Made by a program: the position numbers and the translations under genes
Notes under the pieces: model-generated
Databases searched by the model: none
Told to the model about the DNA's origin: nothing
Seen by the model: the letters and a program-made list of their open reading frames with translations, nothing else
NCBI GenBank assembly: GCA_964460095.1
Contig: CAYWPW010000001.1
Span: 1 to 26,455 of the forward strand
DNA: 26,455 nucleotides
Reading direction: 5' to 3'
Source of the DNA: an uncultured Candidatus Cloacimonadota bacterium
GTDB lineage: Bacteria > Cloacimonadota > Cloacimonadia > Cloacimonadales > TCS61
Part shown: in pieces, positions 1-26,455 of the stretch
Layout of the letters: each line of letters begins with the position of its first letter
How positions within the stretch are numbered: position 1 is the first letter of the stretch

Positions 1-2
1 AC

Positions 3-1016
3 TACACAGGAGCAGCAATTTGTGCTACTTTAAGAGATGAAGTCCTGAATAGACCTGATCATATAAAAATTCTTGAACATCAACCTGTGGTGGAATTGAT
101 AAAAGATAATACCGGCAAAGTCTCGGGAGCAGTACTTTACCATCTTGAAAATAGAGAATACTTTACAGTGAAAGCAAAAGCAACTATTATCTCTACAGGT
201 GGTTTTGGCAGACTTCATATAAGAGATTTTGAAACTACAAACCATTATGGTGCAACCTGTGATGGTCCTGTGATAAGTTACAGAGCAGGAGCAAAACTTA
301 TGTATATGGATTCTGTTCAATATCATCCGACCGGAGCAATTTATCCACAGCAGATTATTGGATTTCTCTGCACTGAGAAACTCAGGTCTCTTGGTGCTCA
401 ACCTTTGAACATACAAAGTGAACTTTTTGTTAATCCTCTTGAACCCCGCGATGTTGAATCATCAGCTTTCATCAGGGAATGTTTGGAACGAAATAAAGGT
501 ATTAAAACACCTGATAACCATGTAGGTGTCTGGTTAGACACTCCCTTGATCGACCAGATAAATGGCAAGGGAACAATTCAAGCAAGTGTTCCGGCTATGG
601 TCAGACAATTTGCCAGGTTTGATGTAGATATGATTACGGAACCAATTCTGGTTTATCCAACTCTTCATTACCAGAATGGTGGAGTGGAAATAAATGCTCA
701 GTGTGAAACTAATATTCCCGGTCTTTTTGTAGCAGGTGAAGCATCCGGTGGAGTACACGGACGCAATAGATTAATGGGGAATTCACAGCTTGATATAATA
801 ATTTTTGGAAGAAGAGCCGGAAAATTTGCTGCTGATTATGCCAAAGGTGCAAAAATAGGTAAACTTAATCTGGATCATATTTATGAATATGAAAAAGAAG
901 TGAAAAAATTGGGGATCGATAAATCAAAAATTTCACCAATGGTTCTCCCTGATTATATTCCGGATGCAGTGAAAGCAAAACAACTTACAACCAAATATCA
1001 CGGAACTTTGAGATAA
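3..1016 (+). CDS. frdA: Fumarate reductase/succinate dehydrogenase-family flavoprotein (FrdA/SdhA/TfrA superfamily), 5'-truncated by the window edge, with a short C-terminus
   Basis: The frame is open from base 3 (YTGAAICATLRDEV...), so the ORF-track start at 87 is not the true start. Dicarboxylate-site motifs are present: QYHPTG, TEK, EPRD, PTLHYQNGG, GEASGGVHGRNRLMGNS. Confidence 0.85.
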   Translation, partial: YTGAAICATLRDEVLNRPDHIKILEHQPVVELIKDNTGKVSGAVLYHLENREYFTVKAKATIISTGGFGRLHIRDFETTNHYGATCDGPVISYRAGAKLMYMDSVQYHPTGAIYPQQIIGFLCTEKLRSLGAQPLNIQSELFVNPLEPRDVESSAFIRECLERNKGIKTPDNHVGVWLDTPLIDQINGKGTIQASVPAMVRQFARFDVDMITEPILVYPTLHYQNGGVEINAQCETNIPGLFVAGEASGGVHGRNRLMGNSQLDIIIFGRRAGKFAADYAKGAKIGKLNLDHIYEYEKEVKKLGIDKSKISPMVLPDYIPDAVKAKQLTTKYHGTLR

Positions 1017-1038
1017 GTTTTTTAATAAGGAGGTTATT

Positions 1039-2481
1039 TTGGGACTTGTAGATGTACAAAGGTTAAAAGAAATCGTAGGCGCAGAAAATGTAAAAGATGA
1101 CAAAGCCGATTTGTATGTATATGGTTCTGACTCATCAGTTCATCAAGCCATGCCCTGGGTAGTAGTAAGACCACACACAATAGAAGAAGTTCAAAATGTT
1201 ATGCGTTATGCAAATCCGAGGATGCTACCGGTTGTTGCCAGGGGAGCAGGCTCGGGTATGTCCGGTCAGGCTGTTCCCATCAAAGGTGGAATAGTAATGG
1301 ATTTTAAGAAAATGAATAAAATTCTTGAGATAAATCTTGAGGACACATTTGTCAGAGTTGAACCCGGTGTTGTGGATGATGATCTGAATCGTGCTTTGAA
1401 ACCACATAATGTATTCTATCCTCCAGCACCAGCTTCCAGCAGGATAGCTACGATCGGGGGAGAAATAGCCAACAATGCCAGCGGTGTGAGGTCTGTTAAA
1501 TACGGAGCTGTTCGGGATTCTGTTCTCGGTATGAGAGTGGTGCTGGCAAATGGAGATTTAATCGATGTTGGAGCTAAAACAAGAGTGCAGGCAACAGGCT
1601 ATCAGCTTGAAAGACTGATGGTTGGTTCCGAAGGCACCCTGGGTATTATTGTGGAAGCAACTCTGAAGATTGTTCCTATTCCTAAATTCAGATGCCTGGG
1701 AATAGCTAAATTCAATGAACTTGAAGATGCTGGTAATACAATTTCGGAAGTAATGTCCAGTGGGATTAATTTATCTATGCTGGAACTAATGGACAATATA
1801 GCTATTACTGCTGTTAATAAAGCTCTGGATTTGGGACTTCCGGATGTAGAAGCGATTCTTTTGTTTGAAGCTGACGGAATGGCAAAAGAAGCTGTTGATA
1901 TTGAAATCCAAAAAATAATTGAAATTTGTAAGAACCAAAAAGGTTTTGGTATCGATTTGAGTTATGATGCCAAAGAAAGAACAAAAATATTCTCCGGCAG
2001 GAAAAAATTGTTCCCATCTTTATCGAGATTTAAAGATTACTTTACTTGTGCATCTTTAGCTGATGATATGGCTGTCCCCTACTCTAAAATGGCAGAAACT
2101 GCCCAAAAGATTCATGAGATCGCTAAAAGAAATAATGTGATTATGACAGCTTACGGACACTGTGGTTCCGGATGTATGCATACCAAAATCCTGATGGATC
2201 CAAGAAAAGAAGCTCAATGGGAAGATGCCAAAAGAGCTGTATTCGAGATATATAATTATGTCAGATCAGTTGGAGGAACTACTTCCGCTGAACATGGGAT
2301 CGGAATATCAAAAGCTCCGGCATTTAAAAGAGAAAAATCTAACTCCTTAGGTGTAATGCGTGCCATAAAAAAGGCTTTAGATCCGAATAATGTATTAAAT
2401 CCCGGTAAGTTAATGGATGCACCGGATGATTGGGTTACTGCAACAAAATTGAGATATACTACAAAAAAAGGCATATTCTAA
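1039..2481 (+). CDS. FAD-linked oxidoreductase, GlcD/D-lactate (D-2-hydroxyacid) dehydrogenase family
   Basis: TTG start after AAGGAGG. Motifs ARGAGSGMSG, EPGVV, PAPASSRIATIGGEIANNASG, GSEGTLGII, GHCGSGCMH and SAEHGIG, plus DPNNVLNPGK near the C-terminus. Confidence 0.9.
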   Translation: MGLVDVQRLKEIVGAENVKDDKADLYVYGSDSSVHQAMPWVVVRPHTIEEVQNVMRYANPRMLPVVARGAGSGMSGQAVPIKGGIVMDFKKMNKILEINLEDTFVRVEPGVVDDDLNRALKPHNVFYPPAPASSRIATIGGEIANNASGVRSVKYGAVRDSVLGMRVVLANGDLIDVGAKTRVQATGYQLERLMVGSEGTLGIIVEATLKIVPIPKFRCLGIAKFNELEDAGNTISEVMSSGINLSMLELMDNIAITAVNKALDLGLPDVEAILLFEADGMAKEAVDIEIQKIIEICKNQKGFGIDLSYDAKERTKIFSGRKKLFPSLSRFKDYFTCASLADDMAVPYSKMAETAQKIHEIAKRNNVIMTAYGHCGSGCMHTKILMDPRKEAQWEDAKRAVFEIYNYVRSVGGTTSAEHGIGISKAPAFKREKSNSLGVMRAIKKALDPNNVLNPGKLMDAPDDWVTATKLRYTTKKGIF

Positions 2482-2527
2482 AGTTTTCTTTATCGAGAAT
2501 TTGAATAAGTTTTTAGGAGATTATTTC

Positions 2528-3112
2528 ATGGACTTTAAAAGAATTCAAAAATGGGATAATGAACTGAATATTTGCATTAGATGCGGATATTGCTTTGAAC
2601 AATGCCATCTTTTTAAGATTACTGGTTGGGAAACAGATGCTCCTCGTGGAAAGCTTATCTTGATCTATGGTTTAATACATGGAGAGACAAAACCATCAGA
2701 ATACATTGCAAATAAGATGTTTGAATGTTTCTATTGTAAAAGATGCGATAATAGTTGCTCAGCCGGAGTTTCCATAACTGATATTTTCACAGATGCAAGA
2801 GCTGATTTTGCGGATGCAGGTTTTGATGTTGATGGTACTACTTCAAAGACAAACGATGATTTGTGCAGCCGTTGTGGAATTTGTGTCTCAGTATGTAAAC
2901 ACGAAGCTCGCTCTCTGGATAAAGAGAATAAAAAGATTATAATTGATAAGGTTAAATGTCAGAGTTGCGGCTGCTGCGAAGCAGCATGTCCTTCCGGAGC
3001 TGCATATATTGTTGAAGGCTGGGAACTGGGAGAGAATGAATTGCGTGAAAAAGTGATCAATTTTTTAAAGGAAGATAATAATGAACCCAAAATCAGTAAT
3101 ATTTTGTTGTAG
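2528..3112 (+). CDS. Chimeric Fe-S protein: HdrC/HdrD/GlcF-type 4Fe-4S dicluster plus a 2x[4Fe-4S] ferredoxin resembling the HdrA C-terminal domain
   Basis: ATG at 2528 follows AGGAGA. Four Cys motifs: CIRCGYCFEQC, CFYCKRCDNSC, CSRCGICVSVC, CQSCGCCEAACP. Confidence 0.8.
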   Translation: MDFKRIQKWDNELNICIRCGYCFEQCHLFKITGWETDAPRGKLILIYGLIHGETKPSEYIANKMFECFYCKRCDNSCSAGVSITDIFTDARADFADAGFDVDGTTSKTNDDLCSRCGICVSVCKHEARSLDKENKKIIIDKVKCQSCGCCEAACPSGAAYIVEGWELGENELREKVINFLKEDNNEPKISNILL

Positions 3113-3479
3113 TTGGTCTTCATATCCTGGGTTACAGTTATCCGAAAGTCTTTATGAAGATCCCGGAAAACAAAACAATATAATCATAAGTATGTGCTCT
3201 GGTAGAGTTTCTGCAGAATTAATATTAGAAGCATTTAAAAATGATGCCTGGGGAGTAATGATAGCAAGTTGCCCAAAAGAGAAGTGTGAACATGATGCAA
3301 ATTACAAAACAAGAAGAAGGATTTTGTTACTTCAAAAAATGCTCGAGCAGTTAGGAATTGAACCTGCAAGAATAAAGCTTGAATGGATCGATAAAGGAGA
3401 AGCTGCTAAGCTGAAACTTGCGATCGATGATTTTTCAAATGAATTAAGAAAAATGGGACCTGTAAATATTATAAACTAG
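3081..3479 (+). CDS. mvhD: MvhD/FlpD [2Fe-2S] hydrogenase delta subunit
   Basis: FCCSWSSYPG, MCSGRV, SCPKEKCEH..N and LGIEPARIKLEWI match the MvhD family. The ORF overlaps the upstream gene by 32 nt and may be part of a fusion (see findings). Confidence 0.85.
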   Translation: MNPKSVIFCCSWSSYPGLQLSESLYEDPGKQNNIIISMCSGRVSAELILEAFKNDAWGVMIASCPKEKCEHDANYKTRRRILLLQKMLEQLGIEPARIKLEWIDKGEAAKLKLAIDDFSNELRKMGPVNIIN

Positions 3480-3492
3480 GAGTATATTTTTT

Positions 3493-4560
3493 ATGGAAAC
3501 AAAATATTTAAGACAATGGGAAAATGAACTTAATATTTGTATTAGATGTGGTTATTGTTTTGAGGGGTGCCCTGTTTTTAAGGAACTTGGCTGGGAAATA
3601 GATGGAGCAAGAGGTAAATTAATTGTAGCCTATGGATTACTGACTGGTGAGCTTGAACCTTCTGAACACATTGCAGAAAAGTTGTTTCAGTGTACTTTCT
3701 GTAGAGATTGCGTAGAAAGATGCTCAGCAGATATATCGGTGCCGGATATTATGGGAGCAGCCAGAGCTGATCTGTTTGAAGCAGGTTATTCTTACGACTC
3801 ACATAAAGAGCTCACAAAAAAAATTGAAAAGAGCGGCAATATCTTTGGAAAAGAACTTGAGCCTCCCGTATTTGAAGGTGATAAGGCGGTTCTATTAGGG
3901 TGCAGACTTGTTGAAAGAAAAGAAGATTCAGAGAAATATCTAACAATACTGGAAAAACTTGGAGTGAAAACAAAGACGTTTAATGAAACCTGCTGCGGTA
4001 TGCCATTTGCTGTTCTGGGTGATAAAAACGGTTTTAAAACTCAACAAGATAAATTTAGAGATACAATACCTGATAAAAAAGAAGAAGTAATTTGTGTTTG
4101 TACTACTTGTGTATTTTTTATCAGGGCAAAATATCCTGATTTGAAAGCTAAATATATAATTGATGAAATAGTGGAAAGATTGCCTGATTATAAAGGCAAA
4201 TTAAAAAAGTTAAACATTAAAGTAACATATCATGATCCCTGTAATGTAGCAAGGGGAATGGGTATGGTTGATGAACCCAGAGATATTCTAAAGAAAATTT
4301 GCTCGGAATTGGTTGAGATGCCTACTTACGGCAAGCAAGCTGAATGTTGCGGTGGTGGTGGGGGATTATTAGTATCAGATGATAAGTTAGCTGAAAAACT
4401 TGCTGAAAACCGTGTAGAACAAGCAATAGAAACCGGTGCAAAAGTTTTAACCACACTTTGTCCAACCTGCGAATTAAATCTTAAAAATGCTGCAGAAAAA
4501 TATAATGGAAAAATTAAAGTTAATAACCTTCTTGATCTTTTATACGATTCGATGATGTAG
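3493..4560 (+). CDS. HdrD/GlcF/TfrB-like Fe-S oxidoreductase with a 4Fe-4S dicluster and two CCG domains
   Basis: N-terminal CIRCGYCFEGCP and CTFCRDCVERC. Two complete CCG motifs: GC...TCCG...CTTC and HDPC...ECCGGGGG...CPTC. Confidence 0.88.
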   Translation: METKYLRQWENELNICIRCGYCFEGCPVFKELGWEIDGARGKLIVAYGLLTGELEPSEHIAEKLFQCTFCRDCVERCSADISVPDIMGAARADLFEAGYSYDSHKELTKKIEKSGNIFGKELEPPVFEGDKAVLLGCRLVERKEDSEKYLTILEKLGVKTKTFNETCCGMPFAVLGDKNGFKTQQDKFRDTIPDKKEEVICVCTTCVFFIRAKYPDLKAKYIIDEIVERLPDYKGKLKKLNIKVTYHDPCNVARGMGMVDEPRDILKKICSELVEMPTYGKQAECCGGGGGLLVSDDKLAEKLAENRVEQAIETGAKVLTTLCPTCELNLKNAAEKYNGKIKVNNLLDLLYDSMM

Positions 4561-4615
4561 AATGAGAATTAAAAAATTAAATTTTCTATAGATACTTTAA
4601 TAAATGGAGGCATAA

Positions 4616-5632
4616 GTGCCAAAACCTAAAGTAGCTTTTTATTGGTGTGCATCCTGTGGGGGTTGTGAAGAAGCCATTGTAGACCTGAATGAAGATATCC
4701 TGAAAGTAGTTGAATTGGTAGACATTGTGTTCTGGCCCTGTGCAATGGATTTCAAATATCAAGATGTTAGAAATATGAAAGACAATGAGATCACAGTTGC
4801 TTTTATAAATGGAGCTATCCGCACTGATGAGCAGGAAGAAATTGTACAACTTCTCAGGAAGAAAGCTCAACTTGTAATCGCTTTCGGATCTTGTTCTCAT
4901 CTGGGTGGAATCCCGGGATTAGCAAATTTCTGGGATAGAGAAACTATTTTTGAATCCTCTTATGGGAAGAATTGTCCTTCTGTTGATAACCCTAAAAGGA
5001 TTTTTCCACAAACAAAAAGTAAAGTTCCGGAAGGAGAACTGACTTTACCTGCTTTTCATAATACGGTAAAAAGCCTTGATCAGGTAATCGATGTGGATTA
5101 TTATATTCCCGGATGTTCTCCTGCACCATATTTAACAATGCAGGCGATAGAAGCTATTCTTGCTGGGGAATTACCAGAGAAAGGAACTGTTCTGGCTCCC
5201 TTAAAATCTTTGTGTGATGTTTGTGAACGTAATGATTCCAAACCGGAAAAAATTTCTCTGAATAAGATAAAAAGAATTTCCGAAGTAATAGCAGATCCTG
5301 AAAAGTGTTTTCTGGCTGAGGGGATTATCTGTTTGGGACCGGTTACCAGGGCAGGATGCGCTTCGGAAGGTAGTGGAAGATGTATCACAGCAAACATGCC
5401 ATGTAGAGGTTGTTATGGACCTCCACCAGAAGTAAAAGATGTTGGTGGAAAAATGATATCTTCTCTCGCTTCCATAGTAGGTTTGGAAGGTGAAGAAAAT
5501 ATGAGCGATGAAGATGTAGAAAAGCTTATTGATCAGATAGTTGATCCTGCCGGATATTTTTATCGCTTTTCTCTACCAGCTTCTTTATTAAGAAGAAAAA
5601 GGATGAATGATCCTGTAGCGGAGAATGAATAA
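4616..5632 (+). CDS. mvhG: Group 3c [NiFe]-hydrogenase small subunit MvhG
   Basis: GTG start after GGAGG. CASCGGC, GSCSHLGGIPG, PGCSP, CDVC, CLGPVTRAGC and PCRGCYG are present. Confidence 0.9.
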   Translation: MPKPKVAFYWCASCGGCEEAIVDLNEDILKVVELVDIVFWPCAMDFKYQDVRNMKDNEITVAFINGAIRTDEQEEIVQLLRKKAQLVIAFGSCSHLGGIPGLANFWDRETIFESSYGKNCPSVDNPKRIFPQTKSKVPEGELTLPAFHNTVKSLDQVIDVDYYIPGCSPAPYLTMQAIEAILAGELPEKGTVLAPLKSLCDVCERNDSKPEKISLNKIKRISEVIADPEKCFLAEGIICLGPVTRAGCASEGSGRCITANMPCRGCYGPPPEVKDVGGKMISSLASIVGLEGEENMSDEDVEKLIDQIVDPAGYFYRFSLPASLLRRKRMNDPVAENE

Positions 5633-5633
5633 A

Positions 5634-7097
5634 ATGGCTAAAAAAATAACAATAGATCCGATTACTAAATTAGAAGGTCACGGTAAAATAGAAATTTTCC
5701 TCGATGATGATGGAGATGTTAAGAATGCATATTTACAGGTTCCTGAATTGAGGGGATTCGAGCAATTCTGCGTGGGACGACCGGTAGAAGAACTGGCAAG
5801 AATAACTCCCCGCATTTGCGGTGTTTGCCCTACAACTCATCATCTGTGTTCAACTAAAACACTCGATGCTGTTTATAATGTTACACCAACAGATACCGCT
5901 GTAAAACTCAGACGACTCATCAACGATGCTTTTATTGCAGAAGATCATCTGCTTCATTTCTTCTTCCTGGGTGGTCCTGATTTTGTGGTCGGACCGGATG
6001 CTCCTCCCGGAGAAAGAAATATTCTGGGTGTTATCGGTAAGGTCGGTATTGAAATCGGTAAAAAAGTTATCGATATGAGAAGAAGGCTGCGAAGTATTAT
6101 CACCTATCTTGGTGGAAGAGTGATTCATCCTGTATGTGGTTTACCTGGCGGTATTTCAAAAGGATTACCGGAAGATCAGCGTTTAGCTTTTTTGAAAGTT
6201 GCTAAAGATGCCGTGGAATTTTCTAAGTTCTGTTTGCAGGTATTTGATGACATCGTTCTAAAAAATGATACTTACCTCGATTTAATTGTGGGTGATATTT
6301 TCAAACACCAAACTTATTACATGGGTCTGGTTGATGAAAATAACAAAGTTGATCTCTATGACGGGAAGATTCGAGTAGTTGATCCGAATGGAAAAGAATT
6401 TGTTAAATTTGAAGCAAAGGATTATCTGGATCATATTGTCGAGCATGTAGAACCCTGGAGTTATATTAAATTCCCATATTTAAAAAATATCGGTTGGAAG
6501 GGTTTTGTTGATGGAATCGACAGTGGTGTTTACCGTGTTGCTCCCCTGGCAAGACTCAATGCTGCTGATGGCATGAAAACCCCTCTGGCGCAGGCTGAAT
6601 ATGAAAAAATGTATGCTACCCTGGGAGGGAAACCTGCTCATAATACATTAGCTTTTCACTGGGCAAGATTGATAGAGGTTATGTATGTTTCTGAAGAGTT
6701 AGTTCAACTTCTTGAAGATAAATCAATCACAAATCCTGATATCAGGAATCTTCCTACAGAAACTCCAAGTGAAGGTGTTGGTGTTATCGAAGCTCCCCGG
6801 GGAACTTTGTTCCATCATTATAAAACAGATAAAAACGGTATGGTAACAAATGTAAATCTGATAGTGGCTACTGTTAATAATTCTGCTGCTATTTCCATGT
6901 CTATTGCCAAAGCTGCAAAAGGGCTGATCAGCAAAGGTAAAGTCGATGATGGACTTTTGAATATGGTGGAAATGGCTTTTCGATCTTATGATCCTTGTCT
7001 TGCTTGTGCAACGCATTCTTTGCCGGGGAAAATGCCTCTTATCGTAAATCTTCGCGATAACAACAAGGATATAGTTAAATCTATTAGAAGAGATTAG
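5634..7097 (+). CDS. mvhA: Group 3c [NiFe]-hydrogenase large subunit MvhA
   Basis: IDPITKLEGHGKI N-terminus, L1 motif RICGVC, EAPRG, and L2 motif FRSYDPCLACATH followed by a cleavable C-terminal extension. ATG 5634 is preferred over 5625. Confidence 0.93.
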   Translation: MAKKITIDPITKLEGHGKIEIFLDDDGDVKNAYLQVPELRGFEQFCVGRPVEELARITPRICGVCPTTHHLCSTKTLDAVYNVTPTDTAVKLRRLINDAFIAEDHLLHFFFLGGPDFVVGPDAPPGERNILGVIGKVGIEIGKKVIDMRRRLRSIITYLGGRVIHPVCGLPGGISKGLPEDQRLAFLKVAKDAVEFSKFCLQVFDDIVLKNDTYLDLIVGDIFKHQTYYMGLVDENNKVDLYDGKIRVVDPNGKEFVKFEAKDYLDHIVEHVEPWSYIKFPYLKNIGWKGFVDGIDSGVYRVAPLARLNAADGMKTPLAQAEYEKMYATLGGKPAHNTLAFHWARLIEVMYVSEELVQLLEDKSITNPDIRNLPTETPSEGVGVIEAPRGTLFHHYKTDKNGMVTNVNLIVATVNNSAAISMSIAKAAKGLISKGKVDDGLLNMVEMAFRSYDPCLACATHSLPGKMPLIVNLRDNNKDIVKSIRRD

Positions 7098-7105
7098 CTT
7101 TTTTA

Positions 7106-7561
7106 ATGAAAACACTTGTTTTAGGATTGGGAAATACGATTTTAACTGATGATGGAGTAGGAATAAGGGTAGCACAAAAAATAAAAGAAAGATGTAAAAA
7201 TGTCGATGTCTCCGAAGCCAGCGCTGCTGGCTTCAGAGTTATAGACGAGATAATTGGTTACGATAAACTTATTTTAATTGACTCAATAAAAACCGGAAAA
7301 TCTGAACCCGGAAAGCTTCATAAATTTACTTTTGAAGAATTCAAAAAAACAAGACATCATGCTCAACCACACGACATCAGCCTATTTGAAGCTTTTGAGA
7401 TCATTAAACAACACGGAGATAAATTACCTTCTGAAATTGAAATTTATGCCGTGGAAGTTAGTGATACATCTACTCTTTCTGAAACATGCACAATGGAAGT
7501 TGAAGCTTCTATTCCAAAAATATCTCAAAAAATCATTGATGAACAATCACTCTTTAAATAA
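7106..7561 (+). CDS. Hydrogenase maturation protease (HyaD/HycI family)
   Basis: LVLGLGNTILTDDGVG, LILIDS and H..H motifs. It lies directly after mvhA. Confidence 0.9.
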   Translation: MKTLVLGLGNTILTDDGVGIRVAQKIKERCKNVDVSEASAAGFRVIDEIIGYDKLILIDSIKTGKSEPGKLHKFTFEEFKKTRHHAQPHDISLFEAFEIIKQHGDKLPSEIEIYAVEVSDTSTLSETCTMEVEASIPKISQKIIDEQSLFK

Positions 7562-7572
7562 TTTGTATTTGT

Positions 7573-7604
7573 CATTCTCATCAGGTAACTGCCCGATGGG
7601 AATG
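7573..7604. other. Intergenic hairpin between the hydrogenase module and sucC
   Basis: CATTCTCATC (7573-7582) pairs with GATGGGAATG (7595-7604) with one G-U pair and a 12-nt loop. Confidence 0.5.
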
Positions 7605-7614
7605 TTCAATTTCT

Positions 7615-7641
7615 GTTACTAAGCTGGGGCTTAGTAACGAG
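7615..7641 (-). repeat. REP-like palindrome, family member 1
   Basis: GTTACTAAGC-TGGG-GCTTAGTAAC is a perfect 10-bp stem. Its reverse complement matches 22011-22037 at 20 of 27 positions. Confidence 0.7.
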
Positions 7642-7683
7642 GATTAATGTGCTCTGTAGTTAATAAATAAATAAAGAGGAAAA

Positions 7684-8853
7684 ATGAATATTCACGAATA
7701 TCAGGCGAAACAGATTTTTGCAAAATATGATGTTCCCATTCCTAAAGGAAAAATGATCGAAAAAGCTGAAGATGCAATTGATGCAGCTAAGGAAATAGGT
7801 GGGAATATCTGGGTAGTAAAAGCTCAGATCCACGCAGGAGGAAGAGGAAAAGGTGGTGGAGTAAAACTCGCCAGATCCCTCGATGAAGTAGAAAAATATG
7901 CTTCTGAAATAATTGGAATGACCCTGATAACTCATCAAACCGGACCTGCTGGAAAATTAGTTAAAAAAGTTTATATTGAAGGTGGGATCGATATAAAAAA
8001 GGAACTCTATCTGGGAATGGTTCTGGATAGAGCAAAAGAACTGCCTGTTATGATGGCTTCTACCGAAGGTGGAGTGGAAATCGAAAAAGTAGCTGCAGAA
8101 ATGCCAGAAAAAATCATCAAAGTTGAAATTGATCCTCTCACCGGATTTCAGGGATATCATGCTCGAGAATTAGCATTTGGTTTGAATCTTTCAAAAGAGC
8201 AGATAAAAGAATTCGGAAAATTTGCTAAAGCACTTTACAAAGTTTATTCTTTGAATGATGCAAGCCTTGTGGAAATAAATCCTTTGGTTTTAACTGCTGA
8301 TGATAAATTTATTGCACTCGATGCCAAAATGGGATTTGATGATAACGCTCTTTTCCGGCACAAAGATATTTTAGAAATGCGTGATCTGGATGAGGAAGAT
8401 CCTGCAGAAATTGAAGCAAGTGAATATGGCTTAAGCTATGTAAAACTCGATGGAAATGTGGGCTGTATGGTAAATGGAGCAGGATTGGCAATGTCAACAA
8501 TGGATATTATTAAACTCGAAGGCGGTGAACCTGCAAATTTCCTGGATGTTGGTGGCAAAGCCAGTGCAAGTACGGTTGCCAAAGGTTTTGAAATAATCCT
8601 GAAAGACCCGAATGTAAAAGCGATCCTGGTTAATATCTTTGGTGGCATTGTTCGATGTGATAGGATTGCCAACGGTATTCTGGAAGCTACAGAAACAACC
8701 CGTGTCGAGGTTCCAATTGTTGTCAGGCTGGACGGAACAAATGCCAAAGAAGCCATAGAGATAATTGGAAAATCCAGTTTAACAAATATCATTTCTGCAA
8801 CCGACCTTGGAGATGCTGCCAGAAAAGTTGTAAAAGCTGCCAAAGGAGTGTGA
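7684..8853 (+). CDS. sucC: Succinyl-CoA synthetase beta subunit
   Basis: [62 protein letters not shown]. Confidence 0.96.
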
Positions 8854-8856
8854 CCG

Positions 8857-9729
8857 ATGAGTATTTTAGTAAATAAAACTTCAAGGGTGATTGTTCAGGG
8901 TTTCACGGGAAAGGAAGGGACATTTCATGCAGAACAGTGTATTGCTTATGGCACAAATGTAGTAGGTGGTGTTACTCCCGGCAAAGGTGGTCAAACTCAT
9001 CTTGGCAGACCTGTTTTTAATACGGTAAAAGAAGCTGTAAAAGCTACAGAAACAGACACATCATTGATTCTGGTTCCACCAGCTTTTGCTGCTGATGCTA
9101 TAATGGAAGCTGCTGCTGCAGGAATTAAAGTGATCGTCTGCATAACCGAAGGTATCCCTACAAGAGATGTTATTATTGCTAAAAAATTTACTGATAAACA
9201 AGGAGCAACCTTAATTGGACCAAACTGCCCGGGAATTATTACTGCAGATGAAGCTAAGGTTGGGATTATGCCGGGCTTTGTGTTTAAAAAAGGAAAAGTG
9301 GGTTTGATTTCCAAATCCGGAACATTAACCTATGAAATGGCAAACCAGGTGGTTCTGGCAGATCTGGGAATTTCAACTGCGATAGGCATCGGTGGAGACC
9401 CGATAATAGGTACAACTATCATCGATCTTTTAAAGCTTTTTGAAAAAGACAAAGAAACAGAAGCAATAGTTATTATCGGTGAGATCGGTGGTGATATGGA
9501 AATTCAAGCAGCGGAGTATATCAAAGAAAATATCACGAAACCTGTAGTGGCATTCATAGCTGGACGTACAGCTCCCAAAGGAAAACGAATGGGACACGCT
9601 GGAGCTATTATTGCCGGAAGTAAAGGTACAGCCCAGGAAAAAATGGATGCACTTACAAAAGCTGGAGTTACTGTGGTTGATTCTCCTGCTGATATAGGGG
9701 TGAAAGTTCGAGAGATTCTTAATAAATAA
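8857..9729 (+). CDS. sucD: Succinyl-CoA synthetase alpha subunit
   Basis: [40 protein letters not shown], and the phospho-His motif MGHAGA. Confidence 0.96.
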
Positions 9730-9752
9730 TACTCTGAACAAAGGAAGGTTAT

Positions 9753-10577
9753 ATGAATGACATAGAAAAAACTAATAAAACTGCAGAAGAATATAAAATG
9801 CAGGGAGAGTTGTTGAAAGCTTCCCAAGAGTATAATAAAATATTGGATAAAGATCCGAATAATATTAATTCAAGGATAAGTCTCGCAGATATTTATTATA
9901 TTCTTGGTGATATTAATAAATCAATAGAGCAGTATGAAAAAGCTGTTGAACTAAAACCTCATTATGGCTTGGTTTTATACCGTTTGGGCATTTCATATTT
10001 TCGGGCTACAAAATTCTATAAAGCGATTTCTGTTCTGGACAGGGTAATCAAATTAGATCCAGATTTATATATGGCTTATTATTGGAAAGGTCTTTCTTAT
10101 TATCATATCGGAAGAGTTCGGAAAAGTATCGAATCATACAAAAAGCTCCGGGAAAAGGGGAAGGACAGCACTTTAGGATATTATCATCTGGCAATTTCCT
10201 ATAAAACTATCGGGAATTATAAAGAAGCAATAAAATGTCTCGAACAGATTTTAAAGGAAGAACAAAATATCGTTTCAGTCAATTATCATCTCGGTCTTTC
10301 ATATTTGGGACTTTCAAAAATTGAAAAAGCTCTCCTATGCTTCAAAAAAGTTCTGGAAATCGATTCCGAACATCAGGGAGCAAAAGATATCCTCGGTAAT
10401 CTCTCTACTGATCAGGAAATGCTTTATACGTTCGGTATTGAGGAATCAAAAAGAGACAGTAACATCGAGGAATTAATTACTAACTATCATGTTGGAGAAA
10501 CTTACAAAGGATTTTCTTCTATTGATAGAGCATTTAAATATTTTAGAAAAAAACTTAAGGAAAAACAAAAGGACTAG
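9753..10577 (+). CDS. Tetratricopeptide-repeat protein (paralogue of 25542-26213)
   Basis: Repeating ~34-aa TPR units (Y..LG..Y, A...Y.K). No catalytic domain is evident. Confidence 0.85.
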   Translation: MNDIEKTNKTAEEYKMQGELLKASQEYNKILDKDPNNINSRISLADIYYILGDINKSIEQYEKAVELKPHYGLVLYRLGISYFRATKFYKAISVLDRVIKLDPDLYMAYYWKGLSYYHIGRVRKSIESYKKLREKGKDSTLGYYHLAISYKTIGNYKEAIKCLEQILKEEQNIVSVNYHLGLSYLGLSKIEKALLCFKKVLEIDSEHQGAKDILGNLSTDQEMLYTFGIEESKRDSNIEELITNYHVGETYKGFSSIDRAFKYFRKKLKEKQKD

Positions 10578-10658
10578 CAATAAAGATTGTTTTTTAAAAA
10601 AAATTGTTTTCTAAGATAAAAATGTTCCTTAGAAAAGTAAATTATATTAGGAGAATTT

Positions 10659-11504
10659 ATGCGAGAAATTGATGTTAATAAGATTATTCCAATAGTAAAA
10701 AAACTCTGTATTGATGCGAGTATTTACATTGGAGACGATGTGGTTGAGAAGCTTAAAGAGTTTCAGGAAAAGGAAGAATCTCCTATCGCAAAAGAGATTA
10801 TTTCCATAATTTTTGAGAATCAGAGATTATCTGTTGAGAAACAAATGCCTTTGTGCCAGGATACAGGAGTAGCTGTATTTTTTATTGAGCTCGGACAAGA
10901 TGTTCACCTGGTAGGAGGTGATTTTTATAAAGCTATCAACGAGGGCGTTCGTCAGGGTTATAAAGAAGGTTACTTGCGAAAATCTATGGTTGATGATCCA
11001 ATTATTGAAAGAAAAAACACCAAAGATAATACTCCTGCACTTATTTATTTGGATATTGTTCAGGGAGATAAGATAAAAATTACTCTTGCAGCAAAAGGTG
11101 GTGGTTCCGAAAATATGAGCGAAGTAAAAATGATGAAAGCCGCTGATGGAATCGAAGGTGTAATAGATTTTGTTGTGGATAGAGTTAAAAGGTCAGGTGG
11201 AAATCCATGCCCACCAATTATCGTTGGAGTTGGTCTGGGTGGAAATTTTGAACAAAGTGCTCTGCTGGCAAAGAAATCTCTTCTCCGTCCTTTGAATGAA
11301 AAACACCCCGATCCTAAGTGGGCGAAAGTTGAAGAAGAAATTTTAGAAAAAGTTAATAACCTGGGGATAGGACCACAGGGATTGGGTGGCAGAACAACTG
11401 CCATTGCTGTTCAAATATTGGCTAAACCTTGCCATATAGCTTCAATGCCGGTTGCTGTAAACATTCAATGTCATGTTCACAGACATAAAAGTGCAGTGAT
11501 ATAA
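10659..11504 (+). CDS. fumA: Fe-S class I fumarate hydratase, alpha subunit (FumA/TtdA family)
   Basis: PLCQDTG, DNTPA, KGGGSEN, NPCPP and CHVHRH motifs, in a TCA context. Confidence 0.88.
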   Translation: MREIDVNKIIPIVKKLCIDASIYIGDDVVEKLKEFQEKEESPIAKEIISIIFENQRLSVEKQMPLCQDTGVAVFFIELGQDVHLVGGDFYKAINEGVRQGYKEGYLRKSMVDDPIIERKNTKDNTPALIYLDIVQGDKIKITLAAKGGGSENMSEVKMMKAADGIEGVIDFVVDRVKRSGGNPCPPIIVGVGLGGNFEQSALLAKKSLLRPLNEKHPDPKWAKVEEEILEKVNNLGIGPQGLGGRTTAIAVQILAKPCHIASMPVAVNIQCHVHRHKSAVI

Positions 11505-11515
11505 AAGGAGAAATA

Positions 11516-12070
11516 ATGGCTAAAGAAATACATTTACAGACTCCACTAAAAGATGAAGATCTGGAAAAACTCAATATTGGTGACAAGGTTCTCATTACGG
11601 GAACCGTGTACACAGCACGCGATGCTGCTCATAAAAGACTTGTTGACTTAATAGAAGCAGGAAAAGAGCTTCCTTTTGATATTAAAGGACAGATAATCTA
11701 TTTTGTCGGTCCTGCTCCTGCTAGACCGGGAATGCCTATCGGTTCAGCAGGTCCCACAACTAGCTACAGAATGGATTCCTATTCCCCAATTCTTCTGGAT
11801 GAAGGCTTAAAAGGGATGATTGGAAAAGGACCCAGAAGTAAAGAAGTCATTAATTCAATGATAAAAAATAAAGGCGTGTATTTTGCGGCAATCGGTGGAG
11901 CTGCAGTTGTAATGGCTCAATCCATAAAAGCTGCAAAAGTGATAGCTTATGAAGATCTTGGAACGGAAGCGATAAGAGAATTGAAAGTGGAAAACCTACC
12001 ATGCATTGTTGCAAATGATGTTTATGGTAATGATTTATTTGATGAAGGAGTTAAAAAATACAGAAAATGA
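11516..12070 (+). CDS. fumB: Fe-S class I fumarate hydratase, beta subunit (FumB/TtdB family)
   Basis: TARDAAHKR, GPTTSYRMD, GKGPR and EDLGTEA motifs. It is adjacent to the alpha subunit. Confidence 0.88.
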   Translation: MAKEIHLQTPLKDEDLEKLNIGDKVLITGTVYTARDAAHKRLVDLIEAGKELPFDIKGQIIYFVGPAPARPGMPIGSAGPTTSYRMDSYSPILLDEGLKGMIGKGPRSKEVINSMIKNKGVYFAAIGGAAVVMAQSIKAAKVIAYEDLGTEAIRELKVENLPCIVANDVYGNDLFDEGVKKYRK

Positions 12071-12107
12071 AATTCTTGTTCCCAAGTTTGACTTGGGAAC
12101 AAGAATT
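12071..12107. repeat. REP-like palindrome, family member 2 (perfect 17-bp stem)
   Basis: AATTCTTGTTCCCAAGT-TTG-ACTTGGGAACAAGAATT starts immediately after the fumB stop codon. It shares the CTTGTTCCCA...TGGGAAC core with 22128-22154. Confidence 0.8.
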
Positions 12108-12125
12108 ATCAAACAAGGAGGTATT

Positions 12126-13049
12126 ATGGAAAAAGTTTCAATTATTGGTAGTGGGAATGTTGGAACCGCAGCAGCATTCTATATAGCGGAGAAGTGTACT
12201 GCGAATATTATGCTAATTGACATCTTAGAAGGAAAAGCTGAAGGTAGCGCTTTGGACCTTGCAGAAGCTTCTCCACTACGTGATTATGATATTAAAATCG
12301 AAGGATCTTCAAACATTGAAGATATCAAAGATTCCAAAGTAGTTGTAATAACTGCTGGAAAAGTGAGAAAACCTAATACATTACGACTTGAACTTCTAGA
12401 AGAAAACGTAAAAATTATCGACCCGATAATCAAAGACATCAAAAAATATGCGCCTGATTCAATCGTTATTATTCTTACAGAACCAATAACATCAATGACA
12501 TATTATGCTTGGAAAAAATTAGGTTTCGATCGACAAAAAGTTCTTGGTGTTGCTGGCAAATTAGACGTTGCCAGAGTTTGTGAATTCGTCTCTCAGGAAC
12601 TCAAAGTGACTCCTGTTGAAGTTAGCGCACTTGTACTTGGAGGTCATCACAAATTTATGGTAATTCCACCTGAGTTTATAAGAGTGTGCGGTATTCCAAT
12701 AAACGAACTGATTCCTAAAGACCGTGTTGATCAAATCATCACTAAAGTTAGAGAAGCCGGAACTGATATTCTTACATTACTCAAAAAACAAACCTCCATG
12801 TATTCTCCAGGTGCTGCTATAGCTGAAACCGTCGGTGCGATCATTAATGACACAAAAGCAATTCTTTGCGTTCCAACTTGCCTTGAAGGTGAATACGGAT
12901 TCAAGGACTTATGTTTGGGTGTACCCGTACAAATAGGGATAAATGGTATTGAAAAAATTATTGAATTAGAACTCTCCCTTGATATTAAGGAGAAACTTCA
13001 AATCTCTGCTGATGTGATAAAGAAAACCATTGAATCTTTGGGAATATAG
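12126..13049 (+). CDS. Divergent LDH-like malate dehydrogenase paralogue
   Basis: ATG 12126 follows AAGGAGG; the ORF-track start at 12006 lies inside fumB. IIGSGNVG, TAGKVRKP..LR, LDVAR and LGGH are present, but the conserved TNP motif reads TEP. Confidence 0.8.
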   Translation: MEKVSIIGSGNVGTAAAFYIAEKCTANIMLIDILEGKAEGSALDLAEASPLRDYDIKIEGSSNIEDIKDSKVVVITAGKVRKPNTLRLELLEENVKIIDPIIKDIKKYAPDSIVIILTEPITSMTYYAWKKLGFDRQKVLGVAGKLDVARVCEFVSQELKVTPVEVSALVLGGHHKFMVIPPEFIRVCGIPINELIPKDRVDQIITKVREAGTDILTLLKKQTSMYSPGAAIAETVGAIINDTKAILCVPTCLEGEYGFKDLCLGVPVQIGINGIEKIIELELSLDIKEKLQISADVIKKTIESLGI

Positions 13050-13057
13050 GAGGAACC

Positions 13058-13990
13058 ATGAAAGTTAGTATAATTGGAAGCGGAAATGTTGGTGTTGCCT
13101 GTGCACTTTATTTGGCAGAAAAGCGTGTTTCGAATATTGTTTTAATCGATGTTGTAGAAGGCTGGGCAGAAGGTAAAGCAATGGATATTGTACAAGCTTC
13201 TCCGATTCGACGATATGATGTTTTTATCAATGGCTATTCTGATATCAGTATGATAAAAGATTCTGAGGTGGTTGTAGTCACAGCAGGTAAGCCAAGATTA
13301 CCTGGCATGTCCAGAGAAGATTTACTGCGTGATAACGTAAAAATTATGAAAAATGTTTCAGAAAGCATCGCCAGATATGCCCCGAATTCAATCGTCATCA
13401 CTGTTACAAATCCTCTTGATATTCTGGCTTATGTAGCTTTGAAAGTTACAGGTTTTGCATTGAAGAAAGTTATTGGTATGGCCGGAATACTTGATTCTTC
13501 AAGATTTAGATATTTTATTGCCCATGAACTTGGAGTAAGTCCTAAAAATGTTACTGCTCTTGTATTAGGTGGTCATGGTGATTTGATGGTACCTTTACCG
13601 CGATATTCAACAGTTCATGGAATTCCGGTTTCAGAACTTTTACCAAAAGCAAAAATTGATAAACTAATAGAACGCACCCGCAAAGCCGGTGGTGAAATTG
13701 TGGCATATCTCAAAACTGGTAGTGCGTATTGGTCACCTGGTAGCTCGGCAGCAGAGATGGCTGAATGCATAGTTCGTAATAGAAATAGAATAGTACCTTG
13801 CTCAGCATATCTAAGAGGAGAATACGGAATTGACGGTTTGTTTGCTGGTGTTCCAATCAAAATCGGTAGAAATGGAGTTGAGGAAATAATCGAATTGTCA
13901 CTCACTACTGAAGAAACACAAGCCCTACATCTTTCAGCTGAAAAAGTAAGGGAAGTTATTGAAAAAATCGAAGCGGAAAAACTTATTTGA
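13058..13990 (+). CDS. mdh: Malate dehydrogenase (NAD, LDH-like tetrameric type)
   Basis: IIGSGNVG, TAGKPRLPGMSREDLL (both substrate Arg residues), VTNPLD, LDSSR, LGGHGD. Confidence 0.93.
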   Translation: MKVSIIGSGNVGVACALYLAEKRVSNIVLIDVVEGWAEGKAMDIVQASPIRRYDVFINGYSDISMIKDSEVVVVTAGKPRLPGMSREDLLRDNVKIMKNVSESIARYAPNSIVITVTNPLDILAYVALKVTGFALKKVIGMAGILDSSRFRYFIAHELGVSPKNVTALVLGGHGDLMVPLPRYSTVHGIPVSELLPKAKIDKLIERTRKAGGEIVAYLKTGSAYWSPGSSAAEMAECIVRNRNRIVPCSAYLRGEYGIDGLFAGVPIKIGRNGVEEIIELSLTTEETQALHLSAEKVREVIEKIEAEKLI

Positions 13991-15327
13991 TGAAATTACA
14001 AATTCCATTTTGGGGAGAGGAACTTACTGTTTCTCTCCCCAAACACAATATAGGGGAAATCATATTCCCTAATTCAGTTGAGATACGACCGGAAAAGGAG
14101 ATTCTTTTTGAGGCTTTCAATAATCCGGTTGATACAGGTAGTTTTGATGATTTTATTAAAGGTGATGAGCCTATTCTCATTATTATTAATGATGCTACAA
14201 GACCAACGCCAAATGCAAGAATCATAGATCTTTTCTGGAACAAAATAAAAGATAAGGATATAAAATTTCTAATTGCTACAGGAGGCCATAGAGCACCATC
14301 CAAAGATGAATATCTCGAACTTTTTGGGAATCATTATTCAGAATTAGAAAAAAATATATTTTCACACGATTCAAAAAATAAAGAAGAAAACATCTATATT
14401 GGTAAAACTGAAAATGGCACAGAAGTTTATTTCGATAAAATGGTTATGAACGCTAACAAAATAATTTACATAACTTCTGTTGAACCGCACTATTTTGCTG
14501 GTTTTACCGGTGGAGCAAAATCCTTTTTACCCGGAATTGCCGCTCATAAAACAATCGAGCAAAATCATGAGCTGGCATTAAAAGCTACTGCTAAAGCATT
14601 AGTTATTGAAGGGAATCCAGTTAGAAATGATATAAAAGAAGCTTATGATTTCATTGCAAAAGATAAGAAGATTTTTTCAATTCAAACCGTCTTAAACAAA
14701 GACCATAGAATTTATTTTTGTGTTTGCGGTGAAACACACAAGGCTTTCAAATTAGCATGCGAAAAAGCAAATGATGTTTTTTCAGTGGAAATCAGAGAAA
14801 GAGCAGATATCGTTGTATCAGTTGCACCTTATCCAATGGACATCGATTTTTATCAATCGCAGAAAGCAATTGATAATGGCAAATTTGCATTGAATCCGAA
14901 TGGGATTCTCATTTTAGTAGCAAGTTGCAGGAAAGGGCTTGGAGGGAAATCATTTTTTAAACTATTAAGTGAATCCAGAAATCCTGATGAAGTCTTTAAT
15001 AAAATTGCACAAGGTTTCAAACTGGGTTATCATAAAGCAGCTAAAATGGCGGAAATCATGAAGTGGGCTTCTATCTGGGCTTACACAAAGCTTGAACCTG
15101 AATTACTGAATCATATTTTTATTAAAGGATTTGGAGATTTACAGGAAGCAATAGATGCCAGCCTGAAGGAAAAGGGAAACGAAAAAATACTCTTTTTGAT
15201 GGATGGTAGTTTAACTGTTCCTCGAATCGCACACCGCATCCTTCACAAAAGAAAGTTCATCTACGCTCCAGTTACAGATAAAAACCCAAAAAATCATATC
15301 AAACTCGATGATCTGTTTATTGATTGA
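13990..15327 (+). CDS. larA: LarA-family nickel-pincer 2-hydroxyacid racemase/epimerase (substrate unknown)
   Basis: TGATG coupling to mdh. INDATRPTP, ATGGHR, EPHYFAGFTGGAKS, NH, YQSQKA and DGSLTVP match lactate racemase family residues. About 35 extra residues follow at the C-terminus. Confidence 0.85.
   Translation: MKLQIPFWGEELTVSLPKHNIGEIIFPNSVEIRPEKEILFEAFNNPVDTGSFDDFIKGDEPILIIINDATRPTPNARIIDLFWNKIKDKDIKFLIATGGHRAPSKDEYLELFGNHYSELEKNIFSHDSKNKEENIYIGKTENGTEVYFDKMVMNANKIIYITSVEPHYFAGFTGGAKSFLPGIAAHKTIEQNHELALKATAKALVIEGNPVRNDIKEAYDFIAKDKKIFSIQTVLNKDHRIYFCVCGETHKAFKLACEKANDVFSVEIRERADIVVSVAPYPMDIDFYQSQKAIDNGKFALNPNGILILVASCRKGLGGKSFFKLLSESRNPDEVFNKIAQGFKLGYHKAAKMAEIMKWASIWAYTKLEPELLNHIFIKGFGDLQEAIDASLKEKGNEKILFLMDGSLTVPRIAHRILHKRKFIYAPVTDKNPKNHIKLDDLFID
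14009..14043 (+). other. 15-bp hairpin inside the 5' coding region of larA
   Basis: TTTGGGGAGAGGAAC-TTACT-GTTTCTCTCCCCAAA gives 14 Watson-Crick pairs plus one G-U pair. Confidence 0.6.
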
Positions 15328-15407
15328 TATTTTATTCAACTTACTATATTTTAGCAAGTTGTGAATCTTATTAAACGTATAATTTGAGTACAAGAAAAAA
15401 AAATAAA

Positions 15408-16733
15408 ATGAAATATCATATAAAATGCTTACATTGTGGAAAAATATATTCCGAAAACCAATATGTTACAAAATGTGTTAATGAATGCGATTCAGTATTG
15501 AGAACGGAATATGAAAAAAAATATTTTGATGTAGTCGAAGAAAACCAAGGTATCTTGAAATACATTAATTGGCTGCCATTTAATAATGTCAGCAAGCAAT
15601 TATCAGAGAATTGTAGTTCTTTTTCAATTTATATGAGCAGAAAGTTAGCAGATTATTTTGGATTGGAAAACCTATTAATATGTCGTAATACTTATTATCC
15701 AGATTCAAATGAATCAATGAGAACCGGCACTTTCAAGGATATTGAAGCAGAAATGTCTTTCCAAAGAATTATTGAAACAGGGGAATATGGAAAACCATTT
15801 GTTCTTTCTTCCGACGGTAATGTAGCAACTTCATTTATCCATTATTCAAATATTTTCCAATATCCTGTAGTTCTATCGGTTACAGAAGATGCGAGAATGA
15901 ACAGAATATGGTCGTTCAGAAATTCTAATCCAAACGTGACGCTTATATCGATGCAGGGCAACTGTGATTATTATAACTCTATAGCTTTAGCAAATGAACT
16001 TGGAAAAAATAATCAATTTGTTTCTGAAGGTGGCGCTTTAAATGTAGCAAGAAGAGATGGTATCGGAACAATAATGTTAGAAGCAACAAAATTTTTAGGG
16101 CATATGCCCGACCACTATTTTCAGTCGCTTGGTTCTGGTCCTGGAGCAATTGCCGTATATGAAACTTCATTACGGCTAAAAGAAGATGGCAGGTATGGAA
16201 AAACGTTACCTAAGATACATAGCTCTCAAAATCATCCGTTTATTCCTATGTATGAAGCCTGGCAGAGACGATCAAGAGTAATAGACTCGAAATATCAAGA
16301 TGAAAATGCTGTTGAGTTGATTAAGCAGGTCTATGCTCACGTGCTTACTAATAGATATCCTGCATATTCAATAAAAGGCGGAGTATTTGATGCTCTGGAG
16401 AATACTTCCGGTGAGTTTTATTCCATAACAAATGAAGAAGCTGTAAAAGCACAGAAAATGTTTAAAGAACTTGAGGGATATGATATAGAGCCGCCAGTTG
16501 GCGTAACAGTTGCTTCATTAATAAAATCTATAGAAAATGGAACAGTTAATAATGATGATTATATCCTTTTAAATATTACTGGTGGTGGAAGAGAAAATAT
16601 GAAGAAAGAAAAATTTATATTAAATCCGACAATAACGGTAAACAAAAACTATAATATTAATGATTTAATGCAATTTTTTTTTAACAACCGACGAGGAATG
16701 TTTTCATCACAAATAAAAGATTCAGCTACATAA
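15408..16733 (+). CDS. Cysteate synthase-like PLP enzyme (threonine synthase fold, MA3297 family)
   Basis: N-terminal CxxC (CLHCGK), PLP-Lys motif TGTFKDIEA, family-typical EGGALNVARRDGIGT and PDHYFQSLGSG, and LLNITGGG. ATG 15408 is the likely start. Confidence 0.75.
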   Translation: MKYHIKCLHCGKIYSENQYVTKCVNECDSVLRTEYEKKYFDVVEENQGILKYINWLPFNNVSKQLSENCSSFSIYMSRKLADYFGLENLLICRNTYYPDSNESMRTGTFKDIEAEMSFQRIIETGEYGKPFVLSSDGNVATSFIHYSNIFQYPVVLSVTEDARMNRIWSFRNSNPNVTLISMQGNCDYYNSIALANELGKNNQFVSEGGALNVARRDGIGTIMLEATKFLGHMPDHYFQSLGSGPGAIAVYETSLRLKEDGRYGKTLPKIHSSQNHPFIPMYEAWQRRSRVIDSKYQDENAVELIKQVYAHVLTNRYPAYSIKGGVFDALENTSGEFYSITNEEAVKAQKMFKELEGYDIEPPVGVTVASLIKSIENGTVNNDDYILLNITGGGRENMKKEKFILNPTITVNKNYNINDLMQFFFNNRRGMFSSQIKDSAT

Positions 16734-16772
16734 CAAAATATTATAAATAAAAATTTAGGAGTAAAAAAACAA

Positions 16773-18455
16773 ATGGCACTTAAACGTTATGAAATTGATG
16801 AATTAGAACACAAAATAGTTCATGTGAAAAAAAGAGGGATGGATTTAATACGCGATCCAATGCTGAATAAAGGTTCAGCATTTTCCGATAAAGAAAGAAA
16901 TGAATTCAATCTATATGGATTAGTTCCTCCGCACGTATCTACATTTGAAGAGCAGATAAAAAGGGTTACTGAGAATTATCGCAGAAAAGACACAGATATT
17001 GGAAAGTATATTTTTTTAGAAGCATTGCACGACCGGAACGAAATCTTGTATTATGCATTACTGCTGAGAAACCTGGAAGAATTGACTCCAATTGTTTACA
17101 CTCCCACTGTTGGAACTGCATGTCAGCAATTTGGTCATCTTTTCCGACGAGCAAGAGGAATGTATATCTCCGCTAAAGCAAAAGGAGATTTCAAAAAAAG
17201 AATTAATAATTGGGCAGAAGATGAGGTCGATGTAATCGTCGTTACTGATGGCAGCAGAATTCTTGGTCTTGGAGACCTGGGAGCAAGCGGAATTGGAATT
17301 CCAATCGGGAAACTCTCTTTATATGTTGCTTGTGCCGGAATCTATCCTTCCAAAAAACTACCGGTAGTAATCGATGTGGGAACAGATAATGACGCTTTAT
17401 TGAAAGATCCTTTGTATTTAGGAGGAAAACACCCTCGGATAAAAGGAGAAGAATTTTACGAAATAATCGATGAATTCATCGTTGCAGCTCATGAACGCTG
17501 GCCTAAAGCATTAATTCAATTTGAGGATTTCACGAATGACCACGCCTTTCCATTATTAAATAAATATCGCGAAAAACTTCTTTGCTTCAATGATGATATT
17601 CAAGGAACAGGCGGAGTTGCTCTGGCAGGACTTCTGGCAGCAATGAGGATAACCAAAGAAAAATTAAATGAACAGAAAATCATCTTTCTTGGTGCCGGTT
17701 CAGCAGCAGTTGGCATTGCAGATATGATAGTTGCCGGAATGATGGAAGAAGGATTATCCAAAGAAGAAGCACGAAAAAGATTCTGGTTCATCGATAGTAA
17801 AGGTCTCGTAACATATAAACGTGGTGATAAACTGGCAGAACATAAAATCGCATATGCCAGAAATGAGAAATTCCAGAAAACACTTCTCGAAGTTGTAAGA
17901 TCAGTCAAACCGACAGTATTAATGGGTGTGAGCAAACAAACAGGAGCATTTAATGAACAAGTAGTTCGGGAAATGAAAAAACATGTAGATACTCCTATCA
18001 TCTTTGCATTATCGAATCCAACATCCAAATCGGAATGCACGCCCACACAGGCTTATGAATGGACTGATGGAAATGTGGTTTATGCCAGCGGCAGTCCTTT
18101 TGATCCCATCAAATATAAAGGAAAAACTTATGCCACAGGTCAGGGAAATAATATGTATATTTTCCCGGGTGTTGGTCTGGGAGCTATTGTCTGTCAGGCT
18201 ACAAAAATAACGGATTCAATGTTTTATATAGCAGCAAAAACTTTAGCAAACATGGTTAAAGAAGAGGATTTAAAAAAAGGTAGAATTTATCCTGATTTGA
18301 AAGATATCAGAGAAATTTCAGCACAAATTGCTTTTGCTGTTTGTGAAGTTGCATATGCCAATGGCATTGCCTGGACAAAAAGACCGGAAAACCTTCTCGA
18401 ATATATTAAAAGCAAGATGTTCCAGCCGGTTTACCTGCCTTATAAAGCGGTGTGA
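16773..18455 (+). CDS. maeA: Malic enzyme, large MaeA/SfcA (eukaryote-like) type, probably NAD-dependent
   Basis: PMLNKGSAF, PIVYTPTVG, VTDGSRILGLGDLG, GKLSLY, QFEDF, FNDDIQGTG, GAGSAA, LSNPT and GQGNN. Confidence 0.93.
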   Translation: MALKRYEIDELEHKIVHVKKRGMDLIRDPMLNKGSAFSDKERNEFNLYGLVPPHVSTFEEQIKRVTENYRRKDTDIGKYIFLEALHDRNEILYYALLLRNLEELTPIVYTPTVGTACQQFGHLFRRARGMYISAKAKGDFKKRINNWAEDEVDVIVVTDGSRILGLGDLGASGIGIPIGKLSLYVACAGIYPSKKLPVVIDVGTDNDALLKDPLYLGGKHPRIKGEEFYEIIDEFIVAAHERWPKALIQFEDFTNDHAFPLLNKYREKLLCFNDDIQGTGGVALAGLLAAMRITKEKLNEQKIIFLGAGSAAVGIADMIVAGMMEEGLSKEEARKRFWFIDSKGLVTYKRGDKLAEHKIAYARNEKFQKTLLEVVRSVKPTVLMGVSKQTGAFNEQVVREMKKHVDTPIIFALSNPTSKSECTPTQAYEWTDGNVVYASGSPFDPIKYKGKTYATGQGNNMYIFPGVGLGAIVCQATKITDSMFYIAAKTLANMVKEEDLKKGRIYPDLKDIREISAQIAFAVCEVAYANGIAWTKRPENLLEYIKSKMFQPVYLPYKAV

Positions 18456-18460
18456 GAACA

Positions 18461-18522
18461 GTAGCCCAACACTCCGTGGCGGAAAAGATTTGTTTGATGA
18501 AGGCGTACGAAGATATAAAAAT
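18461..18522 (+). pseudogene. Relic of the 3' end of a fumB-like gene
   Basis: 18487-18522 encodes DLFDEGVRRYKN, against DLFDEGVKKYRK at the end of the intact fumB (12032-12067). The bases upstream resemble a frameshifted VANDxxG motif. Confidence 0.6.
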
Positions 18523-18601
18523 AATGAACAAGGAATGATGATTTTAGAATGATGAAGGAAATAAAAAATTGAATAATGAACAAGGAATGATGATTTTAGA
18601 A
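18520..18601. repeat. Perfect 30-bp direct repeat, two copies 22 nt apart
   Basis: AATAATGAACAAGGAATGATGATTTTAGAA at 18520-18549 and 18572-18601. Confidence 0.9.
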
Positions 18602-18715
18602 AAGAGAATAAAAATAGTATTAGAATTCAAATGAAAAACTTTGACGGATTAGAATAGTTTTTATTTCTGTAAACAGGTTAAATTAGATTTTTTGAAAAAT
18701 AAATTGGAGGAAAAA

Positions 18716-20443
18716 ATGGCAAGCAAAGCAAGTATTGATTTTTACAAGAATTTGAAGGAAATGTCTTCGATTCGAGCTGTGGCGGAAACGATAATGCTAA
18801 ATCCAAAAGTTCGGAAAGTAAATGCACGTGAAGCTTATGAAATGGCAATGAAGCAACCGGGAGTAGCAGTTACGGATTTAGAAATTTATCCTCCTTTTGC
18901 TGAACATTTGGGACTGCCAAAAGGTGCAAAAGTGCTTAATGACTGTCATGGCAAAATTATTGGACGCACAGCAAAAGCAAGAGTGTTCTATAACAGAATA
19001 CCGGGAGCTGAAAAAAAGAAAGTCGAAGGTGATGCCAGGGAAGCAATGTTTCAACTTGAACATTACGATTTGATAAAATGCGAGGCTGTATTGGGTTTGG
19101 ATCCTGATCTTATGATAAAAGCAACTTATGTGACTACAACTACAGATGCCAGCAATGTTTTTAATTGGTTATGCAATTTCGCTCCGCTTGAGTTGATGAA
19201 AGAAGAATATGAAAAAAGCAAACCTCTTCCAATTCAGGATGTTATCATTGTTGCATTTAATGAATGGACCTGCGACGATCCGTATTATCACAATGTTGGT
19301 GCTCCTCAAATCGGTCTGGTCGATGAAACCCAGAACGTTATTTTCAATTTTGGAATGCGTTATTTTGGTGAGCGTAAAAAAGGTACTTTAACTCTTGCCT
19401 GGACATCTGGTATGAGGTTGGGAATGGCTGCCTGCCACGGTGGTATCAAAGAAATTGATTTCTCAGGTTGTGCAGATGAATATAAAAAATTAGGCAAGAA
19501 ATCGATTGCTTTCTATGGTCTTTCCGGTACAGGAAAATCCTCACACACAAACTCAATCGATAATGGCGGTACATTACCTGCAGGATTCGAAAAATATTGC
19601 CTTCACGATGATGCTTTCCAGATCGATACCGATGATAAAGTATGTCGTGTCTGGGAACCTGCTTTGTTCGATAAAACAGATAGCAGAGATCTTGATAATC
19701 CTGATTGGAAATACTTGATTGCTCTTATGAATCATGCGATGATAGAACGAAATGGAAAATTATTACCTCTTGGATTGGATGTTCGACAGGCAAATGGAAG
19801 AGCACTACTGGATCGAGACCTTTTGGGTAACTGGGTAAATAGATGCAGTTTCCCGGAAGCTTTAACCTGGCTTATGAAGGATACAGCACTTCCTCCGGTT
19901 CATAAATATAAAGATAAATACCTGGCAGTTGCCATGGGTGCAGCTCTTATCACAAAAAGAAGCAGAGCGGAAAATGTTACGGAAGAAGACCTCAAGAAAT
20001 TGGTTTTTGAACCTTTTGCAAATCCTTTCAGGGTTTATGAACTTTACAAAGATGTGGAATCATTCATCAAGGTTCTGGAAACCGGAGCGGATTGTTACAC
20101 GTTCAATTCTGCAGGATACTGGAAATCTTCAGATGATGATTTGGACGACGTCAAATTGCAAACATCTTTAACTTTGCAAACAGGAATCTTAATGGAACAG
20201 CTTGAATGGGAAGATTGGGACATGCTGCCCGGTGCGATGATTCCTACAAAAGAATCTGTTGAAAAAATTCTTCCCGGTTATTATGAGAGATATCATCCTG
20301 ATAAGCGTGAAAATATGGATGAATATGTTGTACTTCTGAAAGATCGTTTCGAGCAAAGACGAGAGTATTTGAAATCATCCGATGTGGCAACTAAACCGGA
20401 ACTACTTGAAAAGCTTGTAAACGCATTGCAGATCAAAGAATAA
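18716..20443 (+). CDS. pckA: Phosphoenolpyruvate carboxykinase (ATP), divergent type
   Basis: ATG 18716 follows GGAGG. RYFGERKKG, ACHGG, P-loop GLSGTGKS and the metal-binding HDD are present. Confidence 0.8.
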   Translation: MASKASIDFYKNLKEMSSIRAVAETIMLNPKVRKVNAREAYEMAMKQPGVAVTDLEIYPPFAEHLGLPKGAKVLNDCHGKIIGRTAKARVFYNRIPGAEKKKVEGDAREAMFQLEHYDLIKCEAVLGLDPDLMIKATYVTTTTDASNVFNWLCNFAPLELMKEEYEKSKPLPIQDVIIVAFNEWTCDDPYYHNVGAPQIGLVDETQNVIFNFGMRYFGERKKGTLTLAWTSGMRLGMAACHGGIKEIDFSGCADEYKKLGKKSIAFYGLSGTGKSSHTNSIDNGGTLPAGFEKYCLHDDAFQIDTDDKVCRVWEPALFDKTDSRDLDNPDWKYLIALMNHAMIERNGKLLPLGLDVRQANGRALLDRDLLGNWVNRCSFPEALTWLMKDTALPPVHKYKDKYLAVAMGAALITKRSRAENVTEEDLKKLVFEPFANPFRVYELYKDVESFIKVLETGADCYTFNSAGYWKSSDDDLDDVKLQTSLTLQTGILMEQLEWEDWDMLPGAMIPTKESVEKILPGYYERYHPDKRENMDEYVVLLKDRFEQRREYLKSSDVATKPELLEKLVNALQIKE

Positions 20444-20448
20444 ATTAT

Positions 20449-20476
20449 GGGCAGACGTAAGTCTGCCTTTTTTTTT
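20449..20476 (+). terminator. Intrinsic (Rho-independent) terminator
   Basis: GGCAGAC-GTAA-GTCTGCC stem with a GNRA loop, followed by T9, a few nt after the pckA stop. Confidence 0.9.
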
Positions 20477-20563
20477 ATCTAATCTGAAGATAGACATTAT
20501 TTCGATTTTCATTAAATACAAAACTTGATTATTTAAGTTTCTTCTGTGCTGGATTTTTTTTCG

Positions 20564-20661
20564 TTGACATAAAAAAATCAAACTAACATTTGTAAATTGC
20601 GTAATAATTGATTTCAAGAACAGAATTTTTTAACTCGGGAATGTGATTGATAATCGATCAA
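20564..20661 (+). promoter_or_regulatory. Candidate promoter/operator region of gltA-acn-icd
   Basis: Exact TTGACA at 20564-20569, with no -10 at canonical spacing (TAACAT lies 14 nt downstream). Inverted repeat TTGAT-N5-ATCAA at 20647-20661. The region follows a terminator. Confidence 0.3.
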
Positions 20662-20707
20662 AAAAAAATCAATTTTTGCAAAAAAAATATAAAAAAGGGA
20701 GGAACAA

Positions 20708-22003
20708 ATGCCACGATTGAGAGAGAGAATCAGAACAAGAATTCCAAAAATTCGAGCTCTGATTAAAGATGAGATTTTGAGTAAACATGCGGGTGAAACC
20801 GTTGGAGATGTTACTGTCAAACAGGTTTATGGTGGTATGAGGGGAGTAATCGGTTTAGTTTGTAATTCTTCTTATGTAGATCCATATAAGGGTTTACACA
20901 TTAGAGGAATTCCTCTTGATGAATTAACCGAAATAATTCCGGAAGAGATGTTTTACCTGCTTTGTACCGGAGAAATTCCTGCAAAAGAAGATTTGGAAAA
21001 ATTGCAGGAAGAAATGCGTCTGCGTTCCGAAGTTCCCGAACATGTGTGGGATGTTCTGCGAGCTTTACCCAAAGATACACATCCGATGACAATGTTCAGC
21101 ATTGCAATTATGGCCATGGAAGGAAGTTCCATTTTCAAAGAAAAATATGCTGCTGGAATGAGAAAAGCGGATTACTGGGAAGCCACTCTGGATGATTCTT
21201 TAGAAATCCTGGCAAAGCTGCCTACAATCGCTGCCGGTATTTACAGGATAAGATACTCTATGGGAGATCTGATACCTTATGATAAATCTCTGGACTGGGG
21301 TGGTAATTATGCAAAAATGCTTGGTGTTCCCGATCCTAATGGAGAATTCGCAAAATTGGTAAGACTGTACCTGGTTCTTCATTGTGACCATGAAGGCGGA
21401 AATGTAAGCGCATTTACAGCCCGAGTTGTAAATTCCGCACTTTCAAATCTTTATTATGCTGTTTCTGCCGGTTTGAACGGACTTGCAGGACCTTTGCATG
21501 GCTTGGCAAATCAAGAATGTTTGAAATTTGTTTTATCGATTCAGGAAAAATTTGATAAAGCTCCTTCCAAAAAAGAGCTGGTAGATTTCGTATTATCAAC
21601 TTTGAAAGTTGGTAAAGTTGTTCCCGGATATGGTCATGCAGTTTTGAGGGCAACTGACCCGAGGTTTACAGCATTTTATAAGTTTGGTGAAAAGCATTGT
21701 GCCAAAGAAGAAACTTTCCTGATTGTGAAGAGACTCTTTGAAGTAGTTCCGGATATTTTGAAGGAATACGGTGGAGGAAAAATAGCTGATCCATATCCGA
21801 ATGTTGATGCTATTTCGGGCTCACTTTTGTTCAAATATGGATTAACCATGTTCGATTATTACACTGTTATGTTCGGTGTTTCCAGGGTTTTGGGATTCTG
21901 TGCCCAGGCAATAATGGCTCGTGGTCTTCAGGCTCCTATCATCAGACCAAAAAGTGTAACAAATGAGTGGATATTCGATAAATTAGGAATTAAGAAAAAA
22001 TAA
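20708..22003 (+). CDS. gltA: Citrate synthase, eukaryote/Geobacter-like Si type
   Basis: YGGMRG, DHEGGNVSA, NGLAGPLHGLANQE, VVPGYGHAVLRATDPR, PNVDA and FGVSR match the mitochondrial-type signature. Confidence 0.93.
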   Translation: MPRLRERIRTRIPKIRALIKDEILSKHAGETVGDVTVKQVYGGMRGVIGLVCNSSYVDPYKGLHIRGIPLDELTEIIPEEMFYLLCTGEIPAKEDLEKLQEEMRLRSEVPEHVWDVLRALPKDTHPMTMFSIAIMAMEGSSIFKEKYAAGMRKADYWEATLDDSLEILAKLPTIAAGIYRIRYSMGDLIPYDKSLDWGGNYAKMLGVPDPNGEFAKLVRLYLVLHCDHEGGNVSAFTARVVNSALSNLYYAVSAGLNGLAGPLHGLANQECLKFVLSIQEKFDKAPSKKELVDFVLSTLKVGKVVPGYGHAVLRATDPRFTAFYKFGEKHCAKEETFLIVKRLFEVVPDILKEYGGGKIADPYPNVDAISGSLLFKYGLTMFDYYTVMFGVSRVLGFCAQAIMARGLQAPIIRPKSVTNEWIFDKLGIKKK

Positions 22004-22010
22004 TCATTCG

Positions 22011-22154
22011 CTCGTTCCTACGCTCCAGCGTGGGAATGAAGAAACAGACGCTACTGCGTCAGAAAGGGAATATTAGATTAATCCCTGTAAAATTGAGCAG
22101 CTTTGGTGCAAAACGTTTGACGATTGTGTTCCCACGCAGGAGCATGGGAACAAG
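22011..22154. repeat. Inverted doublet of REP-like palindromes (REPIN/BIME-like), family members 3 and 4
   Basis: CTCGTTCCTACGCTCCAGCGTGGGAAT (22011-22037) and, on the opposite strand, CTTGTTCCCATGCTCCTGCGTGGGAAC (22128-22154). A small GACGC-TACT-GCGTC hairpin lies between them (22047-22060). Confidence 0.8.
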
Positions 22155-22179
22155 AAAATGAGGTAACAGGAAAAAAAAT

Positions 22180-24114
22180 ATGGGTTTCAATATTATCCAG
22201 AAAATTATAAAATCTCATCTTATCGAAGGAGAGATGGAAGCTGGTAAAACTGTCGGCATCAAAATCGACCAGACCTTAACTCAGGATGCTACGGGAACAA
22301 TGGCTTACCTTGAATTCGAAGCAATGGAAATTTCTGAACCAAAAACCGAAATTTCCGTGAGTTATGTAGACCATAATACCAGCCAGATGGGATTTGAAAA
22401 TGCTGATGACCACAAATATCTGCAAACAATAGCAAAAAAATTCGGATTATATTACTCCAGAGCAGGAAATGGGATTTGTCATCAGGTTCACCTGGAAAGA
22501 TTTGGGATTCCGGGAAATACGCTTTTAGGTTCAGATAGCCATACTCCAACCGGAGGCGGAATGGGAATGATGGCTATCGGTTCCGGTGGTCTGGATGTTG
22601 CCAGGGCTATTTCTGGTTTTCCTTTTTACATTACTTTTCCCAGAGTTCTGAAAATAAATTTGACCGGTAAATTAACTGGCTGGGTTTCTGCGAAAGATAT
22701 AATTTTGTATGTTTTGGAACTTCTTACTACAAAAGGAAATGTGGGTTGGATGATCGAATTCGGTGGTGTAGGAGTAAAAACCCTGAGTTTACCGGAACGG
22801 GCAACAATCACAAATATGGGTGCTGAATTGGGAGTGACCACCTCGATTTTTCCAAGCGATGAAATTACTTTATCTTTTCTTAAAGCCCAAGATAGAGAGG
22901 ATGGTTGGAAGGTACTGAAGGCAGATAACGAGGCAAAATACGACAGAATCATTGATATCGATCTTTCTACTCTCGAACCCAGAGTTGCCACACCGCACAG
23001 CCCGGGAAATATAAAACTGGTTAGTGAATTAACCGGAATGAAGGTTGATCAGGTTTGTATTGGAAGCTGTACAAATTCATCATTTAAAGATTTAATGATA
23101 GTAGCTGAAATGCTAAAAGGGAAAAAGTTACCTGCAGGTATGAGTCTTGTAATTGCTCCCGGCTCAAAACAGGTTTTGGAAATGATAACTAAAAATGGAG
23201 CTTTATCAGATTTAATCTCGTTTGGTGCGAGGATAATGGAATCTGCTTGTGGATTTTGCATCGGCAATGGTCAAGCACCTGCAACAGATGCTGTATCGGT
23301 TCGAACTAATAATCGTAATTTCAAAGGACGTTCCGGAACACAGTCCGCAGGCATTTATCTGGTTAGCCCGCAAACCGCAGCAGCTTGTGTAATAACCGGT
23401 GTTATGACCGATCCCAGAGATCTTGGGATGGAACCTCCGGAAATTACATTACCAGAAAAGTTCAAAATCGATGATAGTATGATAATTCCTCCAGCAAAGC
23501 AGAAAGAGGTAATTAAGATTTATCGCGGACCAAATATCGGAAATCCACCCACAAACAAACCTCTGGTTGATGAATTTTTTGGAGAAATAACTTTAAAGGT
23601 TGGAGATAAAATTACTACAGACCACATAATGCCTGCTGGGATCAGGTTGAAATATCGCTCAAATATTCCCAGATATTCCGAATTTGTTTTTGAACCTGTT
23701 GACTCCACATTTCCAGCAAGATGCCTTTCCAACAAAGAGAAAGAAAAAGCAAATATCATTGTTGCGGGATTAAGTTATGGTCAGGGTTCATCCCGGGAAC
23801 ACGCTGCGATTTGTCCTTCATTTTTGGGTGTGAAAGCAGTTATTGCAAAATCCATTGAAAGAATTCACTGGGCAAATCTTATAAACTTTGGCATTATTCC
23901 CATGATTTTTACAGATGAATCAGATTTTGATAAAATCGAACAAAATGATGAATTAGAAATGACTGACTTAATTCAAACTATCAGAAACAAGAGCAGTTAC
24001 ATCATCAAAAACAAATCTAGAAACATAGAATTTGAAGTGAAATTGGAACTGAGCTTCAGAGAACGAGAAATATTAATCGCAGGTGGAGTTTTAAACATAA
24101 TAAAAATCAGTTGA
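22180..24114 (+). CDS. acn: Aconitate hydratase (compact ~640-aa type)
   Basis: QDATG, GICHQ, DSHT, cluster Cys in IGSCTN and ACGFCIG, NRNFKGR, TTDHI and GQGSSRE. It sits between gltA and icd. Confidence 0.88.
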   Translation: MGFNIIQKIIKSHLIEGEMEAGKTVGIKIDQTLTQDATGTMAYLEFEAMEISEPKTEISVSYVDHNTSQMGFENADDHKYLQTIAKKFGLYYSRAGNGICHQVHLERFGIPGNTLLGSDSHTPTGGGMGMMAIGSGGLDVARAISGFPFYITFPRVLKINLTGKLTGWVSAKDIILYVLELLTTKGNVGWMIEFGGVGVKTLSLPERATITNMGAELGVTTSIFPSDEITLSFLKAQDREDGWKVLKADNEAKYDRIIDIDLSTLEPRVATPHSPGNIKLVSELTGMKVDQVCIGSCTNSSFKDLMIVAEMLKGKKLPAGMSLVIAPGSKQVLEMITKNGALSDLISFGARIMESACGFCIGNGQAPATDAVSVRTNNRNFKGRSGTQSAGIYLVSPQTAAACVITGVMTDPRDLGMEPPEITLPEKFKIDDSMIIPPAKQKEVIKIYRGPNIGNPPTNKPLVDEFFGEITLKVGDKITTDHIMPAGIRLKYRSNIPRYSEFVFEPVDSTFPARCLSNKEKEKANIIVAGLSYGQGSSREHAAICPSFLGVKAVIAKSIERIHWANLINFGIIPMIFTDESDFDKIEQNDELEMTDLIQTIRNKSSYIIKNKSRNIEFEVKLELSFREREILIAGGVLNIIKIS

Positions 24115-24180
24115 GAATCCACAAAATCGAGGAATTTCGTAAGTGATGAGTAATAATAATAAAATATTTGGAGGAGAAAA

Positions 24181-25527
24181 TTGATGTATCAAAAAATTGA
24201 AGTACCATCAAATGGAAAAAAAATAACCTTTAAAGATGGAAAATTAAATGTTCCGGATAATCCCATAATCCCGTTTATTGAAGGTGATGGAATGGGTCCT
24301 GATATCTGGAGAGCGACCAAGAGAGTGCTTGATGCAGCAGTGGAAAAAGCCTTTGCAGGAAAGAAAAAAATTATCTGGATGGAAATTCATGCAGGATTAT
24401 CTGCTCTCAAAAAATATGGGAATGATGATATTTTACCTGAAGATACGCTCAATGCGATCAAGGATTTTAAAGTTGCTATCAAAGGACCTCTTACCACTCC
24501 GGTTGGCGGATTTGATTATGTGTGCCTGGTTTGTTCCAAAGAGCAAAATGGAGAGGATGGCAAAAGACCTGAGAAATGCGTTAAATGCGGCTCGGAATTT
24601 GTTACCAAAAGATTTCGTTCTCTCAATGTGAGTTTAAGACAGATTCTTGATTTATATGCCTGTGTGCGTCCCGTAAGATGGTACAAAGGTGTTCCTTGTC
24701 CTGTGAAAAGACCGGATAAATTGGATGTGATCGTTTTCAGGGAAAATACGGAAGATGTTTATGCAGGAATCGAATTTCAGGAAGGAACAGAAGAAGCTAA
24801 AAAAATTATCAATTTCTTAATTGATGAAATGAAAAAAAATGTTCGCATGGACAGCGGAATTGGCATCAAACCTATTTCTATCACAGGCACAAAAAGGTTG
24901 GTCAGAAAAGCGATTAATCACGCCATAGAGCAGAACCTGCCAAGTGTTACTCTGGTTCATAAAGGCAATATCATGAAGTTCACGGAAGGTGCATTCAGAG
25001 ATTGGGGCTACGAACTGGCAAAAGAGGAATACAGGGATAAAATCGTAACAGAGCAGGAACTATGGGATGAATTTGACGGCAAAATGCCGGAAGGAAAAAT
25101 CCTCATAAAAGATAGAATTGCCGACCAGACATTCCAGCAGGTTTTGCTTCGTCCTGATGAATATAGTGTGTTTGCCACACCGAATCTGAATGGCGATTAC
25201 CTTTCCGATGCCTGTGCTGCCCAGGTGGGTGGACTCGGTCTTGCACCGGGTGCTAACATTGGCGATGAAATCGCCCTCTTTGAAGCGACCCACGGAACTG
25301 CTCCCAAATATACAGGAATGGATAAAGTTAATCCCAGCTCCCTGATTCTTTCCGGTGTAATGATGCTCAAATATATGGGTTGGATAAAGGCTGGTGAAAT
25401 GATCGAAAATGCTTTGGAGAAAACCATTTCTCAGAAAACAGTTACTTACGACCTGGAACGACAGATGGAAGGTGCTACAAAACTGAAAACTTCTGAATTT
25501 GGAGAAAAAATAATCGAAAATATGTAA
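24181..25527 (+). CDS. icd: Isocitrate dehydrogenase (NADP, homodimeric type) with a CxxC...CxxC insertion
   Basis: [45 protein letters not shown], and NADP determinants HGTAPKY and TYDLER. Start is TTG 24181 or ATG 24184. Confidence 0.95.
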
Positions 25528-25541
25528 AAGAGGGTAAAGCC

Positions 25542-26213
25542 ATGAAAACGGTGGAAGAATATTTTGTTCAAGCAGAAAGCTTTAAAATGGCAGGAAAATT
25601 AAACAATGCTGCCAAAGAATATGAGCAAATTCTGAAAATCGAACCGCAAAATATCCCTGCTCTGATGAATCTTGGAAACTTATTTTTCATGCTGGGTTTT
25701 CTGAAAAAATCTGTAGAATCATACGAAAAAGTCTTAGAATTAAAACCAAATTACAGTTATGCTCTTTACAGACTTGGGATTTCATATTACAGGTATGCCC
25801 AATTCAGAAAAGCAATTGATACTTTCAAACAAGTTTTAACCCAGGATTCAGAACTTTACATGGCTTATAATTGGCTCGGATTATGTTATTATCATCTTGG
25901 CAGAGAAGATAAAAGCATCGAAGCATATTCAAAACTGTTGGAAAAAACGCCCGAACCTTTTATCGTAAATTACCACAGAGCTATTGCTTACAAATCCACC
26001 GGTGATTATGATAAAGCAATTACAGGTTTTTCAAATTTAATTAAAATTCATCCGGACCATGTTTCAGCTCATTATCACCTGGGGCTGGCTTATCTACACA
26101 ACCATGAAATTTATAAAGCGATTCAGATATTTAGAAAAGTTTTGAAACTCAATCCGAAACATAAAGGAGCTGCAGAAAAAATCGAATATCTTACTGACGT
26201 TCCATCAATATAA
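25542..26213 (+). CDS. Tetratricopeptide-repeat protein (paralogue of 9753-10577)
   Basis: About six TPR units. It shares LYRLGISY and LYMAY.W.GL.YYH.GR with the first TPR protein. Confidence 0.85.
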   Translation: MKTVEEYFVQAESFKMAGKLNNAAKEYEQILKIEPQNIPALMNLGNLFFMLGFLKKSVESYEKVLELKPNYSYALYRLGISYYRYAQFRKAIDTFKQVLTQDSELYMAYNWLGLCYYHLGREDKSIEAYSKLLEKTPEPFIVNYHRAIAYKSTGDYDKAITGFSNLIKIHPDHVSAHYHLGLAYLHNHEIYKAIQIFRKVLKLNPKHKGAAEKIEYLTDVPSI

Positions 26214-26285
26214 GATTTTAGCCACGAATCCGTTAAATGCTGGAGGAAATACTACAGGATGACTTGAGTTAAGACGGAAGATATT

Positions 26286-26455
26286 CTAATTAATCAAGTT
26301 AACAATCATCTTAACGATGATATCTTTGTCTTTTGGATTACTTTCAGCGACCATCAGGCATAAAGCTACCAAAGTATTATCAGAAATCCTTTTAATGTAG
26401 TTTTCTTTATAAAGGATGTCATTAATTTTTAGAAACCAGATAAATATAAAAGCTG
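26286..26455 (-). CDS. C-terminal 55 aa of a RhuM/Fic-DOC-family protein, truncated by the window edge
   Basis: The minus strand reads AFIFIWFLKINDILYKENYIKRISDNTLVALCLMVAESNPKDKDIIVKMIVNLIN*. I recognise this from memory as the C-terminus of RhuM/Fic-DOC proteins. It is below the ORF-track cutoff. Confidence 0.6.
   Translation of the reverse strand, partial: AFIFIWFLKINDILYKENYIKRISDNTLVALCLMVAESNPKDKDIIVKMIVNLIN

Follow-up and report, generated by a model that had tools for sequence, protein, structure and literature searches.

The window analyzed here, a stretch of 26,455 nucleotides, encodes enzymes of the tricarboxylic acid (TCA) cycle, including a citrate synthase, together with a [NiFe]-hydrogenase, and the question it raises is whether these genes specify an H2-driven cycle running in reverse, in which citrate synthase itself cleaves citrate (the roTCA cycle). 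The window is best explained as the downstream 26 kb of an approximately 45-kb supercluster of an uncultured member of the Cloacimonadota from Ace Lake, Antarctica, that encodes soluble proteins throughout. The roTCA reading of the cluster as a whole, put forward in a preliminary description, is partly supported: the hydrogenase appears to be functionally linked to the cycle's reductive steps, as indicated by an Asn-bearing flavoprotein and a conserved module, but gltA, acn and icd probably form a separate transcription unit.

Model matches confirmed on the forward strand the frd-type flavoprotein, hydrogenase, sucCD, fumAB, mdh, gltA, acn, icd and maeA genes named in that description, which had left unmentioned a GlcD-like protein, a dicluster ferredoxin, MvhD, a CCG protein, mdh1, a LarA-like protein, cysteate synthase and two TPR proteins; all genes given below lie on this strand. 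The window opens with the 3′ two-thirds of a frdA/tfrA-like fumarate reductase flavoprotein gene (positions 3–1016; 5′ end cut off), the full-length product of which (555 amino acids) is encoded at 4302–5969 of contig L001, from the same population and 99.96% identical to the window at the nucleotide level. TfrA was its top NCBIfam model, with a score under the cut-off, and the protein can be aligned to SdhA/FrdA structures. There follow an FAD-dependent D-2-hydroxyacid dehydrogenase of the GlcD family (1039–2481; TIGR00387, 401 bits, under the cut-off), whose top PDB matches are glycolate oxidase and LctD of the bifurcating lactate dehydrogenase and whose gene is confined to the window's clade among the relatives compared; a ferredoxin with two 4Fe-4S dicluster domains (2528–3112), GlcF/HdrC-like in its N-terminal part and similar to the HdrA ferredoxin domain in its C-terminal part; and the 2Fe-2S electron-transfer subunit MvhD (FlpD; 3081–3479; HdrA2 C-terminal and VhuD models; PF02662), which is the third of its kind in the extended cluster. 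The next gene encodes an HdrD/GlcF-like CCG-domain iron-sulfur protein (3493–4560; TfrB model, 166.7 bits; PF02754 twice) corresponding to TfrB residues 131–485, the C-terminal half; it was found in L067 and is missing in L014 and L016. The hydrogenase comprises a cytoplasmic small subunit, MvhG (4616–5632; VhuG model, 187.5 bits), and a large subunit of the Mvh/Vhu type, group 3c-like (MvhA, 5634–7097; VhuA model, 416 bits), in which the Ni-Fe ligand motifs RICGVCP and DPCLACATH are intact and a cleavable C-terminal extension is present; a maturation endopeptidase gene adjoins it (7106–7561; TIGR00072, 108.6 bits, over the cut-off).

The carbon-cycle genes begin with sucC (7684–8853; NF001913, 584 bits, cut-off 370) and sucD (8857–9729; NF004230, 434.8 bits, cut-off 336) for the beta and alpha subunits of succinyl-CoA synthetase, a TPR-repeat protein gene whose position after sucD is kept in synteny (9753–10577), and the alpha (10659–11504; NF004885, 415.8 bits) and beta (11516–12070; NF005310, 281.8 bits) subunits of class I fumarase. 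Beyond a strandless palindrome with a perfect 17-bp stem (12071–12107) lie mdh1 (12126–13049; PRK06223, 336 bits; under the TIGR01763 cut-off), a divergent, LDH-like malate dehydrogenase (MDH) paralog whose start was set at the ATG downstream of AAGGAGG and whose loop reads GKVRKPNTLRLE, and mdh2 (13058–13990; TIGR01763, 400.6 bits, cut-off 351.9), whose product keeps the Arg specificity residue within GKPRLPGMSRED. In relatives, mdh1 invariably occurs together with mdh2 and larA, the last encoding a nickel-pincer 2-hydroxyacid racemase of the LarA family (13990–15327) that is nearest to malate racemase (LarAH6 model, 354.6 bits, below the cut-off of 500; top PDB match, Mar2), and homologs of which occur within Mvh/Hdr/Frd clusters in both L019 and L106. 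The cysteate synthase gene (15408–16733; TIGR03844, 422 bits, cut-off 325; PDB 9k3c, 290 bits) is low in GC, is missing in L176, L178 and L179, and has an ortholog at another genomic place in one relative; it is a lineage-specific insertion that probably plays no part in the cycle. An NAD-dependent malic enzyme, maeA (16773–18455; NF010052, 769.7 bits), precedes the gene previously called pckA (18716–20443), which does belong to the PEPCK_ATP family (Pfam, 33.7 bits, above the gathering score; P-loop GLSGTGKS present) but is divergent (NCBIfam, 77.7 bits against a cut-off of 369; no match among PDB sequences), being only a possible PEP carboxykinase; the content of this slot varies between relatives. 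Membrane anchor subunits are absent from the window, as had been stated: its proteins contain no transmembrane-like segments, the sole exception being a lone hydrophobic stretch (KD19 2.02) within the malic enzyme, itself soluble, and no Tat signal was found at the MvhG N-terminus.

The direction of the fumarate/succinate chemistry is indicated by the flavoprotein. Sdh/Frd enzymes carry a histidine to which FAD is covalently bound (E. coli FrdA His44), whereas Asn occupies this position in 131 of 131 orthologs. The window's flavoprotein keeps the HPT motif and the catalytic Arg, His and Arg, and across the orthologs the four active-site residues (His, Arg, His and Arg) do not vary. Loss of covalent FAD reportedly abolishes succinate oxidation while fumarate reduction is retained; the substitution therefore argues for an enzyme that would act in one direction only, as a fumarate reductase, and against succinate oxidation.

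The window itself contains no Hdr genes. In L001, frdA is preceded by hdrA3, two genes for FrhB-like FeS proteins and frdB, and congeners of about 90% nucleotide identity supply the order further upstream: korD-A-B-A′-B′-G, hdrC, hdrB, hdrA1, mvhD, mvhD and hdrA2 (hdrB-hdrA1-mvhD-mvhD-hdrA2-hdrA3 in L013 and L016). The 2-oxoglutarate:ferredoxin oxidoreductase (OGOR), for which inspection of the flanking DNA had been suggested, is thus encoded in close relatives, its kor operon lying directly 5′ of hdrC in L093 and L094; no overlap of at least 300 nt was found between either contig and L001, and this linkage derives from congeners rather than from the window's own population. The upstream extension in congeners holds frdB, three hdrA genes, hdrCB and the OGOR operon, and the window continues it with frdA, glcD-like, ferredoxin, mvhD, CCG, mvhGA with the protease, sucCD, fumAB, mdh1, mdh2, larA-like, maeA and pck-like genes. 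The korDABG-hdrCBA-mvhD-frdBA module is conserved in congeners and in many other phyla, the lineages represented including Cloacimonadota, Marinimicrobia, Aminicenantes and Gallionellales. Among 80 genome loci seeded with FrdA, FrdB-FrdA occurs with HdrA in at least 46, with kor in at least 33 and with mvhA in at least 15; among 80 metagenome loci seeded with HdrA, this FrdA is present in at least 41 and kor in at least 40, these figures being minima, since the contigs are often short. These associations support a functional link between the hydrogenase and the reductive part of the cycle.

A mechanism in which H2 pays for the reduction of oxaloacetate to 2-oxoglutarate, through Mvh-Hdr-Frd bifurcation and 2-oxoglutarate synthase, is considered rather probable. 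H2 would be oxidized by the cytoplasmic hydrogenase and its electrons passed through MvhD to the HdrA flavin, where pairs would be split: one electron would run downhill, via HdrC/HdrB or the CCG protein and FrdB, to FrdA, whose non-covalent FAD would reduce fumarate to succinate, and the other uphill to ferredoxin, which would power the adjacent 2-oxoglutarate synthase. SucCD, fumarase and the MDHs would complete the carbon steps, and the separately transcribed gltA-acn-icd unit would close the ring. The sequences show the gene content, the synteny, the solubility of the proteins, unbroken motifs (among them the hydrogenase ligand motifs, with a maturation protease also encoded) and the loss of the flavinylation histidine; the physical complex, the bifurcation and the direction of flow are what we infer. 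Homologous clusters have been interpreted in this way in the literature. Textbook potentials of H2 (-414 mV), fumarate (+30 mV) and ferredoxin (approximately -500 mV) suggest that forward bifurcation would be strongly exergonic. HdrB scores almost equally well as SdhE/MfrE, the CCG subunit found in type-E fumarate reductases (169.5 vs 168.3 bits), a precedent for direct electron transfer between a CCG protein and FrdB. No such Mvh-Hdr-Frd complex is known to have been purified, however, and electrons may instead pass through a thiol/disulfide shuttle; a TfrB-like CCG protein is indeed encoded in the window. Other points against the mechanism are that group 3c hydrogenases, like Hdr complexes, can in principle work in either direction, that Cloacimonadota are generally regarded as fermenters, and that the methylmalonyl-CoA transcarboxylase-type genes adjoining the cluster in relatives fit succinate/propionate metabolism, not CO2 fixation.

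The cluster is not a single operon. A strong intrinsic-terminator-like hairpin followed by a T-run (20449–20468, forward strand) lies 3′ of the pck-like gene, and gaps of 176–264 nt precede the pck-like gene, gltA and acn, which suggests that gltA (20708–22003; 502 bits, cut-off 344), acn (22180–24114; PRK07229/TIGR01342 type) and the homodimeric-type, NADP-dependent icd (24184–25527; TIGR00183, 674.5 bits, cut-off 567) are transcribed apart from the reductive genes; a second TPR-repeat protein gene (25542–26213) keeps its position after icd in synteny. The citrate (Si)-synthase is eukaryote-like, retains the catalytic His/His/Asp motifs, and has the T. takaii roTCA enzyme as its top PDB match (8XXD, 429.8 bits, 49% identity). 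Both proven roTCA enzymes share its subfamily, but pig, human and plant mitochondrial enzymes score nearly as high, and since ordinary mitochondrial and heterotroph enzymes are also members, the subfamily gives no direction. The statement that citrate-cleaving enzymes are missing was borne out in the window: tblastn with genuine AclB/AclA from L184 reached just sucC/sucD (26–30% similarity), and no citryl-CoA synthetase or lyase was found, citryl-CoA lyase models scoring far under their cut-offs on gltA. ATP citrate lyase (ACL) was likewise not found in the 184 loci examined (about 10 kb on each side), L184 excepted. The mdh1-mdh2-larA-(maeA)-gltA-acn-icd block is kept in L176, L178, L179, L180 and L182; gltA lies beside or between acn and icd in the window's clade, whereas in the sister genus, as in one archaeal contig, that place is taken by acn-aclB-aclA-idh, so the citrate-handling slot appears interchangeable.

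How the ring is closed can be read in several ways. A horseshoe-shaped, heterotrophic cycle has a nearly even chance of being correct: gltA, acn and icd would run forward to 2-oxoglutarate and glutamate while organic C4 acids or amino acids were fermented, fumarate would be an energy-conserving sink for H2 or other reducing equivalents via Mvh-Hdr-Frd, co-reduced ferredoxin would feed Rnf and a sodium gradient, and OGOR and SucCD would work oxidatively, yielding ATP. The separate transcription unit fits this, as do reports that Cloacimonadota possess Rnf and ferment amino acids and sugars, the organic acid handling suggested by the malic enzyme, malate racemase-like protein and D-2-hydroxyacid dehydrogenase, and transcarboxylase-type genes after the cluster in L176 and L179; the tight and widespread kor-hdr-frd linkage, however, suggests that reduced ferredoxin serves a reductive OGOR, and ACL accompanying the same module in the sister genus would serve no purpose in a cycle that was merely branched. 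RoTCA autotrophy, whose chances are modest, is a tentative reading in which all enzymes would act reductively, CO2 would be fixed with H2, and H2-driven oxaloacetate removal and PFOR carboxylation of acetyl-CoA, under high CO2, would pull the cleavage of citrate by citrate synthase, without ATP, to acetyl-CoA and oxaloacetate. In its favour are a full, co-oriented enzyme set with a conserved mdh1-to-icd block, the interchangeable citrate slot and the lack of ACL in the loci examined apart from L184, and, with Frd seemingly unidirectional, reductive and oxidative routes to 2-oxoglutarate would be redundant unless the ring were closed. High MDH and citrate synthase activities are said to be roTCA hallmarks, and two MDH paralogs are encoded here along with the T. 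takaii-like synthase; yet roTCA citrate synthases are reported to be kinetically ordinary, gltA-acn-icd is the standard glutamate route in anaerobes, and the terminator and 264-nt gap set it apart from the reductive genes.

The two other readings invoke genes elsewhere or the opposite direction. A classical reverse cycle with ACL at another genomic site, citrate synthase being kept for heterotrophic growth, is unlikely: Ca. Celaenobacter antarcticus offers a model for such separation, and a later survey also reported citrate synthase from Celaenobacter MAGs, but acn and icd adjoin gltA in the window's clade, so this reading would require a further acn-aclBA-icd cassette, and ACL was found in none of the clade's loci examined, which cover about 10 kb on each side. 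Least probable is oxidation of succinate, for example from propionate, to fumarate, with electrons confurcated with those of reduced ferredoxin onto protons, so that Mvh would release H2 in syntrophy. Although a link between Cloacimonadota and the syntrophic oxidation of propionate has been reported, Hdr/Mvh complexes can in principle run backward and relatives have transcarboxylase-type genes close by, every ortholog lacks the flavinylation histidine, confurcation from +30 mV to H2 is estimated to be feasible only when the fumarate/succinate ratio is extreme and H2 very scarce, and no capacity for propionate oxidation was found in Ace Lake Cloacimonadota (Williams et al.).

Related systems set these genes in context. 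The H2-driven reductive half has good support and is not new: in Ace Lake Cloacimonadota of the sister genus, Ca. Celaenobacter, a reductive TCA cycle driven by H2 through Mvh-Hdr-Tfr-OGOR, with ACL, was proposed earlier (Williams 2021, PMC8542988), and the preliminary description was correct in mentioning such a report for Cloacimonadota. Ca. Celaenobacter antarcticus shares the kor-hdr-tfr-mvh cluster and a 74% identical FrdA, with acn-aclB-aclA-icd on another scaffold. The same module was proposed to take NADH in tubeworm symbionts (Rubin-Blum 2019). The new element is the placement, within an H2-linked cluster, of citrate synthase beside acn and icd, where Ca. Celaenobacter has ACL, an arrangement kept in several related contigs.

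Searches with NCBIfam, Pfam and PDB sequences identified 23 convincing genes in the window, all on the + strand. The cluster opens with a fumarate reductase flavoprotein truncated by the window start (3–1016), a GlcD-family FAD dehydrogenase (1039–2481), a two-dicluster ferredoxin (2528–3112) and MvhD (3081–3479), followed by a CCG-domain FeS protein that corresponds by alignment to residues 131–485 of archaeal TfrB (3493–4560), MvhG (4616–5632), MvhA (5634–7097) and a hydrogenase protease (7106–7561). Downstream lie SucC and SucD (7684–9729), a TPR protein (9753–10577), the alpha and beta parts of a class I fumarase (10659–12070), two LDH-like malate dehydrogenase (MDH) paralogs (12126–13049 and 13058–13990), a LarA-family racemase (13990–15327), a cysteate synthase (15408–16733), an NAD-malic enzyme (16773–18455), a divergent PEPCK-family (pck-like) protein (18716–20443), citrate synthase (CS; 20708–22003), aconitase (22180–24114), NADP-dependent isocitrate dehydrogenase (IDH; 24184–25527) and a second TPR protein (25542–26213). 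The genes named in the preliminary description and their common orientation were borne out, about eight genes that it had overlooked were added, and the identity of its “pckA” is unproven. Its single co-oriented cluster holds as regards orientation but not as one unit, since a clean terminator-like hairpin (20449–20468) directly 3′ of the pck-like gene, the sole feature standing out in the signal scans, and gaps of 176–264 nt upstream of pck-like, gltA and acn point to at least two transcription units. A sigma-70 promoter scan returned 60 matches versus 61.9 in shuffled sequence, so no promoters are inferred in the window, and an Rfam scan of the window gave no match. The membrane anchor subunits that had been noted as missing from the window are indeed absent, as the only transmembrane-like segment in any of the proteins is a lone hydrophobic run within the malic enzyme, which is soluble.

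Several structural details of the cluster were also recorded. A perfect palindrome (12071–12107; arms of 17 bp, loop of 3 nt; AATTCTTGTTCCCAAGT CAA ACTTGGGAACAAGAATT) occupies most of the 55-nt fumB-mdh1 gap; it might act as an operator, as an attenuator, or as a hairpin in RNA processing or stabilisation. The two TPR proteins are MamA-like, lack both a signal and a transmembrane segment, keep their positions after sucD and after icd in related clusters of several species, and may be scaffolds for soluble enzymes. The co-oriented cluster stops at the second TPR gene; the next gene, on the - strand (26286–26455), encodes a Fic/RhuM-family protein, beyond which lie an aminotransferase and then YbjQ (window end and locus L007:10745–11740).

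Contigs identical or nearly identical to the window originate from Ace Lake, Antarctica, and JGI metagenome 3300023241 is “Ace Lake #474” of Williams et al. 2021 (PMC8542988). Further Ace Lake read sets in which the population occurs include ENA ERZ27315643 and SRR7528378. Over its full length, the flavoprotein shares 97% identity with that of Cloacimonadota MAG CSMAG_2978, 93% with that of a Black Sea Cloacimonadota MAG and 74% with that of Ca. Celaenobacter antarcticus. No match to the window cluster was found among the coordinates and gene lengths of the ten Ace Lake MAGs in that study, and the window population therefore seems to be absent from its detailed description; Table S1 of the study includes two MAGs of family TCS61 (PMC8542988).

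MvhA contains both Ni-Fe CxxC motifs (L1 and L2) and a cleavable C-terminal tail, MvhG has no Tat signal, and the best NCBIfam matches of the three subunits are VhuA, VhuG and VhuD, all under the equivalog cut-offs. Orthologs of this hydrogenase have been assigned to group 3c (Williams et al., PMC8542988), and by its sequence the window enzyme is group 3c-like, cytoplasmic and MvhD-partnered. The best model match of the flavoprotein is TfrA (319 bits versus a cut-off of 718), and the counterpart of TfrB consists of two proteins, FrdB (230 aa) and the CCG protein (355 aa); close relatives lack the gene for the latter. TfrAB is defined by TfrA together with a single TfrB, in which an FrdB-like part is fused to a CCG thiol-oxidising part, and by CoM-SH and CoB-SH as donors. 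The position that carries covalent FAD in Escherichia coli FrdA (His44) is Asn133 in the flavoprotein, within the local sequence SNSMMAQGG, and is Asn in 131 of 131 orthologs. In 126–127 orthologs there is no variation in the QYHPTG, TEKLR, PTLHYQNGG and GRNRL motifs, which hold the HPT His, the proton-donor Arg and the His and Arg that bind substrate. L-aspartate oxidase has the same active-site residues as Sdh, Frd and Fcc3; fumarate is therefore assigned as the probable substrate on the strength of the gene context and the presence of an FrdB partner. The family also has a charged, cysteine-free N-terminal extension of about 94 residues before the FAD-binding domain (L001:4302–4583, residues 1–94, in a 99.96% identical contig of the same population) and has no Succ_DH_flav_C domain at the C-terminus, where classical SdhA/FrdA carry one.

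Upstream of frdA, L001 encodes the 230-aa FrdB, with one 2Fe-2S and two 4Fe-4S motifs, and an HdrA homolog (hdrA3) truncated at the contig end. Between hdrA3 and frdB lie two paralogous FeS proteins of 389 and 368 aa (L001:1256–3536), specific to the window's clade, which share an FrhB/FdhB-like domain and a CxxCxxCxxxCPxCYCxxC motif and are perhaps an extra electron input. Congener contigs L013 and L016 (~90% nucleotide identity) add hdrA2, two mvhD genes, hdrA1 and hdrB, and metagenome contigs L094 and L093 (HdrA1 90–95% identical) add hdrC, a four-helix-bundle protein and, directly upstream of hdrC, a 2-oxoacid:ferredoxin oxidoreductase (kor) operon, korD-A-B-A′-B′-G, the best models for which are 2-oxoglutarate enzymes. 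[quoted passage not shown] The kor genes are absent from the window and L001, and no overlap of ≥300 nt in hdrA3 joining L093 or L094 to the window's own population was found; the kor linkage for this population is consequently argued by synteny from its congeners. Taken over the window, L001 and the congeners, the MvhADG-HdrABC set is complete, with MvhA, MvhG and MvhD in the window, which itself contains no Hdr subunits, HdrA3 in L001, and HdrC, HdrB, HdrA1 and HdrA2 in congeners. Both the window's clade and one further lineage carry the kor alpha and beta genes in duplicate (L094:886–5761; L105–L107, L113), versus a single korDABG set in most other loci.

The distribution of this module was surveyed in the best 80 genome loci recovered with the FrdA seed and the best 80 metagenome loci recovered with the HdrA1 seed, with flanks of up to 10 kb each. 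Among the former, FrdB-FrdA occurs with HdrA in at least 46, with kor in at least 33 and with mvhA in at least 15; among the latter, this FrdA is found in at least 41 and kor in at least 40, all of these counts being lower bounds because many contigs are short. The arrangement korDABG-hdrCBA-mvhD-frdBA is present in Cloacimonadota, Marinimicrobia/Fidelibacterota, Aminicenantes, Delongbacteria and Gallionellales/Nitrosomonadales MAGs, and its electron-input part varies by lineage, MvhAG being present in some and missing in others. HdrB of the module scores equally with the HdrB model and with that of the CCG subunit of type-E fumarate reductase (SdhE/MfrE), which offers a precedent for a CCG protein that hands electrons straight to FrdB. 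In iron-oxidiser-type Betaproteobacteria (Gallionella, Sideroxydans, Nitrosomonadales and Hydrogenophilales MAGs; L073–L092), the order is frdB-frdA-hdrB..hdrA-mvhD-korDABG, FrdA is 58–60% identical to the window's family with Asn at the flavinylation site, and no hydrogenase was found in the flanks.

Removal of covalent flavinylation reportedly leaves fumarate reduction intact and abolishes succinate oxidation. With textbook potentials of -414 mV for H2, +30 mV for fumarate and about -500 mV for ferredoxin, transfer from H2 to fumarate plus ferredoxin is strongly exergonic, and the reverse needs extreme conditions. The missing flavinylation His and these potentials together lead us to infer that the module runs from H2 to fumarate and ferredoxin, the ferredoxin feeding 2-oxoglutarate synthase. 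Whatever the direction of CS, kor-hdr-mvhD-frdBA is a testable candidate source of low-potential ferredoxin for 2-oxoglutarate synthase, by bifurcation with fumarate as the high-potential acceptor, in anaerobes and microaerophiles. We know of no complex of this Mvh-Hdr-Frd/OGOR kind that has been purified to date, and the window's organism lends itself well as a gene source, every part of the system being soluble and assays with H2 as donor being easy.

The CS is a full-length, eukaryote-like (Si)-synthase (NF007128, 502 bits versus a cut-off of 344), in which the catalytic His/His/Asp are intact in alignment with the Thermosulfidibacter takaii enzyme, TtCS (GPLHGLANQE, PGYGHAVLR and PNVDAISG). 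Its best solved relative is TtCS itself (8XXD; 429.8 bits, 49% identity), one of two enzymes shown to run the reversed oxidative TCA (roTCA) cycle, for which structures 8XU1, 8XU2 and 8XXC–8XXF are available (bioRxiv 10.1101/2024.11.06.622199). The Desulfurella acetivorans CS has a score close to those of the mitochondrial synthases of pig, human and plants, and the kinetics of the roTCA enzymes are reported as ordinary (bioRxiv 10.1101/2024.11.06.622199); the subfamily is therefore uninformative on direction. The lack of ATP citrate lyase (ACL) and of a ccl-type gene in the window, remarked on from the sequence at the outset, was upheld: genuine AclB and AclA queries, taken from the acn-aclB-aclA-idh cassette of L184, matched only sucC and sucD at 26–30% identity, and citryl-CoA lyase models fell far under their cut-offs on gltA. 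Neither ACL nor citryl-CoA synthetase/lyase was found in the window or in flanks of about 10 kb in relatives.

The mdh1-mdh2-larA-(maeA)-gltA-acn-icd-TPR block is found again at other sites, in the related contigs L176, L178 and L179, and the related contig L180 has a different citrate synthase placed between acn and icd. Two aconitase homologs followed as routes to the Celaenobacter acn-aclBA-icd scaffold led elsewhere: P0171 yielded another gltA-acn-icd-TPR cluster (L182), and P0214 yielded the acn-aclB-aclA-idh cassette of L184, a contig with archaeal markers. The acn-aclB-aclA-idh arrangement is found in Ca. Celaenobacter and Ca. Stygibacter (Williams et al. 2021, PMC8542988), and since both arrangements occur with the same reductive module, the citrate gene beside acn and icd is exchangeable between ACL and CS. 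Judged from gene order, this fits a CS that took over the job of ACL, and no less well a change of role from autotrophy to biosynthesis; the ACL-type and CS-type clusters of one phylum thus form a natural experiment on exchange of the citrate-cleavage step. In L173, which is labelled “Armatimonadota bin.262” and is really Cloacimonadota-like, gltA-acn-icd is separated from the remaining cluster, an extra 353-aa protein of no known family lies between acn and icd, and some 1.3 kb ahead of gltA there is a DDE transposase (L173:7217–8692).

The best family of the LarA-like protein is LarAH6, that of nickel-pincer malate racemases (354.6 bits versus a cut-off of 500), and its best PDB match is Mar2; the GGHR, EPHY..GGAK and QNH motifs are visible, and by NCBIfam and PDB comparison it is closest to malate racemase. 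Homologs of larA occur within Mvh/Hdr/Frd clusters of two further lineages: in L019 the order is frdA-glcD-PEPCK(GTP)-fd-mvhD-larA, and in L106 larA adjoins mvhGA-...-hdrCBA-mvhD-frdBA-kor-sucCD. The GlcD-like dehydrogenase is similar both to glycolate oxidase and to the LctD component of bifurcating lactate dehydrogenase. This recurrence and these likenesses make it plausible, if speculative, that a D-2-hydroxyacid, probably D-malate, and a racemase are coupled to the Hdr/Mvh electron system.

The cysteate synthase is genuine (TIGR03844 above cut-off; PDB 9k3c, 290 bits) and sits in the window's lowest-GC stretch (~0.33). It was considered as a sign of CoM biosynthesis, which would have backed a CoM/CoB shuttle from Hdr to the Tfr-like reductase; this reading was rejected because its close homologs are mostly bacterial, many of them fused to a PAPS-reductase domain, an 85%-identical ortholog of a relative lies in an unrelated neighbourhood, and the syntenic clusters in L176, L178 and L179 lack the gene. 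It looks like a lineage-specific insertion and perhaps serves sulfonolipid or sulfonate synthesis. The pck-like protein scores 33.7 in Pfam (gathering threshold 26.5) and 77.7 in NCBIfam (cut-off 369) and contains GLSGTGKS and HDDA motifs; it has no PDB sequence match, and an AF2 model built without an alignment was unusable (pLDDT 35.7). Its slot is variable among relatives, and a 616-aa protein in that slot of L176, considered as a counterpart, is unrelated to it and matches no family. In L176 (15599–20389) and L179 (14501–19021), transcarboxylase-type genes come after the TCA cluster, one for an MmdA-like carboxyltransferase and one for a PycB/OadA-like biotin protein, with a HEPN/nucleotidyltransferase pair between the two, which hints at a tie to methylmalonyl-CoA/propionate metabolism or pyruvate carboxylation.

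The best-supported mechanism, and a probable one, is an H2-linked reductive half that leads from oxaloacetate to 2-oxoglutarate. How citrate is handled beside it allows several readings. That gltA-acn-icd is used forward in a branched cycle has close to an even chance of being correct; closure of the ring by CS in reverse, as in roTCA, is somewhat unlikely. Both accommodate the exchange of ACL for CS, and the CS subfamily favours neither. An ACL encoded elsewhere in the genome would agree with its presence in the sister genus, but the gene is absent from the window and the surveyed flanks of relatives, and this reading is improbable. Least probable is oxidative or confurcating operation of the module, against the direction to which the lost flavinylation His and the potentials point. 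Pyruvate:ferredoxin oxidoreductase is encoded in none of the clade's sequences covered here, and is reported to be widespread in Cloacimonadota (2025 phylum survey).

In its full form, the reverse-CS proposal, that a cold-adapted member of the Cloacimonadota fixes CO2 by an ACL-free reversed TCA cycle powered by Mvh-Hdr-Frd-OGOR, with a possible D-malate shunt, is unlikely and is put forward tentatively. One soluble electron-bifurcating assembly of these components would power the two hard steps: H2 would reduce fumarate, and the energy released would lift electrons to ferredoxin for 2-oxoglutarate synthase. In a second shunt, the GlcD-like FAD dehydrogenase, ferredoxin and MvhD would reduce oxaloacetate to D-malate, which the LarA-like racemase would convert to L-malate, and oxaloacetate would be held extremely low, pulling CS backwards. 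Two observations hint at this H2-linked shunt, the recurrence of larA-like genes in clusters of three lineages and the L019 gene order. If CS does run backwards, roTCA, known from a handful of cultured bacteria, most of them thermophiles, would also occur in a widespread uncultured phylum of cold, sulfidic water, and would be tied to an explicit energy-coupling device.

Among known systems, the roTCA cycle reportedly operates in D. acetivorans and T. takaii, with which the window shares the eukaryote-like CS subfamily (49% identity to TtCS), a cluster without ACL, and OGOR (in congeners), Frd, SucCD, class I fumarase and MDH. Both are thermophiles in culture, backed by labelling and enzyme data, whereas the window's organism inhabits a cold sulfidic lake and is known from genes alone; to our knowledge, their fumarate reductases are not Hdr/Mvh-linked. 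Hydrogenotrophic methanogens are said to employ MvhADG-HdrABC, and Methanothermobacter a thiol:fumarate reductase, TfrAB; homologs of MvhA, MvhG, MvhD, HdrA, HdrB, HdrC and TfrA are all present here, and both systems are soluble with H2 as donor. All matches to archaeal equivalog models are far under the cut-offs, however, nothing points to CoM or CoB in the window's bacterium, and, unlike in methanogens, the window-type genes are joined in one cluster with kor, which suggests a direct electron path from Hdr to Frd instead of a diffusible heterodisulfide. As summarised in PMC13147460 (Miura 2008), Hydrogenobacter thermophilus has a soluble, five-subunit NADH-dependent fumarate reductase, which is likewise membrane-free and dedicated to the reductive TCA cycle, but has NADH as donor, genes scattered in the genome and neither hydrogenase nor HdrA involved. 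In tubeworm symbionts and Thioflavicoccus mobilis, korABCD and tfrAB are interspersed with flxABCD-hdrABC, and in the symbionts kor, tfr and flx-hdr were proposed to form an electron-bifurcating assembly (Rubin-Blum et al. 2019, PMC6315080), a proposal restated in a 2026 survey that notes co-expression (PMC13147460). In these bacteria, as in the window's system, a soluble fumarate reductase of the AB type and OGOR are encoded beside an HdrABC bifurcation module, and the hypothesis is again one of fumarate as high-potential acceptor and OGOR ferredoxin as low-potential product; they differ in an NADH (FlxABCD) instead of H2 (MvhAG) input, a type II ACL and their identity as sulfur-oxidising Gammaproteobacteria.

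The closest system is that of Ca. Celaenobacter antarcticus and polaris, of the same lake and phylum (Williams et al. 2021, PMC8542988), where the H2-linked reverse TCA capacity mentioned in the preliminary description for Cloacimonadota had been proposed, with ACL. The Celaenobacter cluster (L021) shares the order korABC(D)-hdrCB-hdrA-hdrA-mvhD-tfrB-tfrA-mvhG-mvhA with the window's extended cluster, FrdA is 74–75% and MvhA/MvhG 74–76% identical, and Mvh/Hdr were likewise proposed to tie H2 to fumarate reduction and OGOR (PMC8542988). In Celaenobacter only, acn-aclB-aclA-icd lies on a separate scaffold with a 752-aa monomeric IDH; neither citrate synthase nor MDH was reported for this genus, and citrate synthase was in none of the ten MAGs (Williams et al., PMC8542988). 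The window, in contrast, has gltA-acn-icd, a 447-aa IDH and two MDH paralogs in the hydrogenase's own cluster, and its clade has a third hdrA, the two FrhB-like FeS proteins and a glcD-fd-mvhD-CCG insert between frdA and mvhG. A 2025 phylum survey found rTCA genes to be rare in Cloacimonadota and described MvhADG-HdrABC only as a clade B feature, and no roTCA proposal for the phylum was found in the literature. An H2-driven reverse TCA cycle with this module has thus already been proposed, in Celaenobacter with ACL (PMC8542988), and what is new here is the CS variant.

Follow-up and report, generated by a model that had tools for sequence, protein, structure and literature searches.

A widely conserved GlcD-adaptor-MvhD module within an Hdr-containing redox cluster of Cloacimonadota

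In the solved complexes 5odc, 7bkb and 8rvu, MvhD lies between an electron donor, either MvhAG or FdhAB, and HdrA, and in all the characterised complexes known to us MvhD-like proteins connect a donor to HdrA. In the lactate dehydrogenase complex Ldh-EtfAB the bifurcating flavin sits in Etf, and the lct operon of A. woodii brings together a GlcD-type enzyme and a LarA racemase; we know of no flavin of the VAO/GlcD family that bifurcates. Pairs of GlcD with Fer4_8/CCG proteins are common lactate dehydrogenases of anaerobes (PMC5165239), and in Ca. Celaenobacter exactly the cluster treated here has been described (PMC8542988). The stretch analysed (26,455 nucleotides, hereafter the window) comes from a member of the Cloacimonadota, and its positions 1039-7561 are best read as the hydrogenase end of an Hdr/Tfr/Mvh redox cluster of about 20 kb, belonging to the C4 branch of the (reductive) TCA cycle.

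Gene content of the locus

Eight genes follow one another on the forward strand, 8-55 bp apart or overlapping, in the order TfrA-like (cut), GlcD-like, Fe-S adaptor, MvhD, two-CCG protein, MvhG, MvhA and HycI. Domain and profile matches, together with the motifs, bear out the gene content and order that the initial annotation had read at 1039-7561. The first gene (3..1016) encodes a TfrA/FrdA-like fumarate reductase flavoprotein, of which the C-terminal 338 of 555 residues are present, the 5' end being lost at the window edge; its frame is open from base 3, it matches positions 166-413 of the FAD_binding_2 profile, and its top NCBIfam match, TfrA (NF004900), is under cut-off. The complete gene is found at 4302-5969 of locus L006, whose positions 4954-19513 correspond to window positions 1-14560 with 99.97% identity.

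The GlcD-type FAD-dependent D-2-hydroxyacid dehydrogenase (1039..2481; PF01565, FAD_binding_4, and PF02913, FAD-oxidase_C) is followed by the Fe-S adaptor (2528..3112), with four CxxCxxCxxxC, that is, four [4Fe-4S] motifs, and by an MvhD paralogue, here named MvhD_S (3081..3479; PF02662, FlpD; 5odc_D, E=2e-26), the gene of which overlaps that of the adaptor by 32 nt. The next product (3493..4560) is an HdrD/GlcF/TfrB-like CCG protein, in which a Fer4_8 head with two [4Fe-4S] motifs precedes two complete CCG motifs (C137..CC167/168..C203xxC206 and C250..CC285/286..C323xxC326); its best NCBIfam match is to TfrB positions 131-485, with 167 bits against a cut-off of 385. The small and large subunits of a group 3c [NiFe]-hydrogenase come next, MvhG (4616..5632; PF01058; best NCBIfam VhuG, 187 bits) and MvhA (5625..7097; PF00374; best NCBIfam VhuA, 416 bits), the start of the latter being placed at 5634 by gene callers. 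MvhA carries the motifs RICGVCPTTHH and DPCLACATH and groups in a bacterial MvhA clade whose members are mostly encoded beside MvhD_S. A HycI-type maturation endopeptidase (7106..7561; PF01750; TIGR00072, 109 bits, above cut-off) closes the series.

Downstream, on the same strand, the context is that of a reductive C4 branch, with succinyl-CoA synthetase SucC/SucD (7684..9729), the alpha and beta parts of a class I fumarate hydratase (10659..12070; PF05681, PF05683), two tandem malate/lactate dehydrogenase paralogues (12006..13990) and a LarA-family nickel-pincer 2-hydroxyacid racemase (13987..15327) closest to the LarAH6 malate racemases, which offers a clue to the substrate. A cysteate synthase gene is also found in the window.

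The GlcD-adaptor-MvhD module

The adaptor is composed of two parts. Residues 1-108 form a head of the GlcF/CCG-protein type, which shares 54% identity with that of the neighbouring CCG protein (E=2e-41) but is barely similar to true HdrC. The profile of this head matches the Fer4_8 domains located right after complete GlcD domains in the fusions P0163, P0215, P0252 and P0160, so that natural GlcD::Fe-S::CCG fusions carry the same domain, after GlcD; we infer that it may be a GlcF-type domain docking on GlcD. Residues ~110-170, in turn, form a ferredoxin domain of the HdrA C-terminal type, matching those of 9sfi_A, 8rvu_a and 5odc_A, with 43% identity to HdrA 587-642, and adaptor tail plus MvhD are collinear with HdrA2 positions 565-775. 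The adaptor profile also matches MvhB and FwdF.

MvhD_S has serine in place of the second cysteine of its N-terminal CxxC (FCCSWSSY, against the canonical FCCNWCTY in the alignment with 5odc_D). This cysteine is absent from all 81 adaptor-linked MvhDs, whereas 50 of 52 other MvhDs retain it, the remaining two being one gap and one sequence unaccounted for in the column counts; four further cysteines are invariant in both sets. In a neighbour-joining tree the 81 adaptor-linked sequences fall, without exception, in one clade. On sequence grounds, MvhD_S is thus classed as a dedicated, specialised MvhD paralogue.

The association of the three proteins is maintained over a wide taxonomic range. 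Of 73 loci, 57 encode GlcD immediately 5' of the adaptor and six more have the order GlcD-CCG-adaptor, giving a GlcD-adaptor order kept in 63 of 73 loci from bacteria and archaea. A single fused gene encodes adaptor and MvhD in 46 of 80 loci and, counting adjacent genes together with fusions, MvhD accompanies the adaptor in 77 of 78. Full-length adaptors form about five clusters at 50% identity and therefore constitute a tight, specific family. About 15 named lineages host the module, among them Cloacimonadota, KSB1, Marinimicrobia, Dehalococcoidia, Acidobacteriota, Thermoplasmatota, Woesearchaeota, WOR-3, Coatesbacteria and Spirochaetia. The linkage of GlcD, adaptor and MvhD, suggested from this one locus, thus proved to be conserved. 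Just 14 of the 80 module loci encode the CCG protein, often as GlcD-CCG-adaptor and also where TfrA is lacking; it is therefore not a core part. In 13 loci mvhGA lies directly 3' of the adaptor-linked MvhD, the CCG gene intervening in the window. A hydrogenase is missing from the 10 kb around many module loci (Acidobacteriota, Spirochaetia, Dehalococcoidia), so that MvhD_S must have other partners.

The window GlcD belongs to a module-specific subfamily with the motif YGHCGSGCMHTKI. It scores 402 bits against TIGR00387, below the cut-off of 568, and its PDB matches are 9qgz (8e-80), LctD 7qh2_C (6e-78) and LDHD (9e-62). All 65 orthologues compared share the catalytic residues R321, H374, H381, E418 and H419, and the enzyme is predicted to be catalytically intact. 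K383, likewise invariant, maps by alignment to the side-chain pocket, at the positions of LDHD Ile407 and D2HGDH Asn443 (PMC10589216). The racemase of the window scores 355 bits against malate racemase (NF052593) and 276 against lactate racemase, both below cut-off, and LarAH6 was the best match for ten of ten module-adjacent LarA homologues sampled; overall the LarA scores run from 355 to 397 bits, against a malate-racemase cut-off of 500. Of the 80 loci, 22 have LarA as the gene immediately after MvhD_S and 18 have FumA/B on the flanks of the module; SucCD lies immediately 5' of GlcD in 11 loci besides the window. Neighbours of the module are fumarase, Mdh, malic enzyme, SucCD and TfrA/FrdB. 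In Dehalococcoidia the order GlcD-Adapt::MvhD-LarA-FumA-HdrC-HdrB-FrdB-TfrA-FumB, in which the module is paired with HdrCB-FrdB-TfrA but not with HdrA, runs parallel to the pathway. The substrate is probably D-malate/oxaloacetate, a proposal to be read with the sub-threshold LarA and GlcD scores and with K383 placed by sequence mapping. The specialised nature of MvhD, and the LarA and malate-enzyme contexts pointing to D-malate, go beyond the initial annotation.

HdrA in the window and upstream of it

That the window contains no HdrA FAD domain is correct, since tblastn of HdrA against its whole length reaches the adaptor ferredoxin domain alone. The HdrA-less system implied by this absence was not borne out. 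The upstream extension in L006 carries frdB (230 aa), a pair of FdhB-like genes and, on the same strand, an hdrA-like gene of at least 413 aa (314 bits against NCBIfam HdrA2), which stops 3.7 kb short of window base 1. Just upstream there are hdrA paralogues, FdhB-like genes and a canonical mvhD. At the gene level, then, the search for an upstream hdrA speaks against the initial annotation, the "HdrA-less" label is largely a window-edge effect, and what had been observed is confirmed in part.

The situation at the mvh junction is different. The cluster of the closest MAG, L010 (adaptor 96% identical at the protein level, locus DNA ~83-91%), has three hdrA genes, two of them upstream in the order mvhD-hdrA-hdrA and the third (666 aa), paired with an mvhD, separating the CCG gene from mvhG. 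In place of this 2.5-kb hdrA-mvhD stretch (12056-14547 of L010), the window has 33 bp. Because the stretch is missing there, the HdrA-less junction is real in the window strain, unlike in L010, and MvhD_S is the sole mvhD beside mvhGA. Among the 80 module loci, hdrA accompanies the module in 29; in L067 and L072 none is found in ~10 kb on either side, nor in L071 within 6.2 kb upstream and 10 kb downstream, and in all three MvhD_S is the only mvhD.

Proposed electron path and alternatives

Our tentative preference is for an H2-linked D-2-hydroxyacid/2-oxoacid redox wire, probably using D-malate/oxaloacetate, within an Hdr-containing reductive C4 cluster, for which we infer physical contacts, direction of electron flow and substrate as follows. 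Electrons from H2 would pass from the [NiFe] site of MvhA through the three clusters of MvhG, the [2Fe-2S] cluster of MvhD_S and the four clusters of the adaptor to the FAD of GlcD and to a 2-oxoacid, the reaction most likely being that of oxaloacetate to D-malate. D-malate would next be converted by the LarA-like racemase to L-malate, and further to fumarate (fumarase), succinate (TfrA/FrdB) and succinyl-CoA (SucCD). The CCG protein, sharing its head with the adaptor, could be a second, optional Fe-S outlet of GlcD toward thiol/disulfide, and the upstream hdrA paralogues, canonical mvhD and FdhB-like proteins probably form a separate bifurcating unit able to use the same hydrogenase. The reductive direction is supported by the typical uptake role of group 3c enzymes and by textbook potentials, electron transfer from H2 (-414 mV) to oxaloacetate (-172 mV) being exergonic and the reverse not. 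Against it count the GlcD family, known as dehydrogenases working oxidatively, and the two NAD-type Mdh paralogues already available for oxaloacetate reduction. The rTCA context published for this clade (PMC8542988) also supports it. The chain Mvh-MvhD-adaptor-GlcD(/CCG) is the simplest reading of the hdrA-free operons, because mvhGA directly follows and L067, L071 and L072 have no hdrA nearby; hdrA in the present genome weighs against it, and the initial interpretation is partly supported.

Since hdrA is present in the cluster of this genome, MvhD_S could dock on HdrA and not on MvhG. GlcD-adaptor-MvhD_S would then be an oxidising input module, plugged through MvhD_S into an HdrA-type flavoprotein in the manner of MvhAG-MvhD, FdhAB-MvhD and FlxABCD, and working in an oxidative or confurcating direction: D-malate or D-lactate (racemised by LarA) would be oxidised, and its electrons, with reduced ferredoxin, confurcated onto H+ (via Mvh), fumarate or disulfide, as an Hdr-based analogue of Ldh-EtfAB (LctBCD plus the LctF racemase). 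The donor-to-HdrA role of MvhD-like proteins, including that in 5odc, 7bkb and 8rvu, favours this possibility, and the A. woodii lct operon provides a parallel. It also draws on the hdrA genes in 29 of 80 loci and upstream in this genome, on a match of GlcD to LctD nearly equal to its best in PDB, on the many module loci lacking hydrogenase and on the fermenter lifestyle reported for most Cloacimonadota (PMC12590816). We nonetheless consider it less likely than the wire, taking into account that L067, L071, L072 and similar loci have mvhGA after MvhD_S and lack hdrA over 6-10 kb, that the canonical hdrA-mvhD is missing at the window junction, that the Dehalococcoidia module does without HdrA beside HdrCB-FrdB-TfrA, and that hydroxyacid oxidation to H2 is strongly endergonic unless a second reaction drives it.

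Distinctly less probable is a soluble HdrA-independent complex in which the GlcD flavin replaces HdrA/HdrBC and bifurcates among H2, 2-oxoacid and either disulfide or ferredoxin. Its two Fe-S branches, adaptor-MvhD-Mvh and CCG protein, would meet at one flavoenzyme, a geometry drawn from the paralogous heads with different tails, and GlcD-CCG-adaptor-MvhD-MvhG-MvhA operons without hdrA (L046, L067, L072) and the loss of the junction pair present in L010 agree with it. The same-strand hdrA paralogues 3.7 kb upstream, the scarcity of the CCG protein, the lack of known bifurcation in VAO/GlcD-family flavins (that of Ldh-EtfAB belonging to Etf) and the absence of an identifiable ferredoxin-reducing outlet all oppose it, and no test made here supported bifurcation at the GlcD flavin. 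We give little credence to the published assignment (Williams et al. 2021), in which the Fe-S and CCG proteins would be parts of thiol:fumarate reductase and Hdr, with GlcD as an unrelated neighbour, while Mvh-Hdr would bifurcate H2 electrons to heterodisulfide and ferredoxin and TFR would consume the thiols. The best NCBIfam matches (TfrB, TfrA), the canonical hdr-mvh order in L010, the same cluster in Ca. Celaenobacter (PMC8542988) and the hint of sulfonate/thiol cofactor chemistry in cysteate synthase fit it, but it leaves unexplained the cross-phylum co-travel of GlcD, adaptor and MvhD_S, often without TfrA/Hdr/Mvh nearby; moreover, the CCG protein lies between GlcD and adaptor in the TfrA-free L046, L067 and L072, and the matches to TfrA and TfrB fall far short of the equivalog cut-offs. 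Finally, GlcD plus CCG might be an ordinary stand-alone D-lactate/glycolate dehydrogenase of the sulfate-reducer type, as is common in anaerobes (PMC5165239), next to a generic polyferredoxin, with Mvh serving only an HdrABC encoded elsewhere; polyferredoxins are frequent near hydrogenases, and the MvhB and FwdF matches are in keeping with this. The 46 adaptor::MvhD fusions, the perfect separation of the MvhD_S clade, the order kept in bacteria and archaea and the tightness of the adaptor family make such a coincidence highly improbable, these comparative data arguing strongly against it.

No description of the GlcD-adaptor-MvhD core was found in the papers that were searchable. The wider Tfr/Mvh/Hdr/TCA cluster is not new, having been described in Cloacimonadota by Williams et al. 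2021 (PMC8542988) and also in PMC12590816; inside this Hdr-containing cluster, GlcD, adaptor and MvhD_S are, as judged from their conservation, a self-contained and widely distributed module.

Gene content of the window and of its upstream region

The genes of the window form one co-directional array, all on the forward strand, with gaps of 8-55 bp or overlaps between positions 1016 and 7561. This array opens with a TfrA/FrdA-like flavoprotein (3-1016, +), the 5' end of which is cut by the window edge, and continues with a GlcD-like flavoenzyme (1039-2481, +), an Fe-S adaptor carrying four CxxCxxCxxxC motifs (2528-3112, +), an MvhD (3081-3479, +), a CCG protein of 355 aa with two CxxCxxCxxxC and two complete C..CC..CxxC motifs (3493-4560, +), MvhG (4616-5632, +), MvhA (5625-7097, +) and the HycI protease (7106-7561, +), its core being a compact system of 5-6 genes. 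MvhA shows both nickel-site motifs of group 3c [NiFe] large subunits (RxCGxCxxxH and DPCxxCxxH), in the form RICGVCPTTHH and DPCLACATH, and its top NCBIfam match is VhuA, at 416 bits, below the equivalog cut-off of 800. The small subunit and the maturation protease of this group are represented by MvhG (PF01058, VhuG as top match) and HycI (TIGR00072, above cut-off). The CCG protein, found residue for residue on 20 public contigs, joins in one polypeptide an HdrC-type dicluster and two HdrB-type CCG motifs (CX31-39CCX35-36CXXC), spaced C-X29-CC-X32-CxC-X2-C and C-X34-CC-X36-C-X2-C, and has PDB matches to HdrB and HdrC. After HycI follow, in order, SucCD, a TPR protein, fumarase AB, two Mdh/Ldh paralogues, a LarA-family racemase, a cysteate-synthase-like enzyme, malic enzyme, a divergent PEPCK-like protein, citrate (Si)-synthase, aconitase, isocitrate dehydrogenase and a TPR protein. 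A promoter and terminator scan gave counts at or below the shuffled expectation and was uninformative on operon limits.

Between the LarA-like racemase and malic enzyme, the PLP enzyme (15384-16733, +) scores 422 bits against cysteate synthase TIGR03844 (equivalog cut-off 325), an activity unexpected inside a bacterial TCA gene cluster, which may point to sulfonate chemistry, such as coenzyme M-like thiols for TFR/Hdr, sulfolactate or sulfonolipids. The PEPCK-like protein (18692-20443, +; 583 aa) matches PEP carboxykinase weakly (PF01293, 34 bits; NF006821, 78 bits vs a cut-off of 369), and is a divergent or different enzyme in the TCA cluster. Against the bacterial malate dehydrogenase equivalog, the first of the tandem Mdh/Ldh paralogues (12006-13990, +), which has 347 aa by its ORF and 344 aa by gene callers, scores 311 bits, below the cut-off of 352, and the second exceeds this cut-off; a different 2-oxoacid may be the substrate of the first. 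The TPR-repeat proteins (9753-10577 and 25542-26213, +) lie within an otherwise purely metabolic array, the first being kept after sucD in the related loci L001 and L006 too. Citrate (Si)-synthase (502 bits, above cut-off), aconitase and isocitrate dehydrogenase are grouped at 20708-25527 (+), and in Ca. Celaenobacter it is ATP citrate lyase that adjoins aconitase/IDH (Williams et al. 2021, PMC8542988); the window strain may differ from this organism, or may run a reversed oxidative TCA cycle via citrate synthase.

The initial annotation, whose gene anatomy proved accurate in gene content, motifs and HdrA/B/C tblastn, had described an HdrA-less module. Its statement that the window contains no HdrA FAD domain holds, as tblastn with HdrA, HdrB and HdrC over the whole window matched only the adaptor ferredoxin domain (2837-3004, 43% identity to HdrA 587-642) and the head of the CCG protein. 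Beyond the window the headline fails, being a window-edge effect. Thus, the public locus L006, the same contig at 99.97% identity to window 1-14560, has 4,953 bp more upstream sequence, which encodes, reading away from tfrA (555 aa), an FrdB-like 2Fe-2S/4Fe-4S protein (230 aa), two FdhB-like proteins (368 and 389 aa; PDB 9t1s_M, 8rvu_E, 7bkb_E) and, where the contig ends, an hdrA-like gene (at least 413 aa), with Pyr_redox_2 and a C-terminal ferredoxin domain, matching NCBIfam HdrA2 positions 310-639 at 314 bits. The cluster as a whole is not hdrA-less. The upstream search for hdrA that had been called for therefore gave a divided answer: on the same strand and contig, an hdrA-like gene is present 3.7 kb ahead of the window, but none lies at the mvh junction.

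In the closest MAG, Candidatus Cloacimonadota CSMAG_2896 (L010; adaptor 96% identical), the upstream set is complete (mvhD-hdrA(426 aa)-hdrA(566 aa)-fdhB-like-fdhB-like-frdB-tfrA), and a canonical hdrA (666 aa) and an mvhD also stand between the CCG gene and mvhG. By DNA alignment, 2.5 kb of L010 (12056-14547) correspond to 33 bp at window 4584-4616, a state found in L006-L009 and L011 as well; since this hdrA-mvhD piece is absent, the mvh junction of the window strain is without hdrA, unlike that of its closest MAG. The tfrA genes of the window and L010 are unusually divergent (66% DNA identity; neighbour genes 83-91%). In the more distant Cloacimonadota locus L001, hdrC-hdrB-hdrA-mvhD lie directly upstream of frdB-tfrA.

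The upstream five-gene set (L006 1-3536, L010 1-5746) consists of mvhD, two hdrA, one of ~430 aa with the FAD core only and one of ~570 aa that carries a ferredoxin domain at its C-terminus, and a pair of FdhB-like paralogues (Fe-S/flavin proteins of 389 and 368-372 aa); FdhA is absent from it in both loci. It recurs, beside SucCD/GlcD or FrdB/TfrA, in L010, L017, L019, L023, L024, L026, L030, L055 and L063, and may be an uncharacterised Hdr-type bifurcating unit.

The adaptor, its MvhD lineage and their distribution

Residues 1-108 of the adaptor, its head, share 54% identity with the corresponding part of the CCG protein (E=2e-41) and match the true HdrC of a relative only marginally (E=1e-4), so that an assignment as a plain HdrC was rejected. 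The profile of this head also matches the Fer4_8 domain that comes right after complete GlcD domains in the natural fusion proteins P0163, P0215, P0252 and P0160, and these Rosetta-stone fusions suggest GlcD as the docking partner of the head. For the tail, the counterparts in solved Hdr structures are the C-terminal ferredoxin domains of the HdrA subunits (9sfi_A, 8rvu_a, 5odc_A), and tail plus MvhD are collinear with HdrA2 positions ~565-775. Judged by these alignments, the adaptor is in effect a GlcF with its CCG domains exchanged for the 'ferredoxin + MvhD' end of HdrA2.

The window MvhD aligns over its full length with 5odc_D (E=2e-26), with the FlpD fold, and has FCCSWSSY vs the canonical FCCNWCTY, thus keeping four residues of the canonical five-Cys set. 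In a neighbour-joining tree of 133 MvhD sequences from the loci described below, all 81 adaptor-linked MvhDs (MvhD_S) form one clade, perfectly separated from the rest. The second Cys of the CxxC occurs in none of these 81, Ser taking its place in 76; it is present in 50 of the 52 MvhDs beside HdrA, HycI or FdhB-like genes, the other two being a gap and a sequence not covered by the column counts. Both groups share four invariant cysteines.

With the adaptor as query, a homology search gave 371 relatives, many of them fused to MvhD in proteins of 310-340 aa. A scan of one genome per species gave 336 loci, the best 80 of which were kept together with flanks of 10 kb, their genes being annotated by phmmer on the basis of reference proteins of the window and its relatives. 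Among these best 80 of 336, the adaptor is directly preceded by GlcD in 57 of the 73 loci with enough upstream DNA, and 6 further loci of the 73 have the order GlcD-CCG-adaptor; an adaptor::MvhD fusion is found in 46 loci, and MvhD is fused or adjacent in 77/78. The GlcD-adaptor-MvhD_S module occurs, among other hosts, in Cloacimonadota, KSB1, Marinimicrobia, Armatimonadota, Dehalococcoidia/Chloroflexota, Acidobacteriota and WOR-3, and also in Coatesbacteria, Spirochaetia, Gemmatimonadota, Planctomycetota, Desulfobacteraceae, Thermoplasmatota and Woesearchaeota. Clustering of full-length adaptors at 50% identity gave ~5 representatives among 1.8 billion proteins, and by this measure the adaptor is a tight, specific family.

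Four locus classes are found. In class (a) (Acidobacteriota, Spirochaetia, Planctomycetota), GlcD and the adaptor::MvhD_S fusion are immediately followed by a LarA homologue and nothing else recognisable, and in class (b) (Dehalococcoidia) the same order continues with FumA-HdrC-HdrB-FrdB-TfrA-FumB; both classes show that MvhD_S must have partners besides hydrogenase. Class (c), with mvhG-mvhA directly after MvhD_S, comprises 13 loci of the best 80, and shows that an Mvh hydrogenase in cis with a GlcD flavoprotein and without HdrA exists in nature. In L067 and L072, hdrA was not found within ~10 kb on either side, nor in L071 in 6.2 kb upstream and 10 kb downstream. L072 (3209-13417) has the order LarA-MaeB(malic enzyme)-GlcD-CCG-adaptor-MvhD_S-MvhG-MvhA, after which come a histidine kinase and a sigma-54 response regulator, and L071 (660-9789, Coatesbacteria) repeats it without the CCG gene; the malic enzyme of both is of the NADP type with a PTA domain (750 aa). 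This compact operon, in which 16-20 kb contain no hdrA, offers the cleanest setting in nature to test for a GlcD-Mvh complex that is independent of HdrA. Thus, the initial interpretation of a hydrogenase coupled to GlcD in place of HdrA survives in part, as HdrA-free operons of this kind exist in class (c), but the cluster of the window strain itself holds hdrA upstream.

Class (d) consists of large Hdr/Mvh clusters (Thermoplasmatota, Cloacimonadota), where canonical MvhD and MvhD_S coexist. The Thermoplasmatota loci L044, L049, L052-L054, L066, L068 and L083 form a very large Hdr/Mvh cluster in the order hdrA (~1080 aa)-hdrC-hdrB-mvhG-mvhA-hycI-mvhD-glcD-adaptor::mvhD_S-mvhD-fdhB-like, then hdrA (~650 aa) and hdrA (~1300 aa), with three MvhD copies of two kinds. 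In the MvhA tree, most of the sequences encoded beside MvhD_S, that of the window among them, group in one bacterial clade, which is not exclusive to them; as this clade is not cleanly apart from hydrogenases with canonical MvhD, co-evolution of MvhA and MvhD_S is not claimed.

Substrate of GlcD and direction of electron flow

The window GlcD has the FAD_binding_4 and FAD-oxidase_C domains and the Arg, His-x6-His and Glu-His site of GlcD/D-2-hydroxyacid dehydrogenases (VAO/PCMH). Its closest PDB matches are glycolate oxidase 9qgz (8e-80), LctD of the confurcating Ldh-EtfAB (7qh2_C, 6e-78) and mouse LDHD (9e-62), D2HGDH being more distant. When residues were mapped by alignment to mouse LDHD numbering, with the offset checked on H398 and H405 (PMC10589216), window R321, H374, H381, E418 and H419 corresponded to subsite-A R347, H398, H405, E442 and H443, all invariant in 65 module GlcDs; taking into account this invariance, GlcD should be catalytically competent. 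In subsite B of the same 65 proteins, W351 is replaced by an invariant Phe and S365 by an invariant Ala, and the Ile407 position (in D2HGDH, Asn443 of a positively charged pocket) is an invariant Lys within the motif HTKI. The pocket is thus predicted, from this mapping of sequences, to be cationic, which would favour a substrate with an anionic side chain, such as D-malate, and speak against the hydrophobic lactate pocket of LDHD. Residues 373-386 read YGHCG[SA]G[CV]xHTKI in module GlcDs vs GH[AV]GDGN[LF]H in LctD, LDHD and 9qgz, a Cys following the first metal-binding His in 64/65 and a second Cys being present in 41/65.

The neighbouring racemases give a further clue. The window LarA scores 355 bits against NF052593 (LarAH6 malate racemase; cut-off 500) vs 276 against lactate racemase, and LarAH6 is the best model for all ten module-adjacent LarAs sampled from at least 7 phyla (374-397 bits, all <500; lactate racemase up to 313), its margin over lactate racemase being 78-105 bits in every LarA scored. 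By these scores the LarA homologues are placed closest to the LarAH6 family without being members of it. The recurrent neighbours of the module are malate/C4 enzymes (fumarase, Mdh, malic enzyme, SucCD, TfrA/FrdB), and in Dehalococcoidia the gene order tracks the pathway oxaloacetate - D-malate - L-malate - fumarate - succinate. LarA scores, neighbours and gene order are independent clues that point the same way, agreeing with D-malate. D-lactate, proposed from the homology to LctD and LDHD, has been downgraded as a substrate on account of the invariant pocket Lys, the malate-racemase-like LarA and the malate-enzyme neighbours.

For the window strain, it is proposed, with moderate-to-low confidence for the whole chain, that H2 would be oxidised by MvhAG and that electrons would pass through the three MvhG clusters to MvhD_S, the four adaptor clusters and the GlcD flavin, and finally to a 2-oxoacid, the best candidate reaction being oxaloacetate to D-malate. 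This compound would then be carried by the LarA-like racemase on to fumarase, TfrA/FrdB and SucCD. The CCG protein, with its adaptor-like head and its presence in only 14 of the best 80 of 336 loci, would be an optional second outlet to thiol/disulfide. Its role solely as the thiol-oxidising half of TfrB was rejected and it is not assigned to TFR alone, since it also stands between GlcD and the adaptor in loci without TfrA. The upstream mvhD-hdrA-hdrA-fdhB-like-fdhB-like set is probably a separate bifurcating unit. According to textbook potentials (H2, -414 mV; oxaloacetate/malate, -172 mV; pyruvate/lactate, -190 mV), the H2-to-oxoacid direction is exergonic without bifurcation and the reverse needs a second driving force.

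MvhD-type proteins act as a universal plug joining hydrogenases, formate dehydrogenases and NADH modules to HdrA-type bifurcating enzymes. The main rival explanation is that the module is a hydroxyacid-oxidising donor, joined to HdrA by MvhD_S in the manner of the Fdh, Flx and Mvh modules, possibly with confurcation with ferredoxin towards H2 or fumarate. It has been given substantial weight because, to our knowledge, every characterised MvhD-type protein lies on the donor side of HdrA and because many module loci have no hydrogenase; as a donor of electrons to H2, it would face the uphill direction just mentioned, and in L067, L071 and L072 mvhGA comes after MvhD_S with no hdrA in 6-10 kb. 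The most far-reaching reading, which we consider rather unlikely, is that GlcD-adaptor-MvhD_S with MvhAG, with or without the CCG protein, constitutes a free-standing, HdrA-independent [NiFe]-hydrogenase:2-oxoacid oxidoreductase, for instance an H2:oxaloacetate reductase making D-malate for a racemase-dependent reductive TCA variant. If true, it would represent a new class of H2-dependent carbon-skeleton reductase, and the CCG-containing operons could be a new Hdr-like energy-coupling complex around a VAO-family flavin.

Novelty and relationship to known systems

At the level of the cluster, the combination of Mvh, Hdr, TFR and TCA genes in Cloacimonadota is already known. The Ace Lake 'Ca. 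Celaenobacter' cluster holds TFR, OGOR, fumarase, succinyl-CoA synthetase, group 3c Mvh and Hdr, and was interpreted as a reverse TCA cycle driven by H2 (Williams et al. 2021, PMC8542988), and MvhADG-HdrABC is typical of Cloacimonadota clade B (2025 survey, PMC12590816); neither article mentions a glycolate or lactate dehydrogenase. In the literature searched, with subscription journals outside its scope, no description was found of the GlcD-adaptor-MvhD_S module, the MvhD_S clade, the fusions, the HdrA-free mvhGA operons of the module or the link to a malate-racemase-like LarA, the matches being only GlcD/HdrD pairs of a generic kind and the Cloacimonadota Tfr/Mvh/Hdr cluster already published. 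Current annotations of the module genes are generic ('ferredoxin', '4Fe-4S dicluster domain-containing protein', 'hydrogenase iron-sulfur subunit').

A widespread GlcD-family plug-in module would extend the MvhD toolkit to organic acids and give the MvhD_S clade a function. If the D-malate reading is true, part of the C4 branch of the TCA cycle would proceed, in several uncultured anaerobic phyla, via D-malate and a nickel-pincer racemase, a route that could be driven directly by H2, and metabolic reconstructions would change for Cloacimonadota, Marinimicrobia, Dehalococcoidia, Acidobacteriota and Thermoplasmatota. The compact system of the window is open to direct test by heterologous expression.

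With MvhADG-HdrABC (H2:heterodisulfide/ferredoxin oxidoreductase, 5ODC), the system shares group 3c MvhA/MvhG with HycI, an MvhD of FlpD fold, an HdrC-like head and two CCG motifs, here in one protein, and hdrA paralogues, here upstream of the window. However, its MvhD belongs to a separate clade, one canonical Cys short and always with a GlcD-linked adaptor, no hdrA lies at its mvh junction, and a fused HdrD/GlcF-like protein replaces HdrB and HdrC. Methanosarcina HdrA2, an HdrA with a ferredoxin-MvhD fusion at its C-terminus, is collinear over that part with the adaptor tail and MvhD, but its FAD/thioredoxin-reductase core is absent from the adaptor, which has a GlcF-type head in its place. 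Methanothermobacter TfrAB, also soluble, resembles the TfrA-like flavoprotein, and the FrdB-like and CCG parts jointly cover the TfrB domains; in contrast, the window parts are split over separate genes, and scores fall far below equivalog cut-offs (TfrA, 319 vs 718 bits with the full-length L006 gene; the CCG protein against TfrB, 167 vs 385, over positions 131-485 only).

GlcDEF, the GlcD + HdrD-like (CCG) lactate dehydrogenases of sulfate reducers and the archaeal GlcD::HdrD fusions likewise pair GlcD with a Fer4_8/2xCCG subunit, to which the adaptor head is homologous. In the adaptor, however, a ferredoxin domain and MvhD take the place of the CCG domains, the link is to a cytoplasmic hydrogenase and not to the membrane/quinone pool, GlcD scores 402 vs 568 bits against TIGR00387, and no GlcE-like gene was found in the window or L006. 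The Ldh-EtfAB of Acetobacterium woodii (LctBCD, 7QH2), with its racemase LctF, also combines a GlcD-type enzyme, a LarA-family racemase and a dedicated electron-transfer partner. With LctBCD the window shares LctD homology and the LarA neighbour only, its partner being the Fe-S adaptor and MvhD instead of EtfAB (no Etf domains in the window or L006), its racemase being closest to malate racemases, and its pocket Lys being invariant. Thus, the system is not a member of GlcDEF, LctBCD or TfrAB, because the defining features of each were tested and are missing. FdhAB-MvhD-HdrABC (7BKB, 8RVU) and FlxABCD-HdrABC follow the same modular, exchangeable logic, in which a substrate-specific dehydrogenase is linked via Fe-S proteins to an MvhD-family [2Fe-2S] protein; unlike these donor modules, the window has a dehydrogenase of the GlcD/VAO family, not reported as an MvhD-plugged enzyme in the literature searched, a connector that is a chimera of GlcF head and HdrA tail, and a plug whose partner may be either MvhG or HdrA. 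By analogy, the module would work like these MvhD-plugged donor modules and like Ldh-EtfAB with its racemase.

Follow-up and report, generated by a model that had tools for sequence, protein, structure and literature searches.

Of the known systems, the one closest to the locus described here occurs in Acetobacterium woodii and Anaerobutyricum, whose lct operon for lactate utilization encodes a LarA-type lactate racemase together with a D-specific, GlcD-type lactate dehydrogenase (LctD) and EtfAB (PDB 7QH2); the racemase of this operon admits the L-isomer (PMC7702098). Within the LarA superfamily, Group 04 includes D. autotrophicum HRM2_30760, W. succinogenes WS0140, and L. zymae LarAH4, and its published genomic context is notable for Fe-S oxidoreductases (COG0247, 39%), GlcD (COG0277, 17%), and MvhD (COG1908, 17%) (PMC7583248). 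No activity has been demonstrated for the group, whose physiological role was left uninterpreted (Desguin et al. 2020, PMC7583248); the sole member ever assayed, refolded LarAH4, was inactive (PMC7583248). Another relative is the malate racemase Mar2/LarAH6 of Thermoanaerobacterium thermosaccharolyticum (6D6Z), which has a Tyr after the catalytic His, a Gln before the catalytic Lys, and a GxHK motif that has been proposed to bind the second carboxylate (PMC7583248). On the electron-transfer side, the points of comparison are the methanogen MvhADG-HdrABC complex, thiol:fumarate reductase (TfrAB), and the YdiJ-type enzymes, which combine GlcD, Fe-S, and CCG domains in one chain and are described as D-2-HG dehydrogenases (PMC9504171).

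Here, we analyzed a 26,455-nucleotide stretch (the window) of contig CAYWPW010000001.1 from an uncultured Candidatus Cloacimonadota bacterium, in which a LarA homologue and a GlcD-type flavoprotein are encoded within a hydrogenase/TCA cluster (Table 1). As in lct, the gene for a nickel-pincer racemase shares a cluster with that for a D-specific FAD/metal GlcD-family dehydrogenase, and electrons are predicted to pass to a bifurcating/confurcating partner rather than directly to NAD. Unlike lct, the module has an Fd-MvhD adaptor, an HdrD-like CCG protein, HdrA, and a [NiFe] hydrogenase, its LarA signature is of the malate rather than the lactate type, its neighbors are TCA enzymes rather than a lactate permease, and the cofactor genes are absent in this bacterium. 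No Etf domain was detected by Pfam in the window ORFs of at least 200 aa (and some shorter ones), in the upstream genes of two same-species contigs (L005/L007), or in the Pfam lists of three related loci (L011-L013). With neither EtfA nor EtfB found, the module was rejected as a member of the lct-type lactate dehydrogenase/EtfAB and racemase system; it instead looks like a malate version of lct that is wired to Fe-S proteins, MvhD, HdrA, and hydrogenase.

Table 1. Features of the LarA-GlcD locus, in window coordinates.
Feature	Position	Strand	Supporting match
SdhA/TfrA-like fumarate reductase-type flavoprotein, C-terminal part, 5' cut by contig end	3-1016	+	FAD_binding_2; top NCBIfam TfrA
GlcD-type FAD/metal-dependent D-2-hydroxyacid dehydrogenase; proposed D-malate/oxaloacetate oxidoreductase	1039-2481	+	FAD_binding_4 + FAD-oxidase_C
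Fd, ferredoxin-like adaptor, two 2x[4Fe-4S] domains	2528-3112	+	Fer4_8/Fer4_7
MvhD, [2Fe-2S] electron-transfer subunit	3081-3479	+	FlpD, 116 bits; matches HdrA2 C-terminus, VhuD
HdrD/GlcF/TfrB-like protein (CCG protein), 2x[4Fe-4S] + two CCG domains	3493-4560	+	Fer4_8 + CCG; TfrB, 167 bits
MvhG/VhuG, small subunit, group-3c [NiFe] hydrogenase	4616-5632	+	Oxidored_q6; VhuG, 187 bits
MvhA/VhuA, large subunit, [NiFe] hydrogenase	5625-7097	+	NiFeSe_Hases; VhuA, 416 bits
HycI-type hydrogenase maturation protease	7106-7561	+	Pfam HycI
Class I fumarase, alpha (10659-11504) and beta (11516-12070); predicted to supply or consume L-malate	10659-12070	+	Fumerase, Fumerase_C
MDH1, diverged LDH/MDH-family paralogue	12126-13049	+	Ldh_1_N/C
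MDH2, canonical NAD-dependent L-malate dehydrogenase	13058-13990	+	MDH models, 431 and 401 bits, above cut-offs
TGATG, mdh2 stop/larA start overlap	13988-13992	+	read directly in sequence
LarA homologue, Group 04 ('MAR?', putative malate racemase)	13990-15327	+	Lar_N + LarA_C

The initial annotation of this DNA described larA as translationally coupled to a single mdh gene. The coupling is borne out: the mdh2 stop codon (TGA, 13988-13990) overlaps an in-frame ATG (13990-13992) in the context ctt att TGA TG aaa, which defines the larA ORF. Such 1-nt overlaps are frequent in operons and have little meaning on their own; the same junction, or direct abutment of the two genes, is found again in the orthologous loci L013 and L011. 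The L-MDH named in the annotation is likewise present, with R102, R109, N140, D168, R171, and H195 all in place in MDH2, but it is the second of two tandem MDH-family genes. MDH1, whose ATG at 12126 is preceded by GGAGG, is a diverged paralogue: it keeps R102, R109, D168, R171, and H195 but lacks the N140 of LDH-like L-malate dehydrogenases, which is Glu in all 20 orthologues (N140E), and has His at position 196 (G196H, in 19 of the 20).

The larA product contains both superfamily domains (PF09861, 169 bits; PF21113, 56 bits). Its best PDB match is Mar2 (6d6z, E = 1e-61) and its top-scoring NCBIfam model is Mar LarAH6 (NF052593), although the score of 354.6 bits lies below the curated equivalog cut-off of 500, and membership in the LarAH6 family was rejected. 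Placement in a substrate-annotated LarA tree had been proposed for this protein. In a FastTree inference rooted on Mar1, the clade of the window LarA branches from within Group 04, with whose members the window protein shares 46-50% identity versus 28% with Mar1. When aligned with the corresponding Dataset S1 rows (Desguin 2020, PMC7583248), the window LarA agrees with Group 04 at all 20 signature positions (D R H H Y F K H V Y Q Q K G H K A K M E), each of which holds a residue also seen in a verified malate racemase, GHK motif included (PMC7583248). By these sequence criteria, LarA is a member of the published, uncharacterised Group 04. It shares with Mar2 the Tyr, Gln, and GxHK features described above, whereas Lys173 of Mar2 is Phe in the window protein, as in Mar1, and the genomic context is different.

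An alignment that includes 5HUQ/6C1W indicates that LarA keeps D72, R75, H108, H174, K184, H200, Y294, Q295, and K298 (reference numbering), among which K184 is the tether, H200 the Ni ligand, and R75 a cofactor-binding residue (PMC12611868). In the window protein's own numbering, the catalytic H100, H167, D68, and K292 (= H108, H174, D72, K298) are invariant in 12 LarA orthologues, and the cofactor-binding R71, K177, and H193 (= R75, K184, H200) are conserved. The gene is under purifying selection, with dN/dS of 0.05-0.12. Compared to other Group 04 members, the Cloacimonadota clade is derived: it lacks larBCE, sits on a long stem branch, and carries 21 private replacements at otherwise conserved positions, including T75N, H212R, and R176A, the last of which adjoins the tethering Lys.

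The GlcD-family protein lies within the hydrogenase module, as first described, and is followed by Fd, MvhD, the CCG protein, MvhG, MvhA, and HycI. It was rejected as a glycolate oxidase subunit GlcD equivalog, its score to TIGR00387 being 401.6 bits against a cut-off of 567.9. Among solved chains, glycolate oxidase (9qgz) is the nearest to it, followed by LctD of the lct operon (7qh2_C), with the His/His/Glu residues aligned (metal-site motif GHCGSGCMH...SAEHGIG against AHAGDGNLH...TGEHGVG of 9qgz), and its overall sequence is nearer to the glycolate/lactate enzymes than to D2HGDH. Together, GlcD and the CCG protein have the same domain set as YdiJ, whose model gives a hit of 223 bits; however, the proteins are split in the window and accompanied by an extra Fd-MvhD arm (the start of the 194-aa Fd was taken from called genes in L005), and YdiJ has no racemase partner.

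In same-species contigs L005/L007, the SdhA/TfrA-like gene is complete at 555 aa and the module reaches further upstream through SdhB/SdhA-like, FrhB-like, Fe-S, and HdrA genes, HdrA (331 bits to HdrA2) forming the upstream end of the cluster in L007. MvhD docks on HdrA in methanogens. The MvhADG-HdrABC set is thus represented by MvhA, MvhG, and MvhD in the window and HdrA in L007; in place of HdrB/HdrC, this species has only the fused HdrD/TfrB-like CCG protein, while its relative L013 has separate HdrC and HdrB. MvhA, MvhG, MvhD, the upstream HdrA, and the TfrA-/TfrB-like proteins are held in common with the methanogen complex and TfrAB, whereas two organic-acid flavoproteins (SdhA-like and GlcD) occur where the heterodisulfide site would be. 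CoM/CoB heterodisulfide chemistry is not expected in a bacterium.

To place the two genes in a wider context, we surveyed 80 loci with this type of LarA from more than ten phyla and counted neighbors within 5 kb. A GlcD orthologue is present in 50/80 loci, Fd in 39/80, and the CCG protein in 16/80; at least one of GlcD, Fd(-MvhD), or CCG is found in 61/80, where chance adjacency of a partner is expected in roughly 2% per locus. The GlcD orthologues that adjoin LarA in many phyla are 64-77% identical. Co-occurrence, which the initial annotation had suggested examining, is near-perfect: among 201 Cloacimonadota genomes, 12 have both genes, one has LarA alone, one has GlcD alone, and 187 have neither (Fisher p = 3e-17).

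The gene orders vary around this pairing. In L013, L049, and L047, mdh1-mdh2-larA sits between the GlcD module and MvhGA, the module consisting of GlcD-Fd-MvhD in L013 and GlcD-CCG in L049, with the upstream part of L047 lost at a contig end. L012 has the order citEF-mdh1-mdh2-larA-GlcD-fumAB-CCG, and Dehalococcoidia have GlcD-Fd-LarA-FumA-HdrCB-SdhBA-FumB. Fusions are also observed, of Fd to MvhD in Desulfobacterium L084 and of the CCG protein to GlcD in WOR-3 L070, where the product is a YdiJ-like GlcD+FeS+CCG protein of 833 aa. Fumarase genes adjoin LarA/GlcD in L012, L078, L085, and L134, and fumarase, MDH, malic enzyme, or citrate lyase is recurrent beside the module. The LarA-GlcD partnership is conserved across many anaerobic phyla, and because this synteny is joined by near-perfect co-occurrence, the comparison supports a functional link between the two proteins. 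That part of the original proposal stands, while the lack of larBCE, which the proposal itself had named as refuting it, is found in this bacterium and in almost all of its phylum.

We give about an even chance to the reading that LarA, GlcD, and their Fe-S partners (MvhD with its Fd adaptor, plus the HdrD-like CCG protein) work together as a single conserved redox module that inverts the stereochemistry of a 2-hydroxy-dicarboxylate, in all likelihood malate. The 'MAR?' signature of Group 04 and the recurrent fumarase and MDH neighbors make malate the most likely substrate common to LarA and GlcD. In the substrate use, complex formation, and electron path that we infer, LarA would use the nickel-pincer hydride mechanism to convert L- and D-malate into each other, and the D-specific flavoprotein would interconvert D-malate and oxaloacetate. 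Electrons from GlcD would pass through the Fe-S clusters, MvhD, and the CCG protein to the HdrA/Mvh hydrogenase system rather than to NAD, and fumarase and MDH2 would provide the connection to the cell's ordinary L-malate. On this view, the module is the malate counterpart of the lct lactate system, with Hdr/Mvh in place of Etf. The oxaloacetate potential is about -170 mV, near that of the heterodisulfide couple. We favor oxaloacetate as an electron acceptor in the reductive succinate branch, with the opposite direction equally allowed. As precedents for the module, D-malate-oxidizing FAD enzymes of the GlcD family are known (PMC10025160, PMC12294151). A bolder form of this proposal, which we consider rather unlikely, is a flavin-based bifurcating/confurcating system of the Mvh-HdrA type in which oxaloacetate/D-malate (at GlcD) and fumarate/succinate (at the SdhA-like protein) replace the heterodisulfide as the high-potential couple, Group 04 LarA is the obligatory adaptor to the L-malate pool, and Cloacimonadota run LarA without making its cofactor. 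If true, this would imply that other community members supply NPN, or a precursor of it, for uptake, or that an unrecognized biosynthetic route exists.

Other readings account for parts of these observations. Chance, or the general clustering of central-metabolism genes, might explain why larA follows mdh and GlcD lies with the hydrogenase genes, given that the two genes are 11.5 kb apart in the window and that sucCD, a TPR gene, and fumarase intervene. This reading is contradicted by the co-occurrence and by dozens of loci, spread over unrelated phyla, in which the two genes are directly adjacent, and we find it hardly credible. The initial annotation had instead proposed an H2:NAD+ transhydrogenase, in which GlcD uses H2 to reduce oxaloacetate to D-malate, which LarA converts to L-malate for reoxidation by NAD-dependent MDH. 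Mvh hydrogenase, GlcD, LarA, and canonical MDH2 are all present and linked, L013 and L049 have the mdh genes within their hydrogenase operons, and the net reaction is exergonic by standard potentials. We nonetheless judge this loop very unlikely: oxidation of L-malate by NAD+ is strongly endergonic, the cofactor genes are missing here, and a hydrogenase lies near LarA in just 5/80 loci and MDH in just 10/80, which argues that the core function is independent of both. The same pairing of racemase and D-dehydrogenase could also act on a different 2-hydroxy acid, for example lactate, tartrate, or 2-hydroxyglutarate (in the last case including repair of the L-2-HG that MDH makes as a side product). 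Among solved structures, GlcD is nearest to glycolate oxidase, LctD, and LDHD, YdiJ-type enzymes act on D-2-HG, tartrate is also epimerized by known malate racemases, MDH and IDH genes are nearby, and Group 04 is labelled merely 'MAR?'. However, the LarA signature is not of the lactate type (F-F loop, V297, W358) and lacks the NQT motif of 2-HG racemases while having the Mar-type Y, Q, and GHK residues, and it is malate-related genes that repeatedly adjoin the module; a different substrate is therefore unlikely.

The cofactor genes bear on whether LarA is still a racemase in Cloacimonadota. As initially reported, larB, larC, and larE are not in the window. The initial scheme had been made to depend on their presence elsewhere in the genome, and they were not found there, either by search (no match above cut-off) or by tblastn with same-genus LarB/C/E; the racemase step here would thus depend on cofactor from some source other than the genome's own genes. 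All three genes are also absent from 11/12 other genomes carrying the LarA orthologue. Across the phylum, larC was not found in 199/201 genomes and is present in 2/201, although 62/201 carry LarA-family genes. This pattern, together with the 21 substitutions on the long stem, would fit a LarA that has left nickel-pincer racemization for another cofactor or chemistry, or for a binding or structural role, with GlcD as an independent electron-input/output flavoprotein of the Hdr/Mvh complex. We regard such a change as doubtful, given that all catalytic and cofactor-binding residues are kept under a low dN/dS and that the literature examined on the LarA family contains no NPN-independent protein retaining these residues. 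Moreover, larC is present in most members of the sister clade that shares the mdh1-mdh2-larA triad. In other phyla, larC is usual in genomes that carry the module (24/32), such that the racemase-GlcD scheme is fully equipped there.

Within the LarA superfamily, the window LarA is nested in our tree inside Group 04, the putative malate racemase group ('MAR?') of Desguin et al. 2020 (PMC7583248), a placement in the substrate-annotated tree that the initial annotation had asked for. It carries the signature of this group (D R H H Y F K H V Y Q Q K G H K A K M E in Dataset S1 of PMC7583248) and is 46-50% identical to the Group 04 members of Methanomassiliicoccus, D. autotrophicum, Wolinella, and L. 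zymae, and 28% identical to Mar1. Its near relatives carry the Cloacimonadota label, as does its source, a 2.26 Mb MAG of 89% completeness in which the window is contig C1. Of the NCBIfam models, that of the LarAH6 malate racemase family scores highest (355 bits, below the cut-off of 500 bits), the best match among solved structures is Mar2 (PDB 6D6Z), and D72, R75, H108, H174, K184, H200, Y294, Q295, and K298 (L. plantarum numbering), which have assigned roles in catalysis and cofactor binding (PMC12611868), are all retained.

The signature residues of the window LarA include those proposed to accommodate the second carboxylate of malate, namely the Tyr after the catalytic His, the Gln before the catalytic Lys, and the GHK motif, while the lactate-type and 2-hydroxyglutarate-type motifs are absent from it. 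Together with the absence of the other two motifs and with the neighboring genes for fumarase, MDH, malic enzyme, and citrate lyase, these residues point to malate as the most likely substrate. LarAH4, the one Group 04 member to have been assayed, was refolded and found inactive (PMC7583248).

Genes of the window discussed here, in 5' to 3' order
Feature	Position	Strand
SdhA/TfrA-like flavoprotein, truncated by contig end	3-1016	+
GlcD-type flavoprotein	1039-2481	+
Fd, double 2x[4Fe-4S] adaptor	2528-3112	+
MvhD	3081-3479	+
CCG, HdrD/GlcF/TfrB-like protein	3493-4560	+
MvhG, MvhA, HycI protease	4616-7561	+
sucCD, TPR gene, class I fumarase alpha and beta (between HycI and MDH1)		+
MDH1, first of two tandem MDH-family genes	12126-13049	+
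MDH2, second of two tandem MDH-family genes	13058-13990	+
LarA homologue	13990-15327	+
PALP enzyme	15384-16733	+
Malic enzyme, PEPCK-like gene, citrate synthase, aconitase, IDH (in this order)		+

All genes of the window lie on the + strand, and the reported coupling of mdh to larA is correct, since the stop codon of the second mdh overlaps the ATG of larA in a TGATG at 13988-13992. Same-species contigs encoding an identical GlcD protein reach ~6 kb farther upstream than the window (L005:1-5969 and L007:3-1322, both 5' of window position 1). There, 5' of GlcD, we find HdrA (cut), two Fe-S proteins (one of 389 aa, the other FrhB-like), an SdhB-like protein, and the SdhA/TfrA-like flavoprotein at its full length of 555 aa. 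GlcD is therefore one of two organic-acid flavoproteins within an HdrA/Mvh supercluster, and the hydrogenase/GlcD module includes HdrA rather than being HdrA-less.

To compare gene contexts across phyla, we scanned one genome per species, which gave 80 LarA loci, and assigned their ORFs by blastp against the window proteins. These loci include WOR-3, TA06, Zixibacteria, Stahlbacteria, Edwardsbacteria, Sumerlaeota, Spirochaetia, Dehalococcoidia, Desulfobacterales, Acidobacteriota, Myxococcota, and Methanomassiliicoccales. In 50 of the 80, a GlcD orthologue, mostly of 64-77% identity, lies within 5 kb of LarA, and in 61 GlcD, Fd, or CCG does so, where roughly 2% per locus would be expected by chance; the loci outside these 61 are mostly on short contigs or have the mdh1-mdh2 pair. 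The commonest layouts are GlcD-Fd-LarA and LarA-GlcD-CCG. The former is extended in Dehalococcoidia to GlcD-Fd-LarA-FumA-HdrC-HdrB-SdhB-SdhA-FumB. Partner proteins differ from lineage to lineage. In WOR-3, GlcD is an 833-aa, YdiJ-like GlcD+Fer4+CCG fusion. In Desulfobacterium, Fd and MvhD form a single 324-aa protein and the module adjoins HdrA-like, MetF, and RACo genes. Among individual loci, L013 reads HdrA-MvhD-HdrC-HdrB-SdhB-SdhA-GlcD-Fd-MvhD-mdh1-mdh2-larA-MvhG-MvhA-HycI, L049 reads GlcD-CCG-mdh1-mdh2-larA-MvhG-MvhA, and L012, from which the hydrogenase is absent, reads citEF-mdh1-mdh2-larA-GlcD-fumA-fumB-CCG. The published context table for Group 04 lists, without interpretation, COG0247 Fe-S oxidoreductase at 39%, GlcD (COG0277) at 17%, and MvhD (COG1908) at 17% (PMC7583248).

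The two genes also co-occur, as the initial annotation had suggested examining. Among 201 Cloacimonadota genomes, LarA and GlcD orthologues are each found in 13 and both in 12 (Fisher p = 3e-17, uncorrected for phylogeny), and the two genomes with only one of the genes are 81%-complete MAGs. The functional link between LarA and GlcD on which the initial scheme was built is thus supported both by the contexts of their orthologues and by this co-occurrence.

A precedent for such a link is the lct operon, in which a nickel-dependent lactate racemase is paired with LctD, a D-specific GlcD-type LDH bound to EtfAB; Anaerostipes hadrus, a relative with no racemase gene in its genome, cannot use L-lactate (PMC7702098). 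Among solved structures, LctD ranks second in similarity to the window GlcD, and D-malate-oxidising FAD enzymes of the same family are known (PMC10025160, PMC12294151). On these grounds we interpret the module as a malate version of the lct system. It is a variant of a known pairing of racemase and D-specific flavoprotein, and our literature search found no published description of it.

In the mechanism we propose, LarA would interconvert L-malate and D-malate, GlcD would interconvert D-malate and oxaloacetate, and electrons would reach HdrA and the hydrogenase by way of Fd-MvhD, the CCG protein, or both, or would leave them by the same path. The standard potential of the oxaloacetate/malate couple is near that of the heterodisulfide couple, and oxaloacetate could therefore be the high-potential acceptor of Mvh-HdrA bifurcation. 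The reverse direction, a confurcating oxidation, is also possible. The net H2:NAD+ transhydrogenase loop of LarA, GlcD, and MDH that was originally envisaged is one possible use of the module and has no specific support.

If correct, this proposal would give a first physiological role to malate racemases. By predicted activity they form the largest class of nickel-pincer enzymes, and the literature has not settled what they do in vivo. The proposal would also provide a testable candidate for the route by which quinone-less strict anaerobes join H2 and ferredoxin to the couples malate/oxaloacetate and fumarate/succinate, which is relevant to succinate/propionate fermentation and, in digesters, to syntrophic propionate oxidation. 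Because Group 04 carriers such as Desulfobacterium autotrophicum and Wolinella succinogenes are in culture, these ideas can be tested at the bench; among the culturable carriers, the D. autotrophicum-like locus is the one whose GlcD-Fd neighbors are confirmed.

One difficulty concerns the nickel-pincer cofactor. The initial shunt was staked on larB, larC, and larE being present in the genome, and formally it fails on this point, because neither the LarB, LarC, and LarE models (nothing above cut-off) nor tblastn with same-genus proteins detected them in GCA_964460095.1. Among the 12 other genomes bearing the orthologue, four larBCE-negative ones are 96% complete, and larE-larB-larC occurs only in G122, of the same genus, on a contig (G122:C34) that has no close genes in common with our genome and represents an accessory island or else a binning error. 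Across the phylum, larC is found in 2 of 201 genomes and a LarA-family gene in 62. Among other-phylum genomes bearing a Group 04-type LarA, larC is found in 24 of 32, some of them belonging to the sister clade, in which the mdh1-mdh2-larA triad is also present.

Purifying selection on the Cloacimonadota LarA is strong (dN/dS of 0.05-0.12). At sites that are at least 90% conserved outside the clade, this LarA carries 21 replacements specific to the clade, among them R176A (beside the tethering lysine), T75N, and H212R. The gene is clearly functional in Cloacimonadota despite the missing larBCE. Possible explanations are acquisition of the cofactor from the community, an unrecognised biosynthetic route, or altered chemistry. 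PP-loop proteins with weak matches to the LarE model were considered as LarE substitutes and rejected, as they occur in all Cloacimonadota with or without LarA. If a whole phylum indeed maintains nickel-pincer enzymes under purifying selection with no known cofactor pathway, such retention would point to cofactor cross-feeding or new biosynthesis. The LarB model, which normally also matches PurE, had no matches in the family-f1 Cloacimonadota genomes searched, ours included, with the sole exception of the true LarB of G122, and it matched PurE-like genes in families f3, f4, and f14; family f1 may thus be without de novo purine synthesis.

Two further neighbors of LarA were considered. The PALP gene between larA and the malic enzyme gene appears to be specific to our genome, with no homologue detected at that position or elsewhere in the related loci examined, and is thus treated as a local insertion rather than a cofactor-related gene. 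A GcvH-like lipoyl-carrier gene is next to LarA in nine loci, namely L012, L063, and seven WOR-3/TA06/Stahlbacteria-type loci in which CCG domains accompany GlcD or are fused to it (L068-L070, L073, L075, L076, and L113), and a lipoate-protein ligase gene is also present in L012 and L081. This hints that the CCG substrate in the GcvH-bearing loci is a lipoyl-protein disulfide. We find no GcvH-like gene in the LarA/GlcD cluster of the window and reject a lipoyl carrier as a member of it, because the sole homologue in the genome is on contig C247 amid housekeeping genes.

Several related loci show additional arrangements. The Desulfobacterium locus (L084:11518-15140) has GlcD-(Fd-MvhD)-LarA back to back with HdrA-like/MvhD, MetF (methylene-THF reductase), and RACo activator genes, and a MetV-like gene follows LarA in an Acidobacteria locus (L119). 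In the class-level relative G066, the Group 04 LarA is present as two paralogues, of which one is canonical and lies after GlcD-Fd-MvhD at a contig end (L052, G066:C57, 9358-10635) and the other is of the Cloacimonadota type and lies after MDH2 at a contig start (L047, G066:C89, 8466-9869). These contigs probably adjoin, which would place both racemase genes in one operon. In another Cloacimonadota genus, a distant LarA paralogue (35% identity) adjoins the fumarase alpha and beta genes (L056, G010:C12, 9385-11962), and the association of LarA-type with malate-forming enzymes therefore recurs outside the Cloacimonadota clade of Group 04. Finally, MDH1 is a conserved MDH paralogue of a distinct type, found invariably just 5' of the canonical MDH2 and LarA. 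It retains R102, R109, D168, R171, and H195, and it has Glu for Asn140 in 20/20 orthologues, His for Gly196 in 19/20, and a changed mobile loop (PNTLR versus PGMSR).

Follow-up and report, generated by a model that had tools for sequence, protein, structure and literature searches.

Two genes that lie side by side in a hydrogenase gene array of a Cloacimonadota bacterium, one for a poly-ferredoxin (gene A) and one for an MvhD/FlpD-type iron–sulfur subunit (gene B), are very probably separate, intact, overlapping genes, an ordinary arrangement inherited throughout the lineage, and not one fusion gene broken by a frameshift or restored by recoding. A fused product here is neither needed nor indicated. 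The two genes would be co-transcribed, and their products would be paired electron-transfer subunits within a soluble Mvh-type [NiFe] hydrogenase module, which is predicted to be connected to a thiol-type (Tfr-like) fumarate reductase of this salt-lake bacterium. Throughout, "the window" denotes the whole stretch of DNA that was analyzed, 26,455 nt in length.

Gene structure and joinability of the pair

The features of the junction are as follows.

2528–3112, forward strand: gene A, poly-ferredoxin, 194 aa; start ATG at 2528, stop TAG at 3110–3112
3081–3479, forward strand: gene B, MvhD/FlpD-type iron–sulfur subunit, 132 aa; its own ATG
3081–3112, forward strand: A/B overlap, 32 nt; B lies at +1 relative to the frame of A
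3068–3074, forward strand: Shine–Dalgarno-like AAGGAAG inside the coding sequence of A, ending 6 nt before the ATG at 3081
3077–3109, forward strand: run-on tail of A, residues 184–194 (NNEPKISNILL), lineage-specific and unconserved as protein

The C-terminus of A reads ...KVINFLKEDNNEPKISNILL before its stop, and the N-terminus of B reads MNPKSVIFCCSW; the TAG that ends A (3110–3112) spans the codons for Cys10 and Ser11 of B (TGT AGT). A reading of this DNA made earlier from the letters alone, which we refer to as the sequence-only reading, had described the pair as a single fusion protein split by one extra base. Its description of the junction was accurate in that A and B occupy different frames, with B at +1 across the 32-nt overlap at 3081–3112, and in that AAGGAAG (3068–3074) precedes the ATG at 3081. 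It was also correct that removing one base near 3095 joins the frames, but this is true anywhere in 3078–3112. Deleting base 3094 or 3095 gives the joined frame ...NNEPKIVIFCCSW, and the loss of any one base within 3078–3112 leaves an uninterrupted open reading frame (ORF) of 316 aa, in which the junction, KIVIF, is similar to the consensus K-L/I-I/V-V-F of fused homologues. Since any two genes that overlap on the same strand in different frames can be joined by one base, joinability is no evidence of a lesion. The single reading frame that characterizes a fused ferredoxin–MvhD protein is absent from the window and from all of its clade relatives. Overlaps between genes on the same strand are usually 1–4 nt long, and the 32 nt seen here are longer.

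Gene B encodes a complete MvhD-type subunit

The product of B matches the FlpD/MvhD profile PF02662 over positions 2–123 of 123 (Pfam; E = 1e-33, 116.3 bits, cut-off 22.3), and its residues 2–129 align to residues 5–133 of the solved MvhD 5odc_D (E = 2e-26). With the profile spanned and residue 2 already aligned to residue 5 of the structure, B is complete on its own. Residues 2–12 of B (NPKSVIFCCSW) align column for column with EPKIIGFCCNW of 5odc_D, whose N-terminal region reads ...EPKIIGFCCNWCTY, and Cys9, Cys10, Cys39, Cys64, and Cys69 each face a cysteine of that protein in the alignment. The third cysteine of CCNWC is replaced by serine in the window and throughout the fused and split family. 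The ATG at 3081 is the sole start codon in the open stretch of the B frame; under the two-gene model, the N-terminal peptide of B would be (M)NPKSVIFCCSWSSYPGLQLSESLYEDPGK. As in the setting of MvhD, B adjoins genes for the small and large subunits of an Mvh-type [NiFe] hydrogenase on the same strand.

This alignment contradicts the claim that the hallmark EPKI of MvhD sits in the frame of the upstream gene, as it is B in its own frame that matches 5odc_D. The B codons ATG-AAC-CCA-AAA-TCA, read one base early, become (G)AA-CCC-AAA-ATC; proline and lysine are present in both frames, and the A frame adds only the E and the I relative to the B frame. Since the codons of B dictate these letters, the "EPKI" in the tail of A is a by-product of the B codons for N-P-K-S and carries no independent signal.

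Gene A is a poly-ferredoxin

The product of A consists of two dicluster modules, a GlcF/HdrC-like one at residues 12–81 (Pfam Fer4_8) and one at residues 108–160 (Pfam Fer4_7, with the profile match itself at 113–158) that is like the C-terminal ferredoxin domain of HdrA. Residues 93–159 match residues 564–632 of the HdrA chain 5odc_A in the PDB. On the NCBIfam model HdrA2 (NF040770), residues 99–189 of A align to positions 565–650 and residues 2–129 of B to positions 647–775; following one another on this model, the two genes are collinear with a known ferredoxin–MvhD fusion.

Split junctions in relatives and the origin of the overlap

Relatives were gathered by a scan of species-representative genomes followed by tblastn, and a conserved-anchor search yielded one extra locus (L097); a degenerate DNA pattern for the N-terminus of B had no match in metagenome contigs. 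Genes in two frames, as in the window, occur in L012, which is of the window's species (96% identical), in L026 from Candidatus Cloacimonadota NIOZ-UU4 (A 80%, B 67%), and in L045–L053 from WOR-3, Gemmatimonadota, Fermentibacteria, one Thermoplasmatota bin, and other bacteria. The window, L012, L091, L026, and L095 form a clade in which every member is split, and this clade is monophyletic in 50/50 bootstraps of a neighbor-joining (NJ) tree of concatenated A and B.

The form of the junction varies among these loci. At L026, A ends ...KFLKGVVV and the stop and start share a 4-nt ATGA overlap (GTATGA), after which B reads MNPKAVIFCCNW, with AAAGGAG upstream; the same overlap of 4 nt is found in L094, L047, and L051, and L045 has one of 8 nt. 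In L095 and L096, A ends ...FLKGA and a 1-nt spacer stands between its stop and the ATG (TAG-T-ATG in L095). The first in-frame GTG lies one base past the stop of A in L048 and L050, where further in-frame GTGs make the exact start ambiguous. The 32-nt overlap itself is common to the window, L012, L092/L093 (B 89% identical), L091 (B ~72–73%), and L097. A start of B at or inside the end of A, on the same strand and with a Shine–Dalgarno-like site in A, is conserved in relatives, where this site reads AAAGGAG, AAGGAG, or CAGGAGG at the same place. Across the clade, an AGGAG-type motif is conserved 6–9 nt upstream of the B start; the AAGGAAG of the window is weaker than the AGGAG of its relatives, and most window genes have AGGAG or GGAGG at −8 to −15. 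B would be translated from the ATG at 3081, aided by this internal site, and, to judge from the arrangement of the sequence, coupling to the translation of A probably also helps.

DNA alignment shows that a single 1-nt indel, ~5 nt upstream of the ATG, separates L026 and L094, which are in the ATGA phase, from the window, L091, and L095. In the latter phase, the codon at 3077–3079 is AAT in the window, GAT in L091, and TAG in L095. The simplest history of the overlap that these sequences suggest is the loss of the A stop codon at 3077–3079, with the direction of change (stop loss versus the 1-nt indel relative to L026) resting on few outgroup sequences. In the clade ancestor, two genes would already have met at a tight junction, either overlapping in an ATGA or with a single base between the stop and the ATG. 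The window sublineage would then have lost the stop of A, with TAG becoming AAT or GAT, and A would extend in the −1 frame relative to B by 11 unselected residues until it meets the TAG supplied by the conserved Cys–Ser codons of B (TGT AGT). For a frame that is non-coding, reading on for ~10 codons is nothing unusual. In relatives with CCNW, the position of the TAG of A would read TAA.

These junctions bear on the possibility that a fused ferredoxin–MvhD gene was recently broken by a 1-base insertion near 3095 and rescued by a fortuitous ATG at 3081, as the sequence-only reading had proposed. Fused homologues of 309–345 aa are indeed common and collinear with A and B with no gap at the junction, and a one-base deletion restores the 316-aa ORF with its consensus-like KIVIF. 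However, the split is common to relatives down to ~64–67% identity in B, which have clean stop/start junctions and an MNPK-type start; the split in the window lineage predates that divergence. The only indel in the clade lies ~5 nt upstream of the ATG and not at 3095, the A frame downstream of the ATG is unconserved, and the nearest fused protein is just 59% identical in its B part. With the split clade-wide (50/50 bootstraps) and canonical junctions in the outgroups, and with L026, L094, L095, and L091 each in contradiction to it, we regard a recent fission as very unlikely.

The reading frame under selection

The overlap can be compared between loci in both frames. Between the window and L091, the B frame has four synonymous changes (AAC/AAT, AAA/AAG, TCA/TCG, AGT/AGC) and two V/I swaps, whereas the A frame has no synonymous and six non-synonymous changes. 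The tail of A and the start of B read as follows.

Window: A tail EPKISNILL, B start MNPKSVI
L091: A tail ESKVDSVLL, B start MNPKSIV
L097: A tail GSEVDRVLL, B start MDPKSIV

Within the 90% identity cluster of A, the tail also varies from P to S and from K to E, which by the genetic code would be synonymous third-position changes in B. Because the changes are synonymous or V/I swaps in B and all non-synonymous in A, selection acts on the B frame from the ATG onward, with the tail of A a free-riding read-through in which EPKI is not conserved.

The same comparison weighs on programmed +1 frameshifting at CCC-A or AAA-A, which would make a fused A–B protein, alone or beside the separate products. 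This idea, raised by the sequence-only reading for CCC-A, draws on the position of B in the +1 frame of A, on the CCC and AAAA runs in the overlap, and on the fact that fused proteins are functional elsewhere. Yet no slippery motif is conserved (GAA CCC AAA ATC in the window, GAA TCC AAA GTC in L091, GGA TCC GAA GTC in L097), no rare or stop codon stands at the putative shift site, and four A residues are too short for transcriptional slippage. B keeps its own conserved ATG and Shine–Dalgarno-like site, while the A frame is unconserved past the ATG, as the three tails show. In sister lineages, B lies in the other phase or its ATG is preceded by an in-frame stop, and a single shared frameshift would therefore not work for all of them. 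Programmed recoding, alone or beside the separate products, is highly improbable. It is similarly improbable that low-level +1 slippage on CCC-AAA-A yields a minor fused A–MvhD isoform beside the two subunits, although the joined reading aligns without gaps with fused homologues, which leaves such a product a small probability. If it did exist, this isoform would tune the tethering of the hydrogenase to the Tfr-like fumarate reductase, and would represent a natural step between the split and the fused forms that are found in different phyla.

The junction in independent assemblies

Two separate genes are also what independent data contain. The identical 194-aa and 132-aa proteins have entries in NCBI, JGI, ENA, Logan, and MetaClust; they occur in 44 collection blocks and on at least 24 contigs, and all of the 24 contigs that were read show the same overlapping pair of gene calls. 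The stretch was found in 24 salt-lake metagenome runs. The 90% identity cluster of A holds 24 distinct variants, and among the 15 listed, all are 194 aa long save one, which starts further upstream and has 203 aa. Four of the runs were examined through their Logan contigs, which as contigs cannot show minority variants; these had substitutions only and no indel across 2900–3300. A sequencing or assembly error that put an extra base into a truly fused gene, which the sequence-only reading had also allowed for and to which the short homopolymers CCC, AAAA, and TTTT in the overlap could lend themselves, has a negligible probability, since at least 24 contigs, drawn from independent assemblies (JGI, ENA with MEGAHIT, Logan, and NCBI MAGs, of many samples), carry the same split, and since diverged relatives with different nucleotides have the same architecture. 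The interruption is neither a lesion of one assembly nor an unconserved state, as would be seen in an artefact or a pseudogene; a true indel-ridden assembly, L054, has three frame changes inside one gene.

Fused and split forms across the family

The sequence-only reading was right that fused ferredoxin–MvhD proteins exist. With the joined A and B as query, which biases the ranking toward fused proteins, 119 of the 120 best matches are single proteins of 309–345 aa with 52–60% identity over 90–100% of the query, and the lone split entry is the window's own cluster. Some of these fused matches are annotated as hydrogenase iron–sulfur subunits of Thermoplasmatales or Woesearchaeota. They align with no gap at the junction, with the consensus ...LKxxxxxKLIVFCCNWS, and are collinear with A and B throughout. 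Genes in a single frame were found in Thermoplasmatales, Dehalococcoidia/Chloroflexota, Acidobacteriota, Myxococcota, and Desulfobacterales. A representative search with A clustered at 50%, which gives no census of fused versus split forms, leaves a handful of proteins, fused (327, 320, and 316 aa) and split (188 and 191 aa).

With B alone as query, all 98 matches are stand-alone proteins, 92 of them full length (125–160 aa, 49–95% identity) and six shorter fragments. Thirty stand-alone cluster representatives are nearer to B than any fused protein, the best of which has 59% identity in the B part. The closest stand-alone homologues (at least ~60%) mostly start M-[N/D/T/I]-[P/T/S]-[K/R]-[S/A/T]-[V/I]-[I/V]-F-x-C-[N/S]-W, and the N-termini of the nearest ones are alike (MNPKSVIFCCSW, MNPKAVIFCCNW, MNPKTIIFSCNW, MIPKAIIFCCNW, and MDTKAIIFCCNW); more distant ones retain only the hydrophobic-FxCNW core. 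The distance from the initial Met to FxCNW is equal in most full-length matches, with a minority having longer N-terminal extensions. The survey of homologues has two sides: the closest are consistently encoded as a pair of genes in which the MNPK start is conserved, but fused forms are found among more distant relatives.

A single fission event behind every split form was considered and rejected, as all split forms are monophyletic in just 1/50 bootstraps of the NJ tree. By the same figure, fusion or fission happened several times across the ferredoxin–MvhD family. An archaeal origin had been suspected from the Thermoplasmatales among the best fused matches; it was likewise set aside, the nearest genomic relatives being Cloacimonadota-type bacteria. 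What survives of the proposal that a dicluster-ferredoxin–MvhD fusion is the ancestral or functional product is its first half, as a remote ancestor may plausibly have been fused; as the functional form here it fails, with the split found throughout the clade.

Gene neighborhood and electron path

The pair is part of an array of genes on one strand, in the order TfrA-like, GlcD-like, A, B, TfrB/HdrD-like, MvhG, MvhA, and HycI. The genes around A and B are as follows.

1–1016, forward strand: TfrA-like fumarate reductase flavoprotein, 3' part (555 aa in full), Pfam FAD_binding_2
1039–2481, forward strand: GlcD-like FAD-linked oxidase, 480 aa
3493–4560, forward strand: TfrB/HdrD-like protein with two CCG domains, 355 aa
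4616–5632, forward strand: MvhG/VhuG-type [NiFe] hydrogenase small subunit
5625–7097, forward strand: MvhA/VhuA-type [NiFe] hydrogenase large subunit
7106–7561, forward strand: HycI-type hydrogenase maturation protease

A fuller copy of the flavoprotein in L001 matches NCBIfam TfrA with E = 4e-95. The N-terminal 109 aa of the TfrB/HdrD-like protein are 53% identical to the N-terminus of A. After HycI come genes for succinyl-CoA synthetase, fumarase, malate dehydrogenases, and malic enzyme, and also for a PEPCK-like protein, citrate synthase, aconitase, and isocitrate dehydrogenase.

In the Mvh–Hdr complex, the C-terminal ferredoxin domain of HdrA takes electrons from MvhD. As a module of A resembles this domain, we infer a likely path from H2 to fumarate, in which electrons would pass from H2 through MvhAG to the [2Fe-2S] cluster of MvhD (B), then to the [4Fe-4S] clusters of A, and from there through the TfrB-like and TfrA-like proteins to fumarate. 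The modules of A and of MvhD work as a physical pair, as the fused versions in other phyla show. Because these modules are fused in some lineages and split in others, with several independent changes between the two states, they provide "Rosetta-stone" evidence for a direct physical partnership, which here connects an Mvh-type hydrogenase with a Tfr-like fumarate reductase within a cluster of TCA-cycle genes. The pair is also a cautionary case. Overlapping neighbors in different frames are always "repairable" by one base, and the apparent motif in the upstream frame consists here of the codons of the downstream gene read one base early.

Comparison with known systems

This type of cluster is already in the literature for Cloacimonadota from an Antarctic lake. 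A cluster of thiol:fumarate reductase (TFR), Mvh, Hdr, fumarase, and succinyl-CoA synthetase genes was described in Ca. Celaenobacter from Ace Lake, for which an H2-driven reverse TCA cycle was proposed (Williams et al. 2021, PMC8542988). That cluster and the window share a thiol:fumarate reductase, a group 3c Mvh hydrogenase, and an Hdr-like protein, along with fumarate hydratase and succinyl-CoA synthetase (PMC8542988); the A/B junction is not discussed in that paper (Williams et al. 2021). One contig identical to the window at the A/B locus comes from metagenome 3300025586, which was used in the same study (PMC8542988), and the window would appear to belong to Ca. Celaenobacter.

The closest parallel to B by itself is the MvhD of the Mvh–Hdr complex (5ODC chain D; also 8RVU, 9SW2, and 7BKB). 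The two have in common an N-terminal PK-x-x-x-FCC(N/S)W and the motifs MCSGR and C-x4-C-(E/H)-(H/Y), and both are stand-alone proteins of ~130–140 aa encoded beside MvhG and MvhA. They differ in that MvhD has CCNWC where B has CCSWS, in their neighbors, which are TfrA/TfrB-like and GlcD-like for B and HdrABC for MvhD, and in their hosts, a bacterium for B and a methanogen for MvhD.

For the pair as a whole, two kinds of fused protein offer a comparison. The first, known as [quoted passage not shown] proteins of 309–345 aa, have the same domain order as A and B and, in Thermoplasmatales (SG8-52 and AB-539-N05), Chloroflexota, Acidobacteriota, and Desulfobacterales, show 41–60% identity over 90–100% of A and B. 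These are single ORFs, whereas the clade of the window and at least two other clades, of the WOR-3 type and of the Gemmatimonadota/Fermentibacteria type, have two genes. The second is HdrA2 of the Methanosarcina type (NF040770), a natural HdrA–ferredoxin–MvhD fusion in which the modules follow in the same order as in A and B, ferredoxin and then MvhD. Compared with HdrA2, the pair in the window is without the HdrA flavoprotein body and its parts are separate genes, and A instead bears a GlcF/HdrC-like dicluster module at its N-terminus.

A Fer4_8 module common to two proteins of the operon

The 194-aa poly-ferredoxin encoded next to MvhD resembles, over its N-terminal ~109 aa, the N-terminus of the TfrB/HdrD-like protein encoded downstream, with 53% identity between the two segments (window 2528-2854 vs 3493-3819). 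The matching segment of the ferredoxin is its GlcF/HdrC-like Fer4_8 module, and because of this level of N-terminal identity, the comparison of the two sequences points to a duplication of the module within the operon. Immediately before the ferredoxin/MvhD pair lies a further gene:

1039-2481, GlcD-like FAD-linked 2-hydroxyacid oxidase, flanked by the TfrA-like gene on one side and the ferredoxin/MvhD pair on the other

The synteny of this gene is kept in two related loci, L091 and L095, and probably in a third, L026, where the assignment is by an ORF's matching length and position.

Variant loci in relatives

Several related loci depart from this arrangement. At L094 (104-852), the ferredoxin is truncated to 117 aa, comprising the HdrA-like dicluster module without the Fer4_8 module, and is linked to MvhD via an ATGA overlap; LarA-like and PEPCK genes stand 3' of MvhD, in place of hydrogenase genes. 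The lineage of L095 and L096, which is related to that of the window, carries a gene for a small nucleotidyltransferase (NTP_transf_2/Polbeta, 111 aa) between MvhG and MvhA (L095 3949-4284, L096 3823-4158) and has no TfrB-like gene at the corresponding position. At the Thermoplasmatales loci L011, L014, L016, L018 and L020, in which the ferredoxin and MvhD are fused, extra stand-alone MvhD-like genes flank the fused gene, one ~1.5 kb upstream and another immediately downstream, and there are therefore several MvhD paralogues per locus.

Irregular reading frames at other loci

In a split locus from a candidate division WOR-3 bacterium (L046, 6539-6600), the MvhD-frame ORF contains no ATG, GTG or TTG from the preceding stop to the FCCNW motif, which is itself conserved. 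Initiation in this frame could use a non-canonical codon, either ATT or ATA; alternatively, the genome could carry a genuine frameshift. In the Acidobacteriota MAG MFD05942 (L054, 6001-6882), tblastn recovers the homologue as three separate segments, whose frames are 1, 3 and 1, and the homologue looks like a fused gene with assembly indel errors; it contrasts usefully with the window, where the split is clean and conserved.

A metabolic supercluster across the window

One same-strand metabolic supercluster spans nearly all of the window (1-26455), in the following order:

First part: TfrA-like, GlcD-like, ferredoxin, MvhD, TfrB/HdrD-like, MvhG, MvhA, HycI
After HycI: SucC/SucD, TPR protein, class I fumarase alpha and beta, two malate dehydrogenases
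After the malate dehydrogenases: LarA-like protein, PLP enzyme, malic enzyme, PEPCK-like protein
Last part: citrate synthase, aconitase, IDH, second TPR protein

The malate dehydrogenases are a tandem pair of malate/lactate dehydrogenase paralogues:

12006-13049, first paralogue, listed start TTG, 65-nt overlap with the fumarase beta gene
13058-13990, second paralogue

Since the Pfam match of the first paralogue begins only at residue 43, its true start is probably downstream of the listed TTG. The gene content of the window is compatible with a TCA cycle linked to H2 (and run in reverse), which has already been proposed for Ace Lake Cloacimonadota (PMC8542988).

Follow-up and report, generated by a model that had tools for sequence, protein, structure and literature searches.

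A predicted zinc-ribbon-like Cys4 module in the phosphorylation loop of a widespread variant of NADP-dependent isocitrate dehydrogenase

Introduction

Why should an isocitrate dehydrogenase (IDH) carry 34 additional residues, four of them cysteines, inside a loop of its active site? Few enzymes have been studied as thoroughly as IDH, whose 'phosphorylation loop' serves as the textbook case of control by phosphorylation in an active site. The question is raised by a gene near the end of a stretch of 26,455 nucleotides (the window) from an uncultured Candidatus Cloacimonadota bacterium (contig CAYWPW010000001.1, positions 1 to 26,455). A first-pass annotation, made from the sequence without database searches, had described the extra residues as a rubredoxin- or zinc-ribbon-like domain and suggested that it could sense redox state or O2, shield the site from a kinase, dock a partner such as the adjacent TPR protein or bias the enzyme towards carboxylation. 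Part of the phosphorylation loop is disordered in the apo form of S. tokodaii IDH; interactions between NADP and isocitrate run via this loop, and Thr104 touches the nicotinamide ribose (PMC6313988). The E. coli kinase AceK needs a recognition segment, IDH residues 239-275, that is different in other lineages (PMC3521221).

Results

The gene, icd (24181..25527; this and all features below lie on the forward strand), encodes an NADP-dependent IDH of subfamily I, prokaryotic type, as identified by TIGR00183, Pfam Iso_dh and PDB entry 2iv0. Its product has 448 amino acids if read from the TTG at 24181 and 447 if read from the ATG at 24184. The ATG is the likelier start because a ribosome-binding sequence, GGAGGAG, is found at 24170-24176, 7 nt before it; residue numbers of the window IDH nevertheless follow the 448-residue numbering throughout. 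The protein scored 674.5 bits against TIGR00183, above the curated cut-off of 567.3, and 634 bits against PRK07006 (cut-off 490), and it matched Pfam Iso_dh with an E value of 2e-86. When all PDB chains were searched with phmmer, the top match was 2iv0, the IDH of A. fulgidus (E 1.8e-165). Outside the insert the window protein is 61-63% identical to this enzyme and to E. coli Icd (PDB 1ai2/3icd) and has the same fold: an AlphaFold2 model of the full-length protein, built from 98 homologues with a pLDDT of 87.8, superposes on the IDHs of A. fulgidus and E. coli (2iv0 and 1p8f) with a Foldseek TM score of 0.85 by query and 0.92 by target, a gap that is as expected from 34 extra residues.

The catalytic residues and those that set NADP specificity are the same as in the E. 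coli and A. fulgidus enzymes. In pairwise alignment, E. coli S113, N115, R119, R129, R153, Y160, K230, D283, D307 and D311 correspond to S147, N149, R153, R163, R187, Y194, K261, D315, D339 and D343 of the window IDH, and the NADP determinants K344, Y345, V351, Y391 and R395 to K376, Y377, V383, Y423 and R427; nearly all of these positions are invariant among the 98 homologues. With all of its catalytic and NADP-specificity residues kept, the window protein is, by sequence, a catalytically ordinary NADP-IDH of the homodimer type.

Its distinguishing feature is residues 111-144 (24511..24612), a 34-residue Cys4 insert that is unaligned to any solved IDH. In the phmmer search the close IDHs aligned to the window protein as query residues 1-110 and 145-448, skipping 111-144. 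The stretches of E. coli IDH that flank this gap are 2-109 and 111-416, so that the 34 residues stand for a single glycine, Gly110, and Ser147 is the equivalent of Ser113. The translation and these PDB alignments therefore bear out the first-pass description of an in-frame interruption of TTPVGG-G-(I/F)RSLNV, and also its identification of the serine in RSLN with E. coli Ser113. The insert follows TTPVGG, which by alignment to E. coli IDH is the N-terminal half of the phosphorylation loop of E. coli T105...S113 (residues 105-110 of the window IDH, 24493..24510); its two threonines, T105 and T106, are T104 and T105 in E. coli, and the motif is invariant in the 98 homologues except at G110. The insert itself contains a first knuckle, C115-L-V-C118 (24523..24534), a second strand that includes E121-Q122 (24541..24546) and a second knuckle, C133-V-K-C136, followed by G137-S138 (24577..24588). 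It runs out through T142-K-R144-F145-R146-S147 (24604..24621, placed by alignment) into helix d. Four of the seven cysteines of the window IDH fall within it.

This site is normally intolerant of length change. The loop between TTPxG and RSxN has 36 residues in the window IDH; among the 104 IDH cluster representatives recovered with a loop query, it has exactly three in 99 and holds a Cys4 insert in the other five. Gly110 was present in all 56 of the insert-less IDHs aligned, and R144 takes its place in the insert-bearing enzyme. The G+C content of the insert (41%) equals that of the icd gene (40.6%), which argues against recent acquisition as foreign DNA. An intein or mobile insertion was rejected, the segment being too small and free of compositional anomaly, and an assembly artefact was rejected since the insert is found on hundreds of independent contigs.

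The phosphorylatable serine at the Ser113 position is thus present, as S147, but it is not diagnostic of regulation by AceK because this serine is a universal substrate ligand. The counterpart of E. coli 239-275 in the window IDH can be aligned gaplessly with A. fulgidus IDH; its alignment with E. coli IDH is gapped and of low identity. By the classes of PMC3521221, the region that AceK recognizes is therefore of the short A. fulgidus type and not of the E. coli type, which lends no support to the proposal that the insert shields the active site from this kinase.

The structure predicted for the insert is a small three-stranded sheet. Its blocks had pLDDT values of 87-92 in the full-length AlphaFold2 model, with strands at 113-115, 121-122 and 141-143, and the same three strands were obtained, at a pLDDT of 70, when a 50-residue segment was modelled alone. 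Strands 113-115 and 141-143, at the two ends of the module, are predicted to lie side by side and to pair, an arrangement that is a requirement for insertion into a three-residue loop. A Foldseek search with the isolated module gave no significant match, the best being Rpb12 with an E value of 0.047 (probability 0.97); the top matches were all Cys4 zinc ribbons, namely Rpb12, L40e, the MCM N-terminal domain, the zinc module of Sir2Af2 (E 0.17-0.5) and PF0610. In Pfam no curated zinc-ribbon family was matched above its gathering score (best per-sequence E 3.5e-4 to 1.3e-3), and the sub-threshold matches among 32 homologous segments were nearly all to zinc-ribbon families, the commonest being Zn_ribbon_8 (19/32), Zn_ribbon_SprT (16/32) and Zn_ribbon_PF0610 (15/32). 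Since both the Foldseek and the sub-threshold Pfam matches point to zinc ribbons, we describe the insert as a predicted zinc-ribbon-like Cys4 module that is outside every curated family. Its proposed likeness to the known Cys4 ribbons (RNA polymerase subunit Rpb12/RpoP, ribosomal protein L40e, the MCM N-terminal Zn site, PF0610; Zn_ribbon_8, Zn_ribbon_PF0610) lies in two CxxC knuckles, predicted to sit on beta-hairpins and separated by a short spacer, and in the predicted three-stranded sheet. The difference is one of setting, as those ribbons belong to proteins of the nucleic-acid machinery whereas the predicted ribbon of IDH is internal to a metabolic enzyme.

The rubredoxin comparison fared less well. 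Rubrerythrins have a C-terminal rubredoxin-like domain in which short-spaced cysteines follow the pattern Cys-x2-Cys...Cys-x2-Cys-Gly, and the Cys pattern of the insert, with its short spacing, resembles it. No rubredoxin or rubrerythrin family was matched by the insert at E<=1, however, nor did one appear among the first 25 of the 45 families matched by the 32 homologous segments. The sole rubredoxin-like name among these was that of the 'PF0610 rubredoxin-like zinc beta-ribbon', which was below threshold. Of the original proposal, then, the Cys4 pattern and the knuckle-like fold, as predicted, are retained, and the link to rubrerythrin gives way to sub-threshold matches with zinc-ribbon families.

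Conservation of the insert was followed in 244 relatives, made up of the best 120 homologues of the window protein, the best 120 of a divergent relative, P0126, and four fragments. These sequences span about 50-60% core identity. The insert and its four cysteines were present in 244/244 with no Cys-less or degraded variant among them, so the residues on which the first-pass annotation had based a metal-binding module are kept throughout. Two forms can be distinguished. A long form, with an insert of 34-35 residues and the pattern C115-x2-C118-x14-C133-x2-C136-G, occurs in all of the best 120 relatives of the window IDH (73-98% identity), and those carriers that bear a name are MAGs with the labels Cloacimonetes, Marinimicrobia, KSB1, 'Bacteroidetes' and 'Armatimonadetes'. 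A short form, in which the insert is four to five residues shorter and the spacer is x9 (consensus EETHVCLHCAHQQYHAGxCDKCGKDDGVTERF), occurs in all of the best 120 relatives of P0126, with names among the carriers that include Gemmatimonadetes, Acidobacteriota/Holophagae/Thermoanaerobaculales, Eisenbacteria, Krumholzibacteriia and Myxococcota. This divergent group was found by an exhaustive loop-query search of 50%-identity representatives with a 71-aa query, in which the insert clade amounted to five representatives; the other matches were C2H2 zinc-finger arrays, low-complexity-like matches to KC..CGK that are irrelevant as relatives. A profile scan of genome contigs with the loop alignment was dominated by the generic motif KGPLTTPVG and returned one locus, from a Cloacimonadota MAG, and a homologue search with a 46-aa segment of the short form returned no candidate.

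In a sample of 32 sequences covering both forms V114, C115, C118, Q122, C133, C136 and T142 were invariant. In larger sequence sets L116, G137 (98% conserved) and R144 were nearly so, and some short-form sequences have Cys (37/118), Ala or Val instead of T142. The mean frequency of the majority residue in the long form was 0.80 for the insert and 0.83 for the remainder of the protein, and the variation within the insert clusters at 123-128, the predicted tip of the hairpin. Long-form inserts have a basic tip and short-form inserts an acidic one, and nucleic-acid binding by the insert was rejected on this account. Kept as strongly as the core of the enzyme in at least two deep clades, the insert is, on this comparison of homologues, old and under selection. 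Its carriers include lineages that take their names from anaerobes as well as lineages with mostly aerobic cultured representatives: Cloacimonadota and Thermoanaerobaculales are named after strict anaerobes, and Gemmatimonadota and Acidobacteriota have it as well. Such a distribution lends no support to the suggestion that the module is an O2 sensor.

Positions coupled to the insert were sought by comparing 74 insert-bearing with 58 insert-less sequences, and residues 73 and 76 were among the few that separate the two groups. Both belong to L73-S-A-L76 (24397..24408), at the start of helix 72-79; its two leucines co-occur with the insert and may offer the ribbon a docking face. In both forms, the insert-bearing IDHs read A-G-L here, with L73 in 327/329 and L76 in 325/329; insert-less IDHs read A-G-E-K (E. 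coli G71-E72-K73), with Glu in 51 of 53 representatives. The E. coli counterparts of the two leucines are Glu72 and Thr75. We suggest that L73 and L76 may form a hydrophobic seat on which the ribbon docks. Three further residues, K243, L354 and T378, are also common to insert-bearing IDHs. Because these five derived residues outside the insert are shared by both forms, they argue for a single origin of the long and short forms, although monophyly would not be settled by the core alignment alone: neighbour-joining analysis of the core grouped the two in just 46% of replicates.

One possibility is that the ribbon is a frozen passenger, which entered a tolerant surface loop once, brought no added function and has been kept only since its misfolding beside the active site would do harm. 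The adjacent N and C termini of a zinc ribbon make it easy to insert into a loop, as the predicted pairing of 113-115 with 141-143 illustrates, and all of the catalytic residues are unchanged. Variants of one protein that bind or do not bind metal in different lineages are also common, with ribosomal proteins and adenylate kinase as examples. A passenger of this kind would sit poorly with 0/244 Cys-less or degraded variants, with the fixation of compensatory changes at L73 and L76 and with a loop that is otherwise strictly invariant in length, and we consider the idea improbable.

All on one strand, the central-carbon genes of the window form an island from a low-G+C (37%) organism of anaerobe type. 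Genes for Hdr/Mvh-like proteins and a NiFe hydrogenase come first, with sucCD, a TPR gene and a class I fumarase gene; two paralogues of the MDH family, LarA-like, cysteate-synthase-like and malic enzyme genes and a weak PEPCK-like gene occupy the middle; and citrate (Si)-synthase (20708-22003), aconitase (22180-24114), icd and a second TPR gene form the end. The synthase and aconitase pair was assigned with NCBIfam NF007128 and NF005558. A terminator-like hairpin was found at 20449-20468, before citrate synthase, and none was found between the citrate synthase, aconitase, icd and TPR genes, which probably constitute one transcription unit.

This context bears on whether the module could serve electron transfer. 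As a rubredoxin-like Fe(Cys)4 centre it would link the enzyme with a redox partner or tilt it towards reductive carboxylation, and the anaerobe-type host with its hydrogenase and Hdr-like genes in the same window would provide a setting for such chemistry in addition to the Cys spacing discussed above. However, the chemistry of IDH is hydride transfer to NADP, for which a one-electron centre is unnecessary, and the residues that determine NADP specificity are intact. The adjoining citrate (Si)-synthase and aconitase genes point to the oxidative branch to 2-oxoglutarate and not to reductive carboxylation, and two of the groups in the insert clade, Gemmatimonadota and Acidobacteriota, do not belong to the reductive-TCA organisms. 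Taken with the absence of rubredoxin and rubrerythrin families among the matches listed, this makes an Fe(Cys)4 centre very improbable, and the bias towards carboxylation suggested earlier finds no footing in the gene neighbourhood or in the make-up of the clade.

The second TPR gene (25542..26213) begins 14 nt downstream of icd and encodes a 223-aa protein (TPR_2, E 2.6e-39). If the ribbon were a protein-protein module, its exposed face would dock a partner or mediate higher-order oligomerization of IDH dimers, and the co-transcribed TPR protein, a metabolon with aconitase and citrate synthase, or a regulator would be candidates for the partner. Of 10 distinct contexts, four have a TPR gene directly after icd (the window, L004, L005 and L010); its product is 51% identical to that of the window in L004 and 54% in L010, against about 80% for the icd products, and 98% in L005, where the copy is cut. 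The TPR paralogue elsewhere in the same TCA island is conserved in L004 too. Aconitase and citrate synthase genes adjoin icd or lie near it in most long-form loci, and the hairpin has an exposed, charged tip (123-131) that varies between sequences. The TPR gene is, however, absent after icd in the other 6 of 10 contexts (L001, L002/3, L006, L007, L008 and L009), all of them insert-bearing, and this includes L001, with its 85% identical IDH. As the insert is universal in the clade and the TPR gene is restricted to a subclade, the TPR protein is not the general reason for the insert; a subclade-specific interaction is possible. The change of the tip from basic to acidic between the forms likewise leaves no single conserved surface evident. 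A docking or oligomerization role for the insert is one that we regard as unlikely, if worth keeping in mind.

Discussion

The insert is absent from the structures in the PDB and has no curated model of its own: IDH profiles in NCBIfam and Pfam align to the protein as two stretches between which most of the insert is left out. The databases name the insert-bearing proteins plain NADP-IDH, and our full-text literature searches found no paper that describes a zinc-ribbon or Cys4 IDH. Together with its absence from PDB chains, this agrees with the first-pass statement that no characterized IDH was known to have such an insert. This form of a well-known enzyme is widespread, with hundreds of uncultured bacteria in several phyla carrying it, though confined to lineages that are largely uncultured.

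The explanation that we favour, and to which we give about an even chance, is that the insert is a structural metal-binding flap, carried on a mobile active-site loop and seated on helix 72-79. The four thiolates would hold a single structural metal ion, most probably Zn(II), and the ribbon would pack against the large domain at its hydrophobic L73/L76 face. In other IDHs the Gly-rich loop is flexible, touches the substrate and the nicotinamide ribose and shifts as the domains close; the ribbon would lengthen it and make it a rigid flap at the entrance to the active-site cleft. The effect would be felt in the stability of the loop and in the gating of substrate and cofactor, and not in the chemistry of the reaction. 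A constitutive structural role fits the occurrence of the insert in lineages named after both anaerobes and aerobes.

Another possibility is that the module responds to redox state or metal supply. Oxidation of a Zn-thiolate centre or loss of zinc would unfold the ribbon and so open or block the active site; lying two residues from the equivalent of Ser113, such a switch would tune the output of NADPH and 2-oxoglutarate without a kinase. Cys4 zinc sites are known redox switches in Hsp33 and RsrA, which provide precedents. The module also lies in the same loop that E. coli controls by phosphorylation, part of the short form has its extra Cys at 142, and the invariance of Q122 and R144 exceeds what folding needs. 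Set against this, Cys4 ribbons are mostly purely structural and no thioredoxin-type partner was conserved beside icd in the loci compared, which are of about 12 kb. The presence of the insert across strict-anaerobe-named lineages as well as in Gemmatimonadota and Acidobacteriota also implies no single oxygen regime. We judge a redox- or metal-responsive switch to be rather unlikely. The broader proposal, in which reversible metal loss or oxidation, or the binding of a partner such as the TPR protein, moves the flap to turn IDH on and off without a kinase, is in our view similarly doubtful. If it were true, it would represent convergent control of the isocitrate branch point in several large and mostly uncultured phyla.

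Small metal modules beside nucleotide sites have parallels in other enzymes. The LID of many bacterial adenylate kinases has a Cys4 structural metal module on a mobile element that closes over the nucleotide site, and it varies between lineages. As with IDH, in which this is predicted, a small Cys-x2-Cys...Cys-x2-Cys module is placed on a mobile active-site element in some lineages only. The two enzymes differ in identity and fold, and whereas the LID of adenylate kinase exists with or without the metal, in IDH the whole module has been added to a three-residue loop. The Cys4 metal motif of the LID is cited in PMC4141199. In the Sir2 deacetylases the comparison is with a zinc module beside the NAD(P) cleft. 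This is again a Cys4 ribbon, and its role is structural rather than catalytic. It resembles the predicted IDH module (Sir2Af2, PDB 1s7g/1ma3) in being a Cys4 ribbon inserted in a dinucleotide-binding enzyme, although the Foldseek match is a weak one and the two hosts share neither fold nor chemistry. Closer to hand, a helical hairpin in B. subtilis IDH keeps AceK from acting (PMC3521221). This hairpin, the AceK segment of E. coli and the present insert are all clade-specific variations in length round the active-site cleft of subfamily I. The first two are at E. coli 239-275, in the small domain, whereas the insert, a putative metal-binding module, lies within the phosphorylation loop.

The significance of the variant depends in part on which reading is right. 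A purely structural module would be a tidy but modest addition to the diversity of IDH, and a regulatory one could be a new principle of control for this enzyme. In either case, a whole clade of IDHs, in genomes named as Cloacimonadota, Marinimicrobia, KSB1, Gemmatimonadota, Acidobacteriota and Myxococcota, has a predicted metal-binding mini-domain in a loop that is otherwise invariant in length, and this constitutes a natural experiment on how the dynamics of the loop govern catalysis by IDH. The insert together with the change from AGE to AGL also provides a sequence marker for this lineage of the enzyme.

We note two features in addition. A purely structural role leaves unexplained why the module should be in a loop of such constant length (99/104) and why Q122 and R144 are invariant. 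The fifth Cys, at position 142 of the short form, hints at thiol chemistry and counts against a flap that is purely structural.

Gene neighbourhood of icd

In two lineages with an insert-bearing isocitrate dehydrogenase (IDH), at loci L002/L003 (1-3997) and L009 (1-4009), icd is preceded by genes for a protein of about 1200 amino acids, with HATPase_c_2 (RsbW-like Ser kinase), SpoIIE (PP2C phosphatase) and TPR domains, and an accompanying STAS-domain protein (49% identity between the L002/L003 and L009 loci). Together these constitute a partner-switching Ser-phosphorylation module. Downstream of it, icd has an aconitase gene alongside or none, and the insert-bearing IDHs of the two lineages are 74% identical. 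IDH is well known for Ser phosphorylation; the position of the module next to icd may be coincidental.

Within the window, the TCA gene island contains two TPR protein genes, one after sucD (9753-10577) and one after icd (25542-26213), whose products are paralogues sharing 46% identity. Orthologues of both occur in the equivalent TCA island of L004, a locus from a Marinimicrobia-named MAG (9556-10368 and 7359-8030), with 52% identity for the post-sucD copy and 51% for the post-icd copy. Neither paralogue has an enzymatic domain, and the pair could serve to scaffold or regulate TCA enzymes.

A redox gene cluster (87-7561) immediately precedes the TCA genes and encodes an FAD-binding protein (truncated where the window begins), a GlcD/D-lactate-dehydrogenase-like FAD oxidase, two Fe-S proteins, MvhD/FlpD, an HdrB-like CCG protein, the small and large subunits of a NiFe hydrogenase and a HycI protease. 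This looks like an Mvh/Hdr-type electron-bifurcating module tied to 2-hydroxyacid oxidation. The stretch from 12006 to 16733 holds a tandem pair of MDH/LDH-family paralogues, then a LarA-like gene, which best matches the nickel-pincer malate racemase family (score under the family cut-off), and next a PLP enzyme gene that passes the cut-off for cysteate synthase (TIGR03844). The MDH-MDH-LarA order is common to the window and L004. Further along, a gene for a 583-amino-acid protein (18692-20443), kept at the same place in the related locus L005, matches only PEPCK_ATP, and weakly (Pfam E 2e-8; NCBIfam 78 bits, cut-off 369); it is possibly a divergent PEP carboxykinase-like enzyme. A strong terminator-like hairpin (20449-20468) lies 3' of this gene.

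Sequence variants among IDH homologues

A fifth Cys is present in the insert of 37 of the 118 short-form sequences (GVCERF; for example P0298, P0301 and P0310), just ahead of the active-site F-R-S, at the site of window T142, where the long form almost always has Thr. Two other short-form homologues, P0287 and P0378, have Gln for the Arg ahead of the active-site Ser (RFQSIN), equivalent to E. coli R112 and window R146, and are otherwise normal insert-bearing IDHs. In P0129, an IDH-like cluster representative of 345 amino acids, the segment KGPLTTPIGGG(F/I)RSLNVALRQ...FRENTEDIYAG is present twice in tandem, reflecting an assembly artefact or else an internal duplication of part of the sequence.
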